Source of the DNA: a virus
Taxonomy: Duplodnaviria > Caudoviricetes
IMG/VR virus record: IMGVR_UViG_3300028797_000006
Span: 32,001 to 96,000 of that record
Length of the DNA: 64,000 nucleotides
Reading direction: 5' to 3' (one strand)
Shown here: in pieces, positions 1 through 64,000 of the stretch
How the letters are laid out: every line of letters starts with the position of its first letter
Position numbering within the stretch: position 1 is the stretch's first letter
The notes under the pieces: model-generated
Seen by the model: only the letters and a program-made list of their open reading frames with translations
What the model was told of the DNA's origin: nothing
Database searches by the model: none
Program-made: the position numbers and the translations under genes

Positions 1-492
1 TACAGCGGTCATTATGATCTTGCATATCGTTTAATCCAAAAAAATTATGAACCTTTAGTTCTCGTAGAATATGAAAAACTAAAATATGAAAAACAAGTTC
101 TTTGAGATACACTATATCAAACTTATGGCTACTTGATGCTTGAGCAAAACTATAAGAATGATACTGCAACCAACTCATCAGAATTAATGACTCTTGCAAA
201 ATATGCATTCAGAGATTATTCAGCACCAGAAAGACAACACAATATTACAGTTATTGACGCGACATCATTAAAAGGTTACAAGGGTAATGAAATTAGAGTT
301 GGTGATGGTATTCAAATTGATGCGCAAGCATATTATAACGAATATGATCAAATTTATAAGAGCTTATCACAATATTTATTTATTACGGATATAAGTTATA
401 CACTTAGAAGTCCTACTGATATTAGCTTAACAGTTAATAGCATTAAATATCAAGACAAGTTAATTCAAAGACTTGTGAAATTAATCAAGTAG
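1..492 (+). CDS. 3' part of probable tail/structural protein (5'-truncated by window; TGA=Trp at 103)
   Basis: Frame open from base 1 with one TGA (VL*DTLY); C-terminus resembles phage minor tail proteins. Confidence 0.6.
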
Positions 493-613
493 ATAGATAC
501 TCGGAGGAGGAAGCAAAGCTTCTTCCTCCTCAAACAGCTAAAGAGAAGATGCGGTTTTAGCATCGAAATTGACTTCTAAAAAGAAGAAGTTTATAGTAAA
601 AAGAGGTAAAAAT

Positions 614-1459
614 ATGATTCATTGAAAATATATTAAAGGATTAAATGAGCAAGTTAGTGACAATACAACAACACCACTTTATACTCTTATAGATTTTTGT
701 GAACCGGGCGGAAGTACCACTTTTGAAGAAGCGCCGATAATTAGAACACGTACTAATAATGTCGATGTAATTCAAGGTGTTACCGAGCATGATTTGGGTC
801 ATATGATTACCCAACTAGCAAGCGGACAACATATTGATGTTCCTTTTGAGTTTCATGATGAGGTTGCTTTTGCAAGTGAAGCTATCTTTGCCAGCGAGGC
901 ATCATTCTATAATCACTTAAATTGATATCAGCCTGTTGCATCTGATCAACATAATGATTTTAATCTATGACCAACAGCAAGTAATCAAAATTTTTCTTTT
1001 GATGTAGGTGGTGAATTTCACTATACACAGCAATATAGTGGAGTCTATGCTCAATTCTGAAGCTGCAAGCAAGGCAAAGCAATAATTCAATTTTATAATG
1101 ATGATTGCTCGGTCAAGATTCCGAATGGAAAGTGCGAAGCAGTTTATTTCAATGCAACTTCTGATAAACGCGCGAAAACAGATCTCAAACCCCTTTCAAT
1201 TAATGCTCTTGACTTAATTAAACGTGTACAACTCTATACATTTAAATATAAAGATACAGATTTACCATCAATTGGTATTATTGCGCAAGATATTCAAGAC
1301 ATTAATATCGAAGGTTTTGATCTTGTAGATAATAAAGAAGCTTCTGGAGTTGATATGGATTATATGTCCATTCATGAATCAAAACTTATTTATATCCTTT
1401 GAAAAGCCATTCAAGAGCAACAAAAAGAAATTGAAGATCTCAAATCTAAAATAAAATAA
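614..1459 (+). CDS. Tail fibre/spike protein with C-terminal peptidase S74 intramolecular chaperone domain (TGA-recoded)
   Basis: RBS GAGG, ATG 614; read through 5 TGA gives SDKRAK...IGIIAQD...L(W)KAIQEQQKEIEDLK, the S74 signature. Confidence 0.85.
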
Positions 1460-1492
1460 AAGACCTTACTTGAGGTCTTTATTTTTAAAATT

Positions 1493-2107
1493 TTATTCGG
1501 GATTAGGGATTGGATCAGGAACTCTTTTCCACCTATATATAAGCGTATTTTCAACAAGTCTAACAGATAATTGTCCAACTTGAACATCGCTTCAACCACT
1601 ATTTCATATTACAGCTTTAAAATAACCGTTATAATCGCTTCCCATTGAAAAACGTACCAATAAATCTGGCTGTGTATCTATATATGCATAATAAAAATTT
1701 TGTCATGTTGGATATAAAGTCATTCTACCAGAATATACATTCATATTTTTTTCGTAAGTAATATCAAATGTTTTACCAATATATTGTTCATAATTATCTA
1801 CTTTAATATAATCTTTACTACTTGATAATTCCTGGCTTATCCATGATCCTGGAATATATATATCTTCAATTCTTTCTCATGTTCCGCCAAGTTCAGCAAT
1901 AGGGCAGCCATATTTACCAACTGTATCTTGTGTCGCCTCTATTTGTTCTAACGACATGTAAATAGAACCTATTGGATAAACAGCGTCTAATAGCAACCCC
2001 TCTATAAATAGCTCTTCTTTTATCTCCTCTTTTGCTCCTCGTTTTGCATTGTTTTTTGCATTTTCTGCTACTTGGCCAATTAATCTAATCGTATCTTTGT
2101 CTGGCAT
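1493..2107 (-). CDS. Baseplate/tail protein, YPIGSIYMS...GGTWERI...YRWKRV family (TGA-recoded)
   Basis: TGA at 1877-1879 supplies the W of GGT-W-ERI; frame continues to TAA 1493. Confidence 0.8.
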
Positions 2108-2109
2108 AC

Positions 2110-2826
2110 CTACTTCCTCCCGAAAGCATTTTGAATTGGTCCCGCATGGTTCATAACTCCATAACGTCCAATGAGTATTGCCTCCGCGACATCGTTATTT
2201 ACTTTAACATTATATTTTTCTTTAACTATTGCTACACTTAATTGTTTCTCTTGTAGTCTAGTTTTTCCGCAAGTCCCCGCGAATTTTCGCCACACATTAG
2301 GACTTACAACTTCATAAGCAATACCATATTCAGTGCACAATTCTTCTAATACACCCAATAGCATTGCTAATATCTTAAATGTAAGAACAGCACCCCATTG
2401 ATATTGAATATCTTCCATTACAATAAAGTCCGGTCTCCATTCTTTAATCACTATATCTTCAATAAACTTCTTAATTTGATGGAGTCTAGTATTAAAGTTC
2501 CCAACAAAGTTATATAAATTAAAGAACTTTAATTCTCCATTATCAAACACACTTAACCCAAAACTTTCAGTTGCCTGGTCAAAAGCAATTACTCTATATC
2601 CAGATTTTGACGGCACTGAACTAGGATTAACAAAATTAATTTTATCACATTGAGGACAACTAAAACTTGGTAAACGGAAATTAGCAAGGCTTGTCTCAAT
2701 TTCATGGCCTTTTGGACAACGAATTTTAATTATACTTTCTAAATTAGTATAATTTGAGGCATCAACTAAGCTATAACCTTTACTTTCTACTTCTGTCTTA
2801 ATTGTTTCAATAGATAAACGACCCAT
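2110..2826 (-). CDS. RuvC-like Holliday junction resolvase with N-terminal Zn-ribbon
   Basis: VIAFDQAT, IVMEDIQ, NNDVAEAILIG acidic motifs; CPKGH...CPQC. Confidence 0.8.
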   Translation of the reverse strand: MGRLSIETIKTEVESKGYSLVDASNYTNLESIIKIRCPKGHEIETSLANFRLPSFSCPQCDKINFVNPSSVPSKSGYRVIAFDQATESFGLSVFDNGELKFFNLYNFVGNFNTRLHQIKKFIEDIVIKEWRPDFIVMEDIQYQWGAVLTFKILAMLLGVLEELCTEYGIAYEVVSPNVWRKFAGTCGKTRLQEKQLSVAIVKEKYNVKVNNDVAEAILIGRYGVMNHAGPIQNAFGRK

Positions 2827-3017
2827 TAATTTTCTTCCTTATCTAACTCTTGAATACGAGTTTCGACAATTGCGGCTTTAACCATGAGGTCACTATCTAA
2901 AATCATTTTGCTAACGGCATTTCTAAGTTCTTCTCTTTTTTCAATTAATTGTTCTTTTGAGAAGCCTTCAATTTCTGCTCTAAAGTTAGCGATTACATCT
3001 TTAATATTGTTTTCCAT
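2826..3017 (-). CDS. Hypothetical protein
   Basis: ORF with RBS, coupled to the RuvC-like gene. Confidence 0.6.
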   Translation of the reverse strand: MENNIKDVIANFRAEIEGFSKEQLIEKREELRNAVSKMILDSDLMVKAAIVETRIQELDKEEN

Positions 3018-3183
3018 AATATAAAACCTCTATATCTTATTATATCGAAAGTATATTGAGAAGTCCAATTTCAAAGTAAAATCATCTTTAAGAACGGTTG
3101 ATTTTTGATTTTCATATAGATAGGCTCTATACTATTTACGGTGAGGAGAGCTAGTGCTAAAATACGCACTCTCGGAGGCTTAT

Positions 3184-3630
3184 ATGAATCCAAACGTAGT
3201 AGCATGAATAGTTGGTGCAGTAATAACACTAGTTGAAGGTGGTATAGCGACCATAATTGGTTTATGAATTAAAAAGAGATGAGATACTTATCATAGAGAA
3301 CGTGATGAGCTTGAAGAGTTGCGTGAACGCAATCGTCAAGCGGCTGAAGATAAACGTTGCAATGATATGAAAACATCAATTCATGAAGAATTTAAACCAG
3401 TAATCGCTGACATGGACTTAATGAAGAAAGCCATGCAAAAAGACATTAGACGTAGTTTACGACAAGATGCGGCTCATTATATTAAACGTGGATGAGCATC
3501 ACATCAAGAAAAAACTGAATATGATGAACTCTATTGGTGCTATCATAATTTAGGTAAAAATGGTGTCGTAGATCACGATCATGAAAAGGTAATGAATTTA
3601 CCAGAAGAACAACCACGACAAGGAGAATAA
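3184..3630 (+). CDS. Holin-like membrane protein (TGA-recoded, 4 TGA)
   Basis: GGAGG RBS; N-terminal TM helix; C-terminal LY..YH.LG.NG...LP motif of Firmicutes-phage lysis-cassette proteins. Confidence 0.7.
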
Positions 3631-3631
3631 G

Positions 3632-3973
3632 ATGGATACCATCGCATTAGTTAAGGAAATTTTCCTCTTAATTACCGCCTTTGTTGGTTTAGTAGGAACA
3701 GGAATTGGAGCCTACTTTGCAATCAAAGGAGCATTTAAAGCAGCCAAAAATAAAACCTTTCAAGAAAATTGGAATACTCTTATGGCTATTGCCGATGCCG
3801 CTATGCAAAAAGCAGAACATTCTGACAGCTCAAATAAAAAAGACATGGTTATCGGCATTGTTAAAGAAGGTGCAAAAGCAGCAGGAATTAATATTGATGA
3901 CTTCCTCGATAAGCTAAGTGCATATATTGATCAATCAATTGGCTTCTTTAATGGCATGAACGGTAAAAAATAA
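3632..3973 (+). CDS. Holin (LL-H-like)
   Basis: N-terminal TM segment, ADAAMQKAE...KK..V pattern, adjacent to the holin-like gene. Confidence 0.6.
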   Translation: MDTIALVKEIFLLITAFVGLVGTGIGAYFAIKGAFKAAKNKTFQENWNTLMAIADAAMQKAEHSDSSNKKDMVIGIVKEGAKAAGINIDDFLDKLSAYIDQSIGFFNGMNGKK

Positions 3974-4000
3974 AAAGAACCTAATGGTTCTTTTTTATTT
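3971..4000. terminator. Bidirectional intrinsic terminator
   Basis: AAAAAGAACC-TAAT-GGTTCTTTTTT between convergent genes. Confidence 0.75.
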
Positions 4001-4003
4001 GGA

Positions 4004-4603
4004 TTAGAATAGGCTTGTTTCACTATTCCAATGGTCTGGATTAATCAATGGGTCTAATGTAAAGAACACATTCTTTAGCATCATAACATCAACTAAAGCA
4101 TCATGAGCTCCTTCTGTATTAAAGCCCATCTTTTCAGCAACCAGGGTTAATTTCCATTTGCGGCCTAATTCATCGAGTCCGAATAACCCCTTTTTCTTTG
4201 CGGTGAACACCAACTCCTTTGCATCAAAGCCAGGAAACTTATCCTTATCAAAGTAATCAAAAGGTATTTTTAATTCTTTAACGCGGCATTGAAGCATTGG
4301 TCTATCAAAAGCCTCTCCATTATAGGTAAGAACTACATCAACTTCGTTTTGTTTCATCCATTCACAGAAGTCAGTCAATACTTCACTTTCTCTGCGGCAA
4401 TTTACTAAGTCCTTTGCATAAATACCATTTACTTTACTAGCCTCAGGATCGATCTTATGGGTTGTTTTAATGCGTTCATTAAAAGAGTCAATAATATTTC
4501 CTTTGTTATCGCAAATCAAGGCGGCGATTTGAATTGGAGCCGCACTGTTCCAATATACACTTGTTGTTTCCGTATCTAAAACTGCTATTCTATTGTATTT
4601 CAT
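4004..4603 (-). CDS. DEDDh 3'-5' exonuclease (Pol III epsilon-like)
   Basis: LDTETT, YNGEAFD, HDALVDV motifs. Confidence 0.9.
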   Translation of the reverse strand: MKYNRIAVLDTETTSVYWNSAAPIQIAALICDNKGNIIDSFNERIKTTHKIDPEASKVNGIYAKDLVNCRRESEVLTDFCEWMKQNEVDVVLTYNGEAFDRPMLQCRVKELKIPFDYFDKDKFPGFDAKELVFTAKKKGLFGLDELGRKWKLTLVAEKMGFNTEGAHDALVDVMMLKNVFFTLDPLINPDHWNSETSLF

Positions 4604-4604
4604 A

Positions 4605-5747
4605 TTATAATCCTATTTTAAACGCATCCTTTCATATCATTCATGGTATATTATTGATTGAGATGGACTTATCTCCCCACTGTGTAAGCAGGAATTCGCT
4701 GTCTTCTCATGTTTGTCTTAATAAATCTCTAAAGGTTTCCTTCCATTCTTGAGGTCTTGACCAGAACATTACATCGCGGTCGAATTGCAGTCCGCGTCCG
4801 TATTTCTTCGTGATGTATTCAAGCCAACTTAACCTGAAGTCTTCTTTTGTCCAATCTGCAAGAGTTTCAAATAAGAAGAAGTAAGGAGTATCAAGACGAC
4901 TTTGAATCATCTTAATCTCTACTGCAACTTTTCTTCTCTTGGCATCTACAATTATTTGTTTAAGTCGAGTAAAGTCCAATTGGGCGTTCTCTCGTTCTAT
5001 CCAATGGTCCGGGGCGTAAAAACGCACTCTCAGAGGTCCAAGGGCAATATGCGGTTTTCGAAGCTTTATTTCTTCAACGACCTCCGCGGCCGCATCATAA
5101 TCTTCCATATTTATTTCTAGCCACTGTAGATTACAGCCAGGAGTTAGATTAAGGTTCATAAACTTTTCAAAGATATTTTGATCAACTACTAGTTTTTGAA
5201 TCCAGATTGGTTCAAAAAAGGTAACATTTTTTACTTCTTGAAGTTTATCTAATACCTTTTTGATAACCTTATTTGAAGAAGTCCATAGATTTCTATCTGT
5301 CACAATAGCTCTCTTGTTTGAGAATGCATTGGTCCAATCTTGAACCAGCGGCAACATATTGCCATGATCGTCTAATAATCTTATTTGTTCGGCTCGCTCT
5401 AGTTTGGTATTCTTTTCTGGATAGAGTAGATAATCTGGTCGGCAAGCCATCATGGCAGGACTCATGCGCCAATTTATTCTCATTCGGAACGCATCTCCCC
5501 ACCATTTAACTTTAGGATTAGTGAAGAATTCGATTGGCGGGTTCTTCGTCTTTTTATTTTCCTTAACTATATAGTAAATATCATAAGGACGATAGATATC
5601 ATCTTCCTTCAAAACGAAGTTAACCGCGTCTCCATTTTGTTTATGAAAACTGGATATCTTCATAACGTCAGGATTAAAACAATTCACCTTTTCTTTTGAA
5701 TAGTAATAGTCTAAATCCCAAATTGTTACTCTCGTATGTCCTCGCAT
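4605..5747 (-). CDS. Degenerate radical-SAM-like phage protein lacking CxxxCxxC (3 TGA in C-terminus)
   Basis: N-terminal NPDVMKISSFHK.NGD and PDYLLYP resemble a phage radical-SAM family; readthrough ends at TAA 4605 next to the following ATG. Confidence 0.55.
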
Positions 5748-6318
5748 TCTACTATCTCCATTTCTTCTTTATAATAATACTCTGGATGGGCTTGACAGAA
5801 AGCTTTAGCGACAAGTTCAGAGCCTACGATGCAGATTAATTTACTAATATCAGGCCAAACGACATTTTGCCATATGGTATAATAATAAACTACTCTCGCA
5901 AGATCGTCATGGTGATATTTATATAGTGGTCTAGGCATCCATTTTCTCCTCCACTCGAACAATAGCATTGTTTAATAATTTTACAAATTCTTCAAAATTA
6001 GTAGAACCTTCTGCACAAACTTTAACTAATTGAAGCACCTGTCGAACTGTTGCTAAAGTCTCTTTTCTTTCAAGATCGGCTCTTTCCTTATGATATTCTT
6101 TCCATGGTTTAGGCATCTTTCTTATCCTCCAAATTCTCTACGTCAATATTAAAATGTTTCTTGTAGTTTTTAATTTGTCTTTTGGTGAACTTAACACGAG
6201 AAAGCATTATATGCAAATCGCCAATATGAGCAACTGCAGTATATTTCTTAACGAAATCACCTATGCTTTTAACCTTTGATTTTTTAACAGTACTATCTAA
6301 CGTTTTATTTTTAGGCAT
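5726..6318 (-). CDS. Three small coupled hypothetical genes (6109-6318, 5931-6116, 5726-5938)
   Basis: Each starts within an ATGCCTAR overlap with the upstream stop. Confidence 0.6.
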
Positions 6319-9300
6319 CTTTTTTCTCCTCCAATTCAACAAAGTCACCTTCTTCATCCAAAATAATTCTTAAGATAGATTTTCTGCCAGTATTTTTGTA
6401 TACCTTCGGTACAAAGGTCATTCCTCTTTGAATACCTGTGACCAATAAATGGACACCTTTTTCAAAGAAACTATCTTGTTCAATATCCTTTTCTCCTTCC
6501 TCATCAATATCACCTGCAACTGCTATCATTGTCGCGAATAAATCTTTATAAACCTTTAAGTTTACAACACCATCTGGACATTGTAAGGTTACAAGACCTT
6601 TCGTTCTATCTCTATCGATGACTGTGCCCGCGATTGTATACAACTTCATTTTTGGGATTTCTTTTCCCTTAATTAAGAAGTTACCATCTTGCGCACCTTC
6701 AATGATACTATCGACTCTATTGACCGCATATGGCAATTGTTTGATGACCTTTCTCAATGGATGATCTGTATAGTAGAAGTTAATACTATCTAATTCCCAT
6801 TGAAGTTTATCACCTGAACAATACTTTTCCCACTCATCGTGGAACAATCTTTCATTTAATGTCTTTAATAATTCATCATGATTGTCTGTGATATATTTTT
6901 TAATTTTATTCATTTGTCCTTCATAGAAAACATCCCAACGTTTACTACTAAGGACTTTTCTTGGCTCACCTTCAATAACAATTTCTTCTCCGATGATACC
7001 TGAATCTCTAAAGATTTGTCTCCAAGAATCAACTTTATTTGTAGGAATCGCTAATCTGTCCGCGCAATACCAAATCTTGTTAGGATCCCTATTTCTTCTT
7101 AATTCTTTTGTGAGTTTATACAAATCACTTTGATACTCGAACTCATCTGGTAACAAATGTAAATCAATTAACATATTTGCATTTTGCATTGTTAATTTCT
7201 TCTTCATATCACAGATGCTTGCAATATAGTTCTGCAAAATCATTTTTGTTGTCTTTGCTTCTAACTTATTGAACGCACCGCATTTAATTAAATTAATCAC
7301 TTTATCTTTTGTGATAATTCTCTTTTGAACTTTATTTAAGAAATCATCTAATGATGTGAATGGTCTATTAATCATAATTTCATTGATGACTGGTTCTGTG
7401 ATACGTGTGATACCTTTTAATCCATATAAAATACTATTATCTTTTACATCAGGAGTGAATGAAAGTCTTGATGTATTGATATCCGGCATTTCAATCTTAC
7501 AAACCGTTCTAAACTTATCTAATGCGGTCGCAAGTTTCGCATAATCAATTTTATTTTGTGCTTTCTTTTCTTCGCCTGCGTCACCATCGACAATATCGTT
7601 TTCAATTAAGTTATAAAAGTCAGATGCATTAATCGCGCTACTATCAACTGACAAACACGCGCAGTTCCAATAAATAATCGGATACTTATATGCTAAATTC
7701 ATCTCTTGAAGTGCGATAAGCGCATAACCAGTTGTGTGAAGTTCACTAAATGAATAACCTAACTGCGCACTAATTTGCACATACCAAATATAGCTCAATA
7801 AATTATTTGATGCACCTAAAGCTCTGCCCTTTTCAAAGAACATATCTTTAACTGCTTCAATTTCTCTAAATTGTTTCTTTGCGATTGTCTTTCTTAATTT
7901 ATTGGCTTCTTTCATATCGAATCCACTAATCTGCGGATCCATAACCATTTGCATAACCACTTCTTGAGACTCGCCAACACCATTTTTCTTTAACAAATAC
8001 TTCTCTAATAATAACATTTCTGCCTTATTGAGACCATGTGCGCGCATCTCATCATACCACAACTGTGGAACTCTTTTAAAACGAGCATATTTTTCAAGTG
8101 GAAGCTCACCCTCACCCATTAATCTCATTAACGATGAGCTAATCGCTAATTCGTTCAAGCTACGAGGTTGAATACTTTTAATTGCTTGAGAACCAACTAA
8201 TGTATCGAACTGGAACAAACTACTAATTTCTCCACGTCCGACCATATCCCACATTTCTTCAGATGTATAATCTAAGACTTGCGGCGACAAATATTTATTA
8301 TATGTTGCACGAAGTGAACCTTGCCACTCCATTGTGCCATCTTCCAACATATAGTTCATACATTGTCTAATTCTATCTAATGCGGATACAGTTAAAAAGT
8401 CATATTTAACCATACCACATCTTTCTAATGTATGAAGGTCATACGAAGTAACTAACTGTTCGTGTGATGTCTTCATAACACTATTATAATCATTAAAATC
8501 ACCATTGACACAAACGACACCTGATGCGTGAACACCAAGTCTTGTGATAAGACCTTCAATATTTTGTGCTAACTTCCAAAGTTTTGGATGTTCTTTCATT
8601 TGATCGACAAATGCTTTGATTGGCTTCTTATCGTCGCCATTACCATAATAACATTCGCTTAAAGTCCAGTCAAAACCTCTTTCGTTAGGAATCATTGAAG
8701 TTATATATGTGATTGTATCATCATCAATCTTCAATCCACGACCCGCTGTCTTAAGTGCGCTCTTTGTTCCTTCCGTACCAAATGTACAGACATTAATAAC
8801 GTCACCACCGATACTATTAAAATAATCACGAACTGCCTTAAAAACCGCGAGACGTTTATCTGACTCTGTATCAAAATCGATATCAGGAAGGTCAGGACGA
8901 GATGGATGTAAGAAACGCCAAACAAATGGCAAATCCATTTGAACAGGATTCATTTGCGTGATACCCAAAAGATAATTTATTAATAATGCACCCGCAGATC
9001 CACGACTTGGACCGCTAATTGAGTTAGCTTCATTCCAAACTAAATCCATAATTTTGTTCATTGTGATAAAGTAGTCGGCCATTGGCTGTTCAATTTTGTC
9101 ACCGACTTCTTTCAATGTCCAAAATTCTTCCTCTAATCTTTTATAATAAACTTCGTCTGTCCAACCTTGTTGATACTTTTCAACATATCCGTGCGCGACC
9201 AAACGAGCCAAATAATTATCGCTCTTATTATCTGTATGAAGATAATGATAAAAGTTAGGATAAGTTTCTTCATCAACATCAGCAAAGACTTCTAAGTCAT

Positions 9301-10330
9301 CCGCATACTCATCCCAATGTTCATATTCTACGTGCGCAAGTTTTGGCTTTTGCTCAAGCTCATAAAATCTGCACATATCTTTAATTTTATTTGTGTTTGC
9401 TACCATTTCTTCAAATTTATCATCTGAAACATATGGCATTAAATCGCGAACCTCTTGTTGTCTCATAACATATGCATACTTATAAAATTCATCAACTTCT
9501 CTATCTTTTGATGACTTTGAGTTCAAGAATGCTTTATGCGTTTCACGTTCATCAACATTCAAATAGTGCGCGTCAGTAGTGAAGATAAAAGGATATTTAC
9601 CCCAATATCTTTCTATCATAAATTCATTATATGCATTTTGATCGCTTCCAATTTCATTTGGTTGAAGTTCAATATAAAAGTTACCTTTACCAAATAAATT
9701 TTGCATCGCGGTTAAATGATTATCTAACTTCTCTTGGAAGTTAATGCCCATTTCCCATGGCAATCTGTCAGTTGGATTACTTAACTTCTTCCAACACCAT
9801 GCAGCATAACCACCAAGACATGCGGTTGAACATACTAAATGTCCACCTTTTACATATTCAATTAAGTCACTTGGATAAGTTGGGGTTCTTAAAATACCTC
9901 TGAACCATGCCCTTCTCCAAGCACTACTACTTAATTGTTTTAATTGATGAAATCCTTCCGCATCTTTCGCAATAAGAATTAAATGCCAAAAATGCACTGG
10001 ATGATTGCCATCCATCTGCATTTCATCTAATCCTTCTTCACTTAAATAAATCTCGTTACCAAGCATTACTTTGAAGTCCAAAGCAATTGATGCAGTTTCA
10101 TATCCTGGAAATTCAACTGGATACTTTAATTCCCACAATTCTTTTAATTTCTTTTTATATATATCTAATGCTTGAAGAGTTCCGCTGAGACAATCATGTT
10201 CTGTCATTGCTACACCACTTAATCCGATTTCCCAAGCATAATCAACAGTTCGTTCAAAACGATTGATACTATCAATAATTTTAATGTTGGAATATTCAGA
10301 GTGACAATGTAGTGTGCAATAATTTCTCAT
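6311..10330 (-). CDS. dnaE: DNA polymerase III alpha subunit (family C)
   Basis: PHP motif LHCHSEYS, SRGSAG, PDIDFD, GVHASG, KYDFL; 26 Trp, all TGG. Confidence 0.97.
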   Translation of the reverse strand: MRNYCTLHCHSEYSNIKIIDSINRFERTVDYAWEIGLSGVAMTEHDCLSGTLQALDIYKKKLKELWELKYPVEFPGYETASIALDFKVMLGNEIYLSEEGLDEMQMDGNHPVHFWHLILIAKDAEGFHQLKQLSSSAWRRAWFRGILRTPTYPSDLIEYVKGGHLVCSTACLGGYAAWCWKKLSNPTDRLPWEMGINFQEKLDNHLTAMQNLFGKGNFYIELQPNEIGSDQNAYNEFMIERYWGKYPFIFTTDAHYLNVDERETHKAFLNSKSSKDREVDEFYKYAYVMRQQEVRDLMPYVSDDKFEEMVANTNKIKDMCRFYELEQKPKLAHVEYEHWDEYADDLEVFADVDEETYPNFYHYLHTDNKSDNYLARLVAHGYVEKYQQGWTDEVYYKRLEEEFWTLKEVGDKIEQPMADYFITMNKIMDLVWNEANSISGPSRGSAGALLINYLLGITQMNPVQMDLPFVWRFLHPSRPDLPDIDFDTESDKRLAVFKAVRDYFNSIGGDVINVCTFGTEGTKSALKTAGRGLKIDDDTITYITSMIPNERGFDWTLSECYYGNGDDKKPIKAFVDQMKEHPKLWKLAQNIEGLITRLGVHASGVVCVNGDFNDYNSVMKTSHEQLVTSYDLHTLERCGMVKYDFLTVSALDRIRQCMNYMLEDGTMEWQGSLRATYNKYLSPQVLDYTSEEMWDMVGRGEISSLFQFDTLVGSQAIKSIQPRSLNELAISSSLMRLMGEGELPLEKYARFKRVPQLWYDEMRAHGLNKAEMLLLEKYLLKKNGVGESQEVVMQMVMDPQISGFDMKEANKLRKTIAKKQFREIEAVKDMFFEKGRALGASNNLLSYIWYVQISAQLGYSFSELHTTGYALIALQEMNLAYKYPIIYWNCACLSVDSSAINASDFYNLIENDIVDGDAGEEKKAQNKIDYAKLATALDKFRTVCKIEMPDINTSRLSFTPDVKDNSILYGLKGITRITEPVINEIMINRPFTSLDDFLNKVQKRIITKDKVINLIKCGAFNKLEAKTTKMILQNYIASICDMKKKLTMQNANMLIDLHLLPDEFEYQSDLYKLTKELRRNRDPNKIWYCADRLAIPTNKVDSWRQIFRDSGIIGEEIVIEGEPRKVLSSKRWDVFYEGQMNKIKKYITDNHDELLKTLNERLFHDEWEKYCSGDKLQWELDSINFYYTDHPLRKVIKQLPYAVNRVDSIIEGAQDGNFLIKGKEIPKMKLYTIAGTVIDRDRTKGLVTLQCPDGVVNLKVYKDLFATMIAVAGDIDEEGEKDIEQDSFFEKGVHLLVTGIQRGMTFVPKVYKNTGRKSILRIILDEEGDFVELEEKKDA

Positions 10331-10385
10331 AGATTCTCCTAATTAATTTATTATACTAAATCTTTTTCTATTGTGCAAGTTATTT

Positions 10386-10909
10386 TTATGCATCAAACTT
10401 TTTAGGTTCTTCAGGCGCTTCATCTGGATCTTTGCCAAAAAGCGCTTGTAATCTTTCGACAGATTTTTGAGCTATTTCTTGTAGTTCATTATAGATGTCA
10501 TCTGCATTATCATAGAAGTCTTTAATTAACTCTATTGATTGTTCAGGAGTTAATTCAAGATAAAGTTTATCTAAAGATGTGAAGAATAACATCATTTCTA
10601 CTGTATTGCCTTCAAAATCTAGTCCATGTTTCTTTAAAAATTCTTCCATTTTCATAATTATTTACTCTTTCTTCTGAAGTCGTTAGTATTAATTGTTTCA
10701 ATTTTAGAATCACCTACAGTAGTTGTACTCCAAGTAATATATGGTTGATTTGGTGACCATGGTTGATATGGTGACCATGGTTGCCAACAAAGTGGACATT
10801 TTTGATTTGTAAGTTCGCAAACTCCGCATGGTAAACGATGTTTGCAAGTATTTTCATAAAAAGTGTAATTGCTACCAGTACACGTTGTAGTAAAATCTTT
10901 TTTACTCAT
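10386..10909 (-). CDS. Two small hypothetical genes (10386-10655, 10658-10909)
   Basis: ORFs in the operon; the second has a Cys cluster and a QPWSP repeat. Confidence 0.55.
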
Positions 10910-10919
10910 ATTTTTTCTC

Positions 10920-12731
10920 CTAAATTAAATCAAATAAAGTTTTTGTTTGAGGAATGGCTTCACGCTCTTCAATTTCAATGTCATCAATCATAACTTGAAT
11001 ATTAAAGTTTCCATTCCATTCATTGAGTTGCGGACGACCGACGATGTGCGCGGTTCCCGCAGGCATACCCAATAATCTTTGGGCAAGATTAGCTTTTTTA
11101 AAAGCAACGAAGTCAATACCATTACATTTAATTTTAATTGAGCTTTTGTCTTTACCCATAATAAGAACATCTGTCTTATTGAAATCTATTGTAAATGCAA
11201 ACTTAGGTTGCGGCAATGAATTGCCCCATAAGTCATCATAAGATGCCATTTGATAAAGCATTTCATCATCTATGTCCCAATTATTTTTGAAGATATAATC
11301 AACCTCGTATACATTTTCAAAGGTTTCTGGATTTAAAGTTTTATTCGCTACTTCTCTAACCTTTTCGACTTCTTCGGCAGTTAAGAACGCACCAAATGCA
11401 TTAGCATGTCCTTCACCATAAGTAATTCCGACCTTATGTAAGAAAGTTTTAAGGTCACTTAATCCAAAGAAGTTTCCATTACGTCCGCTACCACCATAAA
11501 GTTGATGTCCTCCTTCAAAAGTTGTTTTTCTTAAAACAAGAGCAGGTCTATTGAACTCTTTAACAAGTTCCATGGCGATTAAACCTGTTAATGTTGGCGT
11601 AACTTTTTTACTTTCTGCATCATCTAATGTAACAATAATAATATTATCTTTATCATGCCCTTCTTGTTTAATTTTCCCGCAAAGCCATTCAAATGCTTTT
11701 TTCTTACTAGCATCTTGTCTTCCTTTTGCGTTCGCGGCTAAACGTGCAGCGCATTGATAAAGTGTTTCATGATACTCAACTCCACGCCAAGTGCGGACAA
11801 AATCTTCAGTATTACCTTCTTCGCTCATCGCGCGGAATACCATTATCTTATCTTCTGGTTCGCCACTTCTAATAACACCATTAATGATAGGTGCGATATA
11901 GAAAGCGACATCTATTTTAGTTAAACAATTAGGATTTTTAATTCCATGAGCTTGTTTAATTGCGACTTCCTTAATAAATTGATTGCGGATACCTTTAAGT
12001 CCATGGAAAGCCAAGAAGTTGTTACCAAGAGTAGTCATATTCATTGCATCGGCGATAATTCCGATTGCGGCTAAATCTCTATAATCCTTGTAAATTGCCT
12101 CTGATGGGAAATAAAGTTCATCCATCATTTTGATGAACATATAAACGATTCCTGCACCACTCATACTTTTATTTGAGAAATAAGGGCTAAATTGATTATT
12201 AACAATAATAGCGCCAGTATTCTCTTCTGTTTCGATATCGTGATGATCAAGAATAATAACAGTTTTACCTTGACTGACTAATGCTCTTTGTTCTTCAATA
12301 TTGTTTGATCCGGCGTCAGGAACAAAGATTAATGTTCTATCTTCTGGGATATCTTCTAAAACAATACCATGTTCTTTGCCTGGATGAAGAGCATATTTTA
12401 TATCAGTAGAAGGGAATCTTCTTCTTAAGTAGTTAATTAAAATTGAACTTGATGTATAACCATCTGTATCACTATCGACTACTACGAAGACTTTTGCTCC
12501 ATGAATTAACTCGGACCAGGCGGTTTCACAAGCTGTTTTCATATTGAGAAGGTCTTCTGGATGATCTTCATCTTCATCTCTTGGTCTCTCAATAAAACTA
12601 GGGATATCCCTTTCTTTAATGCCGAGACTTAAAAGATACTGCGCAATATAGCTAATATTTTTGCCATGGTAGATATTCGCAGATGATGTATTTTTAACTA
12701 AATGATTTACTTTTAATTCTATTCTATTCAT
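10920..12731 (-). CDS. recJ: RecJ-like DHH ssDNA exonuclease
   Basis: DSDTDG, ILDHH, GSGR, GHANAFG motifs. Confidence 0.93.
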   Translation of the reverse strand: MNRIELKVNHLVKNTSSANIYHGKNISYIAQYLLSLGIKERDIPSFIERPRDEDEDHPEDLLNMKTACETAWSELIHGAKVFVVVDSDTDGYTSSSILINYLRRRFPSTDIKYALHPGKEHGIVLEDIPEDRTLIFVPDAGSNNIEEQRALVSQGKTVIILDHHDIETEENTGAIIVNNQFSPYFSNKSMSGAGIVYMFIKMMDELYFPSEAIYKDYRDLAAIGIIADAMNMTTLGNNFLAFHGLKGIRNQFIKEVAIKQAHGIKNPNCLTKIDVAFYIAPIINGVIRSGEPEDKIMVFRAMSEEGNTEDFVRTWRGVEYHETLYQCAARLAANAKGRQDASKKKAFEWLCGKIKQEGHDKDNIIIVTLDDAESKKVTPTLTGLIAMELVKEFNRPALVLRKTTFEGGHQLYGGSGRNGNFFGLSDLKTFLHKVGITYGEGHANAFGAFLTAEEVEKVREVANKTLNPETFENVYEVDYIFKNNWDIDDEMLYQMASYDDLWGNSLPQPKFAFTIDFNKTDVLIMGKDKSSIKIKCNGIDFVAFKKANLAQRLLGMPAGTAHIVGRPQLNEWNGNFNIQVMIDDIEIEEREAIPQTKTLFDLI

Positions 12732-13802
12732 TTATACAATTCTCCTGTTCTTTAAAATGTGCTCAAATATGTCTTTACCTCCATCGATCGGGCTACTCTT
12801 ATATGGCAACTCGAAGTCATAATCCATAAGTATGCTTACATTAAAGTAAGGAGATAATATTTTCGCTTTTTCAATATATTTTGCTTCAACTTCTGCTAAT
12901 TGTTTGTAGTCCTCATAATCACTATCATATGCGAGAATGACATGAGATACTTTCATCTTTAACAGATACTGGATGTGGTCTTTTGTAATATTTTGCCCCA
13001 ATGTTGCGAGTGATATATTATTTTGGTTTCCATATATCGACCCATACTTAAGACAAGATTTTTCTCCTTCAAATATAATCGCCATCTTTTTTCTTTCAAT
13101 ATTTTTGCGGTTCTCATAGATACCATAGAATGTGCGACCAGTTGGGTGATTATATAATGTCCCTTGGTCATACAAAGGTCTATACTTACCTTTTTTAGTA
13201 TCTTCTGGTCTAAAATATCTCTCTCTGATACCAATTAAATCGCCATTAAAATTGAAGTTAGGGATAACGATTGCCTGACGGAATGAATCCCATCTAATAT
13301 TGAACTTTTGTAACGCTTCAATACTAATGCCTTCTTCAATCCAAGGCATTAAGCCCATATAATCAAAACTAAACCTCTTAAGAATAGCCTTATCATATGT
13401 CTTAAACTCCGCATTAATGTCTCCGATATATACATTATTTAACGTTTGCATATATCTAATATCATCTAAAGCATTGAGTGCTCTATTCTCGACATTAATT
13501 GAGGATGGATCCAAGTCACAAATTGAGACTGCTTGAAGTAAAGTAATCTCTTGTCCACGCAAATGATACATCTTCTGTAATAATGTGAAGATGTCGAATG
13601 TCGCGGCGCACTCTGTGTAACAATGGAATAATTTTGTATTTTTATAATAAATTAACTTTGGACTACCGCCTTCAAGATTATGACAGCAGGTAGGGAAAGT
13701 TATTGAATCTTCATTTTCTTCTACTGGTTCAACATTAAATTGCGCGAGAATGTCCTTTATCATTTCATCGGACAATTGATCTCTTAGTTCTTTAAAATCC
13801 AT
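12732..13802 (-). CDS. DNA primase (Zn finger + TOPRIM)
   Basis: CCH...CYTEC, FEGEKS, LAYDSD. Confidence 0.88.
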   Translation of the reverse strand: MDFKELRDQLSDEMIKDILAQFNVEPVEENEDSITFPTCCHNLEGGSPKLIYYKNTKLFHCYTECAATFDIFTLLQKMYHLRGQEITLLQAVSICDLDPSSINVENRALNALDDIRYMQTLNNVYIGDINAEFKTYDKAILKRFSFDYMGLMPWIEEGISIEALQKFNIRWDSFRQAIVIPNFNFNGDLIGIRERYFRPEDTKKGKYRPLYDQGTLYNHPTGRTFYGIYENRKNIERKKMAIIFEGEKSCLKYGSIYGNQNNISLATLGQNITKDHIQYLLKMKVSHVILAYDSDYEDYKQLAEVEAKYIEKAKILSPYFNVSILMDYDFELPYKSSPIDGGKDIFEHILKNRRIV

Positions 13803-15394
13803 TAGATTACCCCCTTAGTTTTCAAATCTAAGAAGTCAAATGGTCTTTGATCATATTGAAGTTGTCCGATCTCACTGACTGTCTTATAACTTGCATCTGT
13901 TACAAATAAATCTTGGCATCTACAAGTTGAGTAATCAAAGTATCTAAATACTTTAACGCCATTTAATTCTCCACGTCTATTTTTATAAATGTCTATAACA
14001 ATATTAGGTTCATGTGTATACTTTGACGGATTAGACTTTTGAAGTTCGGTCCAGAACGCTTCGATTTGTTTCTTCTCTTCTTCACAAACCTTGACACCAA
14101 TCATACCAATATCAATTTTATCTGCGATAGCTTTAGAACCACGGATACAGTTTTGATCTCTTAAACCTATTTCTTTTTTACTCCAACCATCATTTAATTG
14201 TGTCGCACTTTGAATGAATACATTATAATTCATTGCGACTTCTTTAATACTATTTGATAACATCATTAATGCGACGTCTTCACGGACTTGAACGTCTCTG
14301 AACTCGCTCAATAATCCTGGACTACTAAATATATAATCATAGAAGATATATTCTACATTATTTTGAACAATATATTTAGCTAAAATCGCCTTAATCATTG
14401 CAATACTTGGATCTGGAACTACCTCCAAAATCATATTCTTGCCATATTTATCAATGATATCTAATGCCCTTTGGATTCTCTCCAATTCATCTGGACTAAA
14501 ACTACCTAATAAGATATTCTTTTCATTAACCCCGCTGACATAAGCCAAAATCATTGTTTGGATTTCATCTGCCTTTTGCTCGGTTGTGATGTAAAGAACT
14601 TGTTGATAATCGTCCTCTTCTACTGTTCCTCTTAACACGACTTTACCATTTCTATCAATAAATGGCATACTAATCGCGCAAGCATTACCAACCATATAAC
14701 GAGTTTTACCTGCACCAGATGGTGCACTATATGTATATAATTTGCCGAGACGTGCACCTCTTGTCGCATAATTTATAATTTCTCCATCTAAAGGCAAACC
14801 AACTTCTGGATTCGCCTGAAGTTCCGCGACTAATTGTCTCATGCCTTGAGACGCAATTTGTGACGTACTATCTTCTTTGCCGATATGTCTGTTCTCAATT
14901 ACAACAAGATTTTCTCTAACCTTATTCACAATATCGGTTAAAGACATCTTATTTAACTTTTCATCTTCGGCATCCCTATTTAACGGATCTTTTTCGGTAT
15001 CATAAAATTCCTTGGTGTCATAACCAATTGCCTCAAGATCTCTTAACATAGAGAACTTTTTTAATCTATTATAATATGTCTGGAATTGTTTTTCATCTGT
15101 TCCCTCTGTGGACTGGTAACATTGAACTACAAATTCATATCCTTTTTCTTTTTTATAAAACTCATATTGACTTTCATATTGAGTTAAGTATAAATCTATA
15201 TCTTGCGGAGTTATACGCTCAACACCATTTTGAGCCATATTGAAGACCGCATAGAATACTAATTGTTGTAAAGGCTTATAGAAGTCTGTCTTTACAAATG
15301 CATACCTTTCATCTTGTAACAAAAGAGGTTTATGCATCAAACAACTCAAGACATATAACGACGTATTGTTGTCGAATAAGTCTTTCTTTATCAT
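13802..15394 (-). CDS. Replicative DnaB-like helicase
   Basis: Walker A APSGAGKT, ITTEQ, FYDY, ATQLN, KNRRG. Confidence 0.92.
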   Translation of the reverse strand: MIKKDLFDNNTSLYVLSCLMHKPLLLQDERYAFVKTDFYKPLQQLVFYAVFNMAQNGVERITPQDIDLYLTQYESQYEFYKKEKGYEFVVQCYQSTEGTDEKQFQTYYNRLKKFSMLRDLEAIGYDTKEFYDTEKDPLNRDAEDEKLNKMSLTDIVNKVRENLVVIENRHIGKEDSTSQIASQGMRQLVAELQANPEVGLPLDGEIINYATRGARLGKLYTYSAPSGAGKTRYMVGNACAISMPFIDRNGKVVLRGTVEEDDYQQVLYITTEQKADEIQTMILAYVSGVNEKNILLGSFSPDELERIQRALDIIDKYGKNMILEVVPDPSIAMIKAILAKYIVQNNVEYIFYDYIFSSPGLLSEFRDVQVREDVALMMLSNSIKEVAMNYNVFIQSATQLNDGWSKKEIGLRDQNCIRGSKAIADKIDIGMIGVKVCEEEKKQIEAFWTELQKSNPSKYTHEPNIVIDIYKNRRGELNGVKVFRYFDYSTCRCQDLFVTDASYKTVSEIGQLQYDQRPFDFLDLKTKGVI

Positions 15395-15801
15395 TATTTA
15401 TTTTCTCCTTCAACATCTATTTCAGAGATATCTAATTGCTTAGGTTGTCTCCTTTTATGTTGTAGTGACTTTATATTGAATATAATATTACTTTCTTGAC
15501 ACTCTACTAATTTCTTAGCCTGTTCTTTTTGAGCTTGTTGGTCAAGTTCCAACTGCCTAAAATATTTAGCCGCTCTATCCTTAACAGAAGGGACAAAGCT
15601 CAAACCATAAACCGGCTCGCATTTACCCTTAAATACTTCTGTGTACCAAACGATGCAGCGGGCAATATCTTTATAAGTCATATTATCAATCAATACATAA
15701 CTGCTAATATGCTTACGAATTAGCGGAGTGACGGACGAAATGCCCATCACTTCGCATATTAATTCTTCTAAATCTCGTTTGGAATATGGTTTATTTTCCA
15801 C
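15394..15801 (-). CDS. Hypothetical replication-module protein
   Basis: Coupled ORF between Sak and the helicase. Confidence 0.55.
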   Translation of the reverse strand: MENKPYSKRDLEELICEVMGISSVTPLIRKHISSYVLIDNMTYKDIARCIVWYTEVFKGKCEPVYGLSFVPSVKDRAAKYFRQLELDQQAQKEQAKKLVECQESNIIFNIKSLQHKRRQPKQLDISEIDVEGENK

Positions 15802-16558
15802 TGTTTACTGGTGCGGCTAATTGTTTCTTTACTTCATTAATAAAAGCATAGATACGTTGTAAGTTTTGACTATCTTCAGCTAATGTGAATAATGATAATC
15901 TCTTACCTTTTGCATTTTTAACAACATAATCCGTGATTGCCTTTGATGTGGCTTCGTCATAGTCTGCTGCTTGAACTAAATCAATAACATTTTTCTTCAT
16001 TGTATCAAAGCCATCTTGTGTTAAGACAACTGTTTGATATCTATCACAATTATCTGCGATTGCTTTATAATCAATAATTTTTCTCTCTACTTCTGGGAGA
16101 TCTTCACCAGCATAGACATAAAGACCTAAACCATGTCTTGCGCATGCTTTAACAAATGCTCTTTGAATTGACTTATTAACCGCAGTCATTGTTACCATAG
16201 ACAATGAAACTGCATTATTTCTATTATCCATAACAGGAAGAAGTTCGCATTCTTCTCTGTCATCAATAGTTACGCTAACTTTAACATATGCCGTCTTACC
16301 ATCTGTGAAGTATGGGATTTCATCCTCAGATTCTGTTACGATTGAAACTTTTTCTCCACCTTCATCAACGGTTCTTGTTGTTGTTGTCTTTGTCTTACGA
16401 GTATAGACTTTCCAACTTGCATCTGGGAAGTTCTTTTTAAGAACTGACCAAGCATCTGCCCAACTCAAATAAGATAATCCAATTTTTTCTTTAATTTTAT
16501 CTTTTAAGTTTATATTATTTAATATTTCAAAATTATTTTTCTTTTCTACGTGTTCCAT
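15791..16558 (-). CDS. Sak/Rad52-like ssDNA annealing protein (DUF1071-type)
   Basis: LSYLSWADAW, LPVMD.RN, QRAFVKACARHGLGLYVYAGEDLP. Confidence 0.9.
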   Translation of the reverse strand: MEHVEKKNNFEILNNINLKDKIKEKIGLSYLSWADAWSVLKKNFPDASWKVYTRKTKTTTTRTVDEGGEKVSIVTESEDEIPYFTDGKTAYVKVSVTIDDREECELLPVMDNRNNAVSLSMVTMTAVNKSIQRAFVKACARHGLGLYVYAGEDLPEVERKIIDYKAIADNCDRYQTVVLTQDGFDTMKKNVIDLVQAADYDEATSKAITDYVVKNAKGKRLSLFTLAEDSQNLQRIYAFINEVKKQLAAPVNSGK

Positions 16559-16626
16559 GTTGTACTCCTGAATAAAACATTATGCGGCAAAAGGGCCTTA
16601 GAGCCCTAATGCCATTTATAAGTTTA

Positions 16627-17499
16627 TTAAATTAAACTTGTTTGTCTTGAAGTTACTGCTGGAGCTTCTTCAATAGGTTCAGAACTTCCTTCTTTTGCGG
16701 AGTTCATTAATTCAACGTCATGTGCTTTATAAGCAGAGACTAATGAACGAATGACATCACTTGGATATGAACCTTGTGCTGGATCTGTGATTGCTGAAGA
16801 TCCGCCTTGGATGAAGAAGTTAGAGATTTTATTTGTGAATGTTCTTGTGATACCTTCACCAAATCCACCTTCATTCTTTGCTGTTGAAGTAACAACTTTA
16901 ACAATGAAGTTTAAATCACCATTAACTCTGACTGTATCGCCGACTTTGTAGTTGCGGACACCATTAATGATTTCTCTATCTGAAGGATTGACGTGAAGTG
17001 TGAACTTAGACATCATATTTCCAGAATAGTTGGATTGTCCGATTGCTACATCGTAACGATAGACTTCGTTATCCTTATTTAATTTTTCTTTGAGTTCTTC
17101 TACGATAAAACCGCCAATTTCGAAGGTTGCTTCATCAACTGTTGTTTCGCTCATACCACGAACAAAACGTCCGCTTAATTGTTGAGCTGAAGCCATTTGA
17201 TTTGTGCTCTTACTCCAGAAACGATTTTCTCTGATTTCACCATCAATTTGGACTTTCTTACCAACTAATTCACTCATCTTTGAGTATGAGTTATATAATT
17301 GACTGACTTTTCCATCTTTTGTGGTTTGGGAAGTGTAGAAACGGATCTCAAATGTGTTATCTGCACCACCAATGTTTGAGATGACTACTGCAGAACCTGA
17401 AATGTATCCTGCGCCATCTGATTTGCGATTACCTGGTCTCATATCGACACTTGATAATCTGCCTACGATTTTGAATGAGTTTGTTCTTAATAAATCCAT
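16627..17499 (-). CDS. Probable single-stranded DNA-binding protein (two OB folds)
   Basis: Two OB-like halves, acidic tail, position next to Sak. Confidence 0.65.
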   Translation of the reverse strand: MDLLRTNSFKIVGRLSSVDMRPGNRKSDGAGYISGSAVVISNIGGADNTFEIRFYTSQTTKDGKVSQLYNSYSKMSELVGKKVQIDGEIRENRFWSKSTNQMASAQQLSGRFVRGMSETTVDEATFEIGGFIVEELKEKLNKDNEVYRYDVAIGQSNYSGNMMSKFTLHVNPSDREIINGVRNYKVGDTVRVNGDLNFIVKVVTSTAKNEGGFGEGITRTFTNKISNFFIQGGSSAITDPAQGSYPSDVIRSLVSAYKAHDVELMNSAKEGSSEPIEEAPAVTSRQTSLI

Positions 17500-17563
17500 G
17501 AGTTTTCTTTTCCTTTTGCTTTAAAATTTTTCTTTTGCCACAAGTTTAATTTGATTAATTTAA

Positions 17564-17824
17564 TTAGATACTGAATGCTCTACCGGCATCGGTTAAGCGA
17601 TAAGTTTTATATTCCTTATCTTTTGTTTCACCTTTATTATTGGTGAATGGTCTGACAACTGGTTCACCAGCTTCGACTAATTCGTGTTTAATTAATGAGT
17701 TGAGAACTGGATAGATACCTTTAATACCTGTCATCTCAATCATGTCTTTTCCGACTAAAGTTTCATCATGAGCTTGCATAAAGCTTAAGACTCTTTTGCC
17801 ATTATCTGTTAATGTAATTTCCAT
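17564..17824 (-). CDS. Winged-helix DNA-binding protein
   Basis: IYPVLNSLIKHELV...YRLTDAGR wHTH pattern. Confidence 0.7.
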   Translation of the reverse strand: MEITLTDNGKRVLSFMQAHDETLVGKDMIEMTGIKGIYPVLNSLIKHELVEAGEPVVRPFTNNKGETKDKEYKTYRLTDAGRAFSI

Positions 17825-17923
17825 TTAATTCTCCTTATTATAAATGCTTTTATAAAGTTTGTGTGGCTTCAAATCTTTATAAACTATTATATCATATCTT
17901 TTTTGCTTGGTCAATATTTTTTT

Positions 17924-20131
17924 CTAAATTATTCTCGAGACGGCGCGAGAAGTTAATACCGCTCCCATAGCAGTTCGACCCTTCACAGTAATCTTATTTC
18001 TTGCTACAGTAAATAGTTTTCCTTGTTTTGGAACTAGGTAGATATTCTCACGTCCGCTGTCGAATCGGCGCATACAGACAGTGCCTTCAGTGACTAATTG
18101 ACCTTTATTGCCTCTATTATCGACTGAGAAGTCTTTAACAGAAGTATATTTACCCTTGTTATCTTTTGTAACAAAGAGTAAAATGTCACTGTCACTTACC
18201 ACTGCTGCGGCCGCAATTGACGCAAAGCCTGATTTAACACCAACGGTCATCTTAGATGCAACTGTTAAATCAGCAATAGATAATTTTAATACATTTTGAT
18301 TGCCGTCAAACAACATTAAGAAGTCTGAATCTGAACAGAAGTCCGCGAATACAAGTTCATCGCCTTCTTTGAGTTTGATAACTTTCTCTTCTGCCTTATT
18401 GAACTTGTATTCAGATGCGAGAGAAACTTTGATGTTGCCATTCTTTGTGACAGCGACAAATTTTTCTTTCTTATCTTTTACGCAAGCTCCGATATAACCG
18501 GCAGAAGCTTGAACAGGAGAAATTTCTCCTTCCTTATTATAACCTAGGATGTCCTCCATTCCGTAGGCAAAGACTACGTCTATAAGAGCGCCCACATCAC
18601 TAGGATTCAAATTATTATCAATTCCATTTGTTGTAATCCTATATTCTTGTTTGACTACTGGTTTATCTGCGGTGGCATTTGGTCGCGCATAGTGAATTTC
18701 AGTTAAACGTTCATCTTTTCCAAGAACTTTCTTAATTGTTTGTAAATCATTTACAATGATTTTATATCTTTCGCTTTCATCGTCAATAATATGTTTGATT
18801 TGAGCGAGAGTTTTTTCTAAATCTTCTTTGTCCTTATCGAGTTCAGCCAAATCAAGACGACTCAATCTTGAAAGTTTCATATTGAGGACGGCTTCGGCTT
18901 GTTCATCGTTAAGTTCAAAGGCTTGTATAATCGCAGTTTTTGCCGCAGTTCTGTCTGAGGCATTACGGATTAAGCTAATAAGTTTATCAATATCACTCAT
19001 GCACTTTTGTAAACCAATAGTGACTGTGAGTTTATGATTTGTATCGGCATAGTCAGTCCATGCGACTCTTTCGATACAATGACTTCTATAATTTACCCAA
19101 TATTCAATCATTTGTTTCAATGAAAGAACACGTGGTTCGCCATTAACAATTAAGTTTTGGTTAATCTTAATTGATGAAGCGAGTTTAGTTTTATTAAACA
19201 ATACTTCTAAACATTTAGAAACATTCGCATCTTTTCCTAATGTGATTGTGATATCGAAGTTGCGGTCACCGGCTTTAAGGACGCTAATATCCTCAAAGAC
19301 ATCATAACCATCATCTAAAACCAGCTTCTTTAATGGTTTCTTAATACCATCGTCGATATCTACTCCATATGGAATATCGTGAAATGTAACCAAAGTTTTT
19401 GCGCCTTTTTTCGCAATATCGTAATGTGAATAAACTTTAACACTTCCTTGACCTCTTGTGTAGATATCAAGTAGTTCTTCGCCATTCATAATGATTCCGC
19501 CTGTTGGGAAGTCTGGGCCTTTAATGAATTGCATTAAATCCGCAATAGAACAATCTTTATGTTCCATATAGAATTGAATTGCACCCATAACCTCTGTGAA
19601 GTTATGAGATACTAAATCAGAACCCATACCAACAGCAATACCACTATTATTTCCGCATAAAAGATACGGGAACTTTGATGGTAACGTGCATGGCTCGGTG
19701 CAAGAGTTATCAAAGTTAGGTCTTGTATCTACACAGTTCATGCCGATATCTTCAAGCATAAACATACCGATTTCACTTAATCGGCACTCTGTATATCTTG
19801 AAGCCGCGGCACCATCCCCGAGGATATTACCGCAGTTACCTTGCATTTCAACTAATGGATAACGGAGTTTCCACCATTGACTTAATCTTACTATTGCTTC
19901 ATAGATTGAAGAATCGCCATGTGGGTGATATGCGCCCATGACGTTTCCTACAACCTTGGCACTTTTTACAGTAGGTTTATTATTGTAGAATTTACTCTCA
20001 TACATAGACCATAAAATACGTCTATGAATTGGTTTGAGGTTATCTTCTACGCTTGGGATTGCACGGCTTTTGATGACGCTATTGGCGTAAATAAGGAAGT
20101 CTTGTTTACTTCTTTCATCAATTGTGCTCAT
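17924..20131 (-). CDS. gyrA: Type IIA topoisomerase subunit A (GyrA/ParC)
   Basis: DNLKPIHRR, YHPHGDSS, AASRYTE catalytic Tyr, GPDFPTGG, beta-pinwheel CTD. Confidence 0.93.
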   Translation of the reverse strand: MSTIDERSKQDFLIYANSVIKSRAIPSVEDNLKPIHRRILWSMYESKFYNNKPTVKSAKVVGNVMGAYHPHGDSSIYEAIVRLSQWWKLRYPLVEMQGNCGNILGDGAAASRYTECRLSEIGMFMLEDIGMNCVDTRPNFDNSCTEPCTLPSKFPYLLCGNNSGIAVGMGSDLVSHNFTEVMGAIQFYMEHKDCSIADLMQFIKGPDFPTGGIIMNGEELLDIYTRGQGSVKVYSHYDIAKKGAKTLVTFHDIPYGVDIDDGIKKPLKKLVLDDGYDVFEDISVLKAGDRNFDITITLGKDANVSKCLEVLFNKTKLASSIKINQNLIVNGEPRVLSLKQMIEYWVNYRSHCIERVAWTDYADTNHKLTVTIGLQKCMSDIDKLISLIRNASDRTAAKTAIIQAFELNDEQAEAVLNMKLSRLSRLDLAELDKDKEDLEKTLAQIKHIIDDESERYKIIVNDLQTIKKVLGKDERLTEIHYARPNATADKPVVKQEYRITTNGIDNNLNPSDVGALIDVVFAYGMEDILGYNKEGEISPVQASAGYIGACVKDKKEKFVAVTKNGNIKVSLASEYKFNKAEEKVIKLKEGDELVFADFCSDSDFLMLFDGNQNVLKLSIADLTVASKMTVGVKSGFASIAAAAVVSDSDILLFVTKDNKGKYTSVKDFSVDNRGNKGQLVTEGTVCMRRFDSGRENIYLVPKQGKLFTVARNKITVKGRTAMGAVLTSRAVSRII

Positions 20132-20367
20132 TATTTTTCTTCTTTCTTGGCTAGTTCTTCGGCCATTTGTTTTTCCATTTCTGCACGTTCTTGTTCGGCT
20201 TGTTCAGCATAGATTTCAGTTAATGTTTTACCATCAACTTTCAAAATATCTTCTACTGTTACAAGACGTTGGTTAAGAATGTTTGCGAAGTGGACGATTG
20301 CTGAAAGCGGCATATCTGGAGTGATTTGCACATCTTTCCAACCACGAATTTGTTTCTCTTCTGGCAT
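20131..20367 (-). CDS. Hypothetical protein between topoisomerase subunits
   Basis: ORF with RBS, TAATG coupling. Confidence 0.6.
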   Translation of the reverse strand: MPEEKQIRGWKDVQITPDMPLSAIVHFANILNQRLVTVEDILKVDGKTLTEIYAEQAEQERAEMEKQMAEELAKKEEK

Positions 20368-20378
20368 AATTATTCTCC

Positions 20379-22322
20379 TTATTCATCGTCTGCGTCTGTA
20401 TAATCATCGTAAGAATCATCACTATCAATCTTTGATAGTTTGTTCTTTAAGATGAACTCTCTTCTGAGAGCTGGTTGTTTGCCCATTAATTGATTATAAA
20501 GGGCAAGAGTTTTTTCCATATCTTCGGTTGTAAGTTGAACTAAATGTCTGTTCTCTGGATCCATTGTCGTTGAGTATAATTCATCTGGATTCATTTCACC
20601 TAAACCTTTGAAACGGTTGGAAATCGCATTTCTGTGATTTCTCATATATTTCTTGTATTCTTTTTCATCACTTGGATACCAATACAATACTTCTTTACCA
20701 TTTGTTGTTTTATAAAGAGGTGGTGTGGCGGCATAAACTTTACCCGCTTTAATTAACTCTGGTAAGTGATGTAAGAATAAAGTTGTTAATAGAAGGTTAA
20801 TATGTCCTCCATCTGGGTCGGCATCAGCCATAAAGATAATTCTATTATAGCGAAGATTATTCATATTGAAGTGATCTCCAATGCCGCAACCAAGACAAGT
20901 TAATATATCTTTAATTGTATCAGATTTAATTGCATCTGCCAATTCTTTACAGGTTGTATTTAATACCTTGCCGCGTAAAGGCATAATGGCTTGACCAAGG
21001 TTCTTAGTAATCTTGGCGTTTCCAGCAGCTGAGTCACCTTCACAGAAGAAGATTTCCGCGTCTGTGAAGTCATTTGCATCTGCGAGTTTTTCCGGCAAGT
21101 CTTTGAGTGAGTTCATTGACTTTCCACCACGCGCGATTTTTTCTTGGGCTTCACGCTTTCTTTGAGCGGCCTCTTCGGCTTTTTGCTCAATCATAATTTT
21201 ATCTAAAATTTGTTTGATTTCTTTTGGTTGAAGAACTAATTGACCAACTGCCTTGCTACAGAATGTTCTGGCTTGCGGCGAGTTGAGTGTTCTTTTTGTT
21301 TGCTCGGCGAACATTGCGCGGCATGCCATTTTTATTGATAAAACGAGCACTAATCCTTTACGGACAATATCGCCGCTTAAGTTTTTGTCTTTATCCTTTA
21401 ATACTTCTTGATCTCTAGCGAGTTTATTTATCAATGAAGTATAGGCTGTTTTCCAACCTGTGACGTGAGTTCCATCGTTTGGCGTATAACCACCATTAAC
21501 GAATGAATAGATGGTTTCACATCCTTTATCACAATAAGCAAAAGCCATATCTACATCGCATTCTTCTCCTGTATCGAGAACAACATGAGTTCCGAAGTAA
21601 ACAGGATTTGTAATCATATTTAAGCCTTCGCTTTTAATTTTAAGCATATCTTTAATGCCATTTGTATAAAAGTATTTCCAAGTTCCTAAAACTTTTTCGC
21701 CATTCTTTTCAACTAACTCAAAAGTAATACCATTATTTAAGAGGGCGTGGAGTTGGAGTTCTTCTTTTATTTTTTCGAGGTCCCATTTTAAATCGCCAAA
21801 AACGGCCTTATCAGGCACAAAAGTAATAGTAGTGCCTTGACGAGTGCCTTTATATGGCTCGATATCTGGATCCAAAATATCTCCATCAAAGACTTCAAAG
21901 AAACAATGTTCTTTATCTCTCCAAACTTCAATTATAAAGTCAGAAGAAAGCGCATTAGTAACAGTAGCACCAACGCCATGAAGTCCGAGTGATGATTTAT
22001 AGTTGCCTTGACCTTCAAACTTTCCACCTGAATGAAGATTTGTGCACATCTCTACGATTGCATATTCTCCATTTTCTTTCTTGTGGAATGGAATGCCACG
22101 ACCATTATCTATAACAGATGCGCTATTTTGGCTTCTGTCGATTTCTACTCTAATTAGTTTTCCATAACCTGCGGCCGCTTCATCCATTGAGTTCGCAACA
22201 ATTTCAGTTAGAAGATGTTGCATACCTTCAAGAGAGTTATTGCCAATATACATACCGATTGATTGACGAATAGCCTCTCGGTAGCCTAAGGTTACAATAC
22301 TACTTTCATTATAATCGTTCAT
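20379..22322 (-). CDS. gyrB: Type IIA topoisomerase subunit B (GyrB/ParE)
   Basis: EIVANSMDE, DNGRGIP, GLHGVG, EGDSA, PLRGK, DADPDG, RFKGLGEM. Confidence 0.95.
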   Translation of the reverse strand: MNDYNESSIVTLGYREAIRQSIGMYIGNNSLEGMQHLLTEIVANSMDEAAAGYGKLIRVEIDRSQNSASVIDNGRGIPFHKKENGEYAIVEMCTNLHSGGKFEGQGNYKSSLGLHGVGATVTNALSSDFIIEVWRDKEHCFFEVFDGDILDPDIEPYKGTRQGTTITFVPDKAVFGDLKWDLEKIKEELQLHALLNNGITFELVEKNGEKVLGTWKYFYTNGIKDMLKIKSEGLNMITNPVYFGTHVVLDTGEECDVDMAFAYCDKGCETIYSFVNGGYTPNDGTHVTGWKTAYTSLINKLARDQEVLKDKDKNLSGDIVRKGLVLVLSIKMACRAMFAEQTKRTLNSPQARTFCSKAVGQLVLQPKEIKQILDKIMIEQKAEEAAQRKREAQEKIARGGKSMNSLKDLPEKLADANDFTDAEIFFCEGDSAAGNAKITKNLGQAIMPLRGKVLNTTCKELADAIKSDTIKDILTCLGCGIGDHFNMNNLRYNRIIFMADADPDGGHINLLLTTLFLHHLPELIKAGKVYAATPPLYKTTNGKEVLYWYPSDEKEYKKYMRNHRNAISNRFKGLGEMNPDELYSTTMDPENRHLVQLTTEDMEKTLALYNQLMGKQPALRREFILKNKLSKIDSDDSYDDYTDADDE

Positions 22323-22408
22323 CTGTAATCCTTTCTTTTAAAAATAAAAACACCTATATAGGTGTTGTTATTTATCAATTAATTAACTATCCCTATATAT
22401 CTAAAGAT

Positions 22409-22437
22409 ATTATAGGATATAAATTTCCTTTTGTCAA
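22409..22437 (-). promoter_or_regulatory. Sigma70-type promoter for gyrB operon
   Basis: TTGACA-17-TATAAT. Confidence 0.8.
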
Positions 22438-22527
22438 GTACCAGACTACCAAATTGATTAACTTGTTATTTTCGAATTAATTTTGATTCAAAATGAAAAT
22501 CAAATTAGTTATCCTCGCACTTTTCTT

Positions 22528-23820
22528 TTAATGAATGTACATATTGAATAAAAGTTCAAATTGCTGCCAGTTTACGACAAACAGGTTATCTTCAGCTCTA
22601 GTTAGCGCAACATAAGCAATATTCAAATCCTCAGTACAACTAATAGTTGTATCAATAACGATTACATTCTTATATTCAAGACCTTTAGCCTGATGAATTG
22701 TCGAAGCCTCAAAGTATCCCGCATCAGTAATGTATTTAACTTGTTTGTTAGTTCTACAAAGAATCATAGGTCTATTACTCATAAACTTTTTAAACTCTTC
22801 AATCAAGTTAATTTTGTGTTCAATGCCGTTCTCCATTTTAATACTTCTACCAAATGGATTGACGACTGTTACACTACCACCAGGACCACGAGCGCAATTA
22901 ATTGCACTAGCCCTTTTTCACATAATTTCAGTGATATAGCAATCTTCTTCCATCATTGCATTTTCGCGCTGTTCAAGATAAACAGTAGTGGCATAATCAA
23001 TTATCTCTTGATAACTTCTATAATTACACATTAACTTATATTCTTCAAAGTCCTCTGTCTTATCGAATACTTCACCATCTGCACCTCTAAAACAGAAGAT
23101 TGATTGCCAAGGATCTCCAACGAAGAATTTCTTTTTAGCATTAACCTTTTGGAATAATTCAAACTGCACTTCATCGACATCTTGATATTCATCGACAAAA
23201 AGCGCATCAATATTATTTATTTCCTCGTCATAAGTATTGAGAACATTATAGAGGTAAAGAGGATAATCTGTGAAATCATAAAGTAAATTATCTCTCTTGT
23301 AACGAATATATCTGTTTTCAAGCGCCACAAGAGTTCTCTTATAATTATCCTTGATATCCATGTTCTTATTTCCGCTAATAAAAGAATAAAGAATATCAAT
23401 ATTTATATTTTTAATCTTTGAATGAATTATATAATCATCAACTAACTCTTGAAGAATTGATTTAATTTGCCCTTCTTGAAGTATTTTAATCTTAAACCCG
23501 TATTTAATTGCGAAATCATTAAGTAATGTGCGGGCTCATACGTGGATTGTAGTAACATCAACATCAAAGATACCCATTTGTTGAAGGCGAGTTTCCATTT
23601 CAGCACGGGCTGCGCGAGTATAGGTGATCGCGCAGATTCTATCATTTATGTTCTCAAAACGATAGGCTGAAACCGCACTTAATATTGAGAAAGTTTTTCC
23701 AGAGCCAGCAGGTGCGCGCACTAAAATATTATCACTCTTGGAAGTGACAACCTTATATTGTGACTCATCTAATTTATCTAATTTTAATGTAAAGTTGTTG
23801 GCTCTAGTGATTTTTTCCAT
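22528..23820 (-). CDS. UvrD/Rep-family SF1 helicase (2 in-frame TGA)
   Basis: Three same-frame track ORFs join: APAGSGKT, TIHV(W), VDEYQD, VGDPWQSIF.FRGA, NYRS, STIHQAKGLE, YVALTRA. Confidence 0.9.
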
Positions 23821-24329
23821 TCTTCTAATCTCTTTTCATAATCAGCTTCAATATCTTCAAGATGTGGATCGGTTTCAATATATTTGGATAAGAAATCGGC
23901 TGTAGCCAAAGCATTATGCATAGAAAGTTTTGAATCTTCATTTGTATACATATCAAGCATTGAAGTTAAATTGTCGTCTCCTTCAACTTTTTTCTTCATC
24001 ATTTCAACAAATTTATCTTCATATGGTAAAGATTCAACTAAGTCTTGAAAATTAACAATTAAATCAAACTTATATTTCTTAGGCATGTTGCCAATAATAA
24101 TTAAATCATTCTTTTCTTTTTCTGCTAAATCATAAACTTTTTCCGCGCTTAAAATACTGTAAAAAAGCGCGTATTCTCAATTCTTTGCTAACTTTGTAAC
24201 TATTGTATAGTCCATGAAAGAAGGCATTGAAAAGCAATTATCTTTAGCATGCGCAGTTAGTCCTTTATAGACACCTACGCCCATATATGTATTTTTTTCA
24301 TCTAAAGGCATTAAAACTAAAATCTTCAT
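23784..24329 (-). CDS. Hypothetical protein (1 TGA)
   Basis: GGAGG RBS, ATG 24329, in frame with track ORF 23784-24086. Confidence 0.65.
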
Positions 24330-24331
24330 AA

Positions 24332-24811
24332 TTAATCCTCCAACTCCTGACGAGCACGGACTGCAAGCGCATCAACATAAATATTTCATTTATTGTCTGC
24401 GTGTCCTTTGACTCGAATAATTTCAATATCGAATTTTTCTTTTAACTTAATATAAAGGGCAATAACTCTTCCCCATAAATCTTGGTTTTTAACTGGTTGG
24501 CGGTCAGAAGTGCGCCATCCGTTTTTTAACCACGTAACATATCATTTATCATTGAAAGTGCGTTCAACATAGGCACTATCGGTATAGATTTTTACTTTTG
24601 TAAAGCGTGTTTGAATTGTATTAATGTTTTCAAGTGCGGATAAAAGTGCCATAATTTCCATTCTATTGTTCGTGGAATATGGTTCATATCCTGTCTTTTC
24701 ATCAATAATTTGCCCGTCTTCAAGACAAATCGCGGCCCAACCGCCCATTTCAGTTTTAGAGGAGAAAGCTCCATCTGTATAGAACTCTAATAATCTACTT
24801 GGTAGCATCAT
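24332..24811 (-). CDS. rnhA: Ribonuclease HI (2 TGA)
   Basis: YTDGA, TNNRMEI, YTDSAY, then after TGA: NGWRT...VKNQDLW...VKGHADNK(W)N.YVDALA. Confidence 0.92.
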
Positions 24812-25265
24812 CTTTTGAGTCCTCCTTTTCATCGCATAAAGTAAAGAATAAATCTTTATATTTAATCGTAAAATTAAAGACATCATTTACTGTCTTATAA
24901 TTAACGGCTTTTTTCATTAAAGAACGACTAGTTTTTATACCCATTAAATTTGAAGGAACATCTAAACGCCATTCACGTTCTCTTCTATCAGATTGAGTTA
25001 ATAAACCGAAGAAAACCGCGCATCCAACGTTAACAATAGATAAGAAGTTTACTATTTCTTCATCTGTTGCGTTACCTTCACCTTCAATATCGACAATATA
25101 ATGAACTGCTAAAGGGTCTTGGGATATAATTTGAGATAATGCGGTTTCAAAAGCTTTTTTAGCTTCAGAAACAGCGCTATTAAAGTTAATCGTAGCGCTG
25201 ATTTCTTTTGTTGTATATTTAAAATCTTTAATAATTTTATTGTCTACTAAATTAATGAACAACAT
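24795..25265 (-). CDS. Hypothetical protein
   Basis: ORF with AGGAG RBS upstream of ATG 25265. Confidence 0.55.
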   Translation of the reverse strand: MLFINLVDNKIIKDFKYTTKEISATINFNSAVSEAKKAFETALSQIISQDPLAVHYIVDIEGEGNATDEEIVNFLSIVNVGCAVFFGLLTQSDRREREWRLDVPSNLMGIKTSRSLMKKAVNYKTVNDVFNFTIKYKDLFFTLCDEKEDSKDDATK

Positions 25266-25839
25266 TTTCTTTCTCCTGTTCTTCAACTTTCCTGAGATAC
25301 GTAAAAACAGCGACTTCGCCCCAAACATCATTATAAGCATTATGTGCGTGATGTAAATAATAACCGGCTTCTTCGCAGAGGTCTGTAAGAGTTAAATGCT
25401 CATTGCGCTTCAAAATGCGGCGTGCATTCGTGAATGTGCAGTAGCCATCAATTGGTTGGTCATTATAGGTATTAAGATTGAAACCCGCTTCTGTAAGGAC
25501 AATGCGGTCATTCTTGAGGCCATGACTTATAAGAAGCAATTCATTTAGAGGAATTATCTCTAGGTCATCTTGAATTGTCGCAATAAGGTCGCTTAATGGT
25601 ATTCCATTTTCTGAAAGGAAATTATTTGTAATTGATGTATATTCAGCAAAAGGATAACAAACTTGTTCAGTTACATATTGATTATAACTGCGCATTAGTT
25701 GGTATGTATCAATGTCAATGCGTTTAAAAAGAAGTCCAGCAAATTGAACGAGATGATTAGTGCTATCTTTTGTATTAAAGAACTCCAGGTCTATGAAAAA
25801 AAGATATGGATGATTCTCATTATAGGCTTTTATAATCAT
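25252..25839 (-). CDS. Second DEDDh-family exonuclease
   Basis: FIDLEF, SHGLKND, AHNAYNDV. Confidence 0.8.
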   Translation of the reverse strand: MIIKAYNENHPYLFFIDLEFFNTKDSTNHLVQFAGLLFKRIDIDTYQLMRSYNQYVTEQVCYPFAEYTSITNNFLSENGIPLSDLIATIQDDLEIIPLNELLLISHGLKNDRIVLTEAGFNLNTYNDQPIDGYCTFTNARRILKRNEHLTLTDLCEEAGYYLHHAHNAYNDVWGEVAVFTYLRKVEEQEKENVVH

Positions 25840-25966
25840 TAATAAATTTCCTTTCTAAAATTACATTATAGTATAAGGGTCGAAATTGATTTAGTCAAAA
25901 TAGGATAATTAAAGTTGGATTTGTGATTTAGAAGGATGGGAAGTATATTTTTTTGAGGTAAAATGC

Positions 25967-27742
25967 ATGAATAATTCAAGTTATATTTGAAAAGATTTTA
26001 CAAAAGAAGACTTAAAGGCTTGGATTTTAGCGAATACAGACATTAAAGACTGGAATCATTGCCATAATATAGAATTAGATGAACAACAATTAAAATCATT
26101 ATGTAGTGCAATTGGGTGCGTCAGTATAAGTCCAGAGAATATATGGATTTATTTTTCTGATACAGTCAGTCCGCAACAATGATGAATTGGTACTGAAGAC
26201 GATAGCGCGATTACATTAACTTTTCCTGATACTTGTAAAAAAGTTAAAGGAGAATCTTTTAATAACAATTTAAAAAGAGCAAAAACTCGAGGAGTTGAAG
26301 ATAATAGCGAAGAGGGAAATATTTTGATATTAAGAAATATCAGAAGTGTTAGTTCAGCTTCAGATGCTCGAGGATCATATTGTCAGACGCCAAATGAATA
26401 TACTTTTTTAAGTTATATAGGTTTTACTGATAATAATATTTCCGCAACAAGCACGACTAATGGAAGTAAATTATATACAAAATCTTATTTAACAACACTA
26501 GGAAACTACGGAATAAATGGTAAACAATTTAAAATTATTACTTACCTAGATAATCCACCAGTTTATAATGATAATGAAGGATATCATTTTTACTATAAAC
26601 AAAATTATGGTAATAATGCAGATACAAATAATTCTAAAAAATATAGAGATTGAGCAATTAATAATACTTCGATGGATATTGTGTGACACAATTTTACGTC
26701 TGGAGGAGGGTCTACCTCATCTCCTACAGTTACTAATGTCACTGAACAAGGTTTTGATCTAATTATTGGTGGTTCAACAACTCATTATATTAAAAATGCT
26801 TGGCAAGATGTATATGTTCTTTGTAGAGAAGCACCTAGCTCATATAATGGATGATGATCAGATAATGGTAATCAACCTCATATAGCGAGCGAAAATGAAA
26901 GTTATGCAGAAATGTTATATAGAACATATGGAACTTATATGGGAATTTTTCATGTTGGACAACTTACAGATAATTGAACAATGCCATTAATTGTTATGAC
27001 GCCAGGAAAAGGAGGAGATAACCCTAATGTAGATGCAGACTATATTATTGATTGATATTATCCAACAATGTCCTATAAAAAGAATAGTGATAATACATGA
27101 TATAATATTAATGATAATATTTGATTAAGAAACAAAACAGTAGACTGAAAATCGGAAACACAATGAATAAATTGTCCTCATCAAAATCAAACTGTAGGAA
27201 TAGCCCATTATAGTTGAGGATTTGCAGCAAGAAAAAAGAATACAAATAGAAAACCAGTAGAGTATGATACGCATATACTTGGCCCTGATAGTGATTATGC
27301 TTATAATCGTGGTCGTTGATATGCGGTAGAATTTGATACATCAGGAAGAACTTATTGTATACAGTTAAATGTTGGTTATTGATCAATAAAAGGAATAAGC
27401 GAAAGTATTGCAAGCTCAAAGAGTACTACATTAAATTTTTCTTCTCTGACAGCCTACCATATGAGTTATTGAAATAACACATGACATATGGGTCCTTATA
27501 GTTCACTACAAGCGATAGTTACCGCAGATAAATTATTTCCAGGCATTTTTAAAAATAAGACAGTAATTAATGAAGAATTTTATAAAAAGGGTGCTTTTGA
27601 TTGCGACACAGGTTATGACAACGAAACATTGGTAACTTTAGGCATAAGATCAGATGAGAGTGAATATGGAAAATGTCTATTAAAATTTGAAGGGAATAAT
27701 AATAATGGTTATGCAGTTATTTTGATAGATAATAGATCATAA
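25967..27742 (+). CDS. Large hypothetical, probably virion, protein with 18 in-frame TGA
   Basis: One frame with no TAA/TAG across ~591 codons; includes two TGA-TGA doublets. Confidence 0.75.
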
Positions 27743-27787
27743 TAAAAAGAGACCAAGCGGTCTCTTTTATCTCAGTTAAATTTTTAT

Positions 27788-28051
27788 TTAAAATGGCCAA
27801 CGATTAAATAAAAAGTCAAATAATGATTCCGCATCATTAATCGTTGTATGGAAATAACCATAATCTTTAATAAAATCTTTTAGAAGTTTCTTATAATTAT
27901 CAAAAGCTTCTTGAACTTCTTTTGCTCTTTTAGCACGGACTTCTTTTTTAGCCTTTTCTTCTTCTTGCGCCTTGTTTAGGGCGGCTTCTGCTTTAATCAA
28001 TGCTTCCTCAGAATTATAGAGTTTTTGTGTTTTTTCGGAATAATACTTCAT
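27788..28051 (-). CDS. Small phage protein (MKYYSE...) downstream of tRNA(UCA)
   Basis: GGAGG RBS before ATG 28051. Confidence 0.65.
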   Translation of the reverse strand: MKYYSEKTQKLYNSEEALIKAEAALNKAQEEEKAKKEVRAKRAKEVQEAFDNYKKLLKDFIKDYGYFHTTINDAESLFDFLFNRWPF

Positions 28052-28246
28052 ACTTTCTAACCTCCGTATGTTTAATGCGATCCTGTTCGCTTTATAAGTA
28101 TCGGCCTGAGACACACCGAAAATAAACTATTTAATTCGTCGAGACCTACGGTTACATTTAAGTAGCTAGAACCGGTCTATCTTAATGAGCCACAACTCAA
28201 GAAGTTCACTAGTTTTTGTTTGTTTGTACTGTGACTAACGAATAAT

Positions 28247-28343
28247 TGGCACGGGTTGTAGGACTCGAACCCACACCTACCGCTTTGGACACGGAATCTT
28301 TACGGTTTTGAAGACCGCTGTGCTGCCATTACACTAAACCCGC
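28247..28343 (-). tRNA. tRNA-Trp(UCA), opal-decoding, with 27-nt variable region
   Basis: GCGGGTT/AACCCGT acceptor, G73, CCA; anticodon arm GCGGT-CTTCAAA-ACCGT; T arm GTGGG-TTCGAGT-CCTAC. Confidence 0.9.
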
Positions 28344-28358
28344 ATATTTAACTATTAA

Positions 28359-28387
28359 AATATAGTTAAAGTATTTTTGTTTGTCAA
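28359..28387 (-). promoter_or_regulatory. Sigma70-type promoter for tRNA(UCA)
   Basis: TTGACA-17-TATATT about 15 nt upstream of the tRNA 5' end. Confidence 0.75.
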
Positions 28388-28388
28388 G

Positions 28389-30119
28389 TTATTTTTCGAA
28401 TGATGATTTTTCTGGGAAATTAGTTTCAAAAAATTTATTTATATTAGCTCTTGTTATATCTTCTTTAATTGAAGAAACTTTTGTATCATTTAAACAGACC
28501 ATTTCTCTGTTCCTTACACAATCTCAAGGAGTATAACTATTTAATTCAAAATAATTAGATTTTTGATAAATTCTAGGTTTCTTTTTACTGACTCCTTGAT
28601 ATTTCATACTATCAATAAACAATAAAGATGGAACGACATTCTTTTTATGTCTAAAACGTGAAACTTTCATAGCATCTCAAATTTCATCCATATATTTACT
28701 CATAAAATCTATTTCATAAGATTTTAATCGTCCATCTGGTAAATGACTATAGTAAATATAGTTACTTCTTTGTCCGCAAATATTTTTTATTAAGAACTTA
28801 GTAGTATTATTTACAACAGAAGATCAAACGCCACTACCATTACCTCAATTTGCAGACATAGTTCCGGTTTCTCCATAATAAAGTGTATCACCTTCAAAGA
28901 ACATATCCCTTGGAATAGGATTCATAAAATAAAAGTCATCATTACAAACAATAAAATGATTACTTAAATCTTTAATTCTATAATAGAACGTTTCAATAAC
29001 TAATGTACTAAAAGTTGGTAAAAACTCTTCAGGGATGAATTCATCATGATACACAATTCTAAGTTTCGGACATTCTCTATTTAATCATTCAGGTAATTGA
29101 CTTTCTCTTTGAACAACTAAAAATACTTTATGTACTCAAGGACAATTTTTTTCAACACATCTAAATCAATATTTAAATACGCCTCAATCACGAGTTCTTT
29201 CAGTACCAAAAGCTTGAATATTAGAAGCATCTTGAATACCTTGATCAATTTCTAATTGTCTATATTTATTAAAATCTGCGCGTCAATTTTCATCATTAGG
29301 ATTAACTCATGGTACAATAATATCAATGTTTTCTCCGGTATTACAAGATTCTAATAAATCAATACGCTCTTCTTCAAACTGATTGAATCTCTCTAAATTA
29401 GATGGCATATTTACTCCTTGAAAATCTAAAAATTCATTAATAGATAAATTTTTATCATCAATATAAAAATCTGCATTTGGTTTACCAAATCACAATTCGT
29501 CATACTTAACGCCATTTTTATCTAATCAAGCACGTGTAATAGCATCATATTTAGCTATACGCTCTTCTATTGTTTTACAACTTTTTGCGCCACGAGCAGT
29601 AGAAAGAATAATCTTTCATCCTTGATCATGGAAACGATTAATTTGCTTAATTGTTTCAACAAGAGGATAAGAATTTTCAAAATCTCTATTTTTTGTGAGA
29701 CATAAGGTGTCATCAATATCTATACAAAGTGTGTTATATCTTTCTCTACTTTTAAGATATTCCTTTTCTTTTGTTGTGCTGATATTTGGGGTACGATCTA
29801 AAAAAACTACTTGAGCAAAAGTTTTTATACGATCAATATCATGGTATCCTTTATATTCTGAGCCACAAGCAAATATTTGGACATGTTTCAAATAACTAAA
29901 TTTATCTTCTTGTGAGTAAAGAGGCACTACTTCATCGACATATCTAATGCTTAAAAGAATTTGTTTACGTTCTTCATATGAATAAAAAGGAATTTTGCCT
30001 TCAGGATTTACATTTACACCTACAACTAAATAATCGCCTAAAGCTTTAGCTCTGCGCAATAAACTAATATGTCCGTAATGTAGAATATCAAATGTTCCTG
30101 TTGTAAATACCTTTTTCAT
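28389..30119 (-). CDS. Fusion: TagD-like cytidylyltransferase + HAD capsule-type phosphatase + Stealth-family phosphotransferase (>=12 TGA)
   Basis: GTFDILHYGH...RTPNISTT; IDIDDTL...STARG...GKP.ADFYIDDK; IDIIVP(W)V...RD(W)G...P(W)V...PE(W)LN...PTFS...NDDFYF; single frame. Confidence 0.85.
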
Positions 30120-30463
30120 TATCGACTCCTATGATATCTTTTTGGTTTTCTAGGTTTCTTTTCTTTTCTTTTATACGGGACTCAGCCTTTATTATATCCC
30201 GTTTCAATTGTATTCAACTTCTTAATCCAGTATTCCTCGCGCTCATTAAGTTTTGCTATTGGGCATAACTCAATTACATCTGCGCGAAAATTACGCCAGT
30301 CAGTCTTCCAATCTTTTTGCATATCTTTATTTGGATGATGACCCTTATAAAGTGCATTAATATGCTGTTTACATCTAAAATATACGTTCTGACTTTGCCC
30401 AACGTATATTTTATTTTTCTTAAGGTTAGTTATTTTATATATTCCAGATGTTGGAAGCGTCAT
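30119..30463 (-). CDS. GIY-YIG endonuclease (1 TGA)
   Basis: SGIYKI...YVGQS...R..QH...EREEYWI...GYN; readthrough ends in a TAATG overlap with the next gene. Confidence 0.85.
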
Positions 30464-30465
30464 AA

Positions 30466-30750
30466 TTAATGATTAAGTTTAATGACTACAGTCCAAGTTT
30501 CTGGGCGGACAATTTCACCGCTCTTATTAATCTTACCGGCTTTATATTTCTTTGTTGCAGCAGCAAATAAAGGATTTTGACGTGCTTCATTTACTTTTTC
30601 ATCTGCATCATTTTCGTCTTCATAGACGTATGTTTCTTTTGTTTCGACTACGAGCATGTGTCCGCATGTATCGTCTTCTGCCTTCATTTCAATCTTTGAG
30701 AGATTGATGCCGAGGTTTTGAGCATAACTTGGTAAATCTTCAATTCTCAT
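30466..30750 (-). CDS. Hypothetical protein
   Basis: ORF preceded by TTGACA-17-TATACT. Confidence 0.6.
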   Translation of the reverse strand: MRIEDLPSYAQNLGINLSKIEMKAEDDTCGHMLVVETKETYVYEDENDADEKVNEARQNPLFAAATKKYKAGKINKSGEIVRPETWTVVIKLNH

Positions 30751-30786
30751 TTTATAAGTTTCCTTTCAATATAATTAAGTATAGAA

Positions 30787-31365
30787 TTAATTTTTGATGT
30801 TGTCAAGATAAGTTACTTCGGTCTCTTTGTATTTATTAGCTAAGAACTCAAGTAATCATTTTTCCACTTCTTTAGTAAGAACTCCAAAATCACTTAATCC
30901 TTTTGGTTTTTTGGGGGCATTGTTACATACAAAGAAAATTGCAGCATCGTCACAATTTATTGATAATTGAAATACAATATAGAATCGACCATCTTTTAAT
31001 TCTTGATAAGCAAAGCCACCGACTTTATATTTGTCATCTATCATAATATCATTATAATCGCTACGAGCATTAAGGCCCTTATCTTTTAATTTATTAACTA
31101 TAAAATTAGGGAACTCATGACAGAAATTATGATCTTTTTGCATAAAAATACCACTGATGTCCCCAACAGAATGTATGATTGTTCCGCCATTACGTCCGAT
31201 ATTATAGACGGGGATACCTATATGAAGCACTTTATAATCTTTTTCAGTGCCAATAGTAATGATTTCTTTGTCATGGACCCCATAAGATAAATAGAAATCA
31301 TTAGGATCTTTTAAAGAACTACTTAATCTATTGATTAATTGTTCAAAATTTCCTTTATAAATCAT
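30787..31365 (-). CDS. Lipoate/biotin protein ligase-like (BPL/LplA/LipB fold) protein (1 TGA)
   Basis: RNGGTIIHS.GD, NDIMIDDKYKVGG motifs. Confidence 0.7.
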
Positions 31366-31376
31366 ATTATTCCTTT

Positions 31377-31901
31377 CTATTTTCCCGAACTACCTAATTT
31401 TCCATCTTTGCGCGCACTTTTCTCGCAAGCTATATCTCATTCAGCTTCGCCAATAGGCATAACTTTTACTACTGGCATCTCAACAGGGATAAGTTGCGCG
31501 ATTGCCTTAGATGCAGGATAGAATAAAATTGGTCCTGTATAATCATCAGATACAAACATTTTATCTACATAAGCCTTATCTACTGAATTAGTGATAATAG
31601 CTGGATAAGGGTTGTCGTTTTTTAAACAAATGAAAATTTCTCCCCTATAGTCCTTATCACAAACACCGCAATGAACGTGGAGTCCTTTACTGCCAGTTGA
31701 TCCGCGATCGAAGGCCATTAACCAATAAGGTCCTTCAATAACATATGCTAAATCAGTCTTAAACATATGTTGTGAATGTGGTGGCATAACAACATGAGTT
31801 TCTGTTGTATAGATATCATATCCGGCCGCATCAGGTGCCTTAGTTGGCGTAATAGCTAATGAGCTAAAATGACGCCATTTAATTATACATTTTTCTTTCA
31901 T
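31377..31901 (-). CDS. dut: Trimeric dUTPase (1 TGA before motif V)
   Basis: AAGYDI, DRGSTG, GVCDKDYRGEI, AIAQLI; RKDGKLGSSG only after readthrough. Confidence 0.9.
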
Positions 31902-31910
31902 AATTTCTCC

Positions 31911-33548
31911 TTAATAATGAATTAAACTATCTCTATTCATATCAGAATTCTCTTCAATAAAATGATAGGTTGTTGGTGTAAATTCATAGGCAGGAATAAT
32001 TAGCTTGCCTTCTGCTTCATATTCTCCTAACGCGCCTAAATTTAAACTATCTAACTGAGATAACTCTAATTGTCCGCCAACAATAGTACCATTATTTTTA
32101 GTATAAACTGTTAACATTCCTCTACAAAAATCAGGTCAGTTTTCTTGTCTCATAAAATAAGCATTGATTTTGAAATCCTTATAAAGGTCTCATATTTTAT
32201 TATAAAAAGTATCTATAGACATTATTTTATAATTAACTTGTTCTATATCATCTAAGGATATAGTTTTTCTAAAATGTCCGTTTAGTGCTATATCTTCTAT
32301 AGAACTTCCAACTGTATTTTGTAAATCTTCTTTTACCATGTTCGCACATCTACGAAAGAAGTTGTAACTTATATTTTTTAAAGTATTTTGCACAATTGAG
32401 TTATCTGTAATAATTGCGCCGCCCTTAATTGCATCTGTTGCAATTAATTTTACTGTTTCAGATAGTGGTTTGATTGTTATAAAATTTCCAATACTAACAC
32501 CAACTTGAATCTTTTGAGATAATAAATTTTTAATTGTTTCAATTAAATTTTCATATTTATTTTTTATTAATTTACGTTCATTAAAATTTTTATTACTCAT
32601 ATCTAACTCTACAGCCGTCTGTAATTTCTTTTTATTATCAATTAAAGTAATTCTAAATAAATCAATTAAACTCTTTACGCTTCCATGTGTTGTTTTCATT
32701 TGCACGAATTTAGTATGATTTTCAGGTCATTGTATTCTAAAACCATCTTGTGTATGAGCCATAACATCTTGCATCTCTCTAATAATTTTTTCAAGATGTT
32801 TTGAAAATCATCTGTCTATAATTCAATTAATTTGACTATTAGTAGTATCACCTGGTACTTTAGTAATACCAACAAAAACCTCTGCAATTAATTGTGCTAA
32901 ATTGTCTTCACGATTTTTCATACGCATTTCTGCTTGTAATTTTTCAGTGAAAACTTTTTGTAAATCTCTAAAAGCCTGAGTAGAACCTCGCTCAATAACA
33001 GTTCTCATTTGAGAAGGAGACATTTCTCTATTTAATACGTTTCCCTCAGTCGAAACCATTGCTTTATTTTGACCACCCATACTCATGGCTAATACATTAT
33101 ATCCTAATTGTGTTCCATAATAATAAATATGCATTATTTCAGCAATATTTAAACGTTCTTGATCACTGTATTTTGTGCCATTTTGAAGCATATATGTTTC
33201 TTCACTATTAGCACGTTGTTTTTGACGAACTTCAAGTGTTGTATAGCTTGTTGTAAATCATTTCGCGGCAAAACGTTCAAAATCATTTTTGGGAATTCCA
33301 AAATATGTATCATCATAGATTTCAATTACTATTTCATTTAAAGCATGTTGTAATATAAAAGATTGAAATTTTGGGTTTTCATAACTTTTATTACCAAAAA
33401 GAGACTCGTCCAATCATCCTTTGCTTCTTCCTCAAGCACCAGAAAAGTGGGCAAGCGCTCTTTTATACGTTCCTTTATCATTTGTCGCTTGTCCTATATA
33501 TAATGTTGTAGGGTCGTTTTTTGCATATATATGATAAATATAATTCAT
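31911..33548 (-). CDS. Large protein with N-terminal GIY-YIG-like domain (multiple TGA)
   Basis: MNYIYHI...LYIGQA...KRALAH; three track ORFs join in one frame without TAA/TAG. Confidence 0.7.
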
Positions 33549-33562
33549 AATCTATTTTTAAT

Positions 33563-33718
33563 GCTCTGGCGCCAAGTCTTGAAACGAGGCCCTATTCGGA
33601 TTGTTCTGCCGCTCCTTAAAGTCATCAGAGCTATACCGTTTTCCGACGCGCATAACCCCTTGAGTGGGCCTAAGTCTCTTATCCTACCACGAATCGAGGC
33701 ATCACCCATTCCAGAGCA
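33563..33718 (-). ncRNA. Putative ~155-nt structured RNA/leader
   Basis: GC-rich; GCTCTGG/CCAGAGC closing stem, AGGCCC/GGGCCT helix; TTGCTA-17-TATAAT promoter upstream. Confidence 0.45.
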
Positions 33719-33736
33719 ATTAATTATACTATTTTT

Positions 33737-34807
33737 CTAGTCGTGTAGCAAAAGCCAAGAAAGGTCTTTTCCTACGCCTTCTTCAAGTTGTTTAACAAAA
33801 TTATTCCAAGTTAATTCTTCAATAGTAAGCCCATACTTCGGCATATCATTTCTTAATGTCATATAGTATTTTAAACGCACTACCATAGTAGTTGATTTAA
33901 GTTCTTCTTCATAATTGTTTATGATTTCAAACATAAATTGATACATATTATAAACTCTCTTCTTTGTTTCTTCTTCTGTATCATTAAATTCTTTTAACTG
34001 TAAGAGGAAGAAAGTAAAGAATAAATCAACCCAAGCCAACTCTTTCAGTCTAGTATTCATTGGCTGTTCTTTTTTAAGTTTAATTAAAAGGTTTCTATTA
34101 CACATTATATAATCATGGTTATTCCAATAAAGATAATCCCTATTATCGTGGTTCCATTTTGAAGTAACGCTATCTGGATTTCTTACCCATAAATAAGTAA
34201 AATAGTTACAATGAATTTGAGTTTCTTGTGGAGCTAAAAGCGCAACACACTTACCAAAGAATGTATCTTCGAATGTGCGAAGTCCTGGCAAGAATCTAAT
34301 ATTATACTTTTCTAAAAAACTACGTCTGAAGACTTTTCCGTGCATCCAAATCATAGTTGGTTTCTCATGTTTAATTAAATCATAACCTTTTCCATCTGCG
34401 GCAATATGCTCTTCATAAAAACTACTTGAAAGTAAATTAAATTGCTCTCCTGTTTTTACGTTATTCACGCGCATCGCATTAAAAAGATTAAGTAGTGCTG
34501 TGCAGTCGAATAAACGGTCGTCCGCATCACAGAACATTACTAATGGATTTGATGTGTGGTCTAGACCTCATTGACGCGCCATACCGGCTCCGCCATTTTC
34601 TGGGGTTTCAAGATATTGAATTGGATAATTAAACGACTTTAAAAAGGCCTCTGATAGTTTATGGTCTGTATGGTCATTTACAATAGTTACTTGAAAGGCT
34701 GTATTTTTAACGCCTACTTGGTTTTCGATTGATGTTAGAAGAGGTTTAATCATCTCTTCGGATTCTTTGTATTGAGGAATAATTATATCGAGATGTTCGA
34801 ATGTCAT
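33737..34807 (-). CDS. Glycosyltransferase family 2 (1 TGA)
   Basis: IIIPQYK, VNDHT, NGGAGMARQ(W)GL...FCDADD, FEDTFF. Confidence 0.88.
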
Positions 34808-35064
34808 AAAATTCTCCTTTATATATTATTATAGGGAAGATAAAAGAGTTTGATCAAAAATGAGGTATGGGAATTCTAAAGGAGAGATGCGGTTTTCGAA
34901 GGGCAATGAGCTTCTCAAAGCGCAAGCGGCTTACGTAGTAAGCCAAGATTGAAGTATTTTCCAGAGCTCATTTTCTTTCCTGTTTTCTAACCATTCCATG
35001 TAAATTTGATTTATAGAAGTTTTCAACTTAAAATAAATTGTATAAGTAGGAGTATATATTTTAC

Positions 35065-35373
35065 ATGGAGCATTTATCAATTATTCAAGGCGATACGTTA
35101 GACGCCGTTGTAACAATCGAAAAACCGGCGGAACTTGTCATTGATAAGGTTCGCTTTGTTTGTGCTTCACTCAATCTCGATTGCGATTTGGAAGTCGCAG
35201 ATACAGATGAAGAAGAGACAGAAATTGGTTATGCATTTATGTTAGCTCCTGAAGAAACACAAGCCTTAGGCGTTGGAAATTGAAATTTCGACATTATTGC
35301 GGAACTTGATAGCGGAGAGATTTACACAGTAATACAAGGCGTGTTTGAAGTAAAATATAGAAGAAATGCTTAA
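35065..35373 (+). CDS. Structural protein, BppU-N-like (1 TGA)
   Basis: IIQGDT start; readthrough to TAA 35371-35373. Confidence 0.6.
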
Positions 35374-35860
35374 AAGTAGAAATAATCTTAAGGCTACAAT
35401 AAGTGCGCAAAAGCTTAATGCAAGCCTTAAGCAACAAAATTTATCCGCTAGTTTCGGCAAGGGTGGATACACTCTTAAAGACCACTCTAAATTACAAAAT
35501 CTTGATTATTTAAATAGTGGACATGAAGGTTTCGCTGGTATTCAATTCGGAACTACTGCGGAATGAAATGCCGAAAGAGATTATCGTCCTGTTAAGGGGA
35601 TGCTTGTAGTTTATACAGATTATAGCTCAAAAGTTGATCCCGATACAGGCAAAATAATTTATATCCCAAACTTCAAGATAGGGGATGGTAATGCTTATCT
35701 CATTGATAAACCATTTGTCGGAGATGACATTAGAGATATTCTTGAAGAACATATAGAAGATACCGGATTACATATTCAACCCGGTGAACGCGAATTCTGG
35801 AACAATAAGCTAAATTATAATGAACCAGAAGGCGATTTATTAGAATTTACTAGAGATTAA
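35366..35860 (+). CDS. Tail-fibre-associated protein with TTAE(W)N...KIGDG motif (1 TGA)
   Basis: Two same-frame track ORFs joined by TGA 35564. Confidence 0.7.
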
Positions 35861-35877
35861 CTAGTAGGAGAGAATTT

Positions 35878-37506
35878 ATGGCAGCAGGAGCAACAAGTTT
35901 ATATTATAATTTAGCGAAGTTAGGTAGAGTTCAATTACCTGGTGGTACTTCGTATGCTTTAATTGATTATAACGGTCGTGAATTAATTGCTGAAGTATTT
36001 AGCGCCAATGCAAGTTATGAAGAAGGACAATATATTCTTTATAGTAGTGATGGTTTCGGTAGTGAATTATTTCAATTCACTCAAGCCCATCCAGCAGGTG
36101 CATGGAATTCAGCACATGTTCGTGGGCCAATTAATGTTGGCGGCGAATTAAATCGTTTAGAAGGTTTAATTGCTGGTGGTATCCATTATCGTGGTAAGAC
36201 AAGTACCGCACTTTATGATGGTGCTACAACAAATCCAATTACAATTAATAGCGTAAGTTATACCGCAGAACAAGGTGATATGGTCATTGTTGACCGTTCA
36301 GCCGTTAAAGTTGATTATGCAACAGGTACAGCATATGCAATTCATACTTATATTTTAAATGGTGGTATTTATTATATTACTAATGCCGCAATTACTTCAA
36401 CTGAAAATACATCTATTGATGCAATTAGAGATAAATTAGATGTCGTTAAAACTGATCCAGAGTTCTTATTTGATGGAACTATTTGGAATGTATTAGGTTC
36501 AGTTGCAGAAGGTTTAGGTGATTTAGCATTTAAAGATTCTGCAAGTGGTTCATATACCGCACCAACTGGTTCAGGTAGCGTATCAGTCAATGATTATTCT
36601 ACAACCAAGAAAAAATTAAGTACAACAACAGTTACTACAGTTGGAGGCACAGTTGGTGTTTCCAAAATGACTGCAGGAACAGCAGTTGATATTGCTAAAG
36701 CAGGTACAGCAGTTGTATATGGTACAGCTGATGTCGGAGATGAAGTTACTTATGGTACAGCCAACAAAGCTTCATCTGCAACTACTGTTGGTAATGCCGA
36801 TGTTGGCTCTCCAGTAGTTTATGGAACTGCAGATGTCGCATCAGCTGTTACAGTCGCCGTTGCTGGAACACAAGTTGTTTATGGTATGGCAGACGTTGGT
36901 AGTGAAGTTACTTATGGTACTGCAAATCCTGGAACAGCAGTTACAGGAGTTGCTAAAGTAGGTAGCTCAAAAACATTTGCTACAGGTGGCATTACAGCCT
37001 CTGTTACAGATGACTGCTTAGCATTTGCGGCCGCAGGAACAAGTACTGTTATTGGTATCGCAGATACAACAGGTGTCTCAATCACACCAGCAGTTCAATC
37101 TACAACCAAACTTACTCCTGCAACAGCAGCAGATACAAATAGAAAACTTACTCCTGTTGGTAGTACAACAAGTATTACACCAGCAAAAGCTGCAGATTCA
37201 ACAAGAACACTTACACCAGCAGTTCAATCTTCAACTTCAATTTATGGAGCAGTTGATTCAACAAGTAAATTAACTCCTGCAAAAGCTGCAGATTCAACAA
37301 GAACAATTGTTCCAGCGGTATCAAATGGTTCAATTACACCTTGGTCAGAAACAGCACATACAGTTGCTGTCGCAGCGTCAAGTACAACAACACTTGCAAC
37401 AGGTGGTCTCGAATCAGGTGATCAAATCGTTGTTGAAGTTACAGGCACTGCATCAACAAAGACAGTCACAGTCGGTACAACAACATCAACAGTTGTCGTT
37501 GATTAA
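35878..37506 (+). CDS. Tail fibre-like protein with T/A/V/G-rich repeats
   Basis: VVYGTADVG and TPAKAADSTRT repeats; LGDLAFKDSA motif. Confidence 0.7.
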   Translation: MAAGATSLYYNLAKLGRVQLPGGTSYALIDYNGRELIAEVFSANASYEEGQYILYSSDGFGSELFQFTQAHPAGAWNSAHVRGPINVGGELNRLEGLIAGGIHYRGKTSTALYDGATTNPITINSVSYTAEQGDMVIVDRSAVKVDYATGTAYAIHTYILNGGIYYITNAAITSTENTSIDAIRDKLDVVKTDPEFLFDGTIWNVLGSVAEGLGDLAFKDSASGSYTAPTGSGSVSVNDYSTTKKKLSTTTVTTVGGTVGVSKMTAGTAVDIAKAGTAVVYGTADVGDEVTYGTANKASSATTVGNADVGSPVVYGTADVASAVTVAVAGTQVVYGMADVGSEVTYGTANPGTAVTGVAKVGSSKTFATGGITASVTDDCLAFAAAGTSTVIGIADTTGVSITPAVQSTTKLTPATAADTNRKLTPVGSTTSITPAKAADSTRTLTPAVQSSTSIYGAVDSTSKLTPAKAADSTRTIVPAVSNGSITPWSETAHTVAVAASSTTTLATGGLESGDQIVVEVTGTASTKTVTVGTTTSTVVVD

Positions 37507-37623
37507 TAAATACTTATTAAAGCTATCCTTCGGGATGGCTTTTTAATTGGAATGAAATTTGTAAAGTTCGGCTAATAAAGATATAATTTTAATGAAGAGA
37601 AAATCTTATTTGATGGAGGGTGT

Positions 37624-38268
37624 ATGGCTAAACCAACTAATTCAATCGCGAATATCAAGATGCCGGGCGAAAATACTCAACGCCCTATTGTTCCATATGC
37701 AATCGCGGTTGGAGGCAGTAATGTTTATCAAGCTACATTGCCGACACTTAGTGGAGACACTCAATTAGTAACTACTAGTGAAAATCATACAATTGATGGT
37801 TTAATAACTTTTACTAATGATAATTCTTTTACTGGTGAAAATACTTTTTCTGGCTGTAATCATTTTACTCAAGAAACTGAATTTACTCATGAAGAATATT
37901 GTCCTGATTGGATAGATATTGGCAGTGGTATTGGAAAATCATCTCTCTTTACAAGAGGTGCCTTCATGCAAGCAATTATTGGTCAGATTTTAACCGCCAA
38001 TGATGAGTATTATGATGAAGATACTGGTTACAATATCGAAGAAGGCAAATTAAAAATCGAACGTATTACTGATACTGAAGATGGACAACCTGTTTACACG
38101 ACAATTGCGGAATTTAGTGAAGATGGACTTGATTTAAAAGGAGGAGACTTGATTTTAAGTTCAAGTGGTAAGTTATCTAATGGAACCTATACTTTTGCAC
38201 TTCCAACAGTAACTGCAAATAAAACATTAGGTCTTCAAATAGACATCGATGACTTAACGGAGTTATAA
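37624..38268 (+). CDS. Putative tail protein
   Basis: GGAGG RBS; TFT..NTFSG fibre-like repeats. Confidence 0.6.
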   Translation: MAKPTNSIANIKMPGENTQRPIVPYAIAVGGSNVYQATLPTLSGDTQLVTTSENHTIDGLITFTNDNSFTGENTFSGCNHFTQETEFTHEEYCPDWIDIGSGIGKSSLFTRGAFMQAIIGQILTANDEYYDEDTGYNIEEGKLKIERITDTEDGQPVYTTIAEFSEDGLDLKGGDLILSSSGKLSNGTYTFALPTVTANKTLGLQIDIDDLTEL

Positions 38269-38270
38269 TT

Positions 38271-38825
38271 ATGAAGTACAAGGTAATGGTAGGAGATCAA
38301 TGCTACAGAATCGCAATGAGTGATGGCTCTGATTATAAACCTGAAGAAGATAAAGATATTATAACCTTCTCTGTTGAAGATGGTATTCTATCTTATTCAT
38401 TAAGTAATTTAAGTGCAAGAACTAAATATCTTCTTGATAATCATATACTTGGTTTAGGAGTATTTGTAGAAGAAAATCCTAGATGATTTAATAGAAAATG
38501 AAGAAGTAATTTTGCAAAGACAGAACATGAATGTAATCATTGTATAAAAGTCTTTAGAATTAATTCGATGAACGATCAATTCGATTTAACTAATGTAGGT
38601 TGATATGCATGATCTGGTTGTTGAAGCAAGTCGTTGTATTACGTATTTAATTATTCAAGAACCTATCAAGACCCATATGTAGAAACGGGTATCGAAAAAA
38701 TAGCTCTTGGACTAGGTAGAATGTATGATATTGATGAGTATAATTGAGTTGTATCAGCATTTAGACCGCATAAAGTTAGTCATTATGTAGAAACTGAAGT
38801 GCAGAATAAAGAACCAGAAGAATAA
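38271..38825 (+). CDS. Hypothetical protein (6 TGA)
   Basis: Frame open to TAA 38823 with TGA=Trp. Confidence 0.6.
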
Positions 38826-38919
38826 AATAAAATAAATAAATAGTTGGTGGGTCGTAGTGTACGAGCCTGGGTGGGGATGGGGTCAATATTTTTATATTCA
38901 ATTAAATGGAGGCCGGTAT

Positions 38920-39417
38920 ATGGTTGATTTACAAAGAGTAGTTAAATTAACTCAAGCACAGTATAATACGTTAAAAGCAGGTGGAACTGTAGGCAGTTAT
39001 ACCGGTTTAAGCGCGAATTATATTTATTTTATTCAAGATAAGAATCAATATATTATAGATATTTCTAATGGCATTACTGCGGCTCATAAAGAGGCAGTTG
39101 AAGCCAATCCTGCAACATTAATTCAATATGGAGAATATGTATATGTACCAAATTATAGAGATGAAAGCATACCATCATATTACTCTTGCTTTGCGGTTGA
39201 TGAATATAATGCATATTGATTTAATATTGATTGAGAAGAGTTAGATATAACTGATTCAAGTAATTATACTATTGCTACAACAAGTGATATTCCAACCGTA
39301 AATAATGCGACCTTAACAATCACACAAAACAGTACATCAATAGGTACTTTTACTGCTAATGCGGCAAGTAACGTTACTGTTAATGTTGTAACACCACAAG
39401 TAAAAAGATATATTTAA
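38920..39417 (+). CDS. Tail-fibre-like protein (2 TGA)
   Basis: LTQAQYNTL N-terminal motif; PTVNNATLTI...FTANAASNVTVN. Confidence 0.65.
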
Positions 39418-39444
39418 TATCTTATTTTTAGAAAAGGATTTTTT

Positions 39445-41097
39445 ATGAGAATAAGATATGGCAAGTCAATTAAAGTAAAAAGTTTATTGGGGAAACAAGA
39501 TTCTCTTTCTTTTAATGATTATTACTCTGATCCAAGCTCTTATAGAACAGTTGGTAATGGCGAATATATTTTCAGCAACGGTCTTGGTTTAACCCTACAT
39601 GGTAGTTACTTTACAAACATTACTTTAGATTCAACTCATCAATATCTATTTATTAGACTCGATACGTTTCAAGTAACACAATCTTCTGAATATTCTTGTA
39701 ATATAGATGGTTCATTAACTTCACACACAGGTGCATATAGACCTGAAAATAGTCATTATACATTAGTTAAATTTACTGATACAACAGAATTTATAGGTTG
39801 GGAATGTTATAGATGAGGTGGTGATGCTTGGAATAATACGATGTATCCGCTTGCATTTTCATTAATAGATTTAACAGCAATAGGTCTAGACACATTAACA
39901 GCAGAACAATTTTATAATAAATACAATAGATATCTTCCTTTACTTGCTACAGGAGAAGAAATAACTATAGACAATAAAACTGGACAAATAGCATATGAAA
40001 ATTTAAATGATGATGTTATTAGATGTAAAGCTGCCGGCGGTTCATCAGATATTTATTACGGCTATAATCAATATACTCAGTTGTGGTCAGATGGTTCATA
40101 TGGTGGAGTCACTATTACAGCAACGAATAATGGAAGAGGTATTTTATTACAAAATACCGCAACTAGTTGGTTTACATATGATAATTTATTTAACACTACA
40201 ATACTATCTGGTCATAAAGTTTTAGTTAGAAGTACAGTCGTTAATAATACAGGTGCAAATTTTGGTTATAGATTAAGATATAATAATGGAACGATAGCAT
40301 ATAGTGGGAATAATTTTAATCAAATCATAACTTTATCTGGGGATATAAATAAACTCCAATTATATGCTGATTTAAACGATGATTGTACAGGTATAACCTT
40401 AGATGATTGTAATATAATAGATTTAACAGCTTGATTTGGATCTGGAAAAGAGCCAACTACAATAGCTGAATTTGAGGAAAAATTTATAAAAAATTACTAT
40501 GGTTATTGTCCTACGTCTATTAAATTAACACACTATCAAATAGAAGCACTACCTAATTATGGATATAATCAAGTATTTAAAATAGGTAGTAGTAATGAAT
40601 GTAATAGAGCTTATGATTCCGAAAAAGATGAATTTACTTTAACTGCCAACTCATCCACAACACATAATTATTTCGGCTTAACTTGTTATGGTGACAACTA
40701 TAATTTAGACTCAATTAAAGGACATAAAGCACTATGTATTGCAAAAATAACTGAGATTTCAACCGCAGATGCTTTTAGTAACATCCAATTTAGATGATCT
40801 TTATCAAATATTACTGATAGACAAGATATAGCTCAACCAGGAATTGTTTGAGGCATAGGCACATGAGGCACGGCAAATCAAACTTTTATTAATATAATTA
40901 AAAATAGTGGCACTTTTACTCAAGGTGATTATTTTAAGGTGACAAATGTTCAAATTATAGACTTAACAGATTGATATGGCACTGGAAATGAACCAACAAC
41001 TTATGAACAATTTAAAGCTACCTTCCCAAATCGATACTATCCTTATTCAAAAAAACGACTATTGAATAAGTATATAATAAATAAACTAATCAACTAA
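39445..41097 (+). CDS. Structural protein with repeated IIDLT.(W)(F/Y)G.G.EPT motif (TGA-recoded)
   Basis: Track ORFs join in one frame to TAA 41095. Confidence 0.7.
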
Positions 41098-41148
41098 TAA
41101 AATTGACTGGAATACAGTTTAAAAATATACTATTGAAGGAAGAGTATT

Positions 41149-42096
41149 ATGGCGAATTTAAAAGACCTTATTTATTTAAGTAATGAAGACTATGAAACAT
41201 TAGTCACTACAGGCACCGTTACTATTGATGGTGAAACTTTAACATATAATGAAAATAATCTTTATGTTGTTCCTGATAAGCTTGCTTCTACTACTGAAGA
41301 TGGCTTAATGTCTGCAGCAGATAAAACTAAATTAGATAATCTTCCAAAACCGATGGTTTATAAAGGTACCTTAGGTACTGGTGGAACTATTACTGATCTA
41401 CCTGCTGCATCTTCTTCAAATGAAGGCTATACATATAAAGTTATTACTGCGGGTACTTATGCTTCAACTGCAGCAAAAGTTGGTGATGTTTTTATCTCCA
41501 ATGGCAGTGAATGGACATTAATTCCAGCTGGCGATGATGTTGAAGATACTTGAAGAAATATCAAAGTCGATAATACAGAAAAATTAGGATCAGGGATAAG
41601 TACTGGTGCTTTAAATTTTATTTCTCAAAACGCTAATGCAGGAGATGTTTCCTTTACATATGATGGCGGAATTAAAGCATCCGCGAAAATGCCCTCAATT
41701 CCTTCAAAAGATAGCGATCTAACTAATGACAGATATGTCAGATATGATATTAATTCGCAAGGATTAACTGATGTTCAAAAATCTAATGCTAGAACTAACA
41801 TTGGCGCATTACCAGACTCAACGACTTATTTAGCAAGCGCAGTTGCCAGTGGACATACATTAACAATTACTCCTTCTACTGGTTCTGATATTACTTTTAC
41901 TGACACAACCTATTCTGAAGCTACAACAAGTGCTACGGGATTAATGAGCGCAAGTGATAAAACCAAATTGGATGGAATTGCTACTGGCGCGCAAGTTAAT
42001 GTCATAGAGACAGTCAAAGTTAATGGTACAGCTTTAACAGTTACTTCTAAGGCTGTTGATGTTATTGTTCCGCAAATTATTGATTATAGGAGTTAA
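41149..42096 (+). CDS. Tail fibre protein with GLMSA.DKTKLD repeats (1 TGA)
   Basis: Two copies of the fibre motif; GAQVNVIETVKVNG. Confidence 0.8.
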
Positions 42097-42098
42097 TT

Positions 42099-43262
42099 AT
42101 GTCTACTTTTAAAATAGCTTGCGGATATCATAACGAACTTGAAGATAATACTTATACCTATAGTAATACTCCGCTTCCAGGAGCCTGAATAACTATTTCA
42201 ACAGGTCTTAATAGATATAGACATAGTTTATCAATAACGAATGATACAATTAAACATATTTGAGGTTTAGATGATAGAACAATAACTAGTTTTTCTATTT
42301 TAAAAGGAGGAAGTACTAGCGTTATAGGAAGTTGTATTTTTTCTGAAGTTTCGACTAATAAAGCTATTATTTTTACATATCTAGATACGGAATCAACTGT
42401 GCCTCTACTTACATCAGTTTCAGCAACTATAGATTATAAAGATTATACTAAAAAAGTTGCCGATATTTATAATAATGTTGTTCTTGGTCAAGCTACTACT
42501 GCATCTAAAGAAATAACTATAGGCCCATATTATGATACTTATACTGGAACCGCAACTTGTATTGTTTATATTCCCGTGCCCCTCAGAAATCCTACACACA
42601 CGGAGTTTCTGTTCAGTTCTATAAATTTAAACAATAGACTTGCTAGAAATATTGTAGTAGACAGCGTTACAATTGATACATTACCAGAATGGAACGCTTA
42701 TGATAAAACTTGTACAATAACTCATCAATATGTTCCTGATGCAACACAGGCAGTTTTTAAATTTTCGACACCTCCACAAACAACAATTGAAACGCCATTT
42801 ATCTGTAATGTCTCAGTCAATTATCATTATGATAAAGTATTACCAGACATATTTAATATATTAAGTGATTCTCCTAAACAAGGTCCTAGTTATGATGCTG
42901 GTGGGACTATTGTATTAGAAAATGGTACTAATTTTACAATAAGCGGTAAATTAAGTGAACAAGGATATTTAACAATGTATTTTACATTTAGTGATGGTTT
43001 AGATACTTATTCTTTCTGGGATATATATAATGGTTCTCAATTTATAACAACACAAGAATCAGGATTTGGGACGATTTTTGATTATGATTATGATTATAAT
43101 AGTGTTCATGAGATTAGAATATATAATCAAGAAGGTTCTTATGACCAAGGTGGCTTGCCTAATTATGATGAATCTTATATTAAAAGTATAGGATTAAAAT
43201 TAATATTAAAATTAGTATTAAAAAATGGTTATTGGTATTATTATGATTTCACAGGAGATTAA
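42099..43262 (+). CDS. Putative receptor-binding/structural protein (2 TGA)
   Basis: AGGAG RBS, ATG 42099 in frame with track ORF 42399. Confidence 0.6.
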
Positions 43263-43809
43263 AGATTTAGCAAAAAGAATATACGATGCTTGTCAACCGT
43301 ATTGTATTTCTATTTACTATGGTGGTAGTAGAGTTAATAAATATATAAAAAATCCAGGAGATTATGACTTCATATTGTTTGGAAGAACACCTGAAGATAT
43401 GTGTCATATAAGAAGAGTTTTATTTAGATATCTAAATAAAAATTCAGATATACATTATATAAATGATTTCTCTCAAGTAAGAAATAAAGAAATAGAAGAA
43501 CATTCTTATGGTTCATATATCAATAATATGATGATAAAACTTGTAGGAGAAGATATAGAATTCAAATTTGATATTATTGATAAAAATAGAGAAGAATACA
43601 AACAAATTCTTAAAGAAACTATTGTAAAATTAAATGAAGGTAAAATTAAAAATCAAAAGAGATGGTATCAAATTTATCAAGGATTATGTATAATGAATAA
43701 TAATTCTTATGAATTAACAGAAAAACAAATTAAAAATATAAATATACTTCATGACAAAAAAGAAGGTAGCAAAGAGATTATAGAGGAGATAAAGCTATGG
43801 CAAATTTAG
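43243..43809 (+). CDS. Pol-beta-superfamily nucleotidyltransferase
   Basis: IYYGGSR...GDYDF (hG[GS]-x-DxD) motif. Confidence 0.65.
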   Translation: MISQEIKDLAKRIYDACQPYCISIYYGGSRVNKYIKNPGDYDFILFGRTPEDMCHIRRVLFRYLNKNSDIHYINDFSQVRNKEIEEHSYGSYINNMMIKLVGEDIEFKFDIIDKNREEYKQILKETIVKLNEGKIKNQKRWYQIYQGLCIMNNNSYELTEKQIKNINILHDKKEGSKEIIEEIKLWQI

Positions 43810-44246
43810 GGAATGTAATTAAAATATCACAAGCAGATTTTGATTTAATTTTTAATGCCTATCCAAATTCAGAAGAAATTTCTACAGGGGACACTGTCAC
43901 CTATGATCCAAATAGTATTTATTTAGTTGAAGAAGAAGAGCCATCTTGGGTTAGTCAAAATTTAAGTAGTCAAAATTATTTAAATCTAGGTGATTGAAAT
44001 CTAGTTCAAAGAAAAACAATTCAATTCACTTTTGATACAAATAATACAGGTAACGTATATTGTGGTCAAATGACACTATATCCAGCTTGGAAAGATTTTT
44101 ATTATGCATATATAGATTCAGATCCATATCGTCTTATAAGACTATCATTTTCAAACCAAGAAGCACATGCTCAAGTTATGAATTACAACTCAGGCACTTG
44201 GACTGTTAATACTGCTGGTACACTATACGCAAGAATAGTAGATTAA
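43797..44246 (+). CDS. Tail-associated protein sharing a C-terminal module with gene 1493-2107 (1 TGA)
   Basis: GQMTLYPAWKDFYYAYID vs GRMTLYPT(W)QNFYYAYID. Confidence 0.65.
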
Positions 44247-44304
44247 GATATAAAAATAATAATATAAACAAATTAAAAAGAGCTCAATTGAGCTCTTTTT
44301 TAGT

Positions 44305-44419
44305 ATCTAAGCCGGGAGTCATAGTTCATTAGACTGAGACTCACACCCCAGCATTTCAACTAGAGGTGAATCATATCTTGCGATATGACGCCCGGTTCCG
44401 CATCGAGCACCGGCTTAGA
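44305..44419 (-). ncRNA. Putative ~115-nt multibranch RNA structure
   Basis: 10-bp TCTAAGCCGG/CCGGCTTAGA closing stem, TCATATC-GCAA-GATATGA hairpin. Confidence 0.45.
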
Positions 44420-44424
44420 CGATA

Positions 44425-46113
44425 TTAATCATTTATAATGTAAGTTACTTCAATTGTTTTGAAACGAGTATTCCCGCTACCGCTTGAAGCAGTAATTGTT
44501 ACACTTGTAGGTGGATCTGTTTCGGTATTAAACCAAACACTTGTAGCATTAGCGCCCTTCCAATCAAGAGTATCTACATCAGAAGAGAATGTTTTTTGTG
44601 CAGCGCTAACAACATAATTAATAGTTTTTATATAACCATCAATACCATCTGCTATATGAATAGTCATAGTGTTGTTGCCATATATACGGAGTTCTCCACC
44701 ATTTTTAAAGTATTTTGGTTGAGAAGATCCGCCACCTTTTCCGCATAGCATTTGAACGTTGCCATCACCAATATCTACTTCAATACCATCTAATACGGTA
44801 TCTGCGTCATATATTGTAGAGAATGTAATTGATTCAGTATATTCAGTTCCACCGCCACCGCCACCAGTAATGGTAATTTCTTTTTCATCATAAGTACCGT
44901 CCTCACAAGTAGCACGGATTAATAACGTACCAGCACTGACACCAGTAATATCGCAGTAGAAGTGACCATCTTCTTCATAAGAATCCAATTCAACTTCACC
45001 GTCACCATCAATAATTTCTCAAGTCATTTCTTCTGGTAGAACAATACATTTAGCTTCTCAAGTAACAGTTTCATCCGCAGCAACACCACCAATACCAATA
45101 ATTTTAACTCTATGAATTGGTGCATCTTCAAGGTGAGTATATAAGACACCATATCTTATACCAACCTGATTGCTTGCATTGTCGAATCTAAAGCGAACCT
45201 TTTGCGCATAAACATCTTCAGGCAATCATCCTCTTAATCAGAAATCGCTAGATACTAGACCACTGTCTTCCCAGGTAACGCCGCCGTCTTCAGAATAATC
45301 TAAATGGACAGTTTGTTGTTTTCCGCCCCATTGATCAAAGCTAATTGAGATACCATCAATATAACGTCTCAATTCATCTGTTTCGATGATAAATGGACCT
45401 TGTTTCGTAACAGGTTCATTATTAATCGGTTGTTCTGGACCTTGATGCGAAGCAGTTAAATAAGCAACCGCATAACCGAAGTCAATTTCATGTTCAACAT
45501 AACCACTTGTCCATTCATCGAAATCTTCAATTTCTCTGAAGTTCATAATAGCTGAATTTTCATCAGGTTCATAATGAATATTTACATTATAAGTATAACT
45601 GTCGCCGATATCATAATAACTATCATAGTAAGTAACAGTTACACCTGTTGTTTGCCCTTCGGTTTGTTCACCAATATCTACACTAGAAGGTTCGACATAT
45701 TTACTTAAACTTTCTTTTGAATAAGAGGCATAGCAATCACCATCAAATTCAATTTCATCGCCATAGATATAATCTTTAGTCATATCTTTACAGGTGACTT
45801 CTATTTCCATCGGCTTAACAGTGATATTATAAGAAGCTTCTAATCCCTTAAAATATGTATAAACAGGATAGCTTCCCGCCACTTCGATGTCCACATCAGA
45901 CAAATCTACTTCTGCAAATTCGCTTACATCTGCACTACCAATTGTCTCGGCACGTGCTGGATCATAATTATCTTTAATCCAAATAGTTCCATCACCTCTA
46001 TCAGTAGCTACAGTAGACATCCATTCATATGGATCAATTTCTGTTGTATTAACTTTAATCTTGCCTTTAATTTCGGCAGAGCTTTCCACTTTAATATTGT
46101 TTTCTAATGGCAT
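44425..46113 (-). CDS. Acidic Ig-like domain virion/surface protein (TGA-recoded)
   Basis: Track ORFs 45238-46113 and 44425-44988 join; beta-rich Ig-like segments. Confidence 0.7.
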
Positions 46114-46466
46114 GCCTCTACCTCCGCTTTCTTTTTGGCGAAGATTGTAACGATAGTTCCTTCATGATCGATGAATTTCGCGCAATAAATATATTTGCCT
46201 ATTGGGAACTTACTACTAATCTCTTCTGTAAAATCAAGATTAACGGAGTTACCTTCAATATTTGAGAAACGGAATTCATGAACAAGTTCTTTACCAATAG
46301 ATGTATAGAACTCGAATACAATTTCATCATTTTCATCGAAAATTAATGGTTCATCGTCTTTTGTTAACGAAATACCTCACTCAATGGTGAAGGTATTATT
46401 AACGTATCATTTCAAAGTCTCACCTTCGAATCGCGGACTTTGTTTAGCAGGTTTAATTTCTATCAT
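46104..46466 (-). CDS. Hypothetical structural protein (2 TGA)
   Basis: GGAGG RBS; open to TAG 46104, overlapping the next ATG. Confidence 0.6.
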
Positions 46467-46658
46467 AAACGCATACCTCCATTAATCATAATTAGTATAA
46501 GATTAGACAAGAGATAAGTCAAAATTTATAGTATGAGCGACGGGATTACTAAAGAGAAGCGCGGTTTTTGAAGGGTAATGAGCTTCTCAATCAATTTTAT
46601 TATATAGTTGAAATTGCATCTTTCTATAAAAATCAATATAATACTTTAGGAGATTATT

Positions 46659-49274
46659 ATGATCGAAGATTTAACTAATACTGAATGATTGATTAAAAGT
46701 AATGCTACAATAGTAGAAACAACTGTAAGTTATGCAATTAATTTTGAAAGCAATAAAGAAGATTATTCTAGTATAACTTTTCTTCTTGGCGGAAATAATA
46801 TACATTTCTTACAATATGATCAAAAAGATGTAGCCTTTACTAACAATAGTTATTATGTTTTTCCTCCTGTCAATCAAGATTATCGTTTAATTAAAATTAC
46901 TGGCGGCGAGGATGCAGTTAATATAAATTTAATTATTTGATTAACTACAAATGCAAAAAGAGTCCACAGTTATGATTTATTAGATAATAATATCGTAAGA
47001 GAAGATAAAAAGACTTCTTATTTAGTTGGTGTAAATGAATATAATGAAGTTGACACATCTCTTTATACAAAAGTTACATATACACCAAAATGACCATATA
47101 TTATTTTTGAAAGTAAAACTAGTTTTACTTTAGAAGTTTATGATCATATTAAACATTGAGATGGTATTTTAGAGTATTCTACAGATAGAAAACACTGGAA
47201 TACTTGAAGTGGCACAACTATTAGTTCTGCTTATAATAATATTAAAGAAAAACAATGTATTTTTGTTCGTGGATTGAATAATACAGTTATTACAGGATAT
47301 TCAGGAGAATATAGATGAGTTTTAGATGGTTCACAAATAGAATGTCATGGTAATATCGAGGCTTTATTAGATTATAGAAAGATGCAATTATCTCATCCAA
47401 TAATTGGGGATTATTGTTATGCTTGTATGTTCTACAGATGTACAAGTCTTACAACAGCCCCAGAACTTCCAGCTGAAACTTTAGCTAATTATTGTTATGA
47501 ATCTATGTTTAGAGGATGTACAAGTCTTACAACAGCCCCAGAACTTCCAGCTGAAACTTTAGCTAATTATTGTTATGAATCTATGTTTAGAGAATGTACA
47601 AGCCTTACAACAGCCCCAGCATTACCAGCTGAAACTTTAACACAACTTTGTTATGAACATATGTTCCAGGGGTGTACAAGTCTTACATCAGCTCCAGAGT
47701 TACCGGCTGAAACTTTAGCCGACAACTGCTATGAATATATGTTTGCAGGATGCACAAGTCTTACATCAGCTCCAGAATTACCTGTTGAAACTTTAGCTAA
47801 CAATTGTTATCGCGGTATGTTTAGTGGTTGTATAAAACTTGAAGAAGCACCAGAACTACCTGCTAGAAGAATAAATGATTATAGCTATGCTTTTATGTTT
47901 GAAGGATGTACTAATCTTGTAGAGGCACCAGAATTGCTTGCTACAGTTGTAGGGAGTAACAGTTATGAAGGTATGTTTAAGGGATGTACAAGTCTTACAA
48001 TGGCTCCAGAATTATCAGCTGAAACTTTAGCCGCTTATTGTTATAGTCGTATGTTTGAAAATTGTACGAGCCTCATATCTGCTCCAGAATTATCAGCTGA
48101 AACTTTAGCTAACAATTGTTATCAATATATGTTTGCAGGATGTACAAGTCTTACATCAGCTCCAGAGTTACCAACTGAAACTTTAGTTAACGCTTGCTAT
48201 CAATATATGTTTCAAGGATGTACAAGTCTTACTACAATTCCAACATTACCTGCTGAAACTTTGGCTACTTATTGCTATAATTATATGTTTAATAAATGTA
48301 CAAGTCTCGTGTCGGTTCCAACTTTACCGACTGAAACTCTAGCTCAAGGTTGTTATCGAGGTATGTTTAATAAATGTACAGGTCTTATACTGCCCCCAAC
48401 TCTACCAATCGAAACTTTAGCTAACAATTGTTATCAATATATGTTTGAAGGATGTACAAGTCTTACATCAGCTCCTGCTTTACCTGCTGAAACTTTAGCA
48501 GATTATTGTTATGAATCTATGTTTAGGGGATGTACAAGTCTTACATCAGCTCCAGAGTTACCAGCTGAAACTTTAGCTAAATATTGTTATGCACATATGT
48601 TTGCAGGATGTACAAGTCTTACAATAGTTTCAACCTTACCTGCTGAAACTTTAGTTCAATATTGTTATCAATATATGTTTAGTGGATGTACAAGTCTTGC
48701 AACGGCTCCTGTTTTACCTGCTGAAACTTTAGCTTACAATTGTTATGAATCTATGTTTGAAGGATGTACAAGTCTTACATCAGCTCCTGCTTTACCTGCT
48801 GAAACTTTAGCCGCTTATTGTTATGAATCTATGTTTAGTGGATGTACAAGTCTTACAACTGCTCCAGAGCTTCCGGCTGAAACTTTAGCTAATTACTGTT
48901 ATCAATATATGTTTCAAAGATGTACAAGTCTTACATCAGCTCCTGAATTACCAGCTGAAACTTTAGCTAATTACTGTTATCAATATATGTTTCAAGAATG
49001 TACAAGCCTTATAAAACTACCTTATTTACGATGCAAGAACTTGACAGCTGGTTGCTATGGATATATGTTTCAAAAGTGTCATTCACTTCAACTTATTCAG
49101 TCGATAGCGCCAAGGGGTCAATACATATATCCTTATAGTATCCCACCTACTAGAGACGGCACTAGTAGCCAATCATCTGCATTAAGAGGTATGTTTGACT
49201 ATACTGGAGGTATTTTTGTGGGTACGCCAGTAATTAATGAGCAATATTATACAAATAATGAACCAATTGGTTAG
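46659..49274 (+). CDS. BspA/TpLRR-type leucine-rich-repeat protein, 871 aa (6 TGA in N-terminal part)
   Basis: AGGAG RBS; about 21 copies of 26-aa LPAETLA..CY..MF.GCTSLT.AP. Confidence 0.88.
47410..49080 (+). repeat. 78-bp coding tandem repeat
   Basis: Recurrent GCTGAAACTTTAGC and TGTACAAGTCTTAC at 78-bp period. Confidence 0.9.
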
Positions 49275-49288
49275 AATAGGAGTCTAAT

Positions 49289-49510
49289 ATGAACAAAATT
49301 ATCGCACAAAATGTCTCAAACAAAATCTTCAATGAACCAACTGACTTTGAAAGATGTAACATTACAAACTGCACCTTTAACGCAGAGTGTTATTGTGACA
49401 GATGCAACATCATTAATTGCACTAACACATATAACTGCATCTGTGAAAAAAGCAATATCATCAATGAAGATGAAGAAGAGAGACCAGAAGAAGAAATTAT
49501 TGAAGCTTAA
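49289..49510 (+). CDS. Small Cys/Asn-rich beta-helix-like protein
   Basis: AGGAG RBS; CNITNCTFN pentapeptide-like pattern. Confidence 0.6.
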   Translation: MNKIIAQNVSNKIFNEPTDFERCNITNCTFNAECYCDRCNIINCTNTYNCICEKSNIINEDEEERPEEEIIEA

Positions 49511-49635
49511 AAAAGAACCCAATGAGGTTCTTTTTAAATGGACTCGCTAAAGGGATAATGCGGTTTTTGAAGCTCTATGACCTTCTTGAAGCCGCACCTT
49601 TGTTGTTTACGTAGTAAACAAAAAAGGGAGCATCT

Positions 49636-51058
49636 TTAGATGCTCTCTTTCTTTTTCTCCCAAGGCTCTTCGCCTTGAATTGTTTTAATTATATCTTCTG
49701 CGACCCAGTCGGCCAAGAACCATTTTACCTTGACCTCAAAGTCATCAAATTCTCTAGCCCAATGTTCTTTGAGCTTATCTATTTTTTCTCTTGGGATATT
49801 GTGCTTAGTCATCAATTCGTCCAAGCTATCAAAATCAATCTCAAGAGTTGCGTGCACAATTTGTCGTGTTTCTAGAGTTTTTATATTTTCCATTTAGTGC
49901 ACTCCTTAAAGCATATGTCTGGACGGAACTTTATATAAGCTAATTCTTACTACATCATTCTGTTCTGCAGGCTTATCAAAAGTAACTCTTGCAGTACGCT
50001 TAATATGTTTAGCTTTCCTTTTTATAAGTTTTATCCTGTTCATCTAGCGTACCTCATATTCTCTAACGTAGGCGTATTCTTCTACATTAAGTTCATCATC
50101 AATTTCGTCTTTTCTAGCTACTGCGCGATCATAGTCCGCATAGACAGAATCAAGACGAGTAGAGGTGACTTTAGTTTCATAATAATCATCATAGCCGTCA
50201 TCTTCATCCCAGCAAAGATCGTTAGATACTCTTTCTATTGTATCAACTAATACACAATAGACAACACGTTTAAGTTGACCGCCATTATAAGTGATAGTAT
50301 CTTTTATATTGACGGTGCCCATTAATCTAATATCTCCTCTACTGTTTGTTTAAGAAGATTTTTATGATAGCAATAATGCCATCCGCCGCCTGGAATCATA
50401 TCACCTGGATTATGGATGCCAGATACATAATAGCGGCCGTAAGTATCGTCAAGAGAAGCAAAGGTTCTAGCGATGAACTTAGCTGCCTTGAACTCATTAC
50501 AGATACAAAGAGTATGGACTTTATCGTTCACAATCTCGTATACCTGATATTGCGCAAATTCTTCTACTTCATACTTATACATATTAAATACTCCTTACTA
50601 TATCCCAGCAAGCGTGGATTCCCAATAAAAATATTGGACCCAAGAATATATAAGTTGTTAATACAAATAAACACCAAGGACTAAAGAAAATAGCAAAGGT
50701 AATTGCCACAGCTAATGGAGCTAATGATATTAGTATCATAAGAGCTAATAATAAACAATAACAATATTTTTCTAAAGCGGTTTCAAATTTCATTTTTATT
50801 TTCATATTAGTCTCCTTAAGCTACATCACAAATTAAATCAACTACATCTATCGGATCGTCGATTTCACCATGATAATACATATTAAGTATGTCATTAATT
50901 TTTTCTAATTTCTTTTTATTCTCTTCCGCCTTTTTAAGATATGTTTCCATAAAGACTCTAAATTCTGCATCTTTAGGTGCTTTTAATTCATCCATAAATA
51001 GACTAAAGGCTTCTAATGGTTTTAACATTTTACCCATAATTATCTCCTTATAAGTCAT
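49636..51058 (-). CDS. Run of small early hypothetical genes (49636-49893, 50044-50322, 50322-50582, 50584-50805 membrane, 50816-51058)
   Basis: Tightly packed ORFs with RBS, TGA-free. Confidence 0.6.
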
Positions 51059-52160
51059 TTCTTAATCTAACCACGTAAGGATGGCGAAGTCTGCCCAAAT
51101 CGTTCGTTTGCATTGCCTTGACGACTGCATATAATTCGCCATGCTCAATCATCTCTTGCGCTTCGGCTGTTGCAAGCCATTCTCTATCTTCATCAGTTAG
51201 ACCGCTTGTAACGTCACAAGTTGTATTATTATATTCGACTGTGATGCCGTTCGCCCAATGATAGAAGTAAGGCTTAGTCACAGGATAACCTGGTATAGTT
51301 TTTCTATCGACATCTGGTTTAATTTCCACTAGCTCATTAATCTCGTATAATTCGCCTGTTTCTGGATCTTCACTATTTTCACCAGTAAAGATTTCCCAAT
51401 AAGGCCATGTATCTTCGCAATCACCTTCATACCATTTCTTTGGTGGTAAAGCAGCGATTACTTTTAATTCCATTTCAGGAAGTGATTGCTTAAGCTTTAA
51501 TGTTTTCCAAGCTGTTCTGGTGCCTGGCATATATGGATTGTCTTTTCTTTGAATGACTAATCCCTCTCCACCTAAACCAATTATCTCATCGGCTGCCTCC
51601 GCGAAGTCAATGCCATTATAGAGGATAGGTGTTCTCTTAAAATATTCTGCCTCATAATCTTGCGGGACTAAACCTGTGACTTCCTCCGCATATTCGCAAA
51701 TACGCTTTTCATAAGGTGTATTGGTTAGGTCTGTACCCGCGAACATTAATATATCAAATACAAAGGCATAAAGAGGATTATTCTTTTGTCTTTCTATTGC
51801 CTTTTCTGGTAAGCATCTAAGGATTGTGCCGACTGTATTCGCATTAGTGCCGCGTTCTTTAAAACATAGCTCTGCGAGAACTACTGTGTTATCTGGCCAG
51901 TTATCCATTTCCGCTACAAGATGCGGAACTTTGGCTGTATAGTCTCCGTAGACACCAGTCACTTTACTGATACTGCGGCTACGAATTAAGTTTTTTCCTT
52001 TTGTATAATGGATGCACATTGACCAATCGCCATCGCGCTTTTCGGTCGCAATATAAAGGTTGTCTTTGTCTTCGATCATTTCTCTTCTTTTTGGACAATC
52101 ATTTTCATTATTATAGTACTTCATTGGCTCCATCATTGCGAAGTCATCTATTGTTCTCAT
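51048..52160 (-). CDS. ATP-dependent DNA ligase
   Basis: TEKRDG (motif I), FVFDIL, EGLVI, LKLK, LRHP. Confidence 0.88.
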   Translation of the reverse strand: MRTIDDFAMMEPMKYYNNENDCPKRREMIEDKDNLYIATEKRDGDWSMCIHYTKGKNLIRSRSISKVTGVYGDYTAKVPHLVAEMDNWPDNTVVLAELCFKERGTNANTVGTILRCLPEKAIERQKNNPLYAFVFDILMFAGTDLTNTPYEKRICEYAEEVTGLVPQDYEAEYFKRTPILYNGIDFAEAADEIIGLGGEGLVIQRKDNPYMPGTRTAWKTLKLKQSLPEMELKVIAALPPKKWYEGDCEDTWPYWEIFTGENSEDPETGELYEINELVEIKPDVDRKTIPGYPVTKPYFYHWANGITVEYNNTTCDVTSGLTDEDREWLATAEAQEMIEHGELYAVVKAMQTNDLGRLRHPYVVRLRNDL

Positions 52161-52244
52161 ATTTTTATTCCTTTTTAATCTATATTATTATAGTAGACTT
52201 ATATGGCTTAAGCAAGAAAAAAGAGAGTAAAGCCTCTCTTTTAT

Positions 52245-53468
52245 TTATTCTTCTGCATGTTTAATCTTATGAACAATAGGTTCAGAGAAGCCATTACCCA
52301 TAACAATAATTGTTTCTGAGCTCCAATCATCTCTAATTTTTAAGATTCCTTCACGTGCACCCAATTCCACAAGTGCATTAGTAAACCATTTAATAATATG
52401 ATTGACTTCAGTTTCTCCGCCATAATCACGAAGATCCCCTTCAATTGCGATTAAAGAACCTTCTCCAAGGACATTTTCATTCGCCTCAGAAGTATCTACA
52501 AAATACCATTCAAGACTTCCTTCACTGCCCATAGGAATTCCGCAACCTTTTTCATTATCATCAAAAGCTTTACACCAGACATTTTGATGGAAATCTTCCC
52601 ATTCAGGTGAACGATACTTAAATTGTAGTCCGTCTTTCCAAAGGATAGGTTTACCCAAAATCTTTTCAAGTTCTTCTGGTTTTCTATATGAATATTGTAT
52701 TGTTCCTATAGCGTGTGTCCATTGACTCATAGTTAGTTCTCCTTATAATAACTTTCTAAAGCGCACATAATATTGTAAAGATTTAATACAATTTTTCTAT
52801 TTGTTTCACTTAAAGGTACGCCGTCGCAGTCTACACCAGAATCAAGTTCTTTTTTATATTCTGCTATTCTCCATTCGATACCTTTTTTAAGTTCTTCAAA
52901 GGCTTTAAGTGATTTTTCAATAGTATCTAAGTTAGTTAAATCTATAATACTTCCATATGTAGTATTACCTTCTACTTTAATTAATTTGGCTTTAATCTTA
53001 TAAAAAGCTTCTAATTCTTTATTCATATTTCTTTAACTCTTCCATAAGGTCATTATAATAGTAATCATCTGTGTCTAATAACCCGGCAATCAAAAAGCCT
53101 GTGCCAAACCATTCTTTATTCTTTGTTCGTAAGAAATAACATTCAGTAGGTTCATCACCTTTTTCATAACGATAAGTGCTGCCATCTTTATTGACCATAG
53201 TAGCTTTATAAATAATATGTTGTTCAGGAGCATATAACCAATAACAGCTATCTATCTCATATGCTAAATCCTCAAGAAGTTCTTCATCAACTTCTTCATT
53301 ATCTAGGTCGATAGCTTTATCAATGCGCCAATAATCTAAACGACTTAAGCGGATTTTTCCGTCATCAAAACATTTATAAATTTTGCCGACTTCTGGTGCT
53401 GGTGAATCGTGTCCTTCACCACAGTTAATTACTACAACACCACCATCATTCTTTTGTTTGAATTTCAT
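52245..53468 (-). CDS. Three hypothetical early genes (52245-52730, 52733-53026, 53019-53468)
   Basis: Packed ORFs with RBS, TGG-only Trp. Confidence 0.6.
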
Positions 53469-53557
53469 AATCTTATATCCTTTTTAATCTATATTAGTAT
53501 AGCAGACTTTTTAGATTAAGGCAAGTAAAAAGCCCTTTTTAAGGGCTTATTTATTGA

Positions 53558-54745
53558 TTACTTATATTGTGCGCCTCAAACTACGAATCGTTTTGCAGAA
53601 GAGCCAGTGAATGTAATTGTTGTTTCTTCACTAATAGATAATGTTATCTCTTGTAAGTAATTATCTGCGCTTCCATTTAAAGTGAAAGGATTATTATTAG
53701 CTATACCGGAATCTGAAGTAAGAGCGATAGCTTCATGAGTAATACCGCTAATATTGAGTGAAAGGCTATTTACTCCATTCCAAGCAGCAGCATAGAATTT
53801 TAGTTCAGTTGCAGTTCCAGGAACTGTTATTGACATTGCGCCGCCTTTTTTAGAGGTGCCCACCTTAATGCCATTAATACCATTTACAGTACAAGAAGTG
53901 CCTTCTGTTACACCAGTCATAGTCGCATCTTGCCAAGAACCAGTAGACTCTTTCCAATGAGCTGTAAGTGTTATATCTTCAGTAATTGTCAATGGAAATG
54001 AGACCTCTGTTTCTCCAATATACCAAGCATCAAATTCTTTTCCGGTTGGAGCAGTAAATTCAGAGTGAGTAGGAGTTGTAATTTGTTCATTTTCAATTAC
54101 TCTTATTGAATCTTTTGTTCCTGACCCCTCGCCGGCGCTGAATGATACTGTATATTTAATTACAGGTGCTGGCTTATTATAGGCAAAGTTTTCTAATTGT
54201 GTACTTCTATCCTCATCAGTCCAGTTACATCTTGATTCCGCAGCACCAAATTCATCTTGTGTATAAAAATAAATTGGTCCATAAGAATCTCCAACATTAC
54301 CAGAATATGCTCTGCCATAATCATTTGAGAAGCTATATAATAATGTTCTTGAGCCTTCATGTTGTTTTAATAATCCACTTGATAAATCTCAAGTTGAACT
54401 AGTGTTTTTTAAGGCAGTATCAGAAGTACCTTTATAACCTAAATTATATGAACCGCGTTGAATAGTAACTGTTGTATTAGTAGTAAAAGTAACTGTAAAT
54501 AGTGCTTCTGATGGGTCATTGGTTGTTTCCATTTTATCTCCACCAGTATAGGTTAAGTAATGTTCTTCATCATCAATAAGTGTGCGGCAATAAAATTCAT
54601 TTACATAATCACTACTTGTCGCAACATAATCTCTAGTTAATGCCAATGTATGAAACTCTGGCTTAGCTATAAATACTGTCGTAAGCGCGGTAATAGACAC
54701 ACTAACGACAGAAAGTAAAGTTCATTTTTTATTAGTTGTAGTCAT
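53558..54745 (-). CDS. Secreted/surface protein with signal peptide and InlB-B-repeat-like domain (TGA-recoded)
   Basis: MTTNKK(W)TLLSVVSVSITAL signal; YTVSF..GEG...F.AWY...ITEDITLTAHWK. Confidence 0.7.
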
Positions 54746-54855
54746 ATCTTTTTACCTCATCTTATAACTATAACAAGTGAGACCGTAAAAGACAAATTTA
54801 CTCTAAATCTCTATAAATAAGTCCGTATAAATCTAATTTGATTTAAAATTTGAAT

Positions 54856-56515
54856 CTATTTAGATTCAGTTTCATAAAGTTGATAACTATATCTTATACC
54901 ATTCTTTAAGGCTTCAAACTCTTCTTCATTCAAAAGAACGCGAGTAAAGTTAAGCCAATGATTTTTATAAAAGAAGTAATCAAAAGAACCTTTTATAAAA
55001 GTATTATAAAATGTTATCATTTCCGGCATAGCTCTATCGAGCAAATCGAGATATTGTGTCGCAGGAACTAGGTCATCAAGGTAGTCCAACATCTCGTAAA
55101 CATCTTTACAATCCATTGGTCCACCATCAGGTCCTTCATTATATTCATCAATAGCATACTTGATATTCTGCGCATTTAAGCAAAGTGTATGCTCTAGTTT
55201 TTCAAACTTTTGTTCATTATTCATCTAATAAATCTCCTCTCACTACATAGCGAGGATAAATACCGTTTTTATGTAAAACATCATAATAACTTTCTTCTAC
55301 GGCTAATATTCCTACCTTCGTAAGAAAATCTAATGTATAACTAACTGCATAATCCGGTACGCGGATTAATTCTACAGTATGTGTTACCATCATAGTTGGA
55401 TGTTTAATATATGGCTCGATGTTATAGTGACATTGTAAATTAAAAGGTTGTTTCATTATTTAAATACCTTTCTGGAGTCCTCTAATCTTTTTTCGTTCTT
55501 CTCTATGGCTTCTTTAGAAGGAGGTGTTAATGCTTCTCTTAAAGCATCCGATTCATTTTTTTCTTCTATTTCTGCCAAATCCCAAACGGCTTCTTGTAGA
55601 CATTGTGCCGCATGAGATACTTTAACAGCATCTTCTTTCTTTTCTAAGGCTTCTTGTAAAAATTCAAGCTCTAATTCTATTTCATCTAATTGTTTAATTC
55701 TTTTTCTAAGAAAGTTTTGTCTTTGAGCTTTATTTAATTGTTTAATTTTTTCTGCAATCATATTATTTCTTTCCGTTAAATTTATCAATCATTTTTTGTA
55801 TTTCACGCTCTTTTTTATATTCTTTGATATCGTCAATCATTATCCAAATTAACATACCTACTTCCGCACCAGCAATAAGTATTAAAAGAACTGCCATTAT
55901 AATAAGTATAACAATTAAAAATTTAACCATACTATTACCCCACTATTATTTTACTAATCGCGCAACAGATACCAGTAACCAATAACATTATTGATCCACT
56001 AAATAATACCCAACGGATGTTTTCGCGCGAGAAAGTATGTCTAATATCTTCCCAAATTTTTCTGAAGAATGCTTTAATCTTAAATTGAAGTTTAATCATA
56101 AATTGACTCTCCTGTATCTATGCCCCAAATTGTGCAGAATACTGCAGACAGTAACATGCACAAGAAGGCAATTAAATAAACTACGCCCAACATTGCCCAA
56201 GCTAAAATAATAAAAGGTATAACAATAATTGTAGAAATAACTCTAACAATAACCGCGAAAATTTTATCTATCATACCAAAAGTCCTCCAATTCTTCTCTT
56301 GTAGGTGGAAGGCTTGCCGCAGGTATTGTTTCAATAATAGGTGCGACAACATCTCTTGATTTTTCAAGCTCACTTAATTTTGTGTAAGCATCTTGTTCCA
56401 TCCATTCGATCACAGCCTTATAATCTGGATCGTGTTCATCTATTGTAATTGCGAAAAGACCGCTACCATAACGTGCGTGCTTTTTCAAAATTTTTGCTAT
56501 TTCAATACTATTCAT
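54856..56515 (-). CDS. Run of small early hypothetical genes, some membrane
   Basis: Packed ORFs 54856-55224, 55217-55456, 55456-55788, 56264-56515 and others. Confidence 0.55.
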
Positions 56516-56784
56516 CTTTTTAATCTCCTATTGTATTATAATAAACTATTTGGATTGAGGCAACTAATTCTGGCTTTTCGCCGCACGATTTTTTATTGGA
56601 GGAACGACAATAAAAAAAGAGGTCGATGTTAATCGACCTCTCTGATTTCATCCTTTGGCGCCTTATAGGTCACATTGTCCTTTAGGCGTCTGACTTGCAC
56701 GGTAGTAGAATCAATCTCTTTAATTATCTCTACTGTTTTATTAGTTCTAATATCAATATATTTCATTCTACTACCTCCTGGACT

Positions 56785-57516
56785 TTACTCTATGTCCTTA
56801 TAAAGTTCGGCTTTCCAGTATTCAGTATGATATTTCATTGGCTTAAATAGCTTGAATATACAGAACTTATCCTGTTCAACCTTTACGTGATTCATTGCGA
56901 AGTAATTGTGGAATGGAACCATATAGCCTACGATGTCGTTATGGTCGTAGAAGTTGTAACACTCTTTTGTGCACTTGCTAAGATATTCTCTCATATCCGG
57001 ATCTTTGCCGGCCCAAGGTTTAACACTACCATAAGTAAATAGGTGTGCTTTAACCCCATAATTGAAGAATAAATCTTGCGCGCACAATTGAGCTATTGCT
57101 GAGCCAAGTGACCAGCCAATAATTTCAACCTCTTTTACGCCAACTTCATCTATTAAAGCCTTATATTCATCTCTAATAAGGTGTTTGAGGGCGCAGTATA
57201 GGTCTACCCATCCACGTGCTGCTTTAAGTTGGATGTCCTTCCCATCAAATTGGAACCTATCATAATAGGTATCTGGGAAGTTAAAGTTCGCCATCCATTG
57301 CGATTTTGATGATGTCTCTTTGAAATAGATTTGAATTACATCTCTTGCCTTCTCATACCATATCCAGTAGTAAGCATCATGCTTGTGACCATGACGGCAG
57401 GTGTATTCAACCTTCTTATAAGGGATATGCATGCGGGGATATCCGCCGTAGTTCCCATTTGATTGATCGGCAAAGTATTGCTCGAATCTTAGTCTTTTAT
57501 ATTCCATAATAAGCAC
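56785..57516 (-). CDS. Class 3 lipase-like alpha/beta hydrolase
   Basis: GWSLG nucleophile elbow, FTYGS, DIVG, H near C-terminus. Confidence 0.8.
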   Translation of the reverse strand: MLIMEYKRLRFEQYFADQSNGNYGGYPRMHIPYKKVEYTCRHGHKHDAYYWIWYEKARDVIQIYFKETSSKSQWMANFNFPDTYYDRFQFDGKDIQLKAARGWVDLYCALKHLIRDEYKALIDEVGVKEVEIIGWSLGSAIAQLCAQDLFFNYGVKAHLFTYGSVKPWAGKDPDMREYLSKCTKECYNFYDHNDIVGYMVPFHNYFAMNHVKVEQDKFCIFKLFKPMKYHTEYWKAELYKDIE

Positions 57517-57535
57517 CTCTTTATAGAAGTTTAGC

Positions 57536-58261
57536 TTATTTAGGTTCTCCGGTCAAGTTTTTACGCGCGATTTGCTTGTCGATTGCAATTCTATGGATAT
57601 CAGGGGTATTCTTTAATACTCCGCTAGTGACGATTTCTTTTAATGAGACAGGAGTATAGTTGATATGCTCCGCACAAATATTCATATAAAGTGAATTGTA
57701 ATCTAAATTATGTTGATGTCCATGGATATTGAAGAGAAATTCTGGTAACCATCCAATTGGCTCATGTGATAAAACGATTTTATTTGAAATTATAACTGCG
57801 CCTTCATAGACTTCATCAAAGAGATGATTATCTTCATAAACATCATCTTTTGGTTTTACAGTGCCGCACTCAGGACACCAAGCATATTCATAACCGCAGT
57901 TATAAGCAGTTAATAAATCATGATTAACTTCTCCTCCACATTTTGGGCAAGTATCTGAATTATGTTCTATTTCAGTTATCTTTCTTTTGTAATAACTTGC
58001 GCCGCGGTCATGGTTTCCTAAAATTAAAACCTTATAGCCTGCTTTTAACTTTTTGACGCGTTCAATGTCACCAACGTCTCCTAAAATAATAAGAGTATCA
58101 TTCTTGTGAACTACTGCGTTAATGCGGTTAATTTGTTCTTCATCTGTGATACCACGAATGGCATTCATTTCTGCGTCGCCAAAATGCGGATCGCTATAGA
58201 GGTAAATTGAACCTCCGCGATACCAGCGTTGCGCGAAAACATCATACAAATGTTTAATCAT
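57536..58261 (-). CDS. Calcineurin-like metallophosphoesterase with Zn-ribbon insertion
   Basis: SDPHF, LGDVG, LGNHD, SHEP, IHGHQH; CPKC...CPEC insert. Confidence 0.85.
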   Translation of the reverse strand: MIKHLYDVFAQRWYRGGSIYLYSDPHFGDAEMNAIRGITDEEQINRINAVVHKNDTLIILGDVGDIERVKKLKAGYKVLILGNHDRGASYYKRKITEIEHNSDTCPKCGGEVNHDLLTAYNCGYEYAWCPECGTVKPKDDVYEDNHLFDEVYEGAVIISNKIVLSHEPIGWLPEFLFNIHGHQHNLDYNSLYMNICAEHINYTPVSLKEIVTSGVLKNTPDIHRIAIDKQIARKNLTGEPK

Positions 58262-58279
58262 AATAAATCCTTTCTTTAA

Positions 58280-58355
58280 TGGCACCGCTAGTAGGATTTG
58301 CACCCACGTAAGACGACTTAGAAGGTCGTTGCATCATCTTCTATGCTATAGCGGT
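58280..58355 (-). tRNA. tRNA-Arg(UCU)
   Basis: Cloverleaf, loop CTTCTAA, CCA. Confidence 0.9.
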
Positions 58356-58360
58356 AAATT

Positions 58361-58435
58361 TGGCACCCTTGGTAGGAGTTGCACCCGCATCCTGAGTTTC
58401 GTAGACTCACATTCTATCTGTTGAACTACAAGGGT
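58361..58435 (-). tRNA. tRNA-Arg(ACG)
   Basis: Cloverleaf, loop CTACGAA, CCA. Confidence 0.9.
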
Positions 58436-58438
58436 AAA

Positions 58439-58529
58439 TGGCAGAGACGGTGGGATTCGAACCCACGGGCCCGTTACAGGCACACAAGATTTCAAATCTA
58501 GGCGCTTATGACCACTTGCGCACGTCTCT
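58439..58529 (-). tRNA. tRNA-Ser(UGA)
   Basis: Long variable arm, loop TTTGAAA, G73, CCA. Confidence 0.9.
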
Positions 58530-58618
58530 AGATGGTTACTCCCAACATAAACCTGATAAAGGGGTTTCACCTGGCATTCTTTTTTATCTGCTCATGACTA
58601 GTATTGAGCAAGTAGGTT

Positions 58619-58704
58619 TGGCAGAAGCGGAGAGATTCGAACTCTCGGTCCTTGCGGACTCTTGTTTTCTAGACAAGTGGTTTAAACCGCTCACCCACAC
58701 TTCT
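58619..58704 (-). tRNA. tRNA-Ser(AGA)
   Basis: CTTGT-CTAGAAA-ACAAG, variable arm, G73, CCA. Confidence 0.88.
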
Positions 58705-58875
58705 ATATTGTCATGCTAGTATCACTGCTAACGGCTAGACAGAGCCGGGTGGTTCACAAACACCATTCGCCTGCAGATCTTCGCTGTAGACCCAAGCAGT
58801 GCTTTTCGATAGACTGCCTCGCTGTCGTTTCGTTGATTAATCGGGTAGACAGCACCATACCTGTTATAAATTATT

Positions 58876-58970
58876 TGGCAGAGAACGCCGGACTTGAACC
58901 GGCACCCCGGATTACTCCGAGTACTGGCGGTTTAGCAAACCACTGCCTTACCAATTAGGCTTAGTTCTCT
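58876..58970 (-). tRNA. tRNA-Ser(GCU)
   Basis: Loop TTGCTAA, long variable arm, CCA. Confidence 0.9.
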
Positions 58971-58973
58971 ATT

Positions 58974-59049
58974 TGGTGCGCCTAGAGTGATTCGAACACT
59001 CGACTCCATAATTAAAAGTTATGTACTCTACCGGCTGAGTTATAGGCAC
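58974..59049 (-). tRNA. tRNA-Lys(UUU)
   Basis: CATAA-CTTTTAA-TTATG, CCA. Confidence 0.92.
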
Positions 59050-59239
59050 ATATGGTGGGCCTTACACCCACTCAAGAGGTATCGTAACGCGTGTCATACT
59101 TGCGAGTTTAAAGTTTTCTTTCTTATATAATAAGGAAGTAGCGGCCCCTGCCTACTTTACAATGGACTTCTTTGCGAGGCTCCGTTCTCCTTCTCATATT
59201 GGTTATTTTGAGAACTATCCATTAACCTTATAAATTAAT

Positions 59240-59315
59240 TGGTACTCCGCCTGGGACTCGAACCCAGATAACACTAATTAAGAGTTAGTTGCACGACCAG
59301 TTGTGCTAACGGAAT
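59240..59315 (-). tRNA. tRNA-Lys(CUU)
   Basis: ACTAA-CTCTTAA-TTAGT, CCA. Confidence 0.92.
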
Positions 59316-59318
59316 ATT

Positions 59319-59419
59319 TGGTGGGAATTGAGGACTCGAACCTCCACCTCTCACTTCACCGAGAGGCCTTTGTTTCACCCCGTTTTCGCAGGGCGGTGCC
59401 ACCTTGACACTTTCATCCC
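59319..59419 (-). ncRNA. Atypical tRNA-like RNA without a canonical anticodon loop
   Basis: T arm TTCGAGT and CCA end; 6-nt loop CGAAAA; extra 7-bp arm. Confidence 0.6.
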
Positions 59420-59422
59420 ATT

Positions 59423-59507
59423 TGGTACCGGAAGTGGGACTCGAACCCACACGTCTCTCGACAATTGCTTCTAAGGCAATCTTCTGTGCCAACTCGAATA
59501 TTCCGGC
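59423..59507 (-). tRNA. tRNA-Leu(UAG)
   Basis: ATTGC-CTTAGAA-GCAAT, variable arm, A73, CCA. Confidence 0.9.
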
Positions 59508-59510
59508 ATT

Positions 59511-59597
59511 TGGTGTCTAAGGTGAGACTCGAACTCACACGCCCTTTCGGACATTACCCCCTCAAAGTAAGGCGTCTACCAGTTCCGCCACTTAGAC
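59511..59597 (-). tRNA. tRNA-Leu(GAG)
   Basis: TTACT-TTGAGGG-GGTAA, variable arm, CCA. Confidence 0.88.
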
Positions 59598-59603
59598 GTT
59601 TTT

Positions 59604-59736
59604 TGGAATAGGCAGGAGTTGAACCCGCATAAAATACTTCTGTGATGACAAACAATATTCCGATAGATCTGCCCATAAGTCATCTAATTATTGGACTCGT
59701 CCCGTCAGCTCTCCCATTTGAGCTATAACTATTCCA
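59604..59736 (-). ncRNA. tRNA-like RNA with D and T arms but an ~80-nt structured insert replacing the anticodon arm
   Basis: TGGAATAG/CTATTCCA stem, GCTC-AAATGGGA-GAGC, GCGGG-TTCAACT-CCTGC. Confidence 0.6.
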
Positions 59737-59740
59737 TATA

Positions 59741-59816
59741 TGGTGGTCAGACTCAGAGTCGAACTGAGGTGCATGGTTTTTCAGACCATTGTACCAACCG
59801 TGTATACCATCTGACC
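59741..59816 (-). tRNA. tRNA-Phe(GAA)
   Basis: ATGGT-CTGAAAA-ACCAT, CCA. Confidence 0.92.
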
Positions 59817-59818
59817 AG

Positions 59819-60364
59819 TTAGATGGAATCTGCTGTAATTCCACTATTATCGCACATTCTAATAACTTTCATCATCTCGACAGGAGTATAATCCCATCTT
59901 TCTACACATAGACATGCGCCATTACGTGCGATTGTAGGGAACATGCCATGAAAGTCCTTTGCGTGCACATGACCATAGAAGTGATAGTCATATGTATCAT
60001 GTGAGTTTCCTGGACGCGCATCAGGTCTGTGTGAGAAGAAGATTTTATTCCCTGCAATTTCTTTAATGAATGAAGGTAATACTTCTTCAAAACCGCAATC
60101 AAGATAGAATTGTTTGGACTTAGTGTCGTGATTGCCGCGCACTAGAATTTTATGTCCTTTAAGTCGAGGAATGATCCACTTAAGTGAAGACTCTTGACCG
60201 AGCCCGACATCACCAAGATGAATAACAATGTCGTCATCTGTGACTACTGCATTCCATCTCTTAATCATTGCGTCATTCATTTCTTCAATAGAGCGAAATG
60301 GTCTATCTTCATATTGAATGATATTTTTATGATTGAAGTGAGTGTCGCTAATTAAATAAATCAT
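59819..60364 (-). CDS. Calcineurin-like metallophosphoesterase embedded in the tRNA array
   Basis: SDTHF, HLGDV, RGNHD, SHRP, YGHVH. Confidence 0.9.
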   Translation of the reverse strand: MIYLISDTHFNHKNIIQYEDRPFRSIEEMNDAMIKRWNAVVTDDDIVIHLGDVGLGQESSLKWIIPRLKGHKILVRGNHDTKSKQFYLDCGFEEVLPSFIKEIAGNKIFFSHRPDARPGNSHDTYDYHFYGHVHAKDFHGMFPTIARNGACLCVERWDYTPVEMMKVIRMCDNSGITADSI

Positions 60365-60387
60365 AACTTTCCTTTCTTATACAAATA

Positions 60388-60416
60388 ATTATACCAGAAC
60401 CTTTTGAGTTTGTCGA
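60388..60416 (-). promoter_or_regulatory. Possible internal promoter upstream of the phosphoesterase
   Basis: TCGACA-17-TATAAT with extended -10 TG. Confidence 0.55.
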
Positions 60417-60431
60417 TAACTTTTTTCCTTT

Positions 60432-60503
60432 TGGTCGCCGCACGTGGAGTCGAACCACGCTAAGACGCTTATGAAACGTCCGCGATCACCGGATCATACG
60501 GCG
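60432..60503 (-). tRNA. tRNA-Met(CAU) (or Ile2), short D arm
   Basis: GACGT-TTCATAA-GCGTC, CCA. Confidence 0.8.
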
Positions 60504-60505
60504 GT

Positions 60506-60582
60506 TGGCTAGGGCGGGAGGACTCGAACCTCCACAAACACGGGTTCAAGGCCCGTTGACTCTACCATTCGTCCACGCCCCA
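60506..60582 (-). tRNA. tRNA-Gln(UUG)
   Basis: U1-A72 pair, ACGGG-CCTTGAA-CCCGT, CCA. Confidence 0.9.
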
Positions 60583-60586
60583 ATGT

Positions 60587-60681
60587 TGGTACTCCCTGAG
60601 GGACTCGAACCCCCAACCAGCCAATTATCTGTTGCTATACGGGGTATAAACCCGCCGCTCTACCGGTTGAGCTAAGGGAGT
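60587..60681 (-). tRNA. tRNA-Ile(UAU) with long variable region
   Basis: GCGGG-TTTATAC-CCCGT, 24-nt variable region, A73, CCA. Confidence 0.85.
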
Positions 60682-60685
60682 ATAA

Positions 60686-60766
60686 TGGAGACACTGGCAG
60701 GATTTGCACCTGCGATGATTTACTGAGGTTGCAGCTCAGCCCCTTCGACTACTCGGGCACAGTGCC
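60686..60766 (-). tRNA. tRNA-Cys(GCA)
   Basis: CTGAG-CTGCAAC-CTCAG, U73, CCA. Confidence 0.92.
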
Positions 60767-60769
60767 AAT

Positions 60770-60804
60770 AAAAAACCGCTAGACATATTCCTATGCTAGC
60801 GGTT
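60770..60804 (-). terminator. Intrinsic terminator (putative attenuator) immediately 5' of tRNA-Cys
   Basis: AACCGCTAGCATA-GGAA-TATG(T)CTAGCGGTT-TTTT. Confidence 0.85.
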
Positions 60805-60838
60805 GTACCTGATTGTACACTGTTAGTGCCAGTGTTAA

Positions 60839-60928
60839 TTATTTGGTTTTGTTAGCATAGGAAAACTTACACTTCATAAAGCGTGAACTAAGTCTTTGTT
60901 TGGAACATATCTTTAATTCGTTGATCAT
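60839..60928 (-). CDS. 29-aa leader peptide MINELKICSKQRLSSRFMKCKFSYANKTK (putative tRNA-sensing attenuator peptide)
   Basis: AAAGGAG RBS at 60938-60944; codons match the downstream tRNA array; 3' end complementary to the terminator. Confidence 0.8.
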   Translation of the reverse strand: MINELKICSKQRLSSRFMKCKFSYANKTK

Positions 60929-61087
60929 GTTGTGTTTCTCCTTTGCTAAACGATTATAAGGTTCATTTAACCAACAGACAGTAAGCTTGTAGGGTTCTCT
61001 TTCGAGACTTTGCAGTTGGCACCTCGGGCCTCGCACCGTCCACTGACATAATGCCAGATACCTTACCTATCTTAACCTTACATTATT

Positions 61088-61116
61088 ATTATAGGATAAT
61101 TTTTCGATCCTGTCAA
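61088..61116 (-). promoter_or_regulatory. Consensus sigma70 promoter of the leader/tRNA operon
   Basis: TTGACA-17-TATAAT. Confidence 0.9.
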
Positions 61117-61128
61117 TAGAATTTTCAT

Positions 61129-61154
61129 AAAAAAATTACCGAGTTATCGGTAAT
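61129..61154 (-). terminator. Intrinsic terminator ending the large-ncRNA transcript
   Basis: ATTACCGA-TAAC-TCGGTAAT-TTTTTT. Confidence 0.85.
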
Positions 61155-61395
61155 CTCCGGGAATAGATTTTGAGTAAGGCCCCTAAGGTCACTATTCAGT
61201 GTTAACTTTTATGCAGCCGTTAACGAACAACTAGTTATCGTACTAGCGAACTAGAATGGATTTGGGACCATTCATTTACCCAAGAACATATTTACTAGCT
61301 ATCGGTAAAGGCCACTTAGTCAACCCTATTCATTCTTACTCTTATGTAGGAACTCATCCTTTACTATTATGGGGTCTATTGTTAGGCTAGTAACG

Positions 61396-62003
61396 TAACT
61401 GCCCTTTGATAATTATCTAATGCTGACCTTCGTCATACACGGCTTATTAACTGACATTATTCACACACGTTCACTAGAGTCTGAGGCAAAGGGAGCGACC
61501 CAATGACTTCTCTAATGGCATAAAGCGATCAACGGGAACAGTTTACTTTGTTCCAACTTTCACCGAGCTTCAGAGCATATTGTATATTGATCGTAACTTT
61601 CAACGTCGCGGTCAGATTTAACCTTATGTTAAAGCTTCTTCATTTGTCTTTCAGCTACTCGTACAGCCATATTCAGTTATAGGTTATTTCTAACCATCAA
61701 GACACCGGTTTCCTTTGAGTGCCGGGATATTAAGTTTCTCAGGCTTAATTCCTTAGGCGAGATGCATTACTGCAGTTGCTACTTGTCACCGCTGAATTTA
61801 GGCTTTGCTTATGCGTAGTTAACACGATGCACAACCAACTACATCCTTCACTGCTTTCCCATAGTAGGTTTACCTATAAGTTTCCCGATAGGTTTCTTAC
61901 TCACAATACAGTATCCCATATTGCTTTCATTCTGTAGCTGGCTCCAGGCGGTCCGCAAGACCATCTTCACCTGGTTGCAAAGATAATTATCAAAGAACAA
62001 TTA
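61396..62003 (-). ncRNA. Large ornate ncRNA (~610 nt, ROOL/GOLLD-like)
   Basis: No long ORF; 23-bp closing helix with G-U pairs on the minus strand; many internal hairpins; own promoter; adjacent to tRNA array. Confidence 0.7.
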
Positions 62004-62041
62004 CAACATTAAGAAGTTTATTTTTCCTTAATGGTATATGT

Positions 62042-62070
62042 ATTATAGAATTTTTCTGACGAGATGTCAA
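62042..62070 (-). promoter_or_regulatory. Consensus sigma70 promoter of the large ncRNA
   Basis: TTGACA-17-TATAAT. Confidence 0.9.
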
Positions 62071-62103
62071 GAAACTTTCCACTAATTTTTGAAGAAGTTT
62101 TTG

Positions 62104-62318
62104 GTTATAGCCCTTAGGGCAACCTTAAGGCGAACTTCTCGGAAACCTCCAGATCGTTCTAATTGGCAGTAGAACTTATTGGCTAAGACTGTTTGCTACT
62201 GTAGCCTTCCGCTTCACATTGTTTAAGCACTTGTCGCAGCCATACCGCATCTCGGAACTTTTTAGCAAATAGGTATACGCGGCCAATCTCAACCCTATTG
62301 GTAGGTCGGGGTTATAAC
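62104..62318 (-). ncRNA. Putative ~215-nt structured RNA
   Basis: GTTATAACCC/GGGCTATAAC closing stem; nested ATTGGC/GCCAAT and TTTGCTA/TAGCAAA helices. Confidence 0.5.
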
Positions 62319-62343
62319 TCCCACTTGAATAATTAAATATAAA

Positions 62344-62679
62344 TTATTTTCTCTTCTTAGTCAAGGACTTTTTGGCTTTTTCTTCAAGAATTCTCTTGAG
62401 GTTATCCTTGATATCAGCAAGGTAAACATCTTTTGCCGCACAAGTTGGAAGTAATTTATATTCATCCCATAAGTCAGAAACACAAATCTTAACACCACGT
62501 GCGTTGCAAGCAAGAGCAAATGACTCTTTATCGTGATATTTACTTAACAAACCACAAGCACCGACATCAATGCGGCCGACTTTGTCGAGACCGTGCCATA
62601 AATGTCTTTTTGGACCGTGATGTTTGCGCAAGCGTATTTTAACTGGGGCCGCTGGCTTACCCCCTCTTCGAACTGCCAT
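62344..62679 (-). CDS. Basic hypothetical protein (possible RNA binder)
   Basis: AAAGGAG RBS; Arg/Lys-rich termini. Confidence 0.6.
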   Translation of the reverse strand: MAVRRGGKPAAPVKIRLRKHHGPKRHLWHGLDKVGRIDVGACGLLSKYHDKESFALACNARGVKICVSDLWDEYKLLPTCAAKDVYLADIKDNLKRILEEKAKKSLTKKRK

Positions 62680-62743
62680 TGTAGTAGTTCTCCTTTCTTT
62701 ATATAAATAATTATAGCATAACCTTTTGAGTTATGCCACAATT

Positions 62744-63882
62744 TTATTCTCTAATAATGCAACGATCATGGAATTCATCACTACCTACATAGTGAAGTTT
62801 TCCATCAAGAACATAGAAAACTCCTTCGCAACCGTCATATTCAACGATTTGATAATCAGTTGCTTCATCTGGAACCTCTACAACCTTAAGTGTTTCGGCG
62901 TATCCACCGAACTCATTAATGCGACCGACAAAGCGTCCTGTTTCCACTAATTCAATAAAATCTGGACGGAAACGTGCTATTGCACTGGTTTCACTAATTT
63001 TTCCGTAACTTGTATTTATAACTACTTTCATGCGCATTTTCTCCGTTTTTCCGCCACTTCCCTTTAGAACTCCCCAGTATCATTTTTAATACTGAGATTG
63101 TCGAGTTCTTCCTCATAAAGTCTTTCAACTTCGTCCTCATATTCGTCACAGTTCTCGCAGTTAATGTGGCAATAGTAAGAATGTTCACAGTCCATGCACA
63201 TCATCTCATATACATAATCTTCAATGTTAATCATAAAAGTGCTCCTTTTTATTTTCATAGCCGTGCTCAATCCAGCCTCTTATATAATCTTCTCTATTGC
63301 TTTTATTTCTAAGAAGATAGAACCAAGCACTAAGTTTGCTGGTATAAGCCTTTTTAATAACAAAGCCGCCGCGGATTAAATAGCAGCCATAATAAACTTC
63401 TTGCATTTCTGGTTTTTCCATTAATCCCACCAGCTTTCTAAATATTTAGACACGATGCCTAAAAACTTTCTTTTATACTTTTGTTCTAATTTATACATCT
63501 TTTTATGCCATTTCTTGACGATTTTGCGGCTAGATGGATACCATTTTCCGTCTGGTCTGAAACGGTATTCGCACTTCCAATTGCGGTCAAAAATCTTTTC
63601 AGAGTCGTCAAGGTCAATGACTTTAAAATTATCATCACTAATGTGTTGCCATTTATAATAATATTCAAGAGCTTTTGTGAGTGTTTCTTCACGAGTTGGC
63701 TCATTTTTATAACGGATAGGATCTTCGTCTTTTTGTTCCATAGCGTGAACACCTTCACCGCCATGATAAAAATCCTTCATAAGATTTAAGTAAGTGACGA
63801 ACATATCCATACCATAGCTCCATTCGCCTGGATGGCTTTCATCAACAATTTTATGAAGTTCATTTTTATAAGCGTCTATCAT
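62744..63882 (-). CDS. Run of small early hypothetical genes (62744-63037, 63064-63270, 63227-63430, 63421-63882)
   Basis: Packed TGA-free ORFs. Confidence 0.55.
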
Positions 63883-64000
63883 ATCATAATAGCCGTCAGA
63901 ATAATCGCATTTTATTTCGTTGCCGAGAGAATTATATGCTTCGTTAGAAGAACAAGATGGGTCTTCATCTTCTTCATCATCGTGAAGCAGAAGATTCTCG

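Follow-up and report, generated by a model that had tools for sequence, protein, structure and literature searches.

In-frame TGA codons are partitioned between transcription units in a 118-kb rumen phage that encodes a predicted two-armed suppressor tRNA(UCA)

Results

The window analyzed here, a 64,000-bp stretch of DNA, comprises bases 32001–96000 of a virus record from the bovine gut (cattle rumen) that consists of one contig of 118,402 bp. The record has a 127-bp terminal overlap and the genome is therefore complete. No close annotated relative was found in INPHARED by DNA or by protein. In IMG/VR, nine relatives were identified, with DnaE identities of 59–81%. The genome encodes 31 tRNAs, including a tRNA-Trp(CCA) located outside the window, and Shine–Dalgarno (SD) motifs precede ∼59% of genes, compared with 7.5% of random positions. 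The genome is probably that of a tailed, virulent-type phage of 118 kb whose SD-using host probably belongs to the Bacillota.

The left end of the window contains the end of the virion module (1–1459, plus strand): the C-terminal part of a tail fibre of 1746 aa (23 TGA and 2 TGG in the whole gene), then an S74-chaperone tail fibre/spike protein (569–1459; 5 TGA, 0 TGG). A lysis-like cassette of two genes with weak PHROG holin matches follows (3154–3973, plus strand), encoding a membrane protein with an N-terminal TM helix (3154–3630; 4 TGA, 1 TGG) and a holin-like protein (3632–3973; 0 TGA). Among ∼70 proteins searched against Pfam, PHROGs and NCBIfam, there were holin-like membrane proteins; no peptidoglycan hydrolase was detected. 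A 380-aa gene at 4605–5747 has all 3 of its TGA codons in the last 34 codons.

The replisome operon occupies 5726–22322 on the minus strand. According to Pfam, it contains a small ORF, DnaE (6311–10330), RecJ-like (10920–12731), Toprim/primase-like (12732–13802) and DnaB-like helicase (13802–15394) proteins, a Sak single-strand annealing protein (15791–16558), and GyrA-like (17924–20131) and GyrB-like (20379–22322) subunits, all on the minus strand. Beyond it lie replication-accessory genes that use TGA (22528–25839, minus strand), namely a UvrD-like helicase (2 TGA), a 201-aa ORF (2) and RNase H (2), together with an exonuclease subunit that has none. The most heavily recoded gene of the window (25967–27742, plus strand; 18 TGA, 4 TGG) encodes a 591-aa protein of no known family. 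It is followed by a 576-aa cytidylyltransferase–Stealth fusion with regions CR1, CR2 and CR4 (28389–30119, minus strand; Pfam and PHROG), in which 13 of 13 Trp codons are TGA. Recoded accessory genes at 30119–34807 (minus strand) specify a GIY-YIG endonuclease (1 TGA), a dUTPase (1), a GT2 glycosyltransferase (1) and a 545-aa unknown protein (8 TGA, 0 TGG). A second module, fibre/receptor-binding-like, spans 35065–49274 on the plus strand and includes a 542-aa repeat fibre protein (35878–37506; 0 TGA) and a BspA-type LRR protein (46659–49274; 6 TGA). To its right, on the minus strand, are a TGA-free run of seven genes including an ATP-dependent DNA ligase (50044–53468; 22 TGG) and an array of 14 tRNA genes (58280–60766).

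Gene calling under codes 4 and 11, with tabulation of TGA and TGG codons, bore out both the recoding and the partition proposed in the initial annotation. That annotation had counted more than 25 genes that are intact only if TGA is a sense codon; in 1–54745, code 4 yielded ∼30 ORFs of at least 60 aa with in-frame TGA, which are fragmented under code 11. TGA was likewise correctly described as absent from gene ends: the 148 called ORFs terminate in TAA (108) or TAG (40). Of the motifs in which TGA had been placed at Trp positions, the following were found: GGTWERI (1493–2107), LWKAIQE in the S74 protein, and RDWG and PEWLN in the Stealth fusion. As claimed, the replisome block is devoid of in-frame TGA. 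Its 14 minus-strand genes comprise 5,306 codons with 60 TGG and 0 TGA, and the 26 Trp codons of DnaE are indeed all TGG. Outside the operon, the whole genome has 215 TGA and 281 TGG codons (Fisher p = 2.7e-14 versus the operon). By block, the TGA/TGG counts are 67/33 in the virion module, 26/21 in the fibre module, 0/60 in the replisome operon and 12/126 in the early arm. An ORF on the opposite strand within the TGA-free block (5968–6300, plus strand; 3 TGA) is of low complexity, has no counterpart in relatives, and is probably spurious.

Base composition does not explain the partition. Among the other two-fold purine-ending codons, the A-ending share is 0.78 in the replisome block versus 0.80 elsewhere, and out-of-frame TGA occurs at 23.8 versus 21.6 per kb. 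Because the block resembles the rest of the genome in both respects, the avoidance is restricted to in-frame TGA. All nine relatives, the most distant with 59% DnaE identity, likewise lack TGA in the block, which is flanked by recoded neighbours in the same order; the gene immediately downstream of DnaE in these genomes contains 3–18 TGA codons. Relative L012 has recoded homing endonucleases within its early genes.

Two of the initial claims required qualification. The small early genes at the right end had been described as lacking TGA, which holds broadly but not strictly: the 12 TGA codons of the early arm were counted on the minus strand from window position 49271 to the genome end, and most lie 5′ of the likely true start or within doubtful small ORFs. 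In addition, TGA is concentrated in late genes, as proposed, but the split between replication and structural/lysis genes is not clean, with exceptions in both directions. Thus, the UvrD, RNase H and dUTPase genes listed above, as well as NrdD (4 TGA), use the codon, while the late-type genes for TerL, the MCP-like protein, the 542-aa fibre protein and the holin-like protein do not. The partition tracks the transcription unit (operon) or the time of expression, and not strictly gene function or class. Given that the highly expressed late genes for TerL, the MCP-like protein and the fibre are TGA-free and that some replication-related genes use TGA, timing alone may not account for every gene.

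We then considered the meaning of TGA. In orthologues from eight related phages, the relatives' TGA codons aligned with TGG of this phage in 56 cases and with TGA in 36, the remainder being mostly F or Y; TGA–TGG interchange was seen in 56 and 15 cases. In NrdD, one of the four TGA positions coincides with a Trp of the Thermotoga maritima enzyme, whose structure is solved. As judged from codon interchange, TGA encodes Trp in this phage.

A predicted 97-nt suppressor tRNA(UCA) is encoded at 28247–28343 on the minus strand (ARAGORN; Rfam tRNA, 57 bits). This gene lies within 1–54745 and was absent from the initial annotation. The tRNA has a 7-bp acceptor stem, a 5-bp T stem, a 4-bp D stem, G73 and an encoded CCA; acceptor pairs 1–5 and G73 are identical in the tRNA-Trp(CCA) of the same phage. 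ARAGORN labels tca anticodons as selenocysteine. We rejected this assignment: the tRNA has neither the 13-bp acceptor/T domain (8/5 or 9/4) nor the 6-bp D stem of tRNA-Sec, and true tRNA-Sec genes from the same scans differ from it in architecture. Nor does its long variable arm mark Ser, Leu or Sec identity, as TGA is found opposite TGG and aromatic residues instead of Ser or Leu, and the tRNA-Sec architecture is lacking. The complete genome yielded no match to TrpRS (PF00579) or to a release factor (PF00472).

The additional length of tRNA(UCA) forms a second hairpin. The first arm of the tRNA, GCGGT-CUUCAAA-ACCGU, is followed by a 6-nt linker and then by a hairpin with the loop GUCCAAA, which is the anticodon loop of tRNA-Trp. 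Both hairpins are formed in the MFE fold. The extra arm covaries across 18 homologues (helix 4 is 96% paired, with 4 of 5 pairs changed on both sides). UCCA is present in the arm of 44 of 62 unique long tRNA(UCA), and the flanks pair in 198 of 220 cells, as against 33–53% when shifted. The UCCAAA motif alone is not diagnostic because it also occurs in the arm loop of some true bacterial tRNA-Sec (Caulobacteraceae and a few others). A 95-nt tRNA-Ile(UAU) (60587–60681, minus strand) has a comparable extra hairpin, whose 7-nt loop, CAGAUAA, displays GAU, the ordinary Ile anticodon. Of the 22 unique long tRNA-Ile(UAU) in IMG/VR, 20 have GAU in the extra arm, compared with 0.9% in shuffles. In other phage tRNAs with long arms (Thr, Pro, Arg-UCU, Lys and Met), the arm loops are 4–6 nt long and lack the cognate anticodon, indicating that a pseudo-anticodon is no general by-product of arm insertion. 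Our literature search found no publication describing tRNAs with an extra cognate-anticodon hairpin.

Near-consensus sigma-70 sites number 10 genome-wide; 9 of them are in early regions and on the minus strand. A perfect promoter (TTGACA-17 nt-TATAAT, 12/12; 22409–22437, minus strand) lies within the 200-bp gap that precedes gyrB, where the TGA-free operon starts. A sigma-70-like promoter (TTGACA-17 nt-TATATT, 11/12; 28359–28387, minus strand) lies directly upstream of tRNA(UCA) and is not conserved in relatives L014–L016. With a host-type promoter in front of it, tRNA(UCA) may already be produced when infection begins, and any switch would then be less sharp. RNA and DNA run contigs matched to 25000–34000 were only fragments of relatives and were uninformative on the processing of the tRNA and on timing.

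The sole lead to a host came from a related phage. Contigs of this phage, which share 68–74% nucleotide identity over the replisome block and carry its two-armed tRNA, were binned in a 'Bacilli bacterium' MAG. This small genome contains prfB (483 bits; cut-off 370) and prfA, and its rpoB is free of internal stops. Two class-I release factors were present in 13 of 13 sampled genomes of the family, and the occurrence of both RF1 and RF2 fits a standard-code host. No native Trp-type tRNA(UCA) was found in 56 of 57 genomes of the family, the single match being the phage contig. The anticodon arm of the MAG's native tRNA-Trp, GCGGU-CUCCAAA-ACCGU, equals the phage UCA arm except for C34U. In a search for CRISPR spacers, none of the 25–40-nt matches between window positions 1–20000 and the candidate host family lay within a repeat array. 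The family is thus a candidate host: the link rests on co-binning of a related phage, which can be an artefact.

Discussion

We consider it likely that the host uses the standard code and that the TGA-free early arm and replisome are translated before the phage's own decoding of TGA as Trp is in place. In this scheme, the units downstream of consensus sigma-70 promoters, namely the early right arm and the replisome operon, would be translated first, hence their lack of TGA. The phage tRNA(UCA) would then accumulate, charged by the host TrpRS because the phage has no TrpRS of its own. Only afterwards would full-length products of the TGA-containing genes appear: virion, tail-fibre, lysis-like, surface-polysaccharide and several nucleotide-metabolism proteins. 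As TGA is never a phage stop, read-through would be harmless to the phage's own proteins. The host code, the timing, the route of tRNA charging, and whether the partition reflects an adaptive late-gene gate or mere constraint on early genes are matters that we infer. A code-11 host and a phage that changes the code during infection, as initially proposed, is the best-supported reading, but in part: the conserved exclusion of TGA, a phage tRNA(UCA) without TrpRS or release factor, and a candidate family with prfA and prfB argue for it, while the host itself is linked through co-binning of a relative.

Other explanations of the partition were weighed. The host might itself use code 4, as a Mycoplasmatales-type or recoded gut lineage, the TGA/TGG split then reflecting expression level or chance. 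Consistent with this, the phage never stops at TGA; the empty endolysin search makes a wall-less host formally possible; and two-armed tRNA(UCA) genes occur on contigs of 1.1-Mb Coriobacteriia MAGs with a single release-factor match, one of which has a TGA inside rpoB. However, such a host would not account for 0 of 60 Trp codons being TGA in a block whose comparable codons are 78% A-ending, nor for the purifying selection implied by the same exclusion in nine diverged relatives. Moreover, the one candidate host family has both release factors and essentially lacks a native tRNA(UCA). We therefore regard a code-4 host as improbable. Still less credible, and in our view close to negligible, is a recent import of the replisome block from a standard-code phage with TGA not yet gained. 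Phage genomes are mosaic, and the GC content of the block (0.33–0.37) is slightly above that of the most recoded genes (0.28–0.31). Against this, the block is TGA-free amid recoded, syntenic neighbours in 9 of 9 relatives, and its synonymous A/G bias equals that of the rest of the genome.

It is also conceivable that the host is standard-code but that no temporal gate exists, the suppressor being made from the start and TGA having been purged where incomplete suppression costs most while being tolerated in other genes. The host-type consensus promoter before tRNA(UCA), the TGA-free TerL, MCP-like and fibre genes within otherwise recoded late modules, and the confinement of TGA to the 3′ end of the gene at 4605–5747 agree with this idea. 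By contrast, the largest late proteins are heavily recoded (tail fibre, 23 TGA; tape measure, 6 TGA), the TGA-free set tracks units behind host-type promoters and not protein size or abundance, and the tRNA(UCA) promoter is not conserved in relatives. We consider this explanation unlikely, if somewhat less so than a code-4 host. Early translation of the TGA-free units in a standard-code host is the reading that we prefer.

The extra hairpins have a candidate role in recognition and charging by host synthetases. We tentatively propose, as a possibility more than a probability, that the decoding arm supplies the new anticodon (UCA for TGA, UAU for ATA) and that the second hairpin offers the loop (CCA or GAU) demanded by the host TrpRS or IleRS, so that the host enzyme charges UCA and UAU tRNAs that it would otherwise accept poorly. 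One genome contains two tRNAs with a non-native first anticodon base, and both have a conserved hairpin that repeats the native anticodon loop. If the proposal is correct, mimicry by the extra arm would explain how a standard-code cell is brought to read TGA as Trp by recoded phages that lack synthetases. An arm that served as an identity handle would also be a natural, ready-made design for genetic-code engineering.

The enrichment of recoded codons in late genes of gut phages, cited in the initial annotation as established, is indeed published, including for the TGA-recoded 'Agate' phages (bioRxiv 10.1101/2021.08.26.457843). These phages, of ∼127 kb and from cattle and other animal guts, have standard-coded replication genes (Borges et al., bioRxiv 10.1101/2021.08.26.457843; later Nat Microbiol 2022). 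Compared by description, they share with the present phage TGA = Trp, size class, cattle gut, standard-code replication, a suppressor tRNA(UCA), loss of TGA as a stop, structural and lysis genes in several recoded modules, and recoded homing endonucleases in early genes (the last seen here in relative L012). The partition is therefore one more clean, complete example of a published model, to which we add two points: the start of the TGA-free operon coincides exactly with a perfect promoter of host type, and a family of Bacilli is a candidate for a standard-code host. Borges et al. do not describe a two-armed suppressor tRNA architecture and state the charging of suppressors without phage synthetases as open (bioRxiv 10.1101/2021.08.26.457843); the extra-arm tRNAs bear on that question.

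'Jade' phages are also TGA-recoded and carry a code-change operon of TrpRS, RF1 and tRNA (bioRxiv 10.1101/2021.08.26.457843). The reassignment is the same, and the Jade code-change machinery is itself in the standard code. Unlike Jade, the present phage has neither TrpRS nor a release factor and must rely on the host TrpRS. In crAss-like and Lak phages, TAG is recoded to Gln (Yutin et al. 2021, PMC7886860; Peters et al. 2022, PMC9523058, with proteomic validation). Common features are block-wise use of a reassigned stop in late genes, a standard-code host and a phage suppressor tRNA; the codon, amino acid, Bacteroidota hosts and lineage differ, and the present phage has SD sites and TTGACA/TATAAT promoters.

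tRNA-Ile(UAU) is known from TilS-lacking bacteria such as Mycoplasma mobile (PMC3575796). In their decoding anticodons, the phage tRNAs agree with the native tRNA-Trp(UCA) of Mollicutes that use code 4 and with the tRNA-Ile(UAU) of such TilS-lacking bacteria. Those tRNAs are ordinary four-armed molecules of ∼76 nt that are charged by adapted synthetases. By contrast, the phage versions are 95–97 nt long and possess a fifth arm. The closest parallel to that arm is found in engineered tRNAs with a variable-arm 'pseudo-anticodon', proposed to recruit the anticodon-binding domain of a synthetase (Mukai 2020, PMC7590224). In both cases, a variable-arm hairpin copies the cognate anticodon arm. The engineered tRNAs are synthetic, based on allo-tRNA scaffolds and HisRS, and their gain depended on fusing an additional anticodon-binding domain to the enzyme, whereas the phage tRNAs are natural, of Trp and Ile type, and of predicted function.

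Genome organization

The record IMGVR_UViG_3300028797_000006 is a single contig of 118,402 bp with a 127-bp terminal overlap, and the genome is therefore complete. Its GC content is 35%, and the same DNA is contained in bovine gut metagenomes. DNA and protein searches of INPHARED yielded no similar phage; nine relatives, with DnaE identities of 59-81%, were found in IMG/VR. The virion module (genome 3756-33459, plus strand) encodes TerL, a portal protein, an MCP-like protein, a 1600-aa tape measure and a 1746-aa tail fibre. Within this module are the genes of the anaerobic ribonucleotide reductase NrdD and the activase NrdG (plus strand, 15499-17821 of L001, a stretch of the same genome outside the window), a pair that points to an anaerobic host. 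A second module, of fibre/receptor-binding-like genes, lies at 35065-49274 and also uses TGA. The replisome operon (5726-22322, minus strand) comprises 14 genes, including those of DnaE, RecJ, a primase-like protein, DnaB, Sak, GyrA and GyrB. The early arm, a long run of small genes on the minus strand, includes a tRNA array adjoined by a full-length ROOL RNA (61404-61998, minus strand; Rfam RF03087, 222 bits against a gathering score of 99). The whole genome has 31 tRNA genes. It also encodes an RpoD/SigA-like sigma factor with regions 1.2, 2, 3 and 4 and no TGA codon (minus strand, genome 111390-112238; 16390-17238 of L003, another stretch outside the window).

A perfect sigma-70 promoter, TTGACA-17-TATAAT (22437-22409, minus strand), occupies the gap upstream of gyrB at the start of the TGA-free operon, and nine more near-consensus sites were found on the minus strand in early regions. 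Between this promoter and the start of gyrB at 22322, we observed a terminator-like hairpin (22349-22366) with T runs on both strands. It may act as a leader or attenuator, or instead close the upstream unit.

Meaning and distribution of TGA codons

In orthologues from eight relatives, the relatives' TGA codons aligned with TGG 56 times and with TGA 36 times in this phage. In the reverse comparison, TGA codons of this phage aligned with TGA 36 times and with TGG 15 times, the next residues being Y and F. The initial annotation had placed TGA at Trp positions of conserved motifs; in the Stealth fusion, all 13 Trp codons are TGA, the named motif sites included. In NrdD, one of the four TGA positions matches a conserved Trp of the Thermotoga maritima enzyme. 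Judged from these alignments, TGA means tryptophan in this phage. The accompanying estimate of more than 25 genes that are intact only with TGA as a sense codon also held, as approximately 30 ORFs in 1-54745 are whole only under this reading. No real gene ending in TGA had been found, and the ORF stops are indeed 108 TAA, 40 TAG and 0 TGA.

As first noted from the sequence, the block 5726-22322 has no in-frame TGA: its 14 minus-strand genes contain 0 TGA and 60 TGG, as compared to 215 TGA and 281 TGG outside the operon (p = 2.7e-14, Fisher test). TGA and TGG codons numbered 67 and 33, respectively, in the virion module, 26 and 21 in the fibre module, and 32 and 22 on the minus strand of window 22528-34807. 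The small genes at the right end had likewise been described as free of TGA. The early arm is mostly TGG (126 codons), but 12 TGA were counted, most of them upstream of likely true starts or inside doubtful ORFs. The absence of in-frame TGA from the replisome block is not caused by composition, because the share of A-ending codons among the other two-fold purine-ending codons (78% in the block vs 80% outside) and the density of out-of-frame TGA (23.8 vs 21.6 per kb) match those of the remaining genome.

The division had been attributed to gene class. The replication core is TGA-free, but UvrD, RNase H, dUTPase and NrdD use TGA, while TerL, the MCP-like protein, a 542-aa fibre and a holin-like protein do not. 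The split thus follows expression unit or time, and not strictly function. Directly downstream of the replisome operon, a 380-aa gene (4605-5747, minus strand) has 14 TGG codons, and its three TGA codons all fall within the last 34 codons. Its product would be 346 aa under the standard code and 380 aa with suppression.

The replisome block is TGA-free in all nine relatives, the few seeming exceptions being TGA codons that precede the true ATG, and the gene immediately downstream of DnaE contains 3-18 TGA in the relatives. By this comparison, the partition is old and under selection. In L012, a 92-kb relative, inserts at 3598-4404, 6708-7745 and 12082-12945 interrupt early genes, including that of DnaE. 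At least two of the three insert ORFs are of LAGLIDADG type, and all three contain TGA. Early genes interrupted by recoded endonucleases are also reported for Agate phages (Borges et al., bioRxiv 10.1101/2021.08.26.457843).

The host and its genetic code

Shine-Dalgarno motifs precede ~59% of the genes, as compared to 7.5% of random positions, and the promoters are of the TTGACA/TATAAT type. The promoters and initiation signals of Bacteroidota differ from this pattern, which argues against a Bacteroidota host. A pattern scan of species-representative genomes matched the suppressor tRNA described below on a 41.7-kb contig of a metagenome-assembled genome (MAG) labelled 'Bacilli bacterium'. This and other contigs of the MAG represent a relative of the phage, the replisome blocks of the two sharing 68-74% nucleotide identity. 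The MAG has prfB and prfA above the NCBIfam cut-offs and an rpoB gene with no internal stop, and each of the 13 genomes sampled from its family has two release factors. A Trp-type tRNA(UCA) of their own was missing from 56 of 57 family genomes, the sole match being the phage contig. The anticodon arm of the family's native tRNA-Trp equals the UCA arm of the phage tRNA except for C34U. Because co-binning can mislead, this family is a lead to the host and not proof.

The best reading of these data is still that the host uses code 11 and that the phage changes code, as originally proposed, with the supposed split by class being one by expression unit. The short DNA matches between window positions 1-20000 and the candidate family that were followed up were not CRISPR spacers, and scans of ~70 proteins against Pfam, PHROGs and NCBIfam found no endolysin. 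Two Coriobacteriia MAGs of 1.1 Mb also carry two-armed tRNA(UCA) genes, located on short contigs (loci L239 and L252 in genomes G009 and G011). Both MAGs show only one release-factor match and one has TGA inside rpoB; they could reflect recoded bacteria or phage binned in error.

A suppressor tRNA with a second, anticodon-like arm

The initial annotation overlooked a 97-nt tRNA(UCA) gene within its own interval (28247-28343, minus strand). The predicted tRNA has a 7-bp acceptor stem, G73, a 4-bp D stem and a 5-bp T stem. Its UCA arm is followed by a 6-nt linker and a second hairpin, whose loop, GUCCAAA, comprises a U33-like residue, CCA, A37 and A38 and equals the anticodon loop of tRNA-Trp. 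The gene has its own promoter (TTGACA-17-TATATT), which was not conserved in the relatives compared. A profile search of the complete phage genome found neither TrpRS nor a class-I release factor. Charging of the tRNA must therefore fall to the host, and no recognisable phage factor relieves competition from RF2.

A U11-A24 pair is present in both the suppressor and the phage tRNA-Trp(CCA) (L003:3792-3865, minus strand); at these positions, the tRNA-Trp of the candidate host carries U11.G24. In E. coli, the classical Hirsh UGA suppressor reportedly arose by a change to A24, and a link between the phage A24 and Hirsh-type suppression is speculative.

We then scanned IMG/VR for tRNA(UCA) with a pattern constrained solely by the UCA arm and by a long distance to the T loop. 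The scan called 84 long genes, and UCCA occurred in the extra arm of 44 of the 62 unique sequences. The arm loops are nearly always G/C-U-CCA-A-A, and base pairing of their flanks was seen in 198 of 220 cells, as compared to 33-53% in shifted controls. An alignment of 18 sequences showed 96% pairing in the extra helix, with four of its five pairs varying on both sides. The remaining long tRNA(UCA) are true tRNA-Sec types. Standard-length tRNA(UCA) with the same arm are fewer (24 genes called from 30 matches). At many two-armed loci, coding coverage rises only with TGA as sense. Approximately 20 long tRNA(UCA) of another type (L159, L176, L220 and other IMG/VR loci) have the acceptor GGCGACG... 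and an arm loop with UUGAU that resembles the Gln anticodon loop; their neighbourhoods appear to be TAG- rather than TGA-recoded.

A second tRNA of this phage, the 95-nt tRNA-Ile(UAU) (60587-60681, minus strand), carries an extra hairpin with the loop CAGAUAA, that is, the ordinary Ile anticodon GAU followed by A37 and A38. An IMG/VR scan that was unbiased in the same way showed GAU in the extra arm of 20 of 22 unique long tRNA-Ile(UAU), as compared to 0.9% of shuffled arms. Other long-armed phage tRNAs had no such anticodon-bearing loop.

Relation to known systems

TrpRS and IleRS both use position 34 as an identity element (reviewed in PMC9976931), and a ready interpretation is that the extra arm would present the native anticodon to the host synthetase, leaving decoding to the other arm. 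Such a role of the extra arm is possible, if on balance doubtful. The only precedent that we found in the open-access literature, which yielded no natural pseudo-anticodon tRNA, is the engineered 'pseudo-anticodon' variable arm of Mukai 2020 (PMC7590224). That design brought a gain only once a further anticodon-binding domain had been fused to the enzyme, which makes geometry a serious objection to the charging reading.

The phages of Borges et al. have exactly the same partition: replication genes are standard-coded, structural and lysis genes lie in several recoded modules, suppressor tRNAs are present and TGA is lost as a stop. Their predicted hosts are standard-code Firmicutes or Bacteroidetes, and the authors proposed that recoding may gate lytic genes. 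The partition described here is therefore a further case of a published pattern; it is the design of the suppressor tRNA that deserves experiment.

Follow-up and report, generated by a model that had tools for sequence, protein, structure and literature searches.

The window analysed here is a stretch of 64,000 nucleotides from a virus record of 118,402 bp, which carries a 127-bp terminal direct repeat, is rated complete and derives from sequencing runs of bovine gut metagenomes. In silico analysis of the complete genome revealed 31 tRNAs, including a single tRNA(UCA) and an ordinary tRNA-Trp(CCA). The tRNA(UCA) gene is located at positions 28247-28343 on the minus strand, is 97 nt long and has an encoded CCA end (ARAGORN; Rfam tRNA RF00005, 57.3 bits, E 1e-9), and on the basis of these calls and of its fold it was annotated as a tRNA-Trp-type opal suppressor. 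It lies 30 kb from the main tRNA array, which ARAGORN places at 58280-60766. A sigma-70-like promoter (TTGACA-17-TATATT; 28359-28387, minus strand), with matches at 11 of the 12 consensus positions, precedes the 5' end of the tRNA by 15 nt; a terminator was searched for after the tRNA and none was found. Upstream on the same strand (28392-30128) is a gene for a cytidylyltransferase-HAD-Stealth fusion with 13 in-frame TGA codons and no TGG. This gene is a client of the tRNA(UCA), and its pairing with the tRNA represents a synteny kept in a relative, L138.

The acceptor stem of the tRNA comprises 7 bp (G1.U72, C2-G71, G3-C70, G4-C69, G5-C68, U6-A67 and U7-A66), while the D stem has 4 bp, the D loop 7 nt, and the anticodon and T stems 5 bp each. 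The decoding anticodon arm (28302-28318, minus strand) reads GCGGU/CUUCAAA/ACCGU and places UCA at 28309-28311. The discriminator G73, found at tRNA nucleotide 94 (28250, minus strand), is a determinant for bacterial TrpRS (PMC9976931). Between the anticodon and T arms lies a variable region of 27 nt (tRNA nucleotides 43-69; window 28301-28275, minus strand), consisting of a 7-nt 5' linker, a 4-bp hairpin and a 5-nt 3' linker, the last giving the T stem the same spacing as a canonical variable loop does. In the hairpin, a putative pseudo-anticodon arm recognized by its fold and its homologues (28280-28294, minus strand), CCGU pairs with GCGG around a 7-nt loop, G-U-CCA-A-A, with CCA at 28286-28288. 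Contigs from the RNA libraries X3 and X21 span the tRNA including this extra arm without a gap, contigs as such showing neither transcription nor RNA ends. The original prediction, made from the DNA letters, had reported a 97-nt tRNA with a 7/5 frame, a 4-bp D stem, G73 and anticodon UCA, its own promoter and a position 30 kb from the array, and all of these were recovered, with ARAGORN, Rfam and the fold in agreement on the tRNA itself. It had also noted that the variable region can form CCGU/GCGG, which holds, but overlooked that the loop is that of a tRNA-Trp anticodon arm: G-U-C-C-A-A-A supplies U33, C34, C35, A36, A37 and A38.

Concerning the meaning of TGA, the coverage of the genome by ORFs of at least 100 aa rises from 68% under code 11 to 87% when TGA is taken as sense. 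The 73 large ORFs contain 160 in-frame TGA codons versus 231 TGG codons, TGA being present in 36 of them and absent from 37, and about 40% of the phage's tryptophans are written as UGA. The genome is low in GC, and its in-frame TGA codons cluster in a subset of the genes. Hardly any TGA is found in the replication block (window about 2100-25850), and the tRNA(UCA) stands at the start of a TGA-rich block. Pfam domains run across in-frame TGA codons, and TGA codons 274, 331 and 348 of the Stealth gene align to conserved W residues of human GNPTAB. In two orthologues of 62-63% identity, the columns of the window's TGA codons hold TGA, TGG (five cases) or TAT, and never codons for Ser, Gly or Cys. 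In TGA-rich ORFs TGG is depleted, from 1.21% to 0.55%. These alignments and codon counts indicate that TGA is read as Trp in this phage. Neither a class Ic (TrpRS/TyrRS) or class Ia synthetase nor a release factor is encoded in the complete genome. Direct comparison showed acceptor pairs 1-5 and G73 of the tRNA(UCA) to be identical to those of the same phage's tRNA-Trp(CCA). Given the lack of a synthetase or release factor, the shared acceptor features and the reading of TGA as Trp, the tRNA would be the code-switch effector that inserts Trp. The original prediction taken as a whole thus divides in two: the role as effector, which suits the sole UGA decoder in the genome, and the amino acid Trp, assigned by the acceptor pairs, G73 and the alignment of TGA to conserved Trp with swaps to TGG, were both upheld, while the roles that it gave to the extra arm were not.

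Compared with bacterial tRNA-Trp, the window tRNA possesses G73 and a Trp-type acceptor stem, but its decoding anticodon is UCA instead of CCA, the latter occurring only in the extra arm, and its variable region of 27 nt with a hairpin replaces the usual loop of 4-5 nt. ARAGORN prints the label 'SeC' only because the anticodon is tca. Both tRNA-Sec and the allo-tRNAs (Mukai et al., 2017; PMC5389517) combine UCA with a long extra arm, as the window tRNA does; however, they have an 8/5, 9/4, 8/4 or 9/3 frame and a 6-bp D stem and are charged with Ser, whereas in the window tRNA the frame is 7/5 and the D stem comprises 4 bp. A tRNA-Sec reading was rejected on the 7/5 frame and 4-bp D stem against the 8/5 frame and 6-bp D stem expected, and an allo-tRNA reading on geometry together with TGA being Trp. 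It had been suggested that the long arm and G73 hint at SerRS. A class II tRNA of the Ser type was nevertheless rejected, since the hairpin is flanked by 7 and 5 unpaired nucleotides, unlike a class II variable arm with its 1-2, and since the D stem has 4 bp and the D loop 7 nt; insertion of Ser was rejected because no Ser codons stand opposite TGA columns in orthologues and TGA is Trp. A search of INPHARED with the window tRNA returned only partial matches, to unrelated phage tRNAs.

Our scans of viral contigs revealed that the extra arm is a recurrent element of phage tRNA(UCA). The first scan was constrained by the T loop and the UCA anticodon arm alone, leaving the variable region free; 23 phage tRNA(UCA) were obtained, 15 of them long (93-98 nt), and UCCA was present in the extra loop of 13 of the 14 distinct long ones. 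In several, including L005, L007, L008, L015 and L022, the loop is exactly CUCCAAA, and in L005, L008 and L022 the gene adjoins tRNA-Trp(CCA). A wider scan yielded 53 distinct two-armed tRNA(UCA) with 46 distinct extra stems, the loops being almost all N-U-CCA-A-A. In an alignment of 26 sequences the extra loop has U55, C56, C57, A58 and A60 without exception, and the extra helix shows compensatory changes in four of five pairs with 92.9% of cells paired; one pair varies as CG 11, GC 8, AU 3, UA 3 and GU 1. The decoding stem in the same alignment exhibits changes on both sides in all five pairs, and the whole two-armed structure outperforms 500 of 500 shuffles and every slid control. The extra arm, whose stem is mostly 5 bp, always stands 4-5 nt before the T stem and is separated from the decoding arm by 4-8 unpaired nucleotides. 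Most family members share A1-U72, G2-C71, G3-C70, G4-C69, G5-C68 and G73. The comparison with UCA tRNAs of other phages, which had been proposed as a check, was thereby carried out, and in about 50 distinct tRNAs the CCA loop is kept while the stem covaries.

The same pattern scan with the anticodon-loop word CTTTAAA, which would correspond to UUA-anticodon tRNAs with a CCA arm, gave 24 matches and no tRNA, so chance does not yield such tRNAs. When genome contigs were scanned with the two-arm pattern, most of the matches listed were due to chance, and the Trp-type two-armed tRNAs among the matches listed were L259 and L282. Several genuine alphaproteobacterial tRNA-Sec among the matches listed carry UCCAAAA in the variable loop, the pattern itself having selected them; these tRNA-Sec have an 8-bp/6-bp pattern, unlike the window tRNA. 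Taken together, loop invariance and stem covariation indicate that the arm is under selection.

This conservation bears on the roles first proposed for the insert. It had been suggested to be an element for maturation or timing, a non-canonical intron or an aid in competing with RF2, none of which is in accordance with an arm that is a conserved copy of the Trp anticodon stem-loop. A related possibility is a neutral relic of tandem duplication: the arm does resemble a duplicated anticodon arm, and in L015 and L022 it differs little from the decoding arm except at position 34, an indication that the anticodon arm was duplicated in tandem. Neutrality is nonetheless excluded by the conservation of the loop across 46 different stems. 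As for an intron, close homologues supplied as in vitro transcripts function and insert Trp in E. coli extract, which has no splicing system and no known enzyme to remove such an insert (Seki et al., 2025). If a Ser- or Sec-type tRNA is added to this group, for which the 'SeC' label would speak, and against which stand the 7/5 frame and 4-bp D stem in the case of Sec and the reading of TGA as Trp in the case of Ser, the group as a whole is scarcely credible.

We propose instead that the CCA arm serves as a pseudo-anticodon through which the tRNA retains its TrpRS identity, leaving the real anticodon free to change, a reading to which we assign a probability of roughly 60%. According to this model, a tRNA-Trp derivative is transcribed from its own sigma-70-like promoter and its UCA arm would read UGA on the ribosome. 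The second arm (U-CCA-A-A), tethered by flexible linkers of 4-8 nt, would offer the anticodon-binding domain of the host TrpRS its cognate anticodon, and the arm, G73 and the Trp-type acceptor stem may jointly preserve Trp identity despite the changed decoding anticodon. The single-stranded linkers and the stem of about 5 bp could allow the arm to lie beside the decoding arm, or to exchange stacking on the D stem while on the enzyme. We infer that the arm contacts TrpRS and is needed for charging in the natural host, and its reach to the anticodon-binding domain is likewise presumed. In the canonical L-shape, however, the tip of the variable arm does not occupy the place of the anticodon, which counts against the model. 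Trp identity depends chiefly on G73, the first base pair and the bases of the anticodon (PMC9976931).

Published cell-free data were re-read in the light of the arm. In the study of Seki et al. (bioRxiv 10.1101/2025.10.30.685624), 31 phage tRNA(UCA) were assayed as in vitro transcripts in E. coli extract with no synthetase added. The sequences of the supplementary table were sorted by eye into 13 two-armed and 18 other tRNAs; one of the two-armed tRNAs, tRNAUCA-3, is identical in sequence to the tRNA of our locus L048. UGA was suppressed by all 13 two-armed tRNAs, at 26.7k-58.9k RFU (5.4k without tRNA and 69k for the wild type), and by only two of the 18 armless or other tRNAs (numbers 12 and 18). 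Activity is associated with the arm (Fisher p = 5e-7, Mann-Whitney p = 2e-5), but the tRNAs are related to one another and Trp-like acceptor stems are a confounder, and this is a correlation, not a mutational test. The tRNAs of AP1 and HF2, which are accompanied by a phage TrpRS, are armless and inactive. In the same study insertion of Trp is reported for all 13 tRNA(UCA) analysed by MS (Seki et al., bioRxiv 10.1101/2025.10.30.685624), and as just 15-17 of the 31 are active by our own count, most of those 13 must be two-armed. The activity of numbers 12 and 18 without an arm means that U34 alone does not abolish charging in E. coli extract.

These data can also be read in another way, namely that the arm is an anti-determinant (against GlnRS, SerRS, ArgRS or RF2 competition) or a stabiliser of the fold, and that Trp identity comes from G73 and the acceptor stem only. 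The two active armless tRNAs agree with this, as does the canonical set of acceptor pairs and G73 in most family members. Nevertheless, a non-canonical acceptor stem leaves two-armed tRNAs active (Seki numbers 1, 14, 16, 17 and 20), while armless G73 tRNAs with such stems are inactive. Moreover, neither function needs an invariant U-CCA-A-A, nor its switch to GAUAA in Ile and YUGA in Gln tRNAs as described below, and we therefore give this explanation little credence. Regarding synthetases supplied by the phage, a class Ic TrpRS is encoded by one of four near-complete phages with a short tRNA(UCA) and by none of four with a two-armed tRNA. The complementary distribution predicted for the arm and a phage TrpRS is not clear among those eight near-complete phages.

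The same design was observed in tRNAs for other amino acids whose synthetases, like TrpRS, rely on the anticodon for identity, i.e., GlnRS and IleRS. The window itself contains a tRNA-Ile(UAU) at 60587-60681 (minus strand; ARAGORN, Rfam) with a variable region of 24 nt, the extra hairpin of which has the loop C-A-GAU-A-A, containing the GAU anticodon of Ile. When the variable region was left free in the scan, 31 of 32 phage tRNA-Ile(UAU) were long, and GAU(A/U)A is present in all nine distinct long ones, where it is borne by 3-bp stems that covary (CAA/UUG, CGA/UCG, CGC/GCG, GUC/GAC and AUC/GAU). Further long tRNA-Ile(UAU) were found in other loci. Among distinct long phage tRNA(CUA), 33 of 36 have an extra loop with CUGA or UUGA, corresponding to a Gln anticodon followed by A37. 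The motifs do not cross over: TCCAA occurs in none of the 36 CUA tRNAs, the nine Ile tRNAs or the 181 ordinary Ser/Leu/Tyr variable arms of the same loci, GATAA in none of 14 UCA and 36 CUA tRNAs, and YTGA in none of 14 UCA tRNAs. Such arms are also absent from the 38 Trp(CCA), 42 Gln(UUG) and 42 Ile(GAU) tRNAs of the same phages, and no second loop resembling an anticodon loop is seen in the two long 'Trp(CCA)' calls. The pseudo-loops of the Ile tRNAs have A33, not U33, and those of the Gln tRNAs range from 5 to 9 nt, and hence they are imperfect copies of an anticodon loop. In the data of Seki et al. the tRNA(CUA) display a weak trend, 18 of 22 with a YUG arm being active versus 80 of 136 short ones. 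It is in our view an even bet that phages employ a general, modular trick to rewrite the code: identity would reside in a spare anticodon stem-loop inserted into the variable region (CCA for Trp, YUG for Gln, GAU for Ile), and the decoding anticodon would be left free.

Two further explanations are affected by this distribution. Phage tRNAs are thought to counter tRNA-targeting defences, and the arm might accordingly be a decoy that titrates proteins recognizing this loop of tRNA-Trp (anticodon nucleases of the host, modification enzymes, TrpRS or tRNA-sensing regulators) and so protects or reprograms the host tRNA-Trp pool. Its exact copying of a host-type anticodon loop is consistent with such a function; however, a decoy leaves unexplained that the arm is confined to tRNAs with a deviant anticodon (UCA, CUA, UAU), the Trp(CCA), Gln(UUG) and Ile(GAU) tRNAs of the same phages always lacking it, as well as the fact that the two-armed tRNAs are active suppressors in extract, and it appears unlikely. 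Alternatively, the tRNA might be a two-headed decoder whose arms swap stacking on the D stem, one reading UGA and the other UGG. In favour of this, both arms stand at a canonical anticodon-arm distance, the UCA arm following the D stem by 1 nt and the CCA arm preceding the T stem by 4-5 nt, and the extra stem is mostly of 5 bp. Yet the phage already possesses a tRNA-Trp(CCA), U34 can wobble to UGG, and Ile pseudo-loops without U33 and Gln pseudo-loops of 5 to 9 nt are unfit to decode, which makes a second decoding head very doubtful. No rival accounts for the match between loop and amino acid together with the restriction to deviant decoding anticodons.

A separate line of evidence for the pseudo-anticodon model is provided by a tRNA in which a CUA anticodon is combined with the CCA arm. 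This design is represented by tRNACUA-44 of the Seki et al. set and occurred once in our scan of IMG/VR, in G016, a genome of 146 kb and 93% complete. The tRNA(CUA) of G016 adjoins tRNA-Trp(CCA) and has the same chassis as the window tRNA. The ORF coverage of this genome is 0.886 with TAG as sense versus 0.731 under code 11, and it is therefore TAG-recoded; at 93% completeness it contains no other suppressor tRNA and no TrpRS. In its TAG-rich ORFs TGG falls threefold, from 1.37% to 0.45%, and Gln codons are not lowered, whereas loci with YUG-arm CUA suppressors present no TGG depletion (1.34% against 1.58%). Scoring of Pfam domains with TAG as W or as Q gave ambiguous results, W being preferred for SH3_3, GIY-YIG, Glucosaminidase and Amidase_2 and Q, by 30 bits, for the DUF285 repeats, where the positions are variable. 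It was replaced by a test of homologue columns. In a 247-aa protein of G016, TAG codons 42, 88, 100, 132 and 195 stand opposite W in 40, 49, 54, 53 and 54 of 54 homologues, respectively, and TAG is found at every conserved-W column. A search for related loci with a 907-aa protein of G016 retrieved only itself. These columns and codon frequencies show TAG to be Trp in G016, and YUG-arm CUA suppressors go with Gln; the TAG-to-Trp code of G016 is apparently undescribed. Position 35 is a principal determinant for TrpRS, and E. coli tRNA-Trp with a CUA anticodon (su7) is mostly taken by GlnRS and charged with Gln. Trp as the meaning of TAG in G016 despite CUA would thus be hard to explain unless Trp identity is read outside the decoding anticodon.

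With respect to known systems, the window phage resembles the TGA-to-Trp phages of gut and rumen (Borges et al., bioRxiv 10.1101/2021.08.26.457843; Seki et al., bioRxiv 10.1101/2025.10.30.685624), in its size of about 120 kb, low GC, TGA in part of the genes, one tRNA(UCA), insertion of Trp and reliance on the host TrpRS. The term 'variable arm' has no occurrence in the available text of either study, and the extra arm is not described there. The window tRNA is therefore a member of a known suppressor class of TGA-recoded gut phages; what is new is the recognition that the arm copies the Trp anticodon loop, that it is conserved and that it is tied to function. Canonical tRNA-Trp and its suppressors (E. 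coli trpT UGA, su7) share with it G73, the acceptor stem, the D and T arms and the loop C-U-N-C-A-A-A, and a single change at position 34 converts canonical tRNA-Trp to UCA. The canonical forms, however, are class I with a variable loop of 4-5 nt, and the phage CUA form with a CCA arm goes with TAG as Trp. The window tRNA belongs to the class proposed here, that of tRNAs with an extra hairpin between the anticodon and T arms showing the anticodon of the canonical isoacceptor.

No description of a natural pseudo-anticodon arm was found in full-text literature searches. The same concept, with a cognate anticodon on a variable-arm hairpin, has been realized synthetically by Mukai (2020; PMC7590224), in tRNAs whose variable-arm hairpin shows GUG to HisRS while the real anticodon, CUA, decodes a stop. 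Those tRNAs used an allo-tRNA chassis and a HisRS fused to an extra anticodon-binding domain, with a modest effect (PMC7590224), whereas the phage tRNAs occur in nature, are built on a class I chassis with a 7/5 frame and would presumably need no modification of the host TrpRS, GlnRS or IleRS. The need of the synthetic tRNAs for a fused synthetase counts against the pseudo-anticodon model. Anticodon-arm mimics in mRNAs (the E. coli thrS operator and yeast aaRS mRNAs; PMC9976931) are also comparable, as an anticodon-like hairpin is bound by the synthetase and follows its identity rules; they differ in regulating translation of the synthetase mRNA and in not being part of a decoding tRNA.

How the suppressor tRNAs of recoded phages are charged by host synthetases is explicitly named as an open question by Borges et al. 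(bioRxiv 10.1101/2021.08.26.457843). If the pseudo-anticodon model is true, it would represent a new principle of tRNA identity, in which recognition and decoding are placed on separate arms, and would account for suppressors that work across hosts, including in E. coli extract. The two-armed design would offer a chassis for codon reassignment in synthetic biology. Finally, it would explain TGA-to-Trp and TAG-to-Gln recoding, the decoding of AUA by UAU and the TAG-to-Trp code of G016 in phages without a synthetase of their own.

The use of TGA around the gene for the window's tRNA(UCA), a tRNA with a Trp chassis and an extra hairpin, was found to be sharply divided into two parts, namely positions 2100-25850 versus 25900-49300 of the window. 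TGA is absent from the replication genes of the former block, including those for a topoisomerase subunit and a 1339-aa ORF, while genes of the latter contain up to 18 TGA each; the tRNA(UCA) gene is located at the boundary between the two. On the minus strand, positions 28392-30128 carry a fusion gene whose product combines a glycerol-3-phosphate-type cytidylyltransferase, a HAD-like phosphatase and a Stealth (CR1, CR2, CR4) hexose-1-phosphoryl transferase. This gene contains 13 TGA and no TGG, and therefore every Trp residue is written as TGA.

A full-length ROOL RNA (61404-61998, minus strand; Rfam RF03087, 222 bits, E 5e-49) adjoins the main tRNA array. In addition, a 95-nt tRNA-Ile(UAU) (60587-60681, minus strand) has a hairpin in its 24-nt variable region, the loop of which, C-A-GAU-A-A, copies nt 34-38 of the Ile(GAU) anticodon loop. 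More than 20 distinct tRNA-Ile(UAU) of phages retain this extra arm, and its stem covaries among them. A related observation concerns tRNA(CAU) of 90-92 nt (loci L123, L126, L128, L131, and L133), whose extra hairpin contains GGAUAACA, with GAUAA partly inside the stem. These may be tRNA-Ile2-type tRNAs bearing a putative Ile pseudo-anticodon, i.e., a copy of the anticodon of the canonical isoacceptor.

As a rule, long tRNA(UCA) on the Trp chassis show CCA in the extra loop. However, the 98-nt tRNA(UCA) at L011:2905-3002, with the same chassis, is an exception, its long variable region lacking a CCA loop. Among the matches listed for the two-arm pattern in genome contigs were genuine tRNA-Sec genes, with 8-bp acceptor and 6-bp D stems and the V-arm loop UCCAAAA (L265, L284, L300, L309, L324, and L376), several of them from alphaproteobacterial records. 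Since the search pattern itself selected these genes, the motif may be coincidental.

Regarding phage amber suppressors, CUGA or UUGA, corresponding to the Gln anticodon plus A37, is contained in the extra-hairpin loop in 33 of 36 distinct long tRNA(CUA) (L143-L256). The supplementary table of Seki et al. (10.1101/2025.10.30.685624) lists the natural loop variants CUGC (tRNACUA-83) and UUGU (tRNACUA-86) as weak or inactive. In the 146-kb phage G016 (L388-L395; IMGVR_UViG_3300028805_000058), in-frame TAG codons align to conserved Trp, and the sole suppressor, a tRNA(CUA) (L387:7800-7892), bears a CCA pseudo-anticodon arm. In Borges et al. (10.1101/2021.08.26.457843), the recodings reported are only TAG-to-Gln, TGA-to-Trp and TGA-to-Gly, TAG-to-Trp not being observed; judging from sequence, the code of G016 is apparently TAG-to-Trp.

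What the first reader, a model, noticed from the sequence alone, without database searches (positions are those of the whole stretch)
60766..61116. Codon-checklist leader peptide plus attenuator gating the phage tRNA array: a putative sensor of host tRNA depletion
Seen in sequence (minus strand), in order: a perfect TTGACA-17-TATAAT promoter, an AAAGGAG RBS, a 29-codon ORF (60928-60839), a strong intrinsic terminator (60804-60770), and 3 nt later tRNA-Cys, the first gene of the array. Codons 6-18 are AAG ATA TGT TCC AAA CAA AGA CTT AGT TCA CGC TTT ATG. These 13 consecutive, non-repeating codons map one-to-one to array tRNAs Lys(CUU), Ile(UAU), Cys(GCA), Ser(AGA), Lys(UUU), Gln(UUG), Arg(UCU), Leu(GAG), Ser(GCU), Ser(UGA), Arg(ACG), Phe(GAA) and Met(CAU), i.e. 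13 of 14; only Leu(UAG) lacks a CTA/CTG. Codons 19-23 (AAG TGT AAG TTT TCC) stay within the set. The array reads about 25 of 61 codons, so 18 in a row is unlikely by chance (rough estimate only). Just downstream, ORF bases 60863-60853 (UUCCUAUGCUA) are exactly complementary to 60798-60788 (UAGCAUAGGAA), the 5' arm and loop of the terminator. An ACACUG/CAGUGU hairpin between them shortens the gap. Established: amino-acid operon attenuators use this geometry, but with runs of one amino acid's codons. Host anticodon nucleases (PrrC, PARIS AriB, VapC toxins, retron PtuAB) cut tRNAs, and phage tRNAs can rescue infection. Inference: a stall at any checklist codon frees the antiterminator and turns on the replacement tRNAs, whereas unimpeded translation masks it and transcription terminates. 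This would be an OR-gate, inducible counter-defence; I know of no description of it.
Basis: partly seen in the sequence, partly recalled or inferred. Interest (0 to 1): 0.97.

Follow-up and report, generated by a model that had tools for sequence, protein, structure and literature searches.

The report
Codon-matched attenuators gating phage tRNA arrays
This uncultured rumen phage puts each of its two blocks of tRNA genes behind a tiny translated "test" gene spelled with one codon for almost every tRNA in that block and wired to a switchable transcription stop, so it probably makes a tRNA block only when those codons are read slowly, a control I could not find published for tRNA genes.

Summary
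Codons 6-18 of the 29-codon ORF of the 14 array tRNAs, each once. Under the phage's own codon usage P = 1.5e-11. It is the top window in a six-frame scan of the whole 118-kb genome.

Four independent tests support the reading.
- A second leader lies outside the window, upstream of the phage's other tRNA array. It is spelled in that array's codons and is the genome-wide maximum for that set.
- The leader recurs in nine related contigs. The codon set is kept while codon order is shuffled, and leader codons follow tRNAs that moved between arrays.
- The antiterminator pairing is kept by compensatory changes, and an RBS-to-ORF-end pairing completes a trp-like four-segment design.
- Rumen metatranscriptome contigs run from the promoter to the terminator foot in two runs and bridge into tRNA-Cys in one.

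Best reading (about 0.8): ribosome-mediated leader-peptide attenuators that report decoding speed. Whether the trigger is host tRNA cleavage or ordinary supply and demand was not tested. This scan noted the same design in other phage genomes. Six full-text literature searches found no description.

The parts
61088..61116 (-). Promoter of leader A, TTGACA-17-TATAAT
   Evidence: 12 of 12 consensus matches. Conserved in relatives L040, L042 and L044. RNA contigs begin at 61068-61088.
60951..61080 (-). Long 5' UTR holding a ~125-nt insertion that is absent from close relatives
   Evidence: In the alignment with L040, L042 and L044 the relatives have only about 30 nt between the promoter and the SD. 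No Rfam match.
60931..60950 (-). Segment 1: RBS region UUUAGCAAAGGAGAAACACA (SD at 60944-60938)
   Evidence: Pairs with the ORF 3' end at -18.4 kcal/mol, against -5.2 for shuffles. The equivalent pairing in L040, L041, L042 and L044 is -20 to -24 kcal/mol, each p<0.001. It is present in the MFE and centroid folds.
60839..60928 (-). Leader ORF A, MINELKICSKQRLSSRFMKCKFSYANKTK* (29 codons)
   Evidence: An ORF of 25-29 codons with an SD sits at the same place in L040, L041, L042/43, L044 and L047/G001.
60875..60913 (-). Checklist: codons 6-18, one codon for each of 13 of the 14 array-A tRNAs
   Evidence: P = 1.5e-11; genome-wide maximum.
60851..60873 (-). Segment 2: ORF 3' end. Its core, 60863-60853, is the 5' strand of the antiterminator
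   Evidence: Perfect 11-bp match to 60798-60788. 94% of cells are paired across four relatives, with three pairs changed on both sides.
60817..60835 (-). Spacer hairpin ACACUGGCACUAACAGUGU inside the antiterminator loop
   Evidence: Relatives carry a hairpin of different sequence at the same place.
60767..60804 (-). Intrinsic terminator. Segment 3 is 60804-60788 (5' arm plus loop), segment 4 is 60787-60773, and the U-tract is 60775-60767
   Evidence: -17.5 to -18.9 kcal/mol. Outer stem is 100% paired in relatives, with two compensatory pairs. RNA contigs of two runs end at 60808.
60432..60766 (-). tRNA-Cys(GCA), Ile(UAU), Gln(UUG) and Met(CAU). No promoter lies between the terminator and these genes
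   Evidence: An RNA contig in run X3 runs 61069-60682 across the terminator.
60388..60416 (-). Internal promoter TCGACA-17-TATAAT ahead of the phosphatase gene
   Evidence: 11 of 12 matches plus a TG. It lies downstream of the first four tRNAs.
59819..60364 (-). 181-aa metallophosphatase-like ORF embedded in the array
   Evidence: Used as the anchor to find relatives.
58280..59816 (-). Rest of array A: Phe, Leu(GAG), Leu(UAG), Lys(CUU), Lys(UUU), Ser(GCU), Ser(AGA), Ser(UGA), Arg(ACG), Arg(UCU)
   Evidence: No minus-strand terminator was found inside the array.

Best explanation
Each of the phage's two tRNA arrays is headed by a ribosome-mediated (leader-peptide) transcription attenuator. The regulatory codons are one codon for nearly every tRNA species in that array.

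Leader A (in the window) works as follows.
1. Transcription starts at the consensus promoter.
2. A ribosome loads on the nascent AAAGGAG site and translates the 29-codon ORF.
3. If decoding is fast, the ribosome covers the ORF's 3' end (segment 2) while the terminator is being made. The terminator (segments 3:4) forms, and RNA polymerase stops 3 nt before tRNA-Cys.
4. If the ribosome is delayed at any of codons ~5-18, or by a sum of small delays, segment 2 stays free. It pairs with the terminator's 5' arm (2:3, 11 bp), and polymerase reads into the tRNA genes.
5. If no ribosome loads, segment 2 pairs with the RBS region (1:2) and the terminator forms, as in the trp operon.

Leader B lies outside the window and heads the other 18-tRNA array. 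It is a two-state version whose untranslated RNA folds into the antiterminator.

The products of read-through are the very tRNAs that relieve the stall. The circuit is therefore a negative feedback loop that holds each tRNA block at sufficiency and switches it on when any member runs short, whatever the cause.

Shown: the anatomy, the statistics, the covariation, the alternative folds, and the presence of the RNA.

Inferred: that the ORF is translated, that stalling changes read-through, and what the physiological trigger is.
For: 1. Codon match. Thirteen distinct array-A tRNAs are called in 13 consecutive codons, P = 1.5e-11. This is the only region of the 118-kb genome scoring above 10. TCC makes up 4% of the phage's Ser codons yet is used twice.

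2. Independent replicate. Leader B (genome 101445-101365, L031:5445-5365, minus strand) encodes MAKVLWTVAYNTIHGLDVEPLSNLVN. It has an AAAGGAG site and a terminator. It array-B tRNAs and is the top window in the genome for that set. For own array against the other array, Fisher p = 1.3e-5.

3. Relatives. G001 and G003 each have two leaders with array-specific codon content (p = 3.6e-4 and 5.6e-4).
- Gln, Pro and Ser(GCU) tRNAs sit in different arrays in different genomes, and the leader codons follow them.
- L120 has Thr(AGU) and Gly(UCC), and its leader has ACT and GGA.
- Close relatives L040, L041, L042 and L044 keep the same codon set in a different order.
- L042's leader covers 13 of 13 tRNAs, including CTG for Leu(UAG), and is the unique top window of 4,769.
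- L041 has no tRNA-Gln between Ile and Met, and its leader has no Gln codon.

4. Switch.
- Complementarity between the ORF and the terminator's 5' arm is significant in 9 of 10 leaders.
- The antiterminator is 94% paired, against 25-48% in slid controls, with three pairs changed on both sides. Two terminator columns covary with both of their partners.
- In co-transcriptional folding, the antiterminator forms before the terminator's 3' arm exists whenever the ribosome sits at codons 16 or earlier. The terminator forms when the ribosome reaches the ORF's end.
- The 1:2 pairing is conserved at -18 to -24 kcal/mol in five genomes.

5. There is no promoter between the terminator and tRNA-Cys.

6. 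RNA. In rumen metatranscriptomes, whole contigs span 61068/61088 to 60808, the foot of the terminator hairpin, in two runs. A contig in a third run spans 61069-60682 across the terminator through tRNA-Cys. ROOL contigs end in the same way at the foot of their own terminator. One run's contig carries eight differences in the 5' UTR and none in the ORF.
Against: There is no direct evidence of translation or of stall-dependent read-through.

- RNA evidence. It consists of assembled contigs only, so ends and strand are not measured. DNA carry-over and strain polymorphism near 60804 could also break contigs.
- Codon count. Each tRNA is represented by a single codon, whereas classical attenuators use runs. 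Sensitivity to mild shortage of one tRNA may therefore be low.
- Internal promoters. One at 60416-60388 and another in array B (L031:4836-4808) can feed the distal tRNAs independently.
- Imperfect covariation. L042 keeps TCC and TCT although no Ser(AGA) gene was found, several leaders contain codons of the other array, and Leu(UAG) has no codon in this leader.
- Gaps in the switch. G003B shows no significant antiterminator, and G003A's equilibrium folds always show the terminator.
- Host. It is probably a Bacillota species, because the nearest cultured polymerase relatives are SPbeta-like phages. In B. subtilis RNA polymerase can outrun ribosomes. Even so, ribosome-mediated transcription attenuation is documented there, for example for bmrCD (PMC4191407).
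Confidence: 0.8

Rival explanations
1. The switch is real, but its biological role is specifically the one the first reader proposed. It would be an inducible counter-defence that fires when host anticodon nucleases (PrrC-, PARIS-, VapC- or retron-type) or infection-induced tRNA decay remove a host tRNA, so that nuclease-resistant phage tRNAs are made on demand. This is a sub-case of the best explanation and differs only in the trigger.
For: Single, non-repeated codons respond best to near-total loss of a tRNA, not to mild shortage (inference from attenuation theory, PMC1183508). The checklist includes common codons (AAA, TTT, CAA, ATG) that an intact host should read fast, so the arrays would be off unless something removes those tRNAs. 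Phage tRNAs as an answer to tRNA-targeting defences is an established idea (PMC10264068). Stalling at small ORFs after toxin cleavage of tRNA-Cys is reported in M. tuberculosis (Barth et al. 2021, cited in PMC10264068).
Against: Nothing in the sequence points to a nuclease. The host and its defences are unknown. The phage carries a complete tRNA set and reads TGA as sense in many genes, which fits general translational autonomy as well as it fits defence evasion. Product feedback alone explains the design.
Confidence: 0.3
2. The small ORFs encode functional micro-proteins that end in ordinary, somewhat leaky terminators. The tRNA genes are transcribed by constitutive read-through and internal promoters. 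The codon match is a by-product.
For: The ORFs have strong RBSs and are conserved in position and length. Internal promoters exist. Small ORFs are common in phage tRNA regions, as in T5.
Against: The peptide sequence is not conserved: the same codons appear in a different order in L042 and L044. The two leaders of one genome have complementary compositions that mirror their own arrays. The ORF's 3' end is kept complementary to both the RBS region and the terminator arm by compensatory changes. A micro-protein would not require any of this.
Confidence: 0.06
3. This is an RNA-only element. The conserved alternative helices would respond to something other than a translating ribosome, such as direct tRNA binding in the manner of a T-box, a protein, or RNA processing. 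The open reading frame would be incidental.
For: Three mutually exclusive helices are conserved. Leader B's untranslated RNA already folds into the antiterminator.
Against: No T-box or other Rfam family was found. The start codon, the SD spacing and an open frame of 25-29 codons are kept in every relative. The codon-level match to tRNAs exists only in the translated frame (six-frame scan).
Confidence: 0.08
4. Chance resemblance in an AT-rich intergenic region.
For: The pattern was noticed post hoc by a reader who was looking for patterns.
Against: P = 1.5e-11 per window, with 1.7e-6 expected genome-wide. The pattern is replicated at the second array and in nine related contigs.
Confidence: 0.01

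Closest known systems
Leader-peptide transcription attenuators of enterobacterial amino-acid operons (trp, his, leu, thr, pheA, and the multivalent ilvGMEDA leader)
   Same: Both have a promoter-proximal short ORF with its own RBS and regulatory codons tied to the operon's product. Both have an intrinsic terminator before the first structural gene. In both, mutually exclusive 1:2, 2:3 and 3:4 helices are selected by ribosome position, and the terminator is thermodynamically stronger than the antiterminator, so the choice is kinetic.
   Different: The regulated genes here are tRNAs, not enzymes. The regulatory codons are one each for up to 13-14 different tRNA species and 9 or more amino acids, rather than runs for one to three amino acids. 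Segment 1 is the RBS itself rather than part of the ORF. The element is phage-borne and present once per tRNA array. Leader B lacks a 1:2 helix.
pheST (phenylalanyl-tRNA synthetase) attenuator of E. coli
   Same: A gene of the translation apparatus is controlled by leader-peptide attenuation that senses charged tRNA (own knowledge).
   Different: It senses a single amino acid and regulates a synthetase rather than tRNA genes.
T-box riboswitches of Bacillota
   Same: A transcription terminator/antiterminator choice reports tRNA status in the probable host phylum.
   Different: The T-box binds one uncharged tRNA directly, without a ribosome, through a specifier codon and a conserved T-box motif. 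No T-box match was found here, and the signal here exists only in a translated frame.
Cysteine-rich small-ORF attenuators of mycobacteria engaged by the tRNA-Cys-cleaving toxin VapC4 (Barth et al. 2021, as cited in PMC10264068)
   Same: Loss of a tRNA is read out as ribosome stalling on a small upstream ORF that controls downstream genes.
   Different: It senses one amino acid, is a host stress regulon, and its outputs are not tRNAs.
Codon-matched leader attenuators noted earlier by this scan in other phage genomes (e1-5381190, e1-5322966, e1-5836933, e1-5668512 and others)
   Same: The same design is described: each tRNA block follows a small ORF written in that block's codons, with a switchable terminator.
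   Different: Those are other, mostly giant phages, and the notes are unchecked AI notes that I did not test. New here are the ROOL-associated ~118-kb rumen phage clade, the shuffled-order evidence from close relatives, the RBS-sequestering segment 1, and the metatranscriptome contigs.

Membership tests
Ribosome-mediated (leader-peptide) transcription attenuator | Short ORF with its own RBS between the promoter and the first structural gene | tested here: met
   AAAGGAG lies 9 nt before the ATG, and the ORF has 29 codons. The same is true in nine related contigs.
Ribosome-mediated (leader-peptide) transcription attenuator | Regulatory codons in the leader correspond to the product of the regulated genes | tested here: met
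   13 of 14 array tRNAs are called once each, P = 1.5e-11. Own array against other array gives Fisher p of 1.3e-5, 3.6e-4 and 5.6e-4 in three genomes.
Ribosome-mediated (leader-peptide) transcription attenuator | Intrinsic terminator between the leader ORF and the structural genes, with no intervening promoter | tested here: met
   A hairpin of -17.5 to -18.9 kcal/mol plus U6 ends 3 nt before tRNA-Cys. No promoter lies between them.
Ribosome-mediated (leader-peptide) transcription attenuator | An antiterminator that excludes the terminator and whose 5' strand is masked by a ribosome finishing the ORF | tested here: met
   There is an 11-bp perfect pairing. Masked-ribosome folds show the switch. 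Covariation appears in relatives.
Ribosome-mediated (leader-peptide) transcription attenuator | An anti-antiterminator (1:2) that gives termination when the leader is not translated | tested here: met
   Leader A has a pairing between the RBS region and the ORF 3' end of -18 to -24 kcal/mol in five genomes, and it is present in the MFE and centroid folds. Leader B does not have it.
Ribosome-mediated (leader-peptide) transcription attenuator | Read-through depends on translation of the leader and rises when the ribosome stalls at the regulatory codons | not testable with these tools
   Only indirect evidence exists: RNA contigs fit both terminated and read-through transcripts.
T-box riboswitch | Specifier loop plus the conserved T-box sequence that binds the tRNA acceptor end | tested here: not met
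   No T-box match appeared among 4,227 Rfam families at E<=1 on 57500-62500, or at E<=0.1 on the array-B locus.

The most novel reading that the evidence does not exclude
Phages with large tRNA complements run a per-array translational self-test. Each half of a complete tRNA set is switched on independently whenever any one of its tRNA species becomes limiting. The natural trigger would be host tRNA-targeting immunity or infection-induced tRNA decay. That would make these leaders the first known inducible sensors of tRNA depletion that control tRNA genes, and natural multi-input OR gates for decoding capacity.
Probability: 0.3. Interest if true: 0.92.

Novelty: new variant of a known kind. Interest (0 to 1): 0.86.

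Why it matters
Why phages carry tRNAs has been debated for fifty years, with codon compensation, host tRNA decay and escape from anticodon nucleases as the main ideas. How those genes are regulated has hardly been addressed. A leader that lists the array's own tRNAs shows what the phage itself monitors: the decoding speed of exactly those codons.

This makes the debate testable. One can ask which depletion (nuclease, shut-off or codon demand) opens the switch.

It also extends classical attenuation from amino-acid supply to tRNA supply. It provides compact natural parts that report the availability of a dozen tRNAs at once. Finally, it gives annotators a rule for recognising small ORFs upstream of tRNA arrays as regulatory rather than as 'hypothetical proteins'.

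Tried and rejected
- T5 (NC_005859) and the T5-like Vibrio phage Pontus. Their tRNA regions have small ORFs but no codon-matched, terminator-coupled leaders. The only similarity to the window is one tRNA-Ile gene, so the phage is not T5-like.
- The 327-aa ORF upstream of leader B, used as an anchor, found no relatives in IMG/VR.
- The 65-aa Cys-rich ORF, used as an anchor, gave 80 loci, but only L120 had a tRNA array.
- Other phosphatase loci (L002-L029, L045-L119) yielded no further leaders beyond L047 and L003.
- blastn of the ROOL gene against cultured phages found no match, so I found no lab-tractable relative.
- Rfam found no known cis-regulatory family in either leader. A weak HDV-like ribozyme hit in G001's 5' UTR (E = 0.17) was treated as chance.
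- Equilibrium folding of full-length leader A always gives the terminator. The switch shows only in co-transcriptional prefixes, as is also true of trp.
- G003B has no significant antiterminator, and G003A's logic is unclear.
- A column-based count of the 1:2 helix was abandoned because MAFFT misaligned the SD of L044. Duplex energies against shuffles were used instead.
- The metatranscriptome data are contigs only. Parts without cover, and depths, were not used as evidence.
- The attempt to learn which amino acid TGA encodes failed. The search against G001-G003 found nothing, and the PDB alignments did not cover the TGA positions.
- Six full-text literature searches found no description of leader-peptide control of tRNA genes.
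Full report
**What is there.**

| Feature | Coordinates | Note |
|---|---|---|
| Promoter TTGACA-17-TATAAT | 61116-61088 | 12/12 |
| 5' UTR | about 150 nt | |
| AAAGGAG | 60944-60938 | |
| ORF, 29 codons | 60928-60839 | MINELKICSKQRLSSRFMKCKFSYANKTK |
| Small hairpin | 60835-60817 | |
| Intrinsic terminator | 60804-60767 | 13-bp stem, GGAA loop, U6; -17.5 to -18.9 kcal/mol |
| tRNA-Cys | starts 60766 | first of 14 tRNA genes running down to 58280 |

A ROOL RNA (Rfam, 222 bits) with its own consensus promoter and terminator lies just upstream.

**Is the checklist more than chance?**

I mapped each codon to the array tRNA that reads it, Watson-Crick first and then standard wobble.
- Codons 6-18 different tRNAs of the 14, each once. 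Codons 19-23 stay in the set.
- Under the phage's own codon usage, array-A tRNAs read 33% of codons. The exact probability that 13 consecutive codons hit 13 different array-A tRNAs is 1.5e-11. That gives 1.7e-6 expected over all 108,663 stop-free six-frame windows of the genome.
- Empirically, every window scoring 11 or more lies in this ORF, and the rest of the genome never exceeds 10.
- TCC is only 4% of the phage's serine codons, yet it occurs twice in the leader. It is the one serine codon that the neighbouring Ser(UGA) and Ser(GCU) tRNAs should not read.

The genome has a second array of 18 tRNA genes at genome 101098-98051, outside the window. It includes a non-canonical tRNA-Tyr(GUA) and an initiator-like tRNA(CAU) that default ARAGORN missed. 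Together the two arrays cover all 20 amino acids and split them almost cleanly.

Upstream of array B I found the same module:
- a 12/12 promoter;
- AAAGGAG;
- a 26-codon ORF, MAKVLWTVAYNTIHGLDVEPLSNLVN, at genome 101445-101365 (L031:5445-5365);
- a terminator at L031:5337-5316.

This ORF's codons array-B tRNAs, and it is the top-scoring window in the whole genome for the array-B set. Leader A uses array-A codons and leader B uses array-B codons (19:6 against 3:20, Fisher p = 1.3e-5).

**Relatives.**

A phosphatase gene embedded in array A served as the anchor.
- Two distant complete relatives, G001 and G003 (56-61% identity), each have two arrays, a ROOL RNA and two small ORF-plus-terminator modules. 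In both, the leaders are enriched for their own array's codons (p = 3.6e-4 and 5.6e-4).
- The partition of tRNAs between arrays differs among genomes, and the leaders follow. Gln tRNAs are in array A here (leader A has CAA) but in G003's other array, whose leader has three Gln codons while G003's A-type leader has none. Pro and Thr tRNAs sit in G003's A-type array, and its leader has Pro and Thr codons. Ser(GCU) is in G001's B-type array, whose leader uses AGY for four of five serines.
- L120, a fourth relative of leader B, has Thr(AGU) and Gly(UCC) genes and has ACT and GGA in its leader.

The most telling evidence comes from close relatives found in metagenomes: L040, L041, L042/43 and L044, at 73-83% identity.
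- Their leaders are 25-27 codons long. They contain the same codons (ATA, TGT, TCC, AAA/AAG, CAA, AGA, CTT, AGT, TCA, CGC, TTT, ATG). In L042 and L044 the order is different, so the peptide is not conserved but the codon set is.
- L042's leader also has CTG and covers 13 of 13 credible tRNAs. It is the unique top window of 4,769.
- L041 has no tRNA-Gln between Ile and Met, and its leader has TCT where the others have CAA.
- One counter-example exists: L042 keeps TCC and TCT although I found no Ser(AGA) gene there.

**The switch.**

*The 2:3 pairing.* The 11-nt segment 60863-60853 in the ORF's 3' end is perfectly complementary to 60798-60788, the terminator's 5' arm and loop.

*Leader A folding.* I masked a ribosome stalled at an early or middle codon and folded growing transcripts. 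The antiterminator (-22.9 kcal/mol with the enclosed hairpin) is the minimum-energy fold until the terminator's 3' arm appears. Once the RNA is complete, the terminator is favoured by a few kcal/mol. This is the same energetic relation as in the trp leader, so the choice must be kinetic.

*Leader B folding.* The antiterminator (14 bp) is the minimum-energy fold of the full RNA whenever the ribosome's A site is at codon 16 or earlier. The terminator forms only when the ribosome reaches codon 19 or the stop.

*Conservation of the ORF-to-terminator complementarity.*
- It is significant against shuffles in 9 of 10 leaders examined.
- In an alignment of four close relatives, the antiterminator is 94% paired, against 25-48% when the partner is slid. 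Three pairs are changed on both sides, and the terminator's outer stem has two more.
- Two columns of the terminator's 5' arm covary with both partners. That is the signature of alternative structures.

The RBS region (60950-60931) pairs with the ORF's 3' end (60873-60851) at -18.4 kcal/mol. The equivalent pairing is -20 to -24 kcal/mol in L040, L041, L042 and L044, each p<0.001 against shuffles and with different sequences. It is present in the minimum-energy and centroid folds of the whole leader.

Leader A is therefore a four-segment attenuator of the trp type in which segment 1 is the ribosome-binding site. Without a ribosome, 1:2 and 3:4 form and transcription stops.
- I infer that sequestering the RBS once segment 2 is made restricts translation to a ribosome that loads on the nascent RNA. 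That would help keep the ribosome and polymerase in step.
- It also explains why codons 19-26 are conserved as nucleotides. They are structural rather than part of the checklist.

**Expression.**

The leader region is held by bovine rumen metagenomes and by several rumen metatranscriptome runs. Only assembled contigs could be laid.
- In two RNA runs from different studies, whole contigs of 264 and 283 nt run from 61068 or 61088 (the predicted start) to 60808, four bases before the terminator stem.
- In a third run, a 390-nt contig runs from 61069 across the terminator to 60682, the end of tRNA-Cys.
- The highly covered ROOL contigs end in the same manner, two to four bases before their own terminator hairpin (61153-61157). 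This serves as an internal comparison.
- A DNA run bridges 60808.
- One RNA run's contig carries eight differences from the window in the 5' UTR and none in the ORF or switch.

This fits both terminated and read-through transcripts, but it is weak evidence. Contigs do not measure ends or strand, and a polymorphism at 60804 could break assemblies.

**How it most likely works, and what remains open.**

The anatomy, statistics and covariation support leader-peptide attenuation that reads out decoding speed at the codons served by the downstream tRNAs. The output is those tRNAs, so the circuit is a negative feedback loop. It acts as an OR gate for read-through, or more exactly as a sum of delays over about 13 codons.

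Whether the natural trigger is host anticodon nucleases, host tRNA decay after shut-off, or simple codon demand cannot be told from sequence.
- Single codons favour detection of severe loss.
- The presence of common codons means an intact host pool should keep the arrays off.
- On the other side, the phage carries a full tRNA set and reads TGA as sense in many genes (see below). That fits general translational autonomy.

Two caveats apply. Internal promoters (60416-60388; L031:4836-4808) mean the attenuators strictly gate only the promoter-proximal tRNAs and modulate the rest. The host is probably a Bacillota species, because the nearest cultured relatives of the polymerase are SPbeta-like phages at 36% identity, and transcription-translation coupling can be loose there.

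**Comparison with what is known.**

The mechanism class is classical (trp, his, leu, thr, ilv, pheA, pheST). All the defining features that sequence can test are met.

Three things differ: the regulated product (tRNA genes), the one-codon-per-tRNA checklist spanning nine or more amino acids, and the use of the RBS as segment 1. It is not a T-box (no match).

ROOL RNAs are already known to lie near phage tRNA islands (PMC12286853). T5 and a T5-like Vibrio phage lack such leaders.

Six full-text searches of about 8.4 million papers and preprints found no description of leader-peptide control of tRNA genes. That is not proof that none exists.

This scan has noted the same design in at least eight other, mostly giant, phage genomes. 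I did not test those notes.

**Verdict.**

The mechanistic reading is supported at about 0.8. The counter-defence purpose remains open at about 0.3. I class it as a new variant of a known kind of regulation, of high interest.

Noticed in passing
genome 3.7-33.5 kb and many window genes, e.g. window 28392-30128 (-) and 22531-23913 (-); tRNA at window 28247-28343 (-): TGA appears to be a sense codon in many genes. Frames of 1748 aa (23 in-frame TGA) and 1604 aa (6 TGA) open only if TGA is read. A cytidylyltransferase-Stealth protein keeps its Pfam domains in one frame across 13 TGAs, and a UvrD-like helicase does so across 2. The replication genes (genome 38-54 kb) have none. A 97-nt tRNA(UCA) with a long variable arm and its own promoter is the likely suppressor. 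The amino acid was not determined.
   Followed up: partly
window 61404-61998 (-), transcript to about 61130: ROOL RNA (222 bits) has its own 12/12 promoter (62070-62042) and a terminator hairpin (61153-61136). Rumen metatranscriptome contigs cover 61968-61153 at depths up to about 1000, roughly 100 times the leader. The transcript therefore extends about 250 nt past the Rfam model. ROOL also sits upstream of the A-type leader in G001 and G003.
   Followed up: partly
window about 60951-61075 (-): A ~125-nt insertion lies between the promoter and the SD. It is absent from close relatives L040, L042 and L044, whose 5' UTR is only about 30 nt. It is predicted to be structured, has no Rfam match, and is variable between strains. 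Leader B has a ~410-nt 5' UTR containing a hairpin (CCACGCAAGGAUGUGG) that is conserved in L120.
   Followed up: partly
window 60587-60681 (-): tRNA-Ile(UAU) is 95 nt long, with a 20-nt insertion in the variable region. It is 83% identical to annotated tRNA-Ile genes of T5-like Vibrio phages, which is the only DNA similarity of this region to any cultured phage.
   Followed up: no
window 58619-58704 (-); G001 and L120 arrays: These phages carry unusual A34 tRNAs: Ser(AGA) here, and Leu(AAG), Thr(AGU) and Pro(AGG) in relatives. The leaders use the C-ending codon for Ser(AGA) and Arg(ACG), which implies inosine or broad reading at position 34.
   Followed up: no
L031:5014-5098 (-) and L031:4386-4457 (-): Array B begins with a non-canonical 85-nt tRNA-Tyr(GUA), found only with relaxed ARAGORN and scoring 26 bits in Rfam. 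It also contains a tRNA(CAU) with a C1xA72 mismatch, an initiator hallmark. G003 has further odd tRNA-like genes directly after its B-type leader's terminator.
   Followed up: partly
L031:5101-5298 (-): A 65-aa Cys-rich ORF (CPC...CMC...CQC) sits between leader B's terminator and array B. Relatives at 50-72% identity occur in 80 or more IMG/VR phage contigs, nearly all without a tRNA array nearby.
   Followed up: partly
window 60938-60947 and 60788-60798 (-): The RBS region (UAGCAAAGGAG) and the terminator's 5' arm and loop (UAGCAUAGGAA) are near-repeats. This is why the ORF's 3' end can pair with either one.
   Followed up: yes

Follow-up and report, generated by a model that had tools for sequence, protein, structure and literature searches.

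What kind of RNA is made from a phage interval of about 900 nt that is bracketed by a promoter and a terminator, and by what route could so long an untranslated transcript be synthesised and folded? The question was raised by a first-pass annotation of a 64,000-nt stretch of DNA (hereafter the window), belonging to a 118,402-bp complete virus record with direct terminal repeats from cattle rumen. It had proposed a ROOL-like non-coding RNA that borrows antitermination and RNase III processing from rRNA and sits beside a tRNA-stress module. Few non-coding RNAs of bacteria and phages are as large as ROOL and GOLLD, and cage structures of both have already been solved. In this work, we present an analysis of the locus in which a ROOL RNA is combined with a boxA leader, a long closing helix and an appended 3' domain. 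We propose that this RNA is made in the manner of rRNA, through loading of Nus factors, a reading to which we assign a probability of roughly 0.6.

A full-length ROOL RNA and its transcription unit

The transcript holds a genuine full-length ROOL, a member of the known family and not merely an RNA resembling it, since the match to Rfam model RF03087 reached 222.3 bits against a gathering score of 99.1 (E ~1e-50; Table 1). The earlier reading is therefore borne out in a stronger form than it was made. The core blocks of the family (GGGUCGCUCCC...CUCAGAC, GUGAAAGUU, UAUAAC and GUAGC..GAAAG) are present in the alignment to the model consensus. This alignment also placed most helices of the multi-junction fold, several pairs being non-canonical, with only three distinct sequences of the subfamily to draw on. 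Comparison with Rfam, as the first-pass annotation had suggested, gave ROOL and no GOLLD, OLE or group I/II intron match at gathering score; ROOL and tRNA were the only families at this level in the whole window. The other rows at E<=1 in 60700-62400, a boundary-cut tRNA and two entries far below their gathering scores, are not credible. Homo-oligomeric cages built of RNA only have been described for the env-120, E. faecalis and L. salivarius ROOLs (PMC12286853, PMC12990946), and by homology with these solved structures the window ROOL should form such a cage as well.

Table 1. Coordinates of the features of the ROOL locus within the window
Feature	Position	Strand	Remarks
Promoter, sigma-70-type	62070-62042	minus	TTGACA-17-TATAAT, 12/12 matches, 17-nt spacer
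5' leader hairpin	62038-62002	minus	stem ~62033-62025 with 62015-62007, directly upstream of boxA
Closing helix (P1), 5' strand	62005-61981	minus	leader-trailer-like
boxA-like 13-mer TGTTCTTTGATAA	61999-61987	minus	inside closing-helix 5' strand
ROOL RNA (RF03087)	61998-61404	minus	whole Rfam model, 1-574/574, ~595 nt
High-depth segment	61968-61153	minus	three rumen metatranscriptomes (X3, X4, X5)
Closing helix (P1), 3' strand	61418-61394	minus	pairs with 62005-61981
Structured 3' domain, lineage-specific	61394-61291	minus	104 nt, branched hairpin, co-transcribed with ROOL
Spacer, 3' domain to terminator	61290-61159	minus	non-conserved, diverges from relatives; within abundant RNA contigs
Intrinsic terminator	61158-61129	minus	12-bp hairpin 61158-61131 into U7 tract
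Phosphoesterase-family ORFs (phrog_547), two	57536-58303, 59819-60364	minus	flank and interrupt the tRNA array

The perfect promoter claimed earlier for the minus strand agrees at every one of its 12 positions; it shows no conservation in the two relatives described below (L078 and L084). The terminator, placed before at 61154-61129, was absent from the program's terminator scan and was found by folding (61165-61122; dG -12.1 kcal/mol, z -2.9) as a hairpin and U7 tract of nearly the same extent. Likewise, the statement that the interval contains no long ORF holds, as none above 53 aa was found in 61100-62100 under either table 11 or table 4 (TGA = Trp), and no coding frame offers itself in place of the RNA. 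The primary transcript is non-coding and, with a start predicted near 62035 from the -10 spacing alone, would come to about 880-900 nt from its own strong promoter. Directly after the terminator a second promoter with 12/12 matches (61116-61088, minus strand) opens a separate unit, whose RNA depth is about 85 times below that of ROOL.

Fourteen tRNA genes lie downstream on the same strand (58280-60766), the array standing about 400 nt from the ROOL unit. Such a neighbourhood is usual for ROOL (PMC5737381, PMC12286853). Together with the two phosphoesterase-family ORFs, the array confirms the suggested tRNA-stress module as a neighbourhood.

Part of the stretch is contained in nine RNA runs, of which four were compared; three are bovine-gut metatranscriptomes from three different studies. 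In the segment 61153-61968 contig depth reached 130-1100 versus 7-35 in the flanks, i.e. 30-85 times more, and these depths are contig means, which therefore establish strong enrichment and its extent semi-quantitatively and do not give exact ends. In X4, the ROOL body and the 3' tail were covered by one 835-nt contig at a depth of 1074, with flanks at 12.7 and 34.5, and X3 and X5 behaved alike. Across the terminator the contig depth dropped from 130-1074 to 7-13, the contigs ending at 61153, 61155 and 61157, that is at the foot of the terminator stem. The window ROOL is thus an abundant RNA in the rumen.

ROOL might be the 5' part of a long stable-RNA operon, in which a boxA-modified polymerase would pass the terminator and continue into the tRNA array. 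Fusion to tRNAs, or transcription together with them, is frequent among ROOLs (PMC5737381), and only 400 nt separate the unit from the array on this strand. However, RNA depth falls about 85-fold across the terminator, the downstream unit has a perfect promoter of its own (61116-61088) and the boxA core is absent from the minus strand of the tRNA block, which makes such an operon improbable.

At the other end, contigs stop at 61968-61971 (with adapter at 61971 in X5), where strain variants also break contigs. In X5 the tail (61157-61394) forms its own contig, about 6-8 times shallower than the ROOL body, with the break at the end of the closing helix. Both observations are weak hints of processing at this helix. 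A gap at 61982-62146 in X4 and a low-depth X3 contig at 61992-62317 were considered as signs of processing and rejected, as depth is a per-contig mean. Loose contig ends at 61981-61988 (X3, X4) run into related-strain sequences, of which one, with a perfect TGTTCTTTGAAAA, represents a fourth variant; each of these rumen samples thus contains expressed ROOLs from several phages of the subfamily.

A divergent subfamily and its 3' domain

A pattern of the core blocks led to 91 viral stretches, and RF03087 was above cut-off in 48 of the 49 records then scanned. Among 49 phage ROOLs scored with the same model, the window ROOL and two relatives, L078 and L084, gave the lowest values, 204-222 bits versus 288-406, and they therefore form a divergent subfamily. 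These two, about 77% identical, were the only distinct relatives recovered in scans of IMG/VR, metagenomes and genomes (L096-L098 being a duplicate). The subfamily-specific pattern found no match in bacterial genomes, and the phage collection gave none to the window ROOL or to two other ROOL lineages. Loci L093-L095, caught by an 18-mer pattern, were discarded as unrelated.

Homology of the three sequences starts exactly at GTTCTTTGA and ends 104 nt beyond the Rfam 3' end, while the flank upstream of GTTCTTTGA is unrelated among them. The additional 104 nt have no Rfam match at E<=1 and fold into a branched hairpin. When covariation was analysed, as had been advised, double compensatory changes occurred in 11 of the 30 pairs (95.6% of cells paired), a result matched by none of 500 shuffles, and slid partners gave 0-1; the closing helix yielded one compensatory change. 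When 0.94 Mb of ROOL-bearing DNA was searched with a covariance model of the domain, just three copies came up, those of the window, L078 and L084. With three sequences at hand, the case for an appended structured 3' domain in this divergent ROOL subfamily is good but not conclusive.

We consider it less likely than not that the 104-nt element lies outside ROOL proper, as a small RNA or cis-regulatory element in its own right on the ROOL transcript. It does lie outside both the Rfam model and the closing helix, and the separate X5 tail contig, with its 6-8 times lower depth and its break at the helix end, would suit a distinct RNA. Against this, all three genomes have the element immediately next to the ROOL 3' strand, it is found nowhere else in the 0.94 Mb, and the single X4 contig covers body and tail at a depth of 1074.

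Past the ROOL tail, the DNA of both relatives (L078:1240-1400, L084:2640-2880) is unlike that of the window and carries no tRNA unit. An opposite-strand ribosome-binding site and ATG face ROOL, followed by a promoter, after which a gene product with a glycosyltransferase-like IIPQYNE start replaces the tRNA unit.

The closing helix and the boxA-like motif

The long-range pairing of 62003-61981 with 61418-61396, described earlier as an rRNA-like processing stem, comprises 23 bp (20 Watson-Crick and 3 G-U, with U on the 5' arm), extends to 25 bp and encloses about 600 nt. In shuffled transcripts (n=60) the longest helix was 17 bp, with a mean of 13. Read from the opposite strand, the three G-U pairs would become A-C, so that the RNA must be the minus-strand product, as had been argued; the strand of the RF03087 match agrees. 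Compared with the relatives, the single compensatory change in the helix is T-A to A-T. To follow the helix and its motif through the family, we took 110 ROOL instances, found in contigs of phages and bacteria, set them in register at the P2 start and grouped them into 32 lineages at ~80% identity. Every lineage has a closing helix; it measures 9 bp in one lineage and 12-32 bp in the other 31, and outside the boxA core its sequence varies freely between lineages. The centre of the window helix (61982-61991 and 61408-61417) is a palindrome, GATAATTATC, so that a boxA-like core can be read also on the plus strand at 61404.

Within the 5' arm, the first-pass annotation had pointed to the 10-mer TGTTCTTTGA (61999-61990, minus) as similar to the Firmicutes rrn boxA. 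This 10-mer alone is unremarkable, because the relaxed 9-mer core occurs about 40 times in the AT-rich 64-kb window. A perfect TGTTCTTTGAAAA 13-mer is found even inside a 1339-aa ORF (7838 minus, within 6311-10330 minus), most likely by chance. One could thus regard the likeness in the ROOL locus, too, as a functionless coincidence in AT-rich sequence. Its placement makes this extremely improbable: GTTCTTTGA stands unchanged precisely where homology begins among three 77%-identical relatives (the window, L078 and L084), and the motif is position-specific in 12-17 of the 32 ROOL lineages versus 0-1 of 32 in control windows. More precisely, the core YYTTGAWAA occurs at -55..-5 from the P2 start in 12 lineages and its relaxed form in 17, while six equal control windows had it in none, a seventh in one, and the antisense strand in none. 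The enrichment against background corresponds to binomial P ~5e-13 to 1e-19, values which measure conservation and not independent origins because ROOL lineages are homologous. The core lies in the 5' strand of the closing helix or at its outer base, in several lineages just outside the ungapped helix.

Approximately 11 of the 32 lineages are without boxA, among them the ROOLs of Romboutsia and L. salivarius and five lineages in which ROOL directly adjoins the 3' end of a tRNA. Mimicry of rRNA appears, from these comparisons of sequence, to extend to roughly half of the lineages compared. The ROOLs starting at a tRNA 3' end (L012, L008, L045, L051, L063 and cluster members, e.g. L003, L014, L017, L020, L023, L102 and L135) have a short P1 of about 12-15 bp and no boxA-like core. 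Presumably it is the enzymes of tRNA processing that set them free, in place of synthesis from a boxA leader of their own.

In the window, boxA lies about 36 nt past the predicted transcription start and 12 nt past the leader hairpin (dG -8.1 kcal/mol, z -3.1). The latter resembles the small hairpin that also precedes boxA in B. subtilis rrn leaders (PMC13753749). As a trait of the ROOL family a leader hairpin was rejected, the mean z being -0.3, with values below -1.5 in 3 of 20 lineages.

We compared the motif with real rrn boxA sequences, taken from genomes that carry a ROOL or are related to such carriers. The B. subtilis rrn leader consensus, AUGAUCUUUGAAA, binds NusB (PMC13753749), and the window 13-mer matches it at 10 of 13 positions. 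With the Coprococcus catus rrn leader boxA, the identity extends over 11 nt. Among the extracted rrn operons, those of Clostridia have boxAs of the GCACCTTGAAAACTG and GAACTTTGATAATTG types and those of Acidaminococcaceae have GAACCTTGAAAACTG. Coriobacteriales show ACCTTGAGAAC or GAAAGY types, GAGAAC, GAGAGC and GAAAGY being among the forms. Several ROOLs follow these variants. Phascolarctobacterium-labelled ROOLs have a 12-mer, CCTTGAAAACTG, in common with the Acidaminococcaceae rrn leader; in Clostridiales CCNA10 the rrn leader and spacer boxAs are ACCTTG-type and so is the motif of its own ROOL. The Coriobacteriia ROOLs (L100, L140, L116/L151) carry GAGA and GAAAG variants and are the sole named-taxon loci with G-containing forms, which occur also in three loci without taxon (viral contig L076, L181 and L184). 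A test of host-specific co-variation gave Fisher P = 0.08 for named-taxon loci only, with few lineages and with two loci that group with Coriobacteriia ROOLs having no displayed taxon, so that co-variation of the ROOL motif with the rrn boxA of the host group is suggestive only.

The layout of the CCNA10 rrn operons (L185, L187, L188) is similar as well. A hairpin is followed by the 16S leader boxA, for which a complementary stretch of about 25 nt lies in the spacer, about 60 nt past the 16S 3' end. BoxA as the 5' strand of a leader-trailer helix is therefore a native rRNA arrangement. Thus both likenesses proposed in the first-pass annotation are supported by comparison: that of the motif to boxA by positional enrichment in ROOL lineages and resemblance to extracted rrn boxAs, and that of the stem to rRNA by the leader-trailer helix of CCNA10.

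The same arrangement invites another explanation, that the boxA look-alike is a conserved structural or nuclease element, read by RNase III, Mini-III or another maturation enzyme, with no role for Nus factors. ROOL would then resemble rrn since in each the sequence forms the foot of a processing stalk that one set of RNases recognises. In the finished RNA the motif is paired, with a complement that is likewise conserved; rrn boxA also lies within the 16S leader-trailer helix in CCNA10, and in L. salivarius a longer precursor gives rise to the ROOL (PMC5643018). Because the motif is within the helix, part of its conservation could indeed be structural or serve RNases. As the whole explanation we find it unlikely, though, as the 9-mer is held while other helix positions vary freely between lineages, the motif tracks phylum-specific rrn boxA variants, in several lineages it stands just outside the ungapped helix, and sequences of this type are bound by B. 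subtilis NusB (PMC13753749). For the family as a whole, we would give even odds to a host-adapted rrn boxA in a leader-trailer-type helix being ancestral and widespread in ROOLs, which would be synthesised, folded and perhaps processed by the rRNA-dedicated Nus machinery.

Proposed biogenesis and comparison with known systems

For the window locus, synthesis through Nus loading would proceed as follows. The transcript would present, in order, the leader hairpin, a host-type boxA, the ~595-nt ROOL body, the 104-nt 3' domain, the spacer and the terminator. By analogy with rrn antitermination complexes, nascent boxA would load NusB-S10 (NusE) onto RNA polymerase, and the loaded factors could act by antitermination or as chaperones. 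They may shield the long untranslated ROOL transcript from premature, Rho-type termination, and the complex may hold the 5' strand close to the enzyme while the roughly 590 nt that precede its 3' partner are transcribed. The leader-trailer-like helix could then form and the ornate ROOL fold close, after which the helix may serve as a substrate for double-strand-specific RNases. In rRNA, the leader-trailer helix is essential for 30S formation, with a more modest contribution of boxA (PMC10250234).

Related observations come from L. salivarius, where ROOL has the abundance and stability of 16S rRNA and its mature 5' end lies 225-450 nt downstream of the promoter, a distance that implies processing (PMC5643018). 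In pMP118 of this species (L207:2264-2806) the Rfam ROOL span is 543 nt, without a clear boxA, and the published mature RNA has 520 nt, so that the mature form of this divergent ROOL may lack about 23 nt of what the model includes at the ends.

If the proposed route is true, it would explain an rRNA-like abundance and offer a reason for ROOL reaching the level of 16S rRNA. Phage ROOL transcription might also compete with host rRNA synthesis for NusB-S10. A conserved boxA in a leader-trailer helix would provide a concrete path of ROOL biogenesis, in which Nus loading, protection of the transcript and aided closure over 600 nt are combined. The locus itself adds a divergent ROOL subfamily, extended by a structured 3' domain, and shows directly that such a ROOL is highly expressed in the rumen.

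In the openly accessible literature we found no paper that treats boxA together with ROOL, and neither ROOL nor GOLLD is linked there with antitermination, NusB or RNase III; closed-access papers, such as the ROOL nanocage cryo-EM study of Ling et al. (Nature 2025, as cited in PMC12515178), might differ. The ROOL cryo-EM paper PMC12286853 does not mention boxA, antitermination, NusB or RNase III. The boxA survey of Baniulyte et al. (2017) explicitly left out non-coding RNAs (PMC5725501), and a boxA in ROOL would extend the non-ribosomal targets to this class.

Of the known systems, non-rRNA boxA targets (suhB, rpsJ and others; PMC5725501) and lambda nut have the same host boxA near a non-ribosomal 5' end, phages included, but they serve mRNA regulation or depend on the phage N protein with boxB. 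GOLLD is likewise a large ornate phage RNA that is found near tRNA genes and forms cages (PMC12286853); unlike it, the window RNA matches ROOL, which together with tRNA is all that reaches gathering score. From rrn operons the locus differs in that the enclosed RNA is non-ribosomal, no boxC was identified and many ROOLs are without boxA, whereas the order of promoter, small hairpin, boxA and long-range helix round a large stable RNA is the same as in rrn leaders (PMC10250234, PMC13753749), and boxA forms the 5' strand of the helix in both the CCNA10 rrn and the window ROOL. Compared with its own family, the window RNA stands apart as a divergent, lowest-scoring subfamily with an extra 104-nt 3' domain outside the model, while it retains the core motifs, the long closing P1, the phage location beside a tRNA island, the non-coding character and the high abundance of ROOLs.
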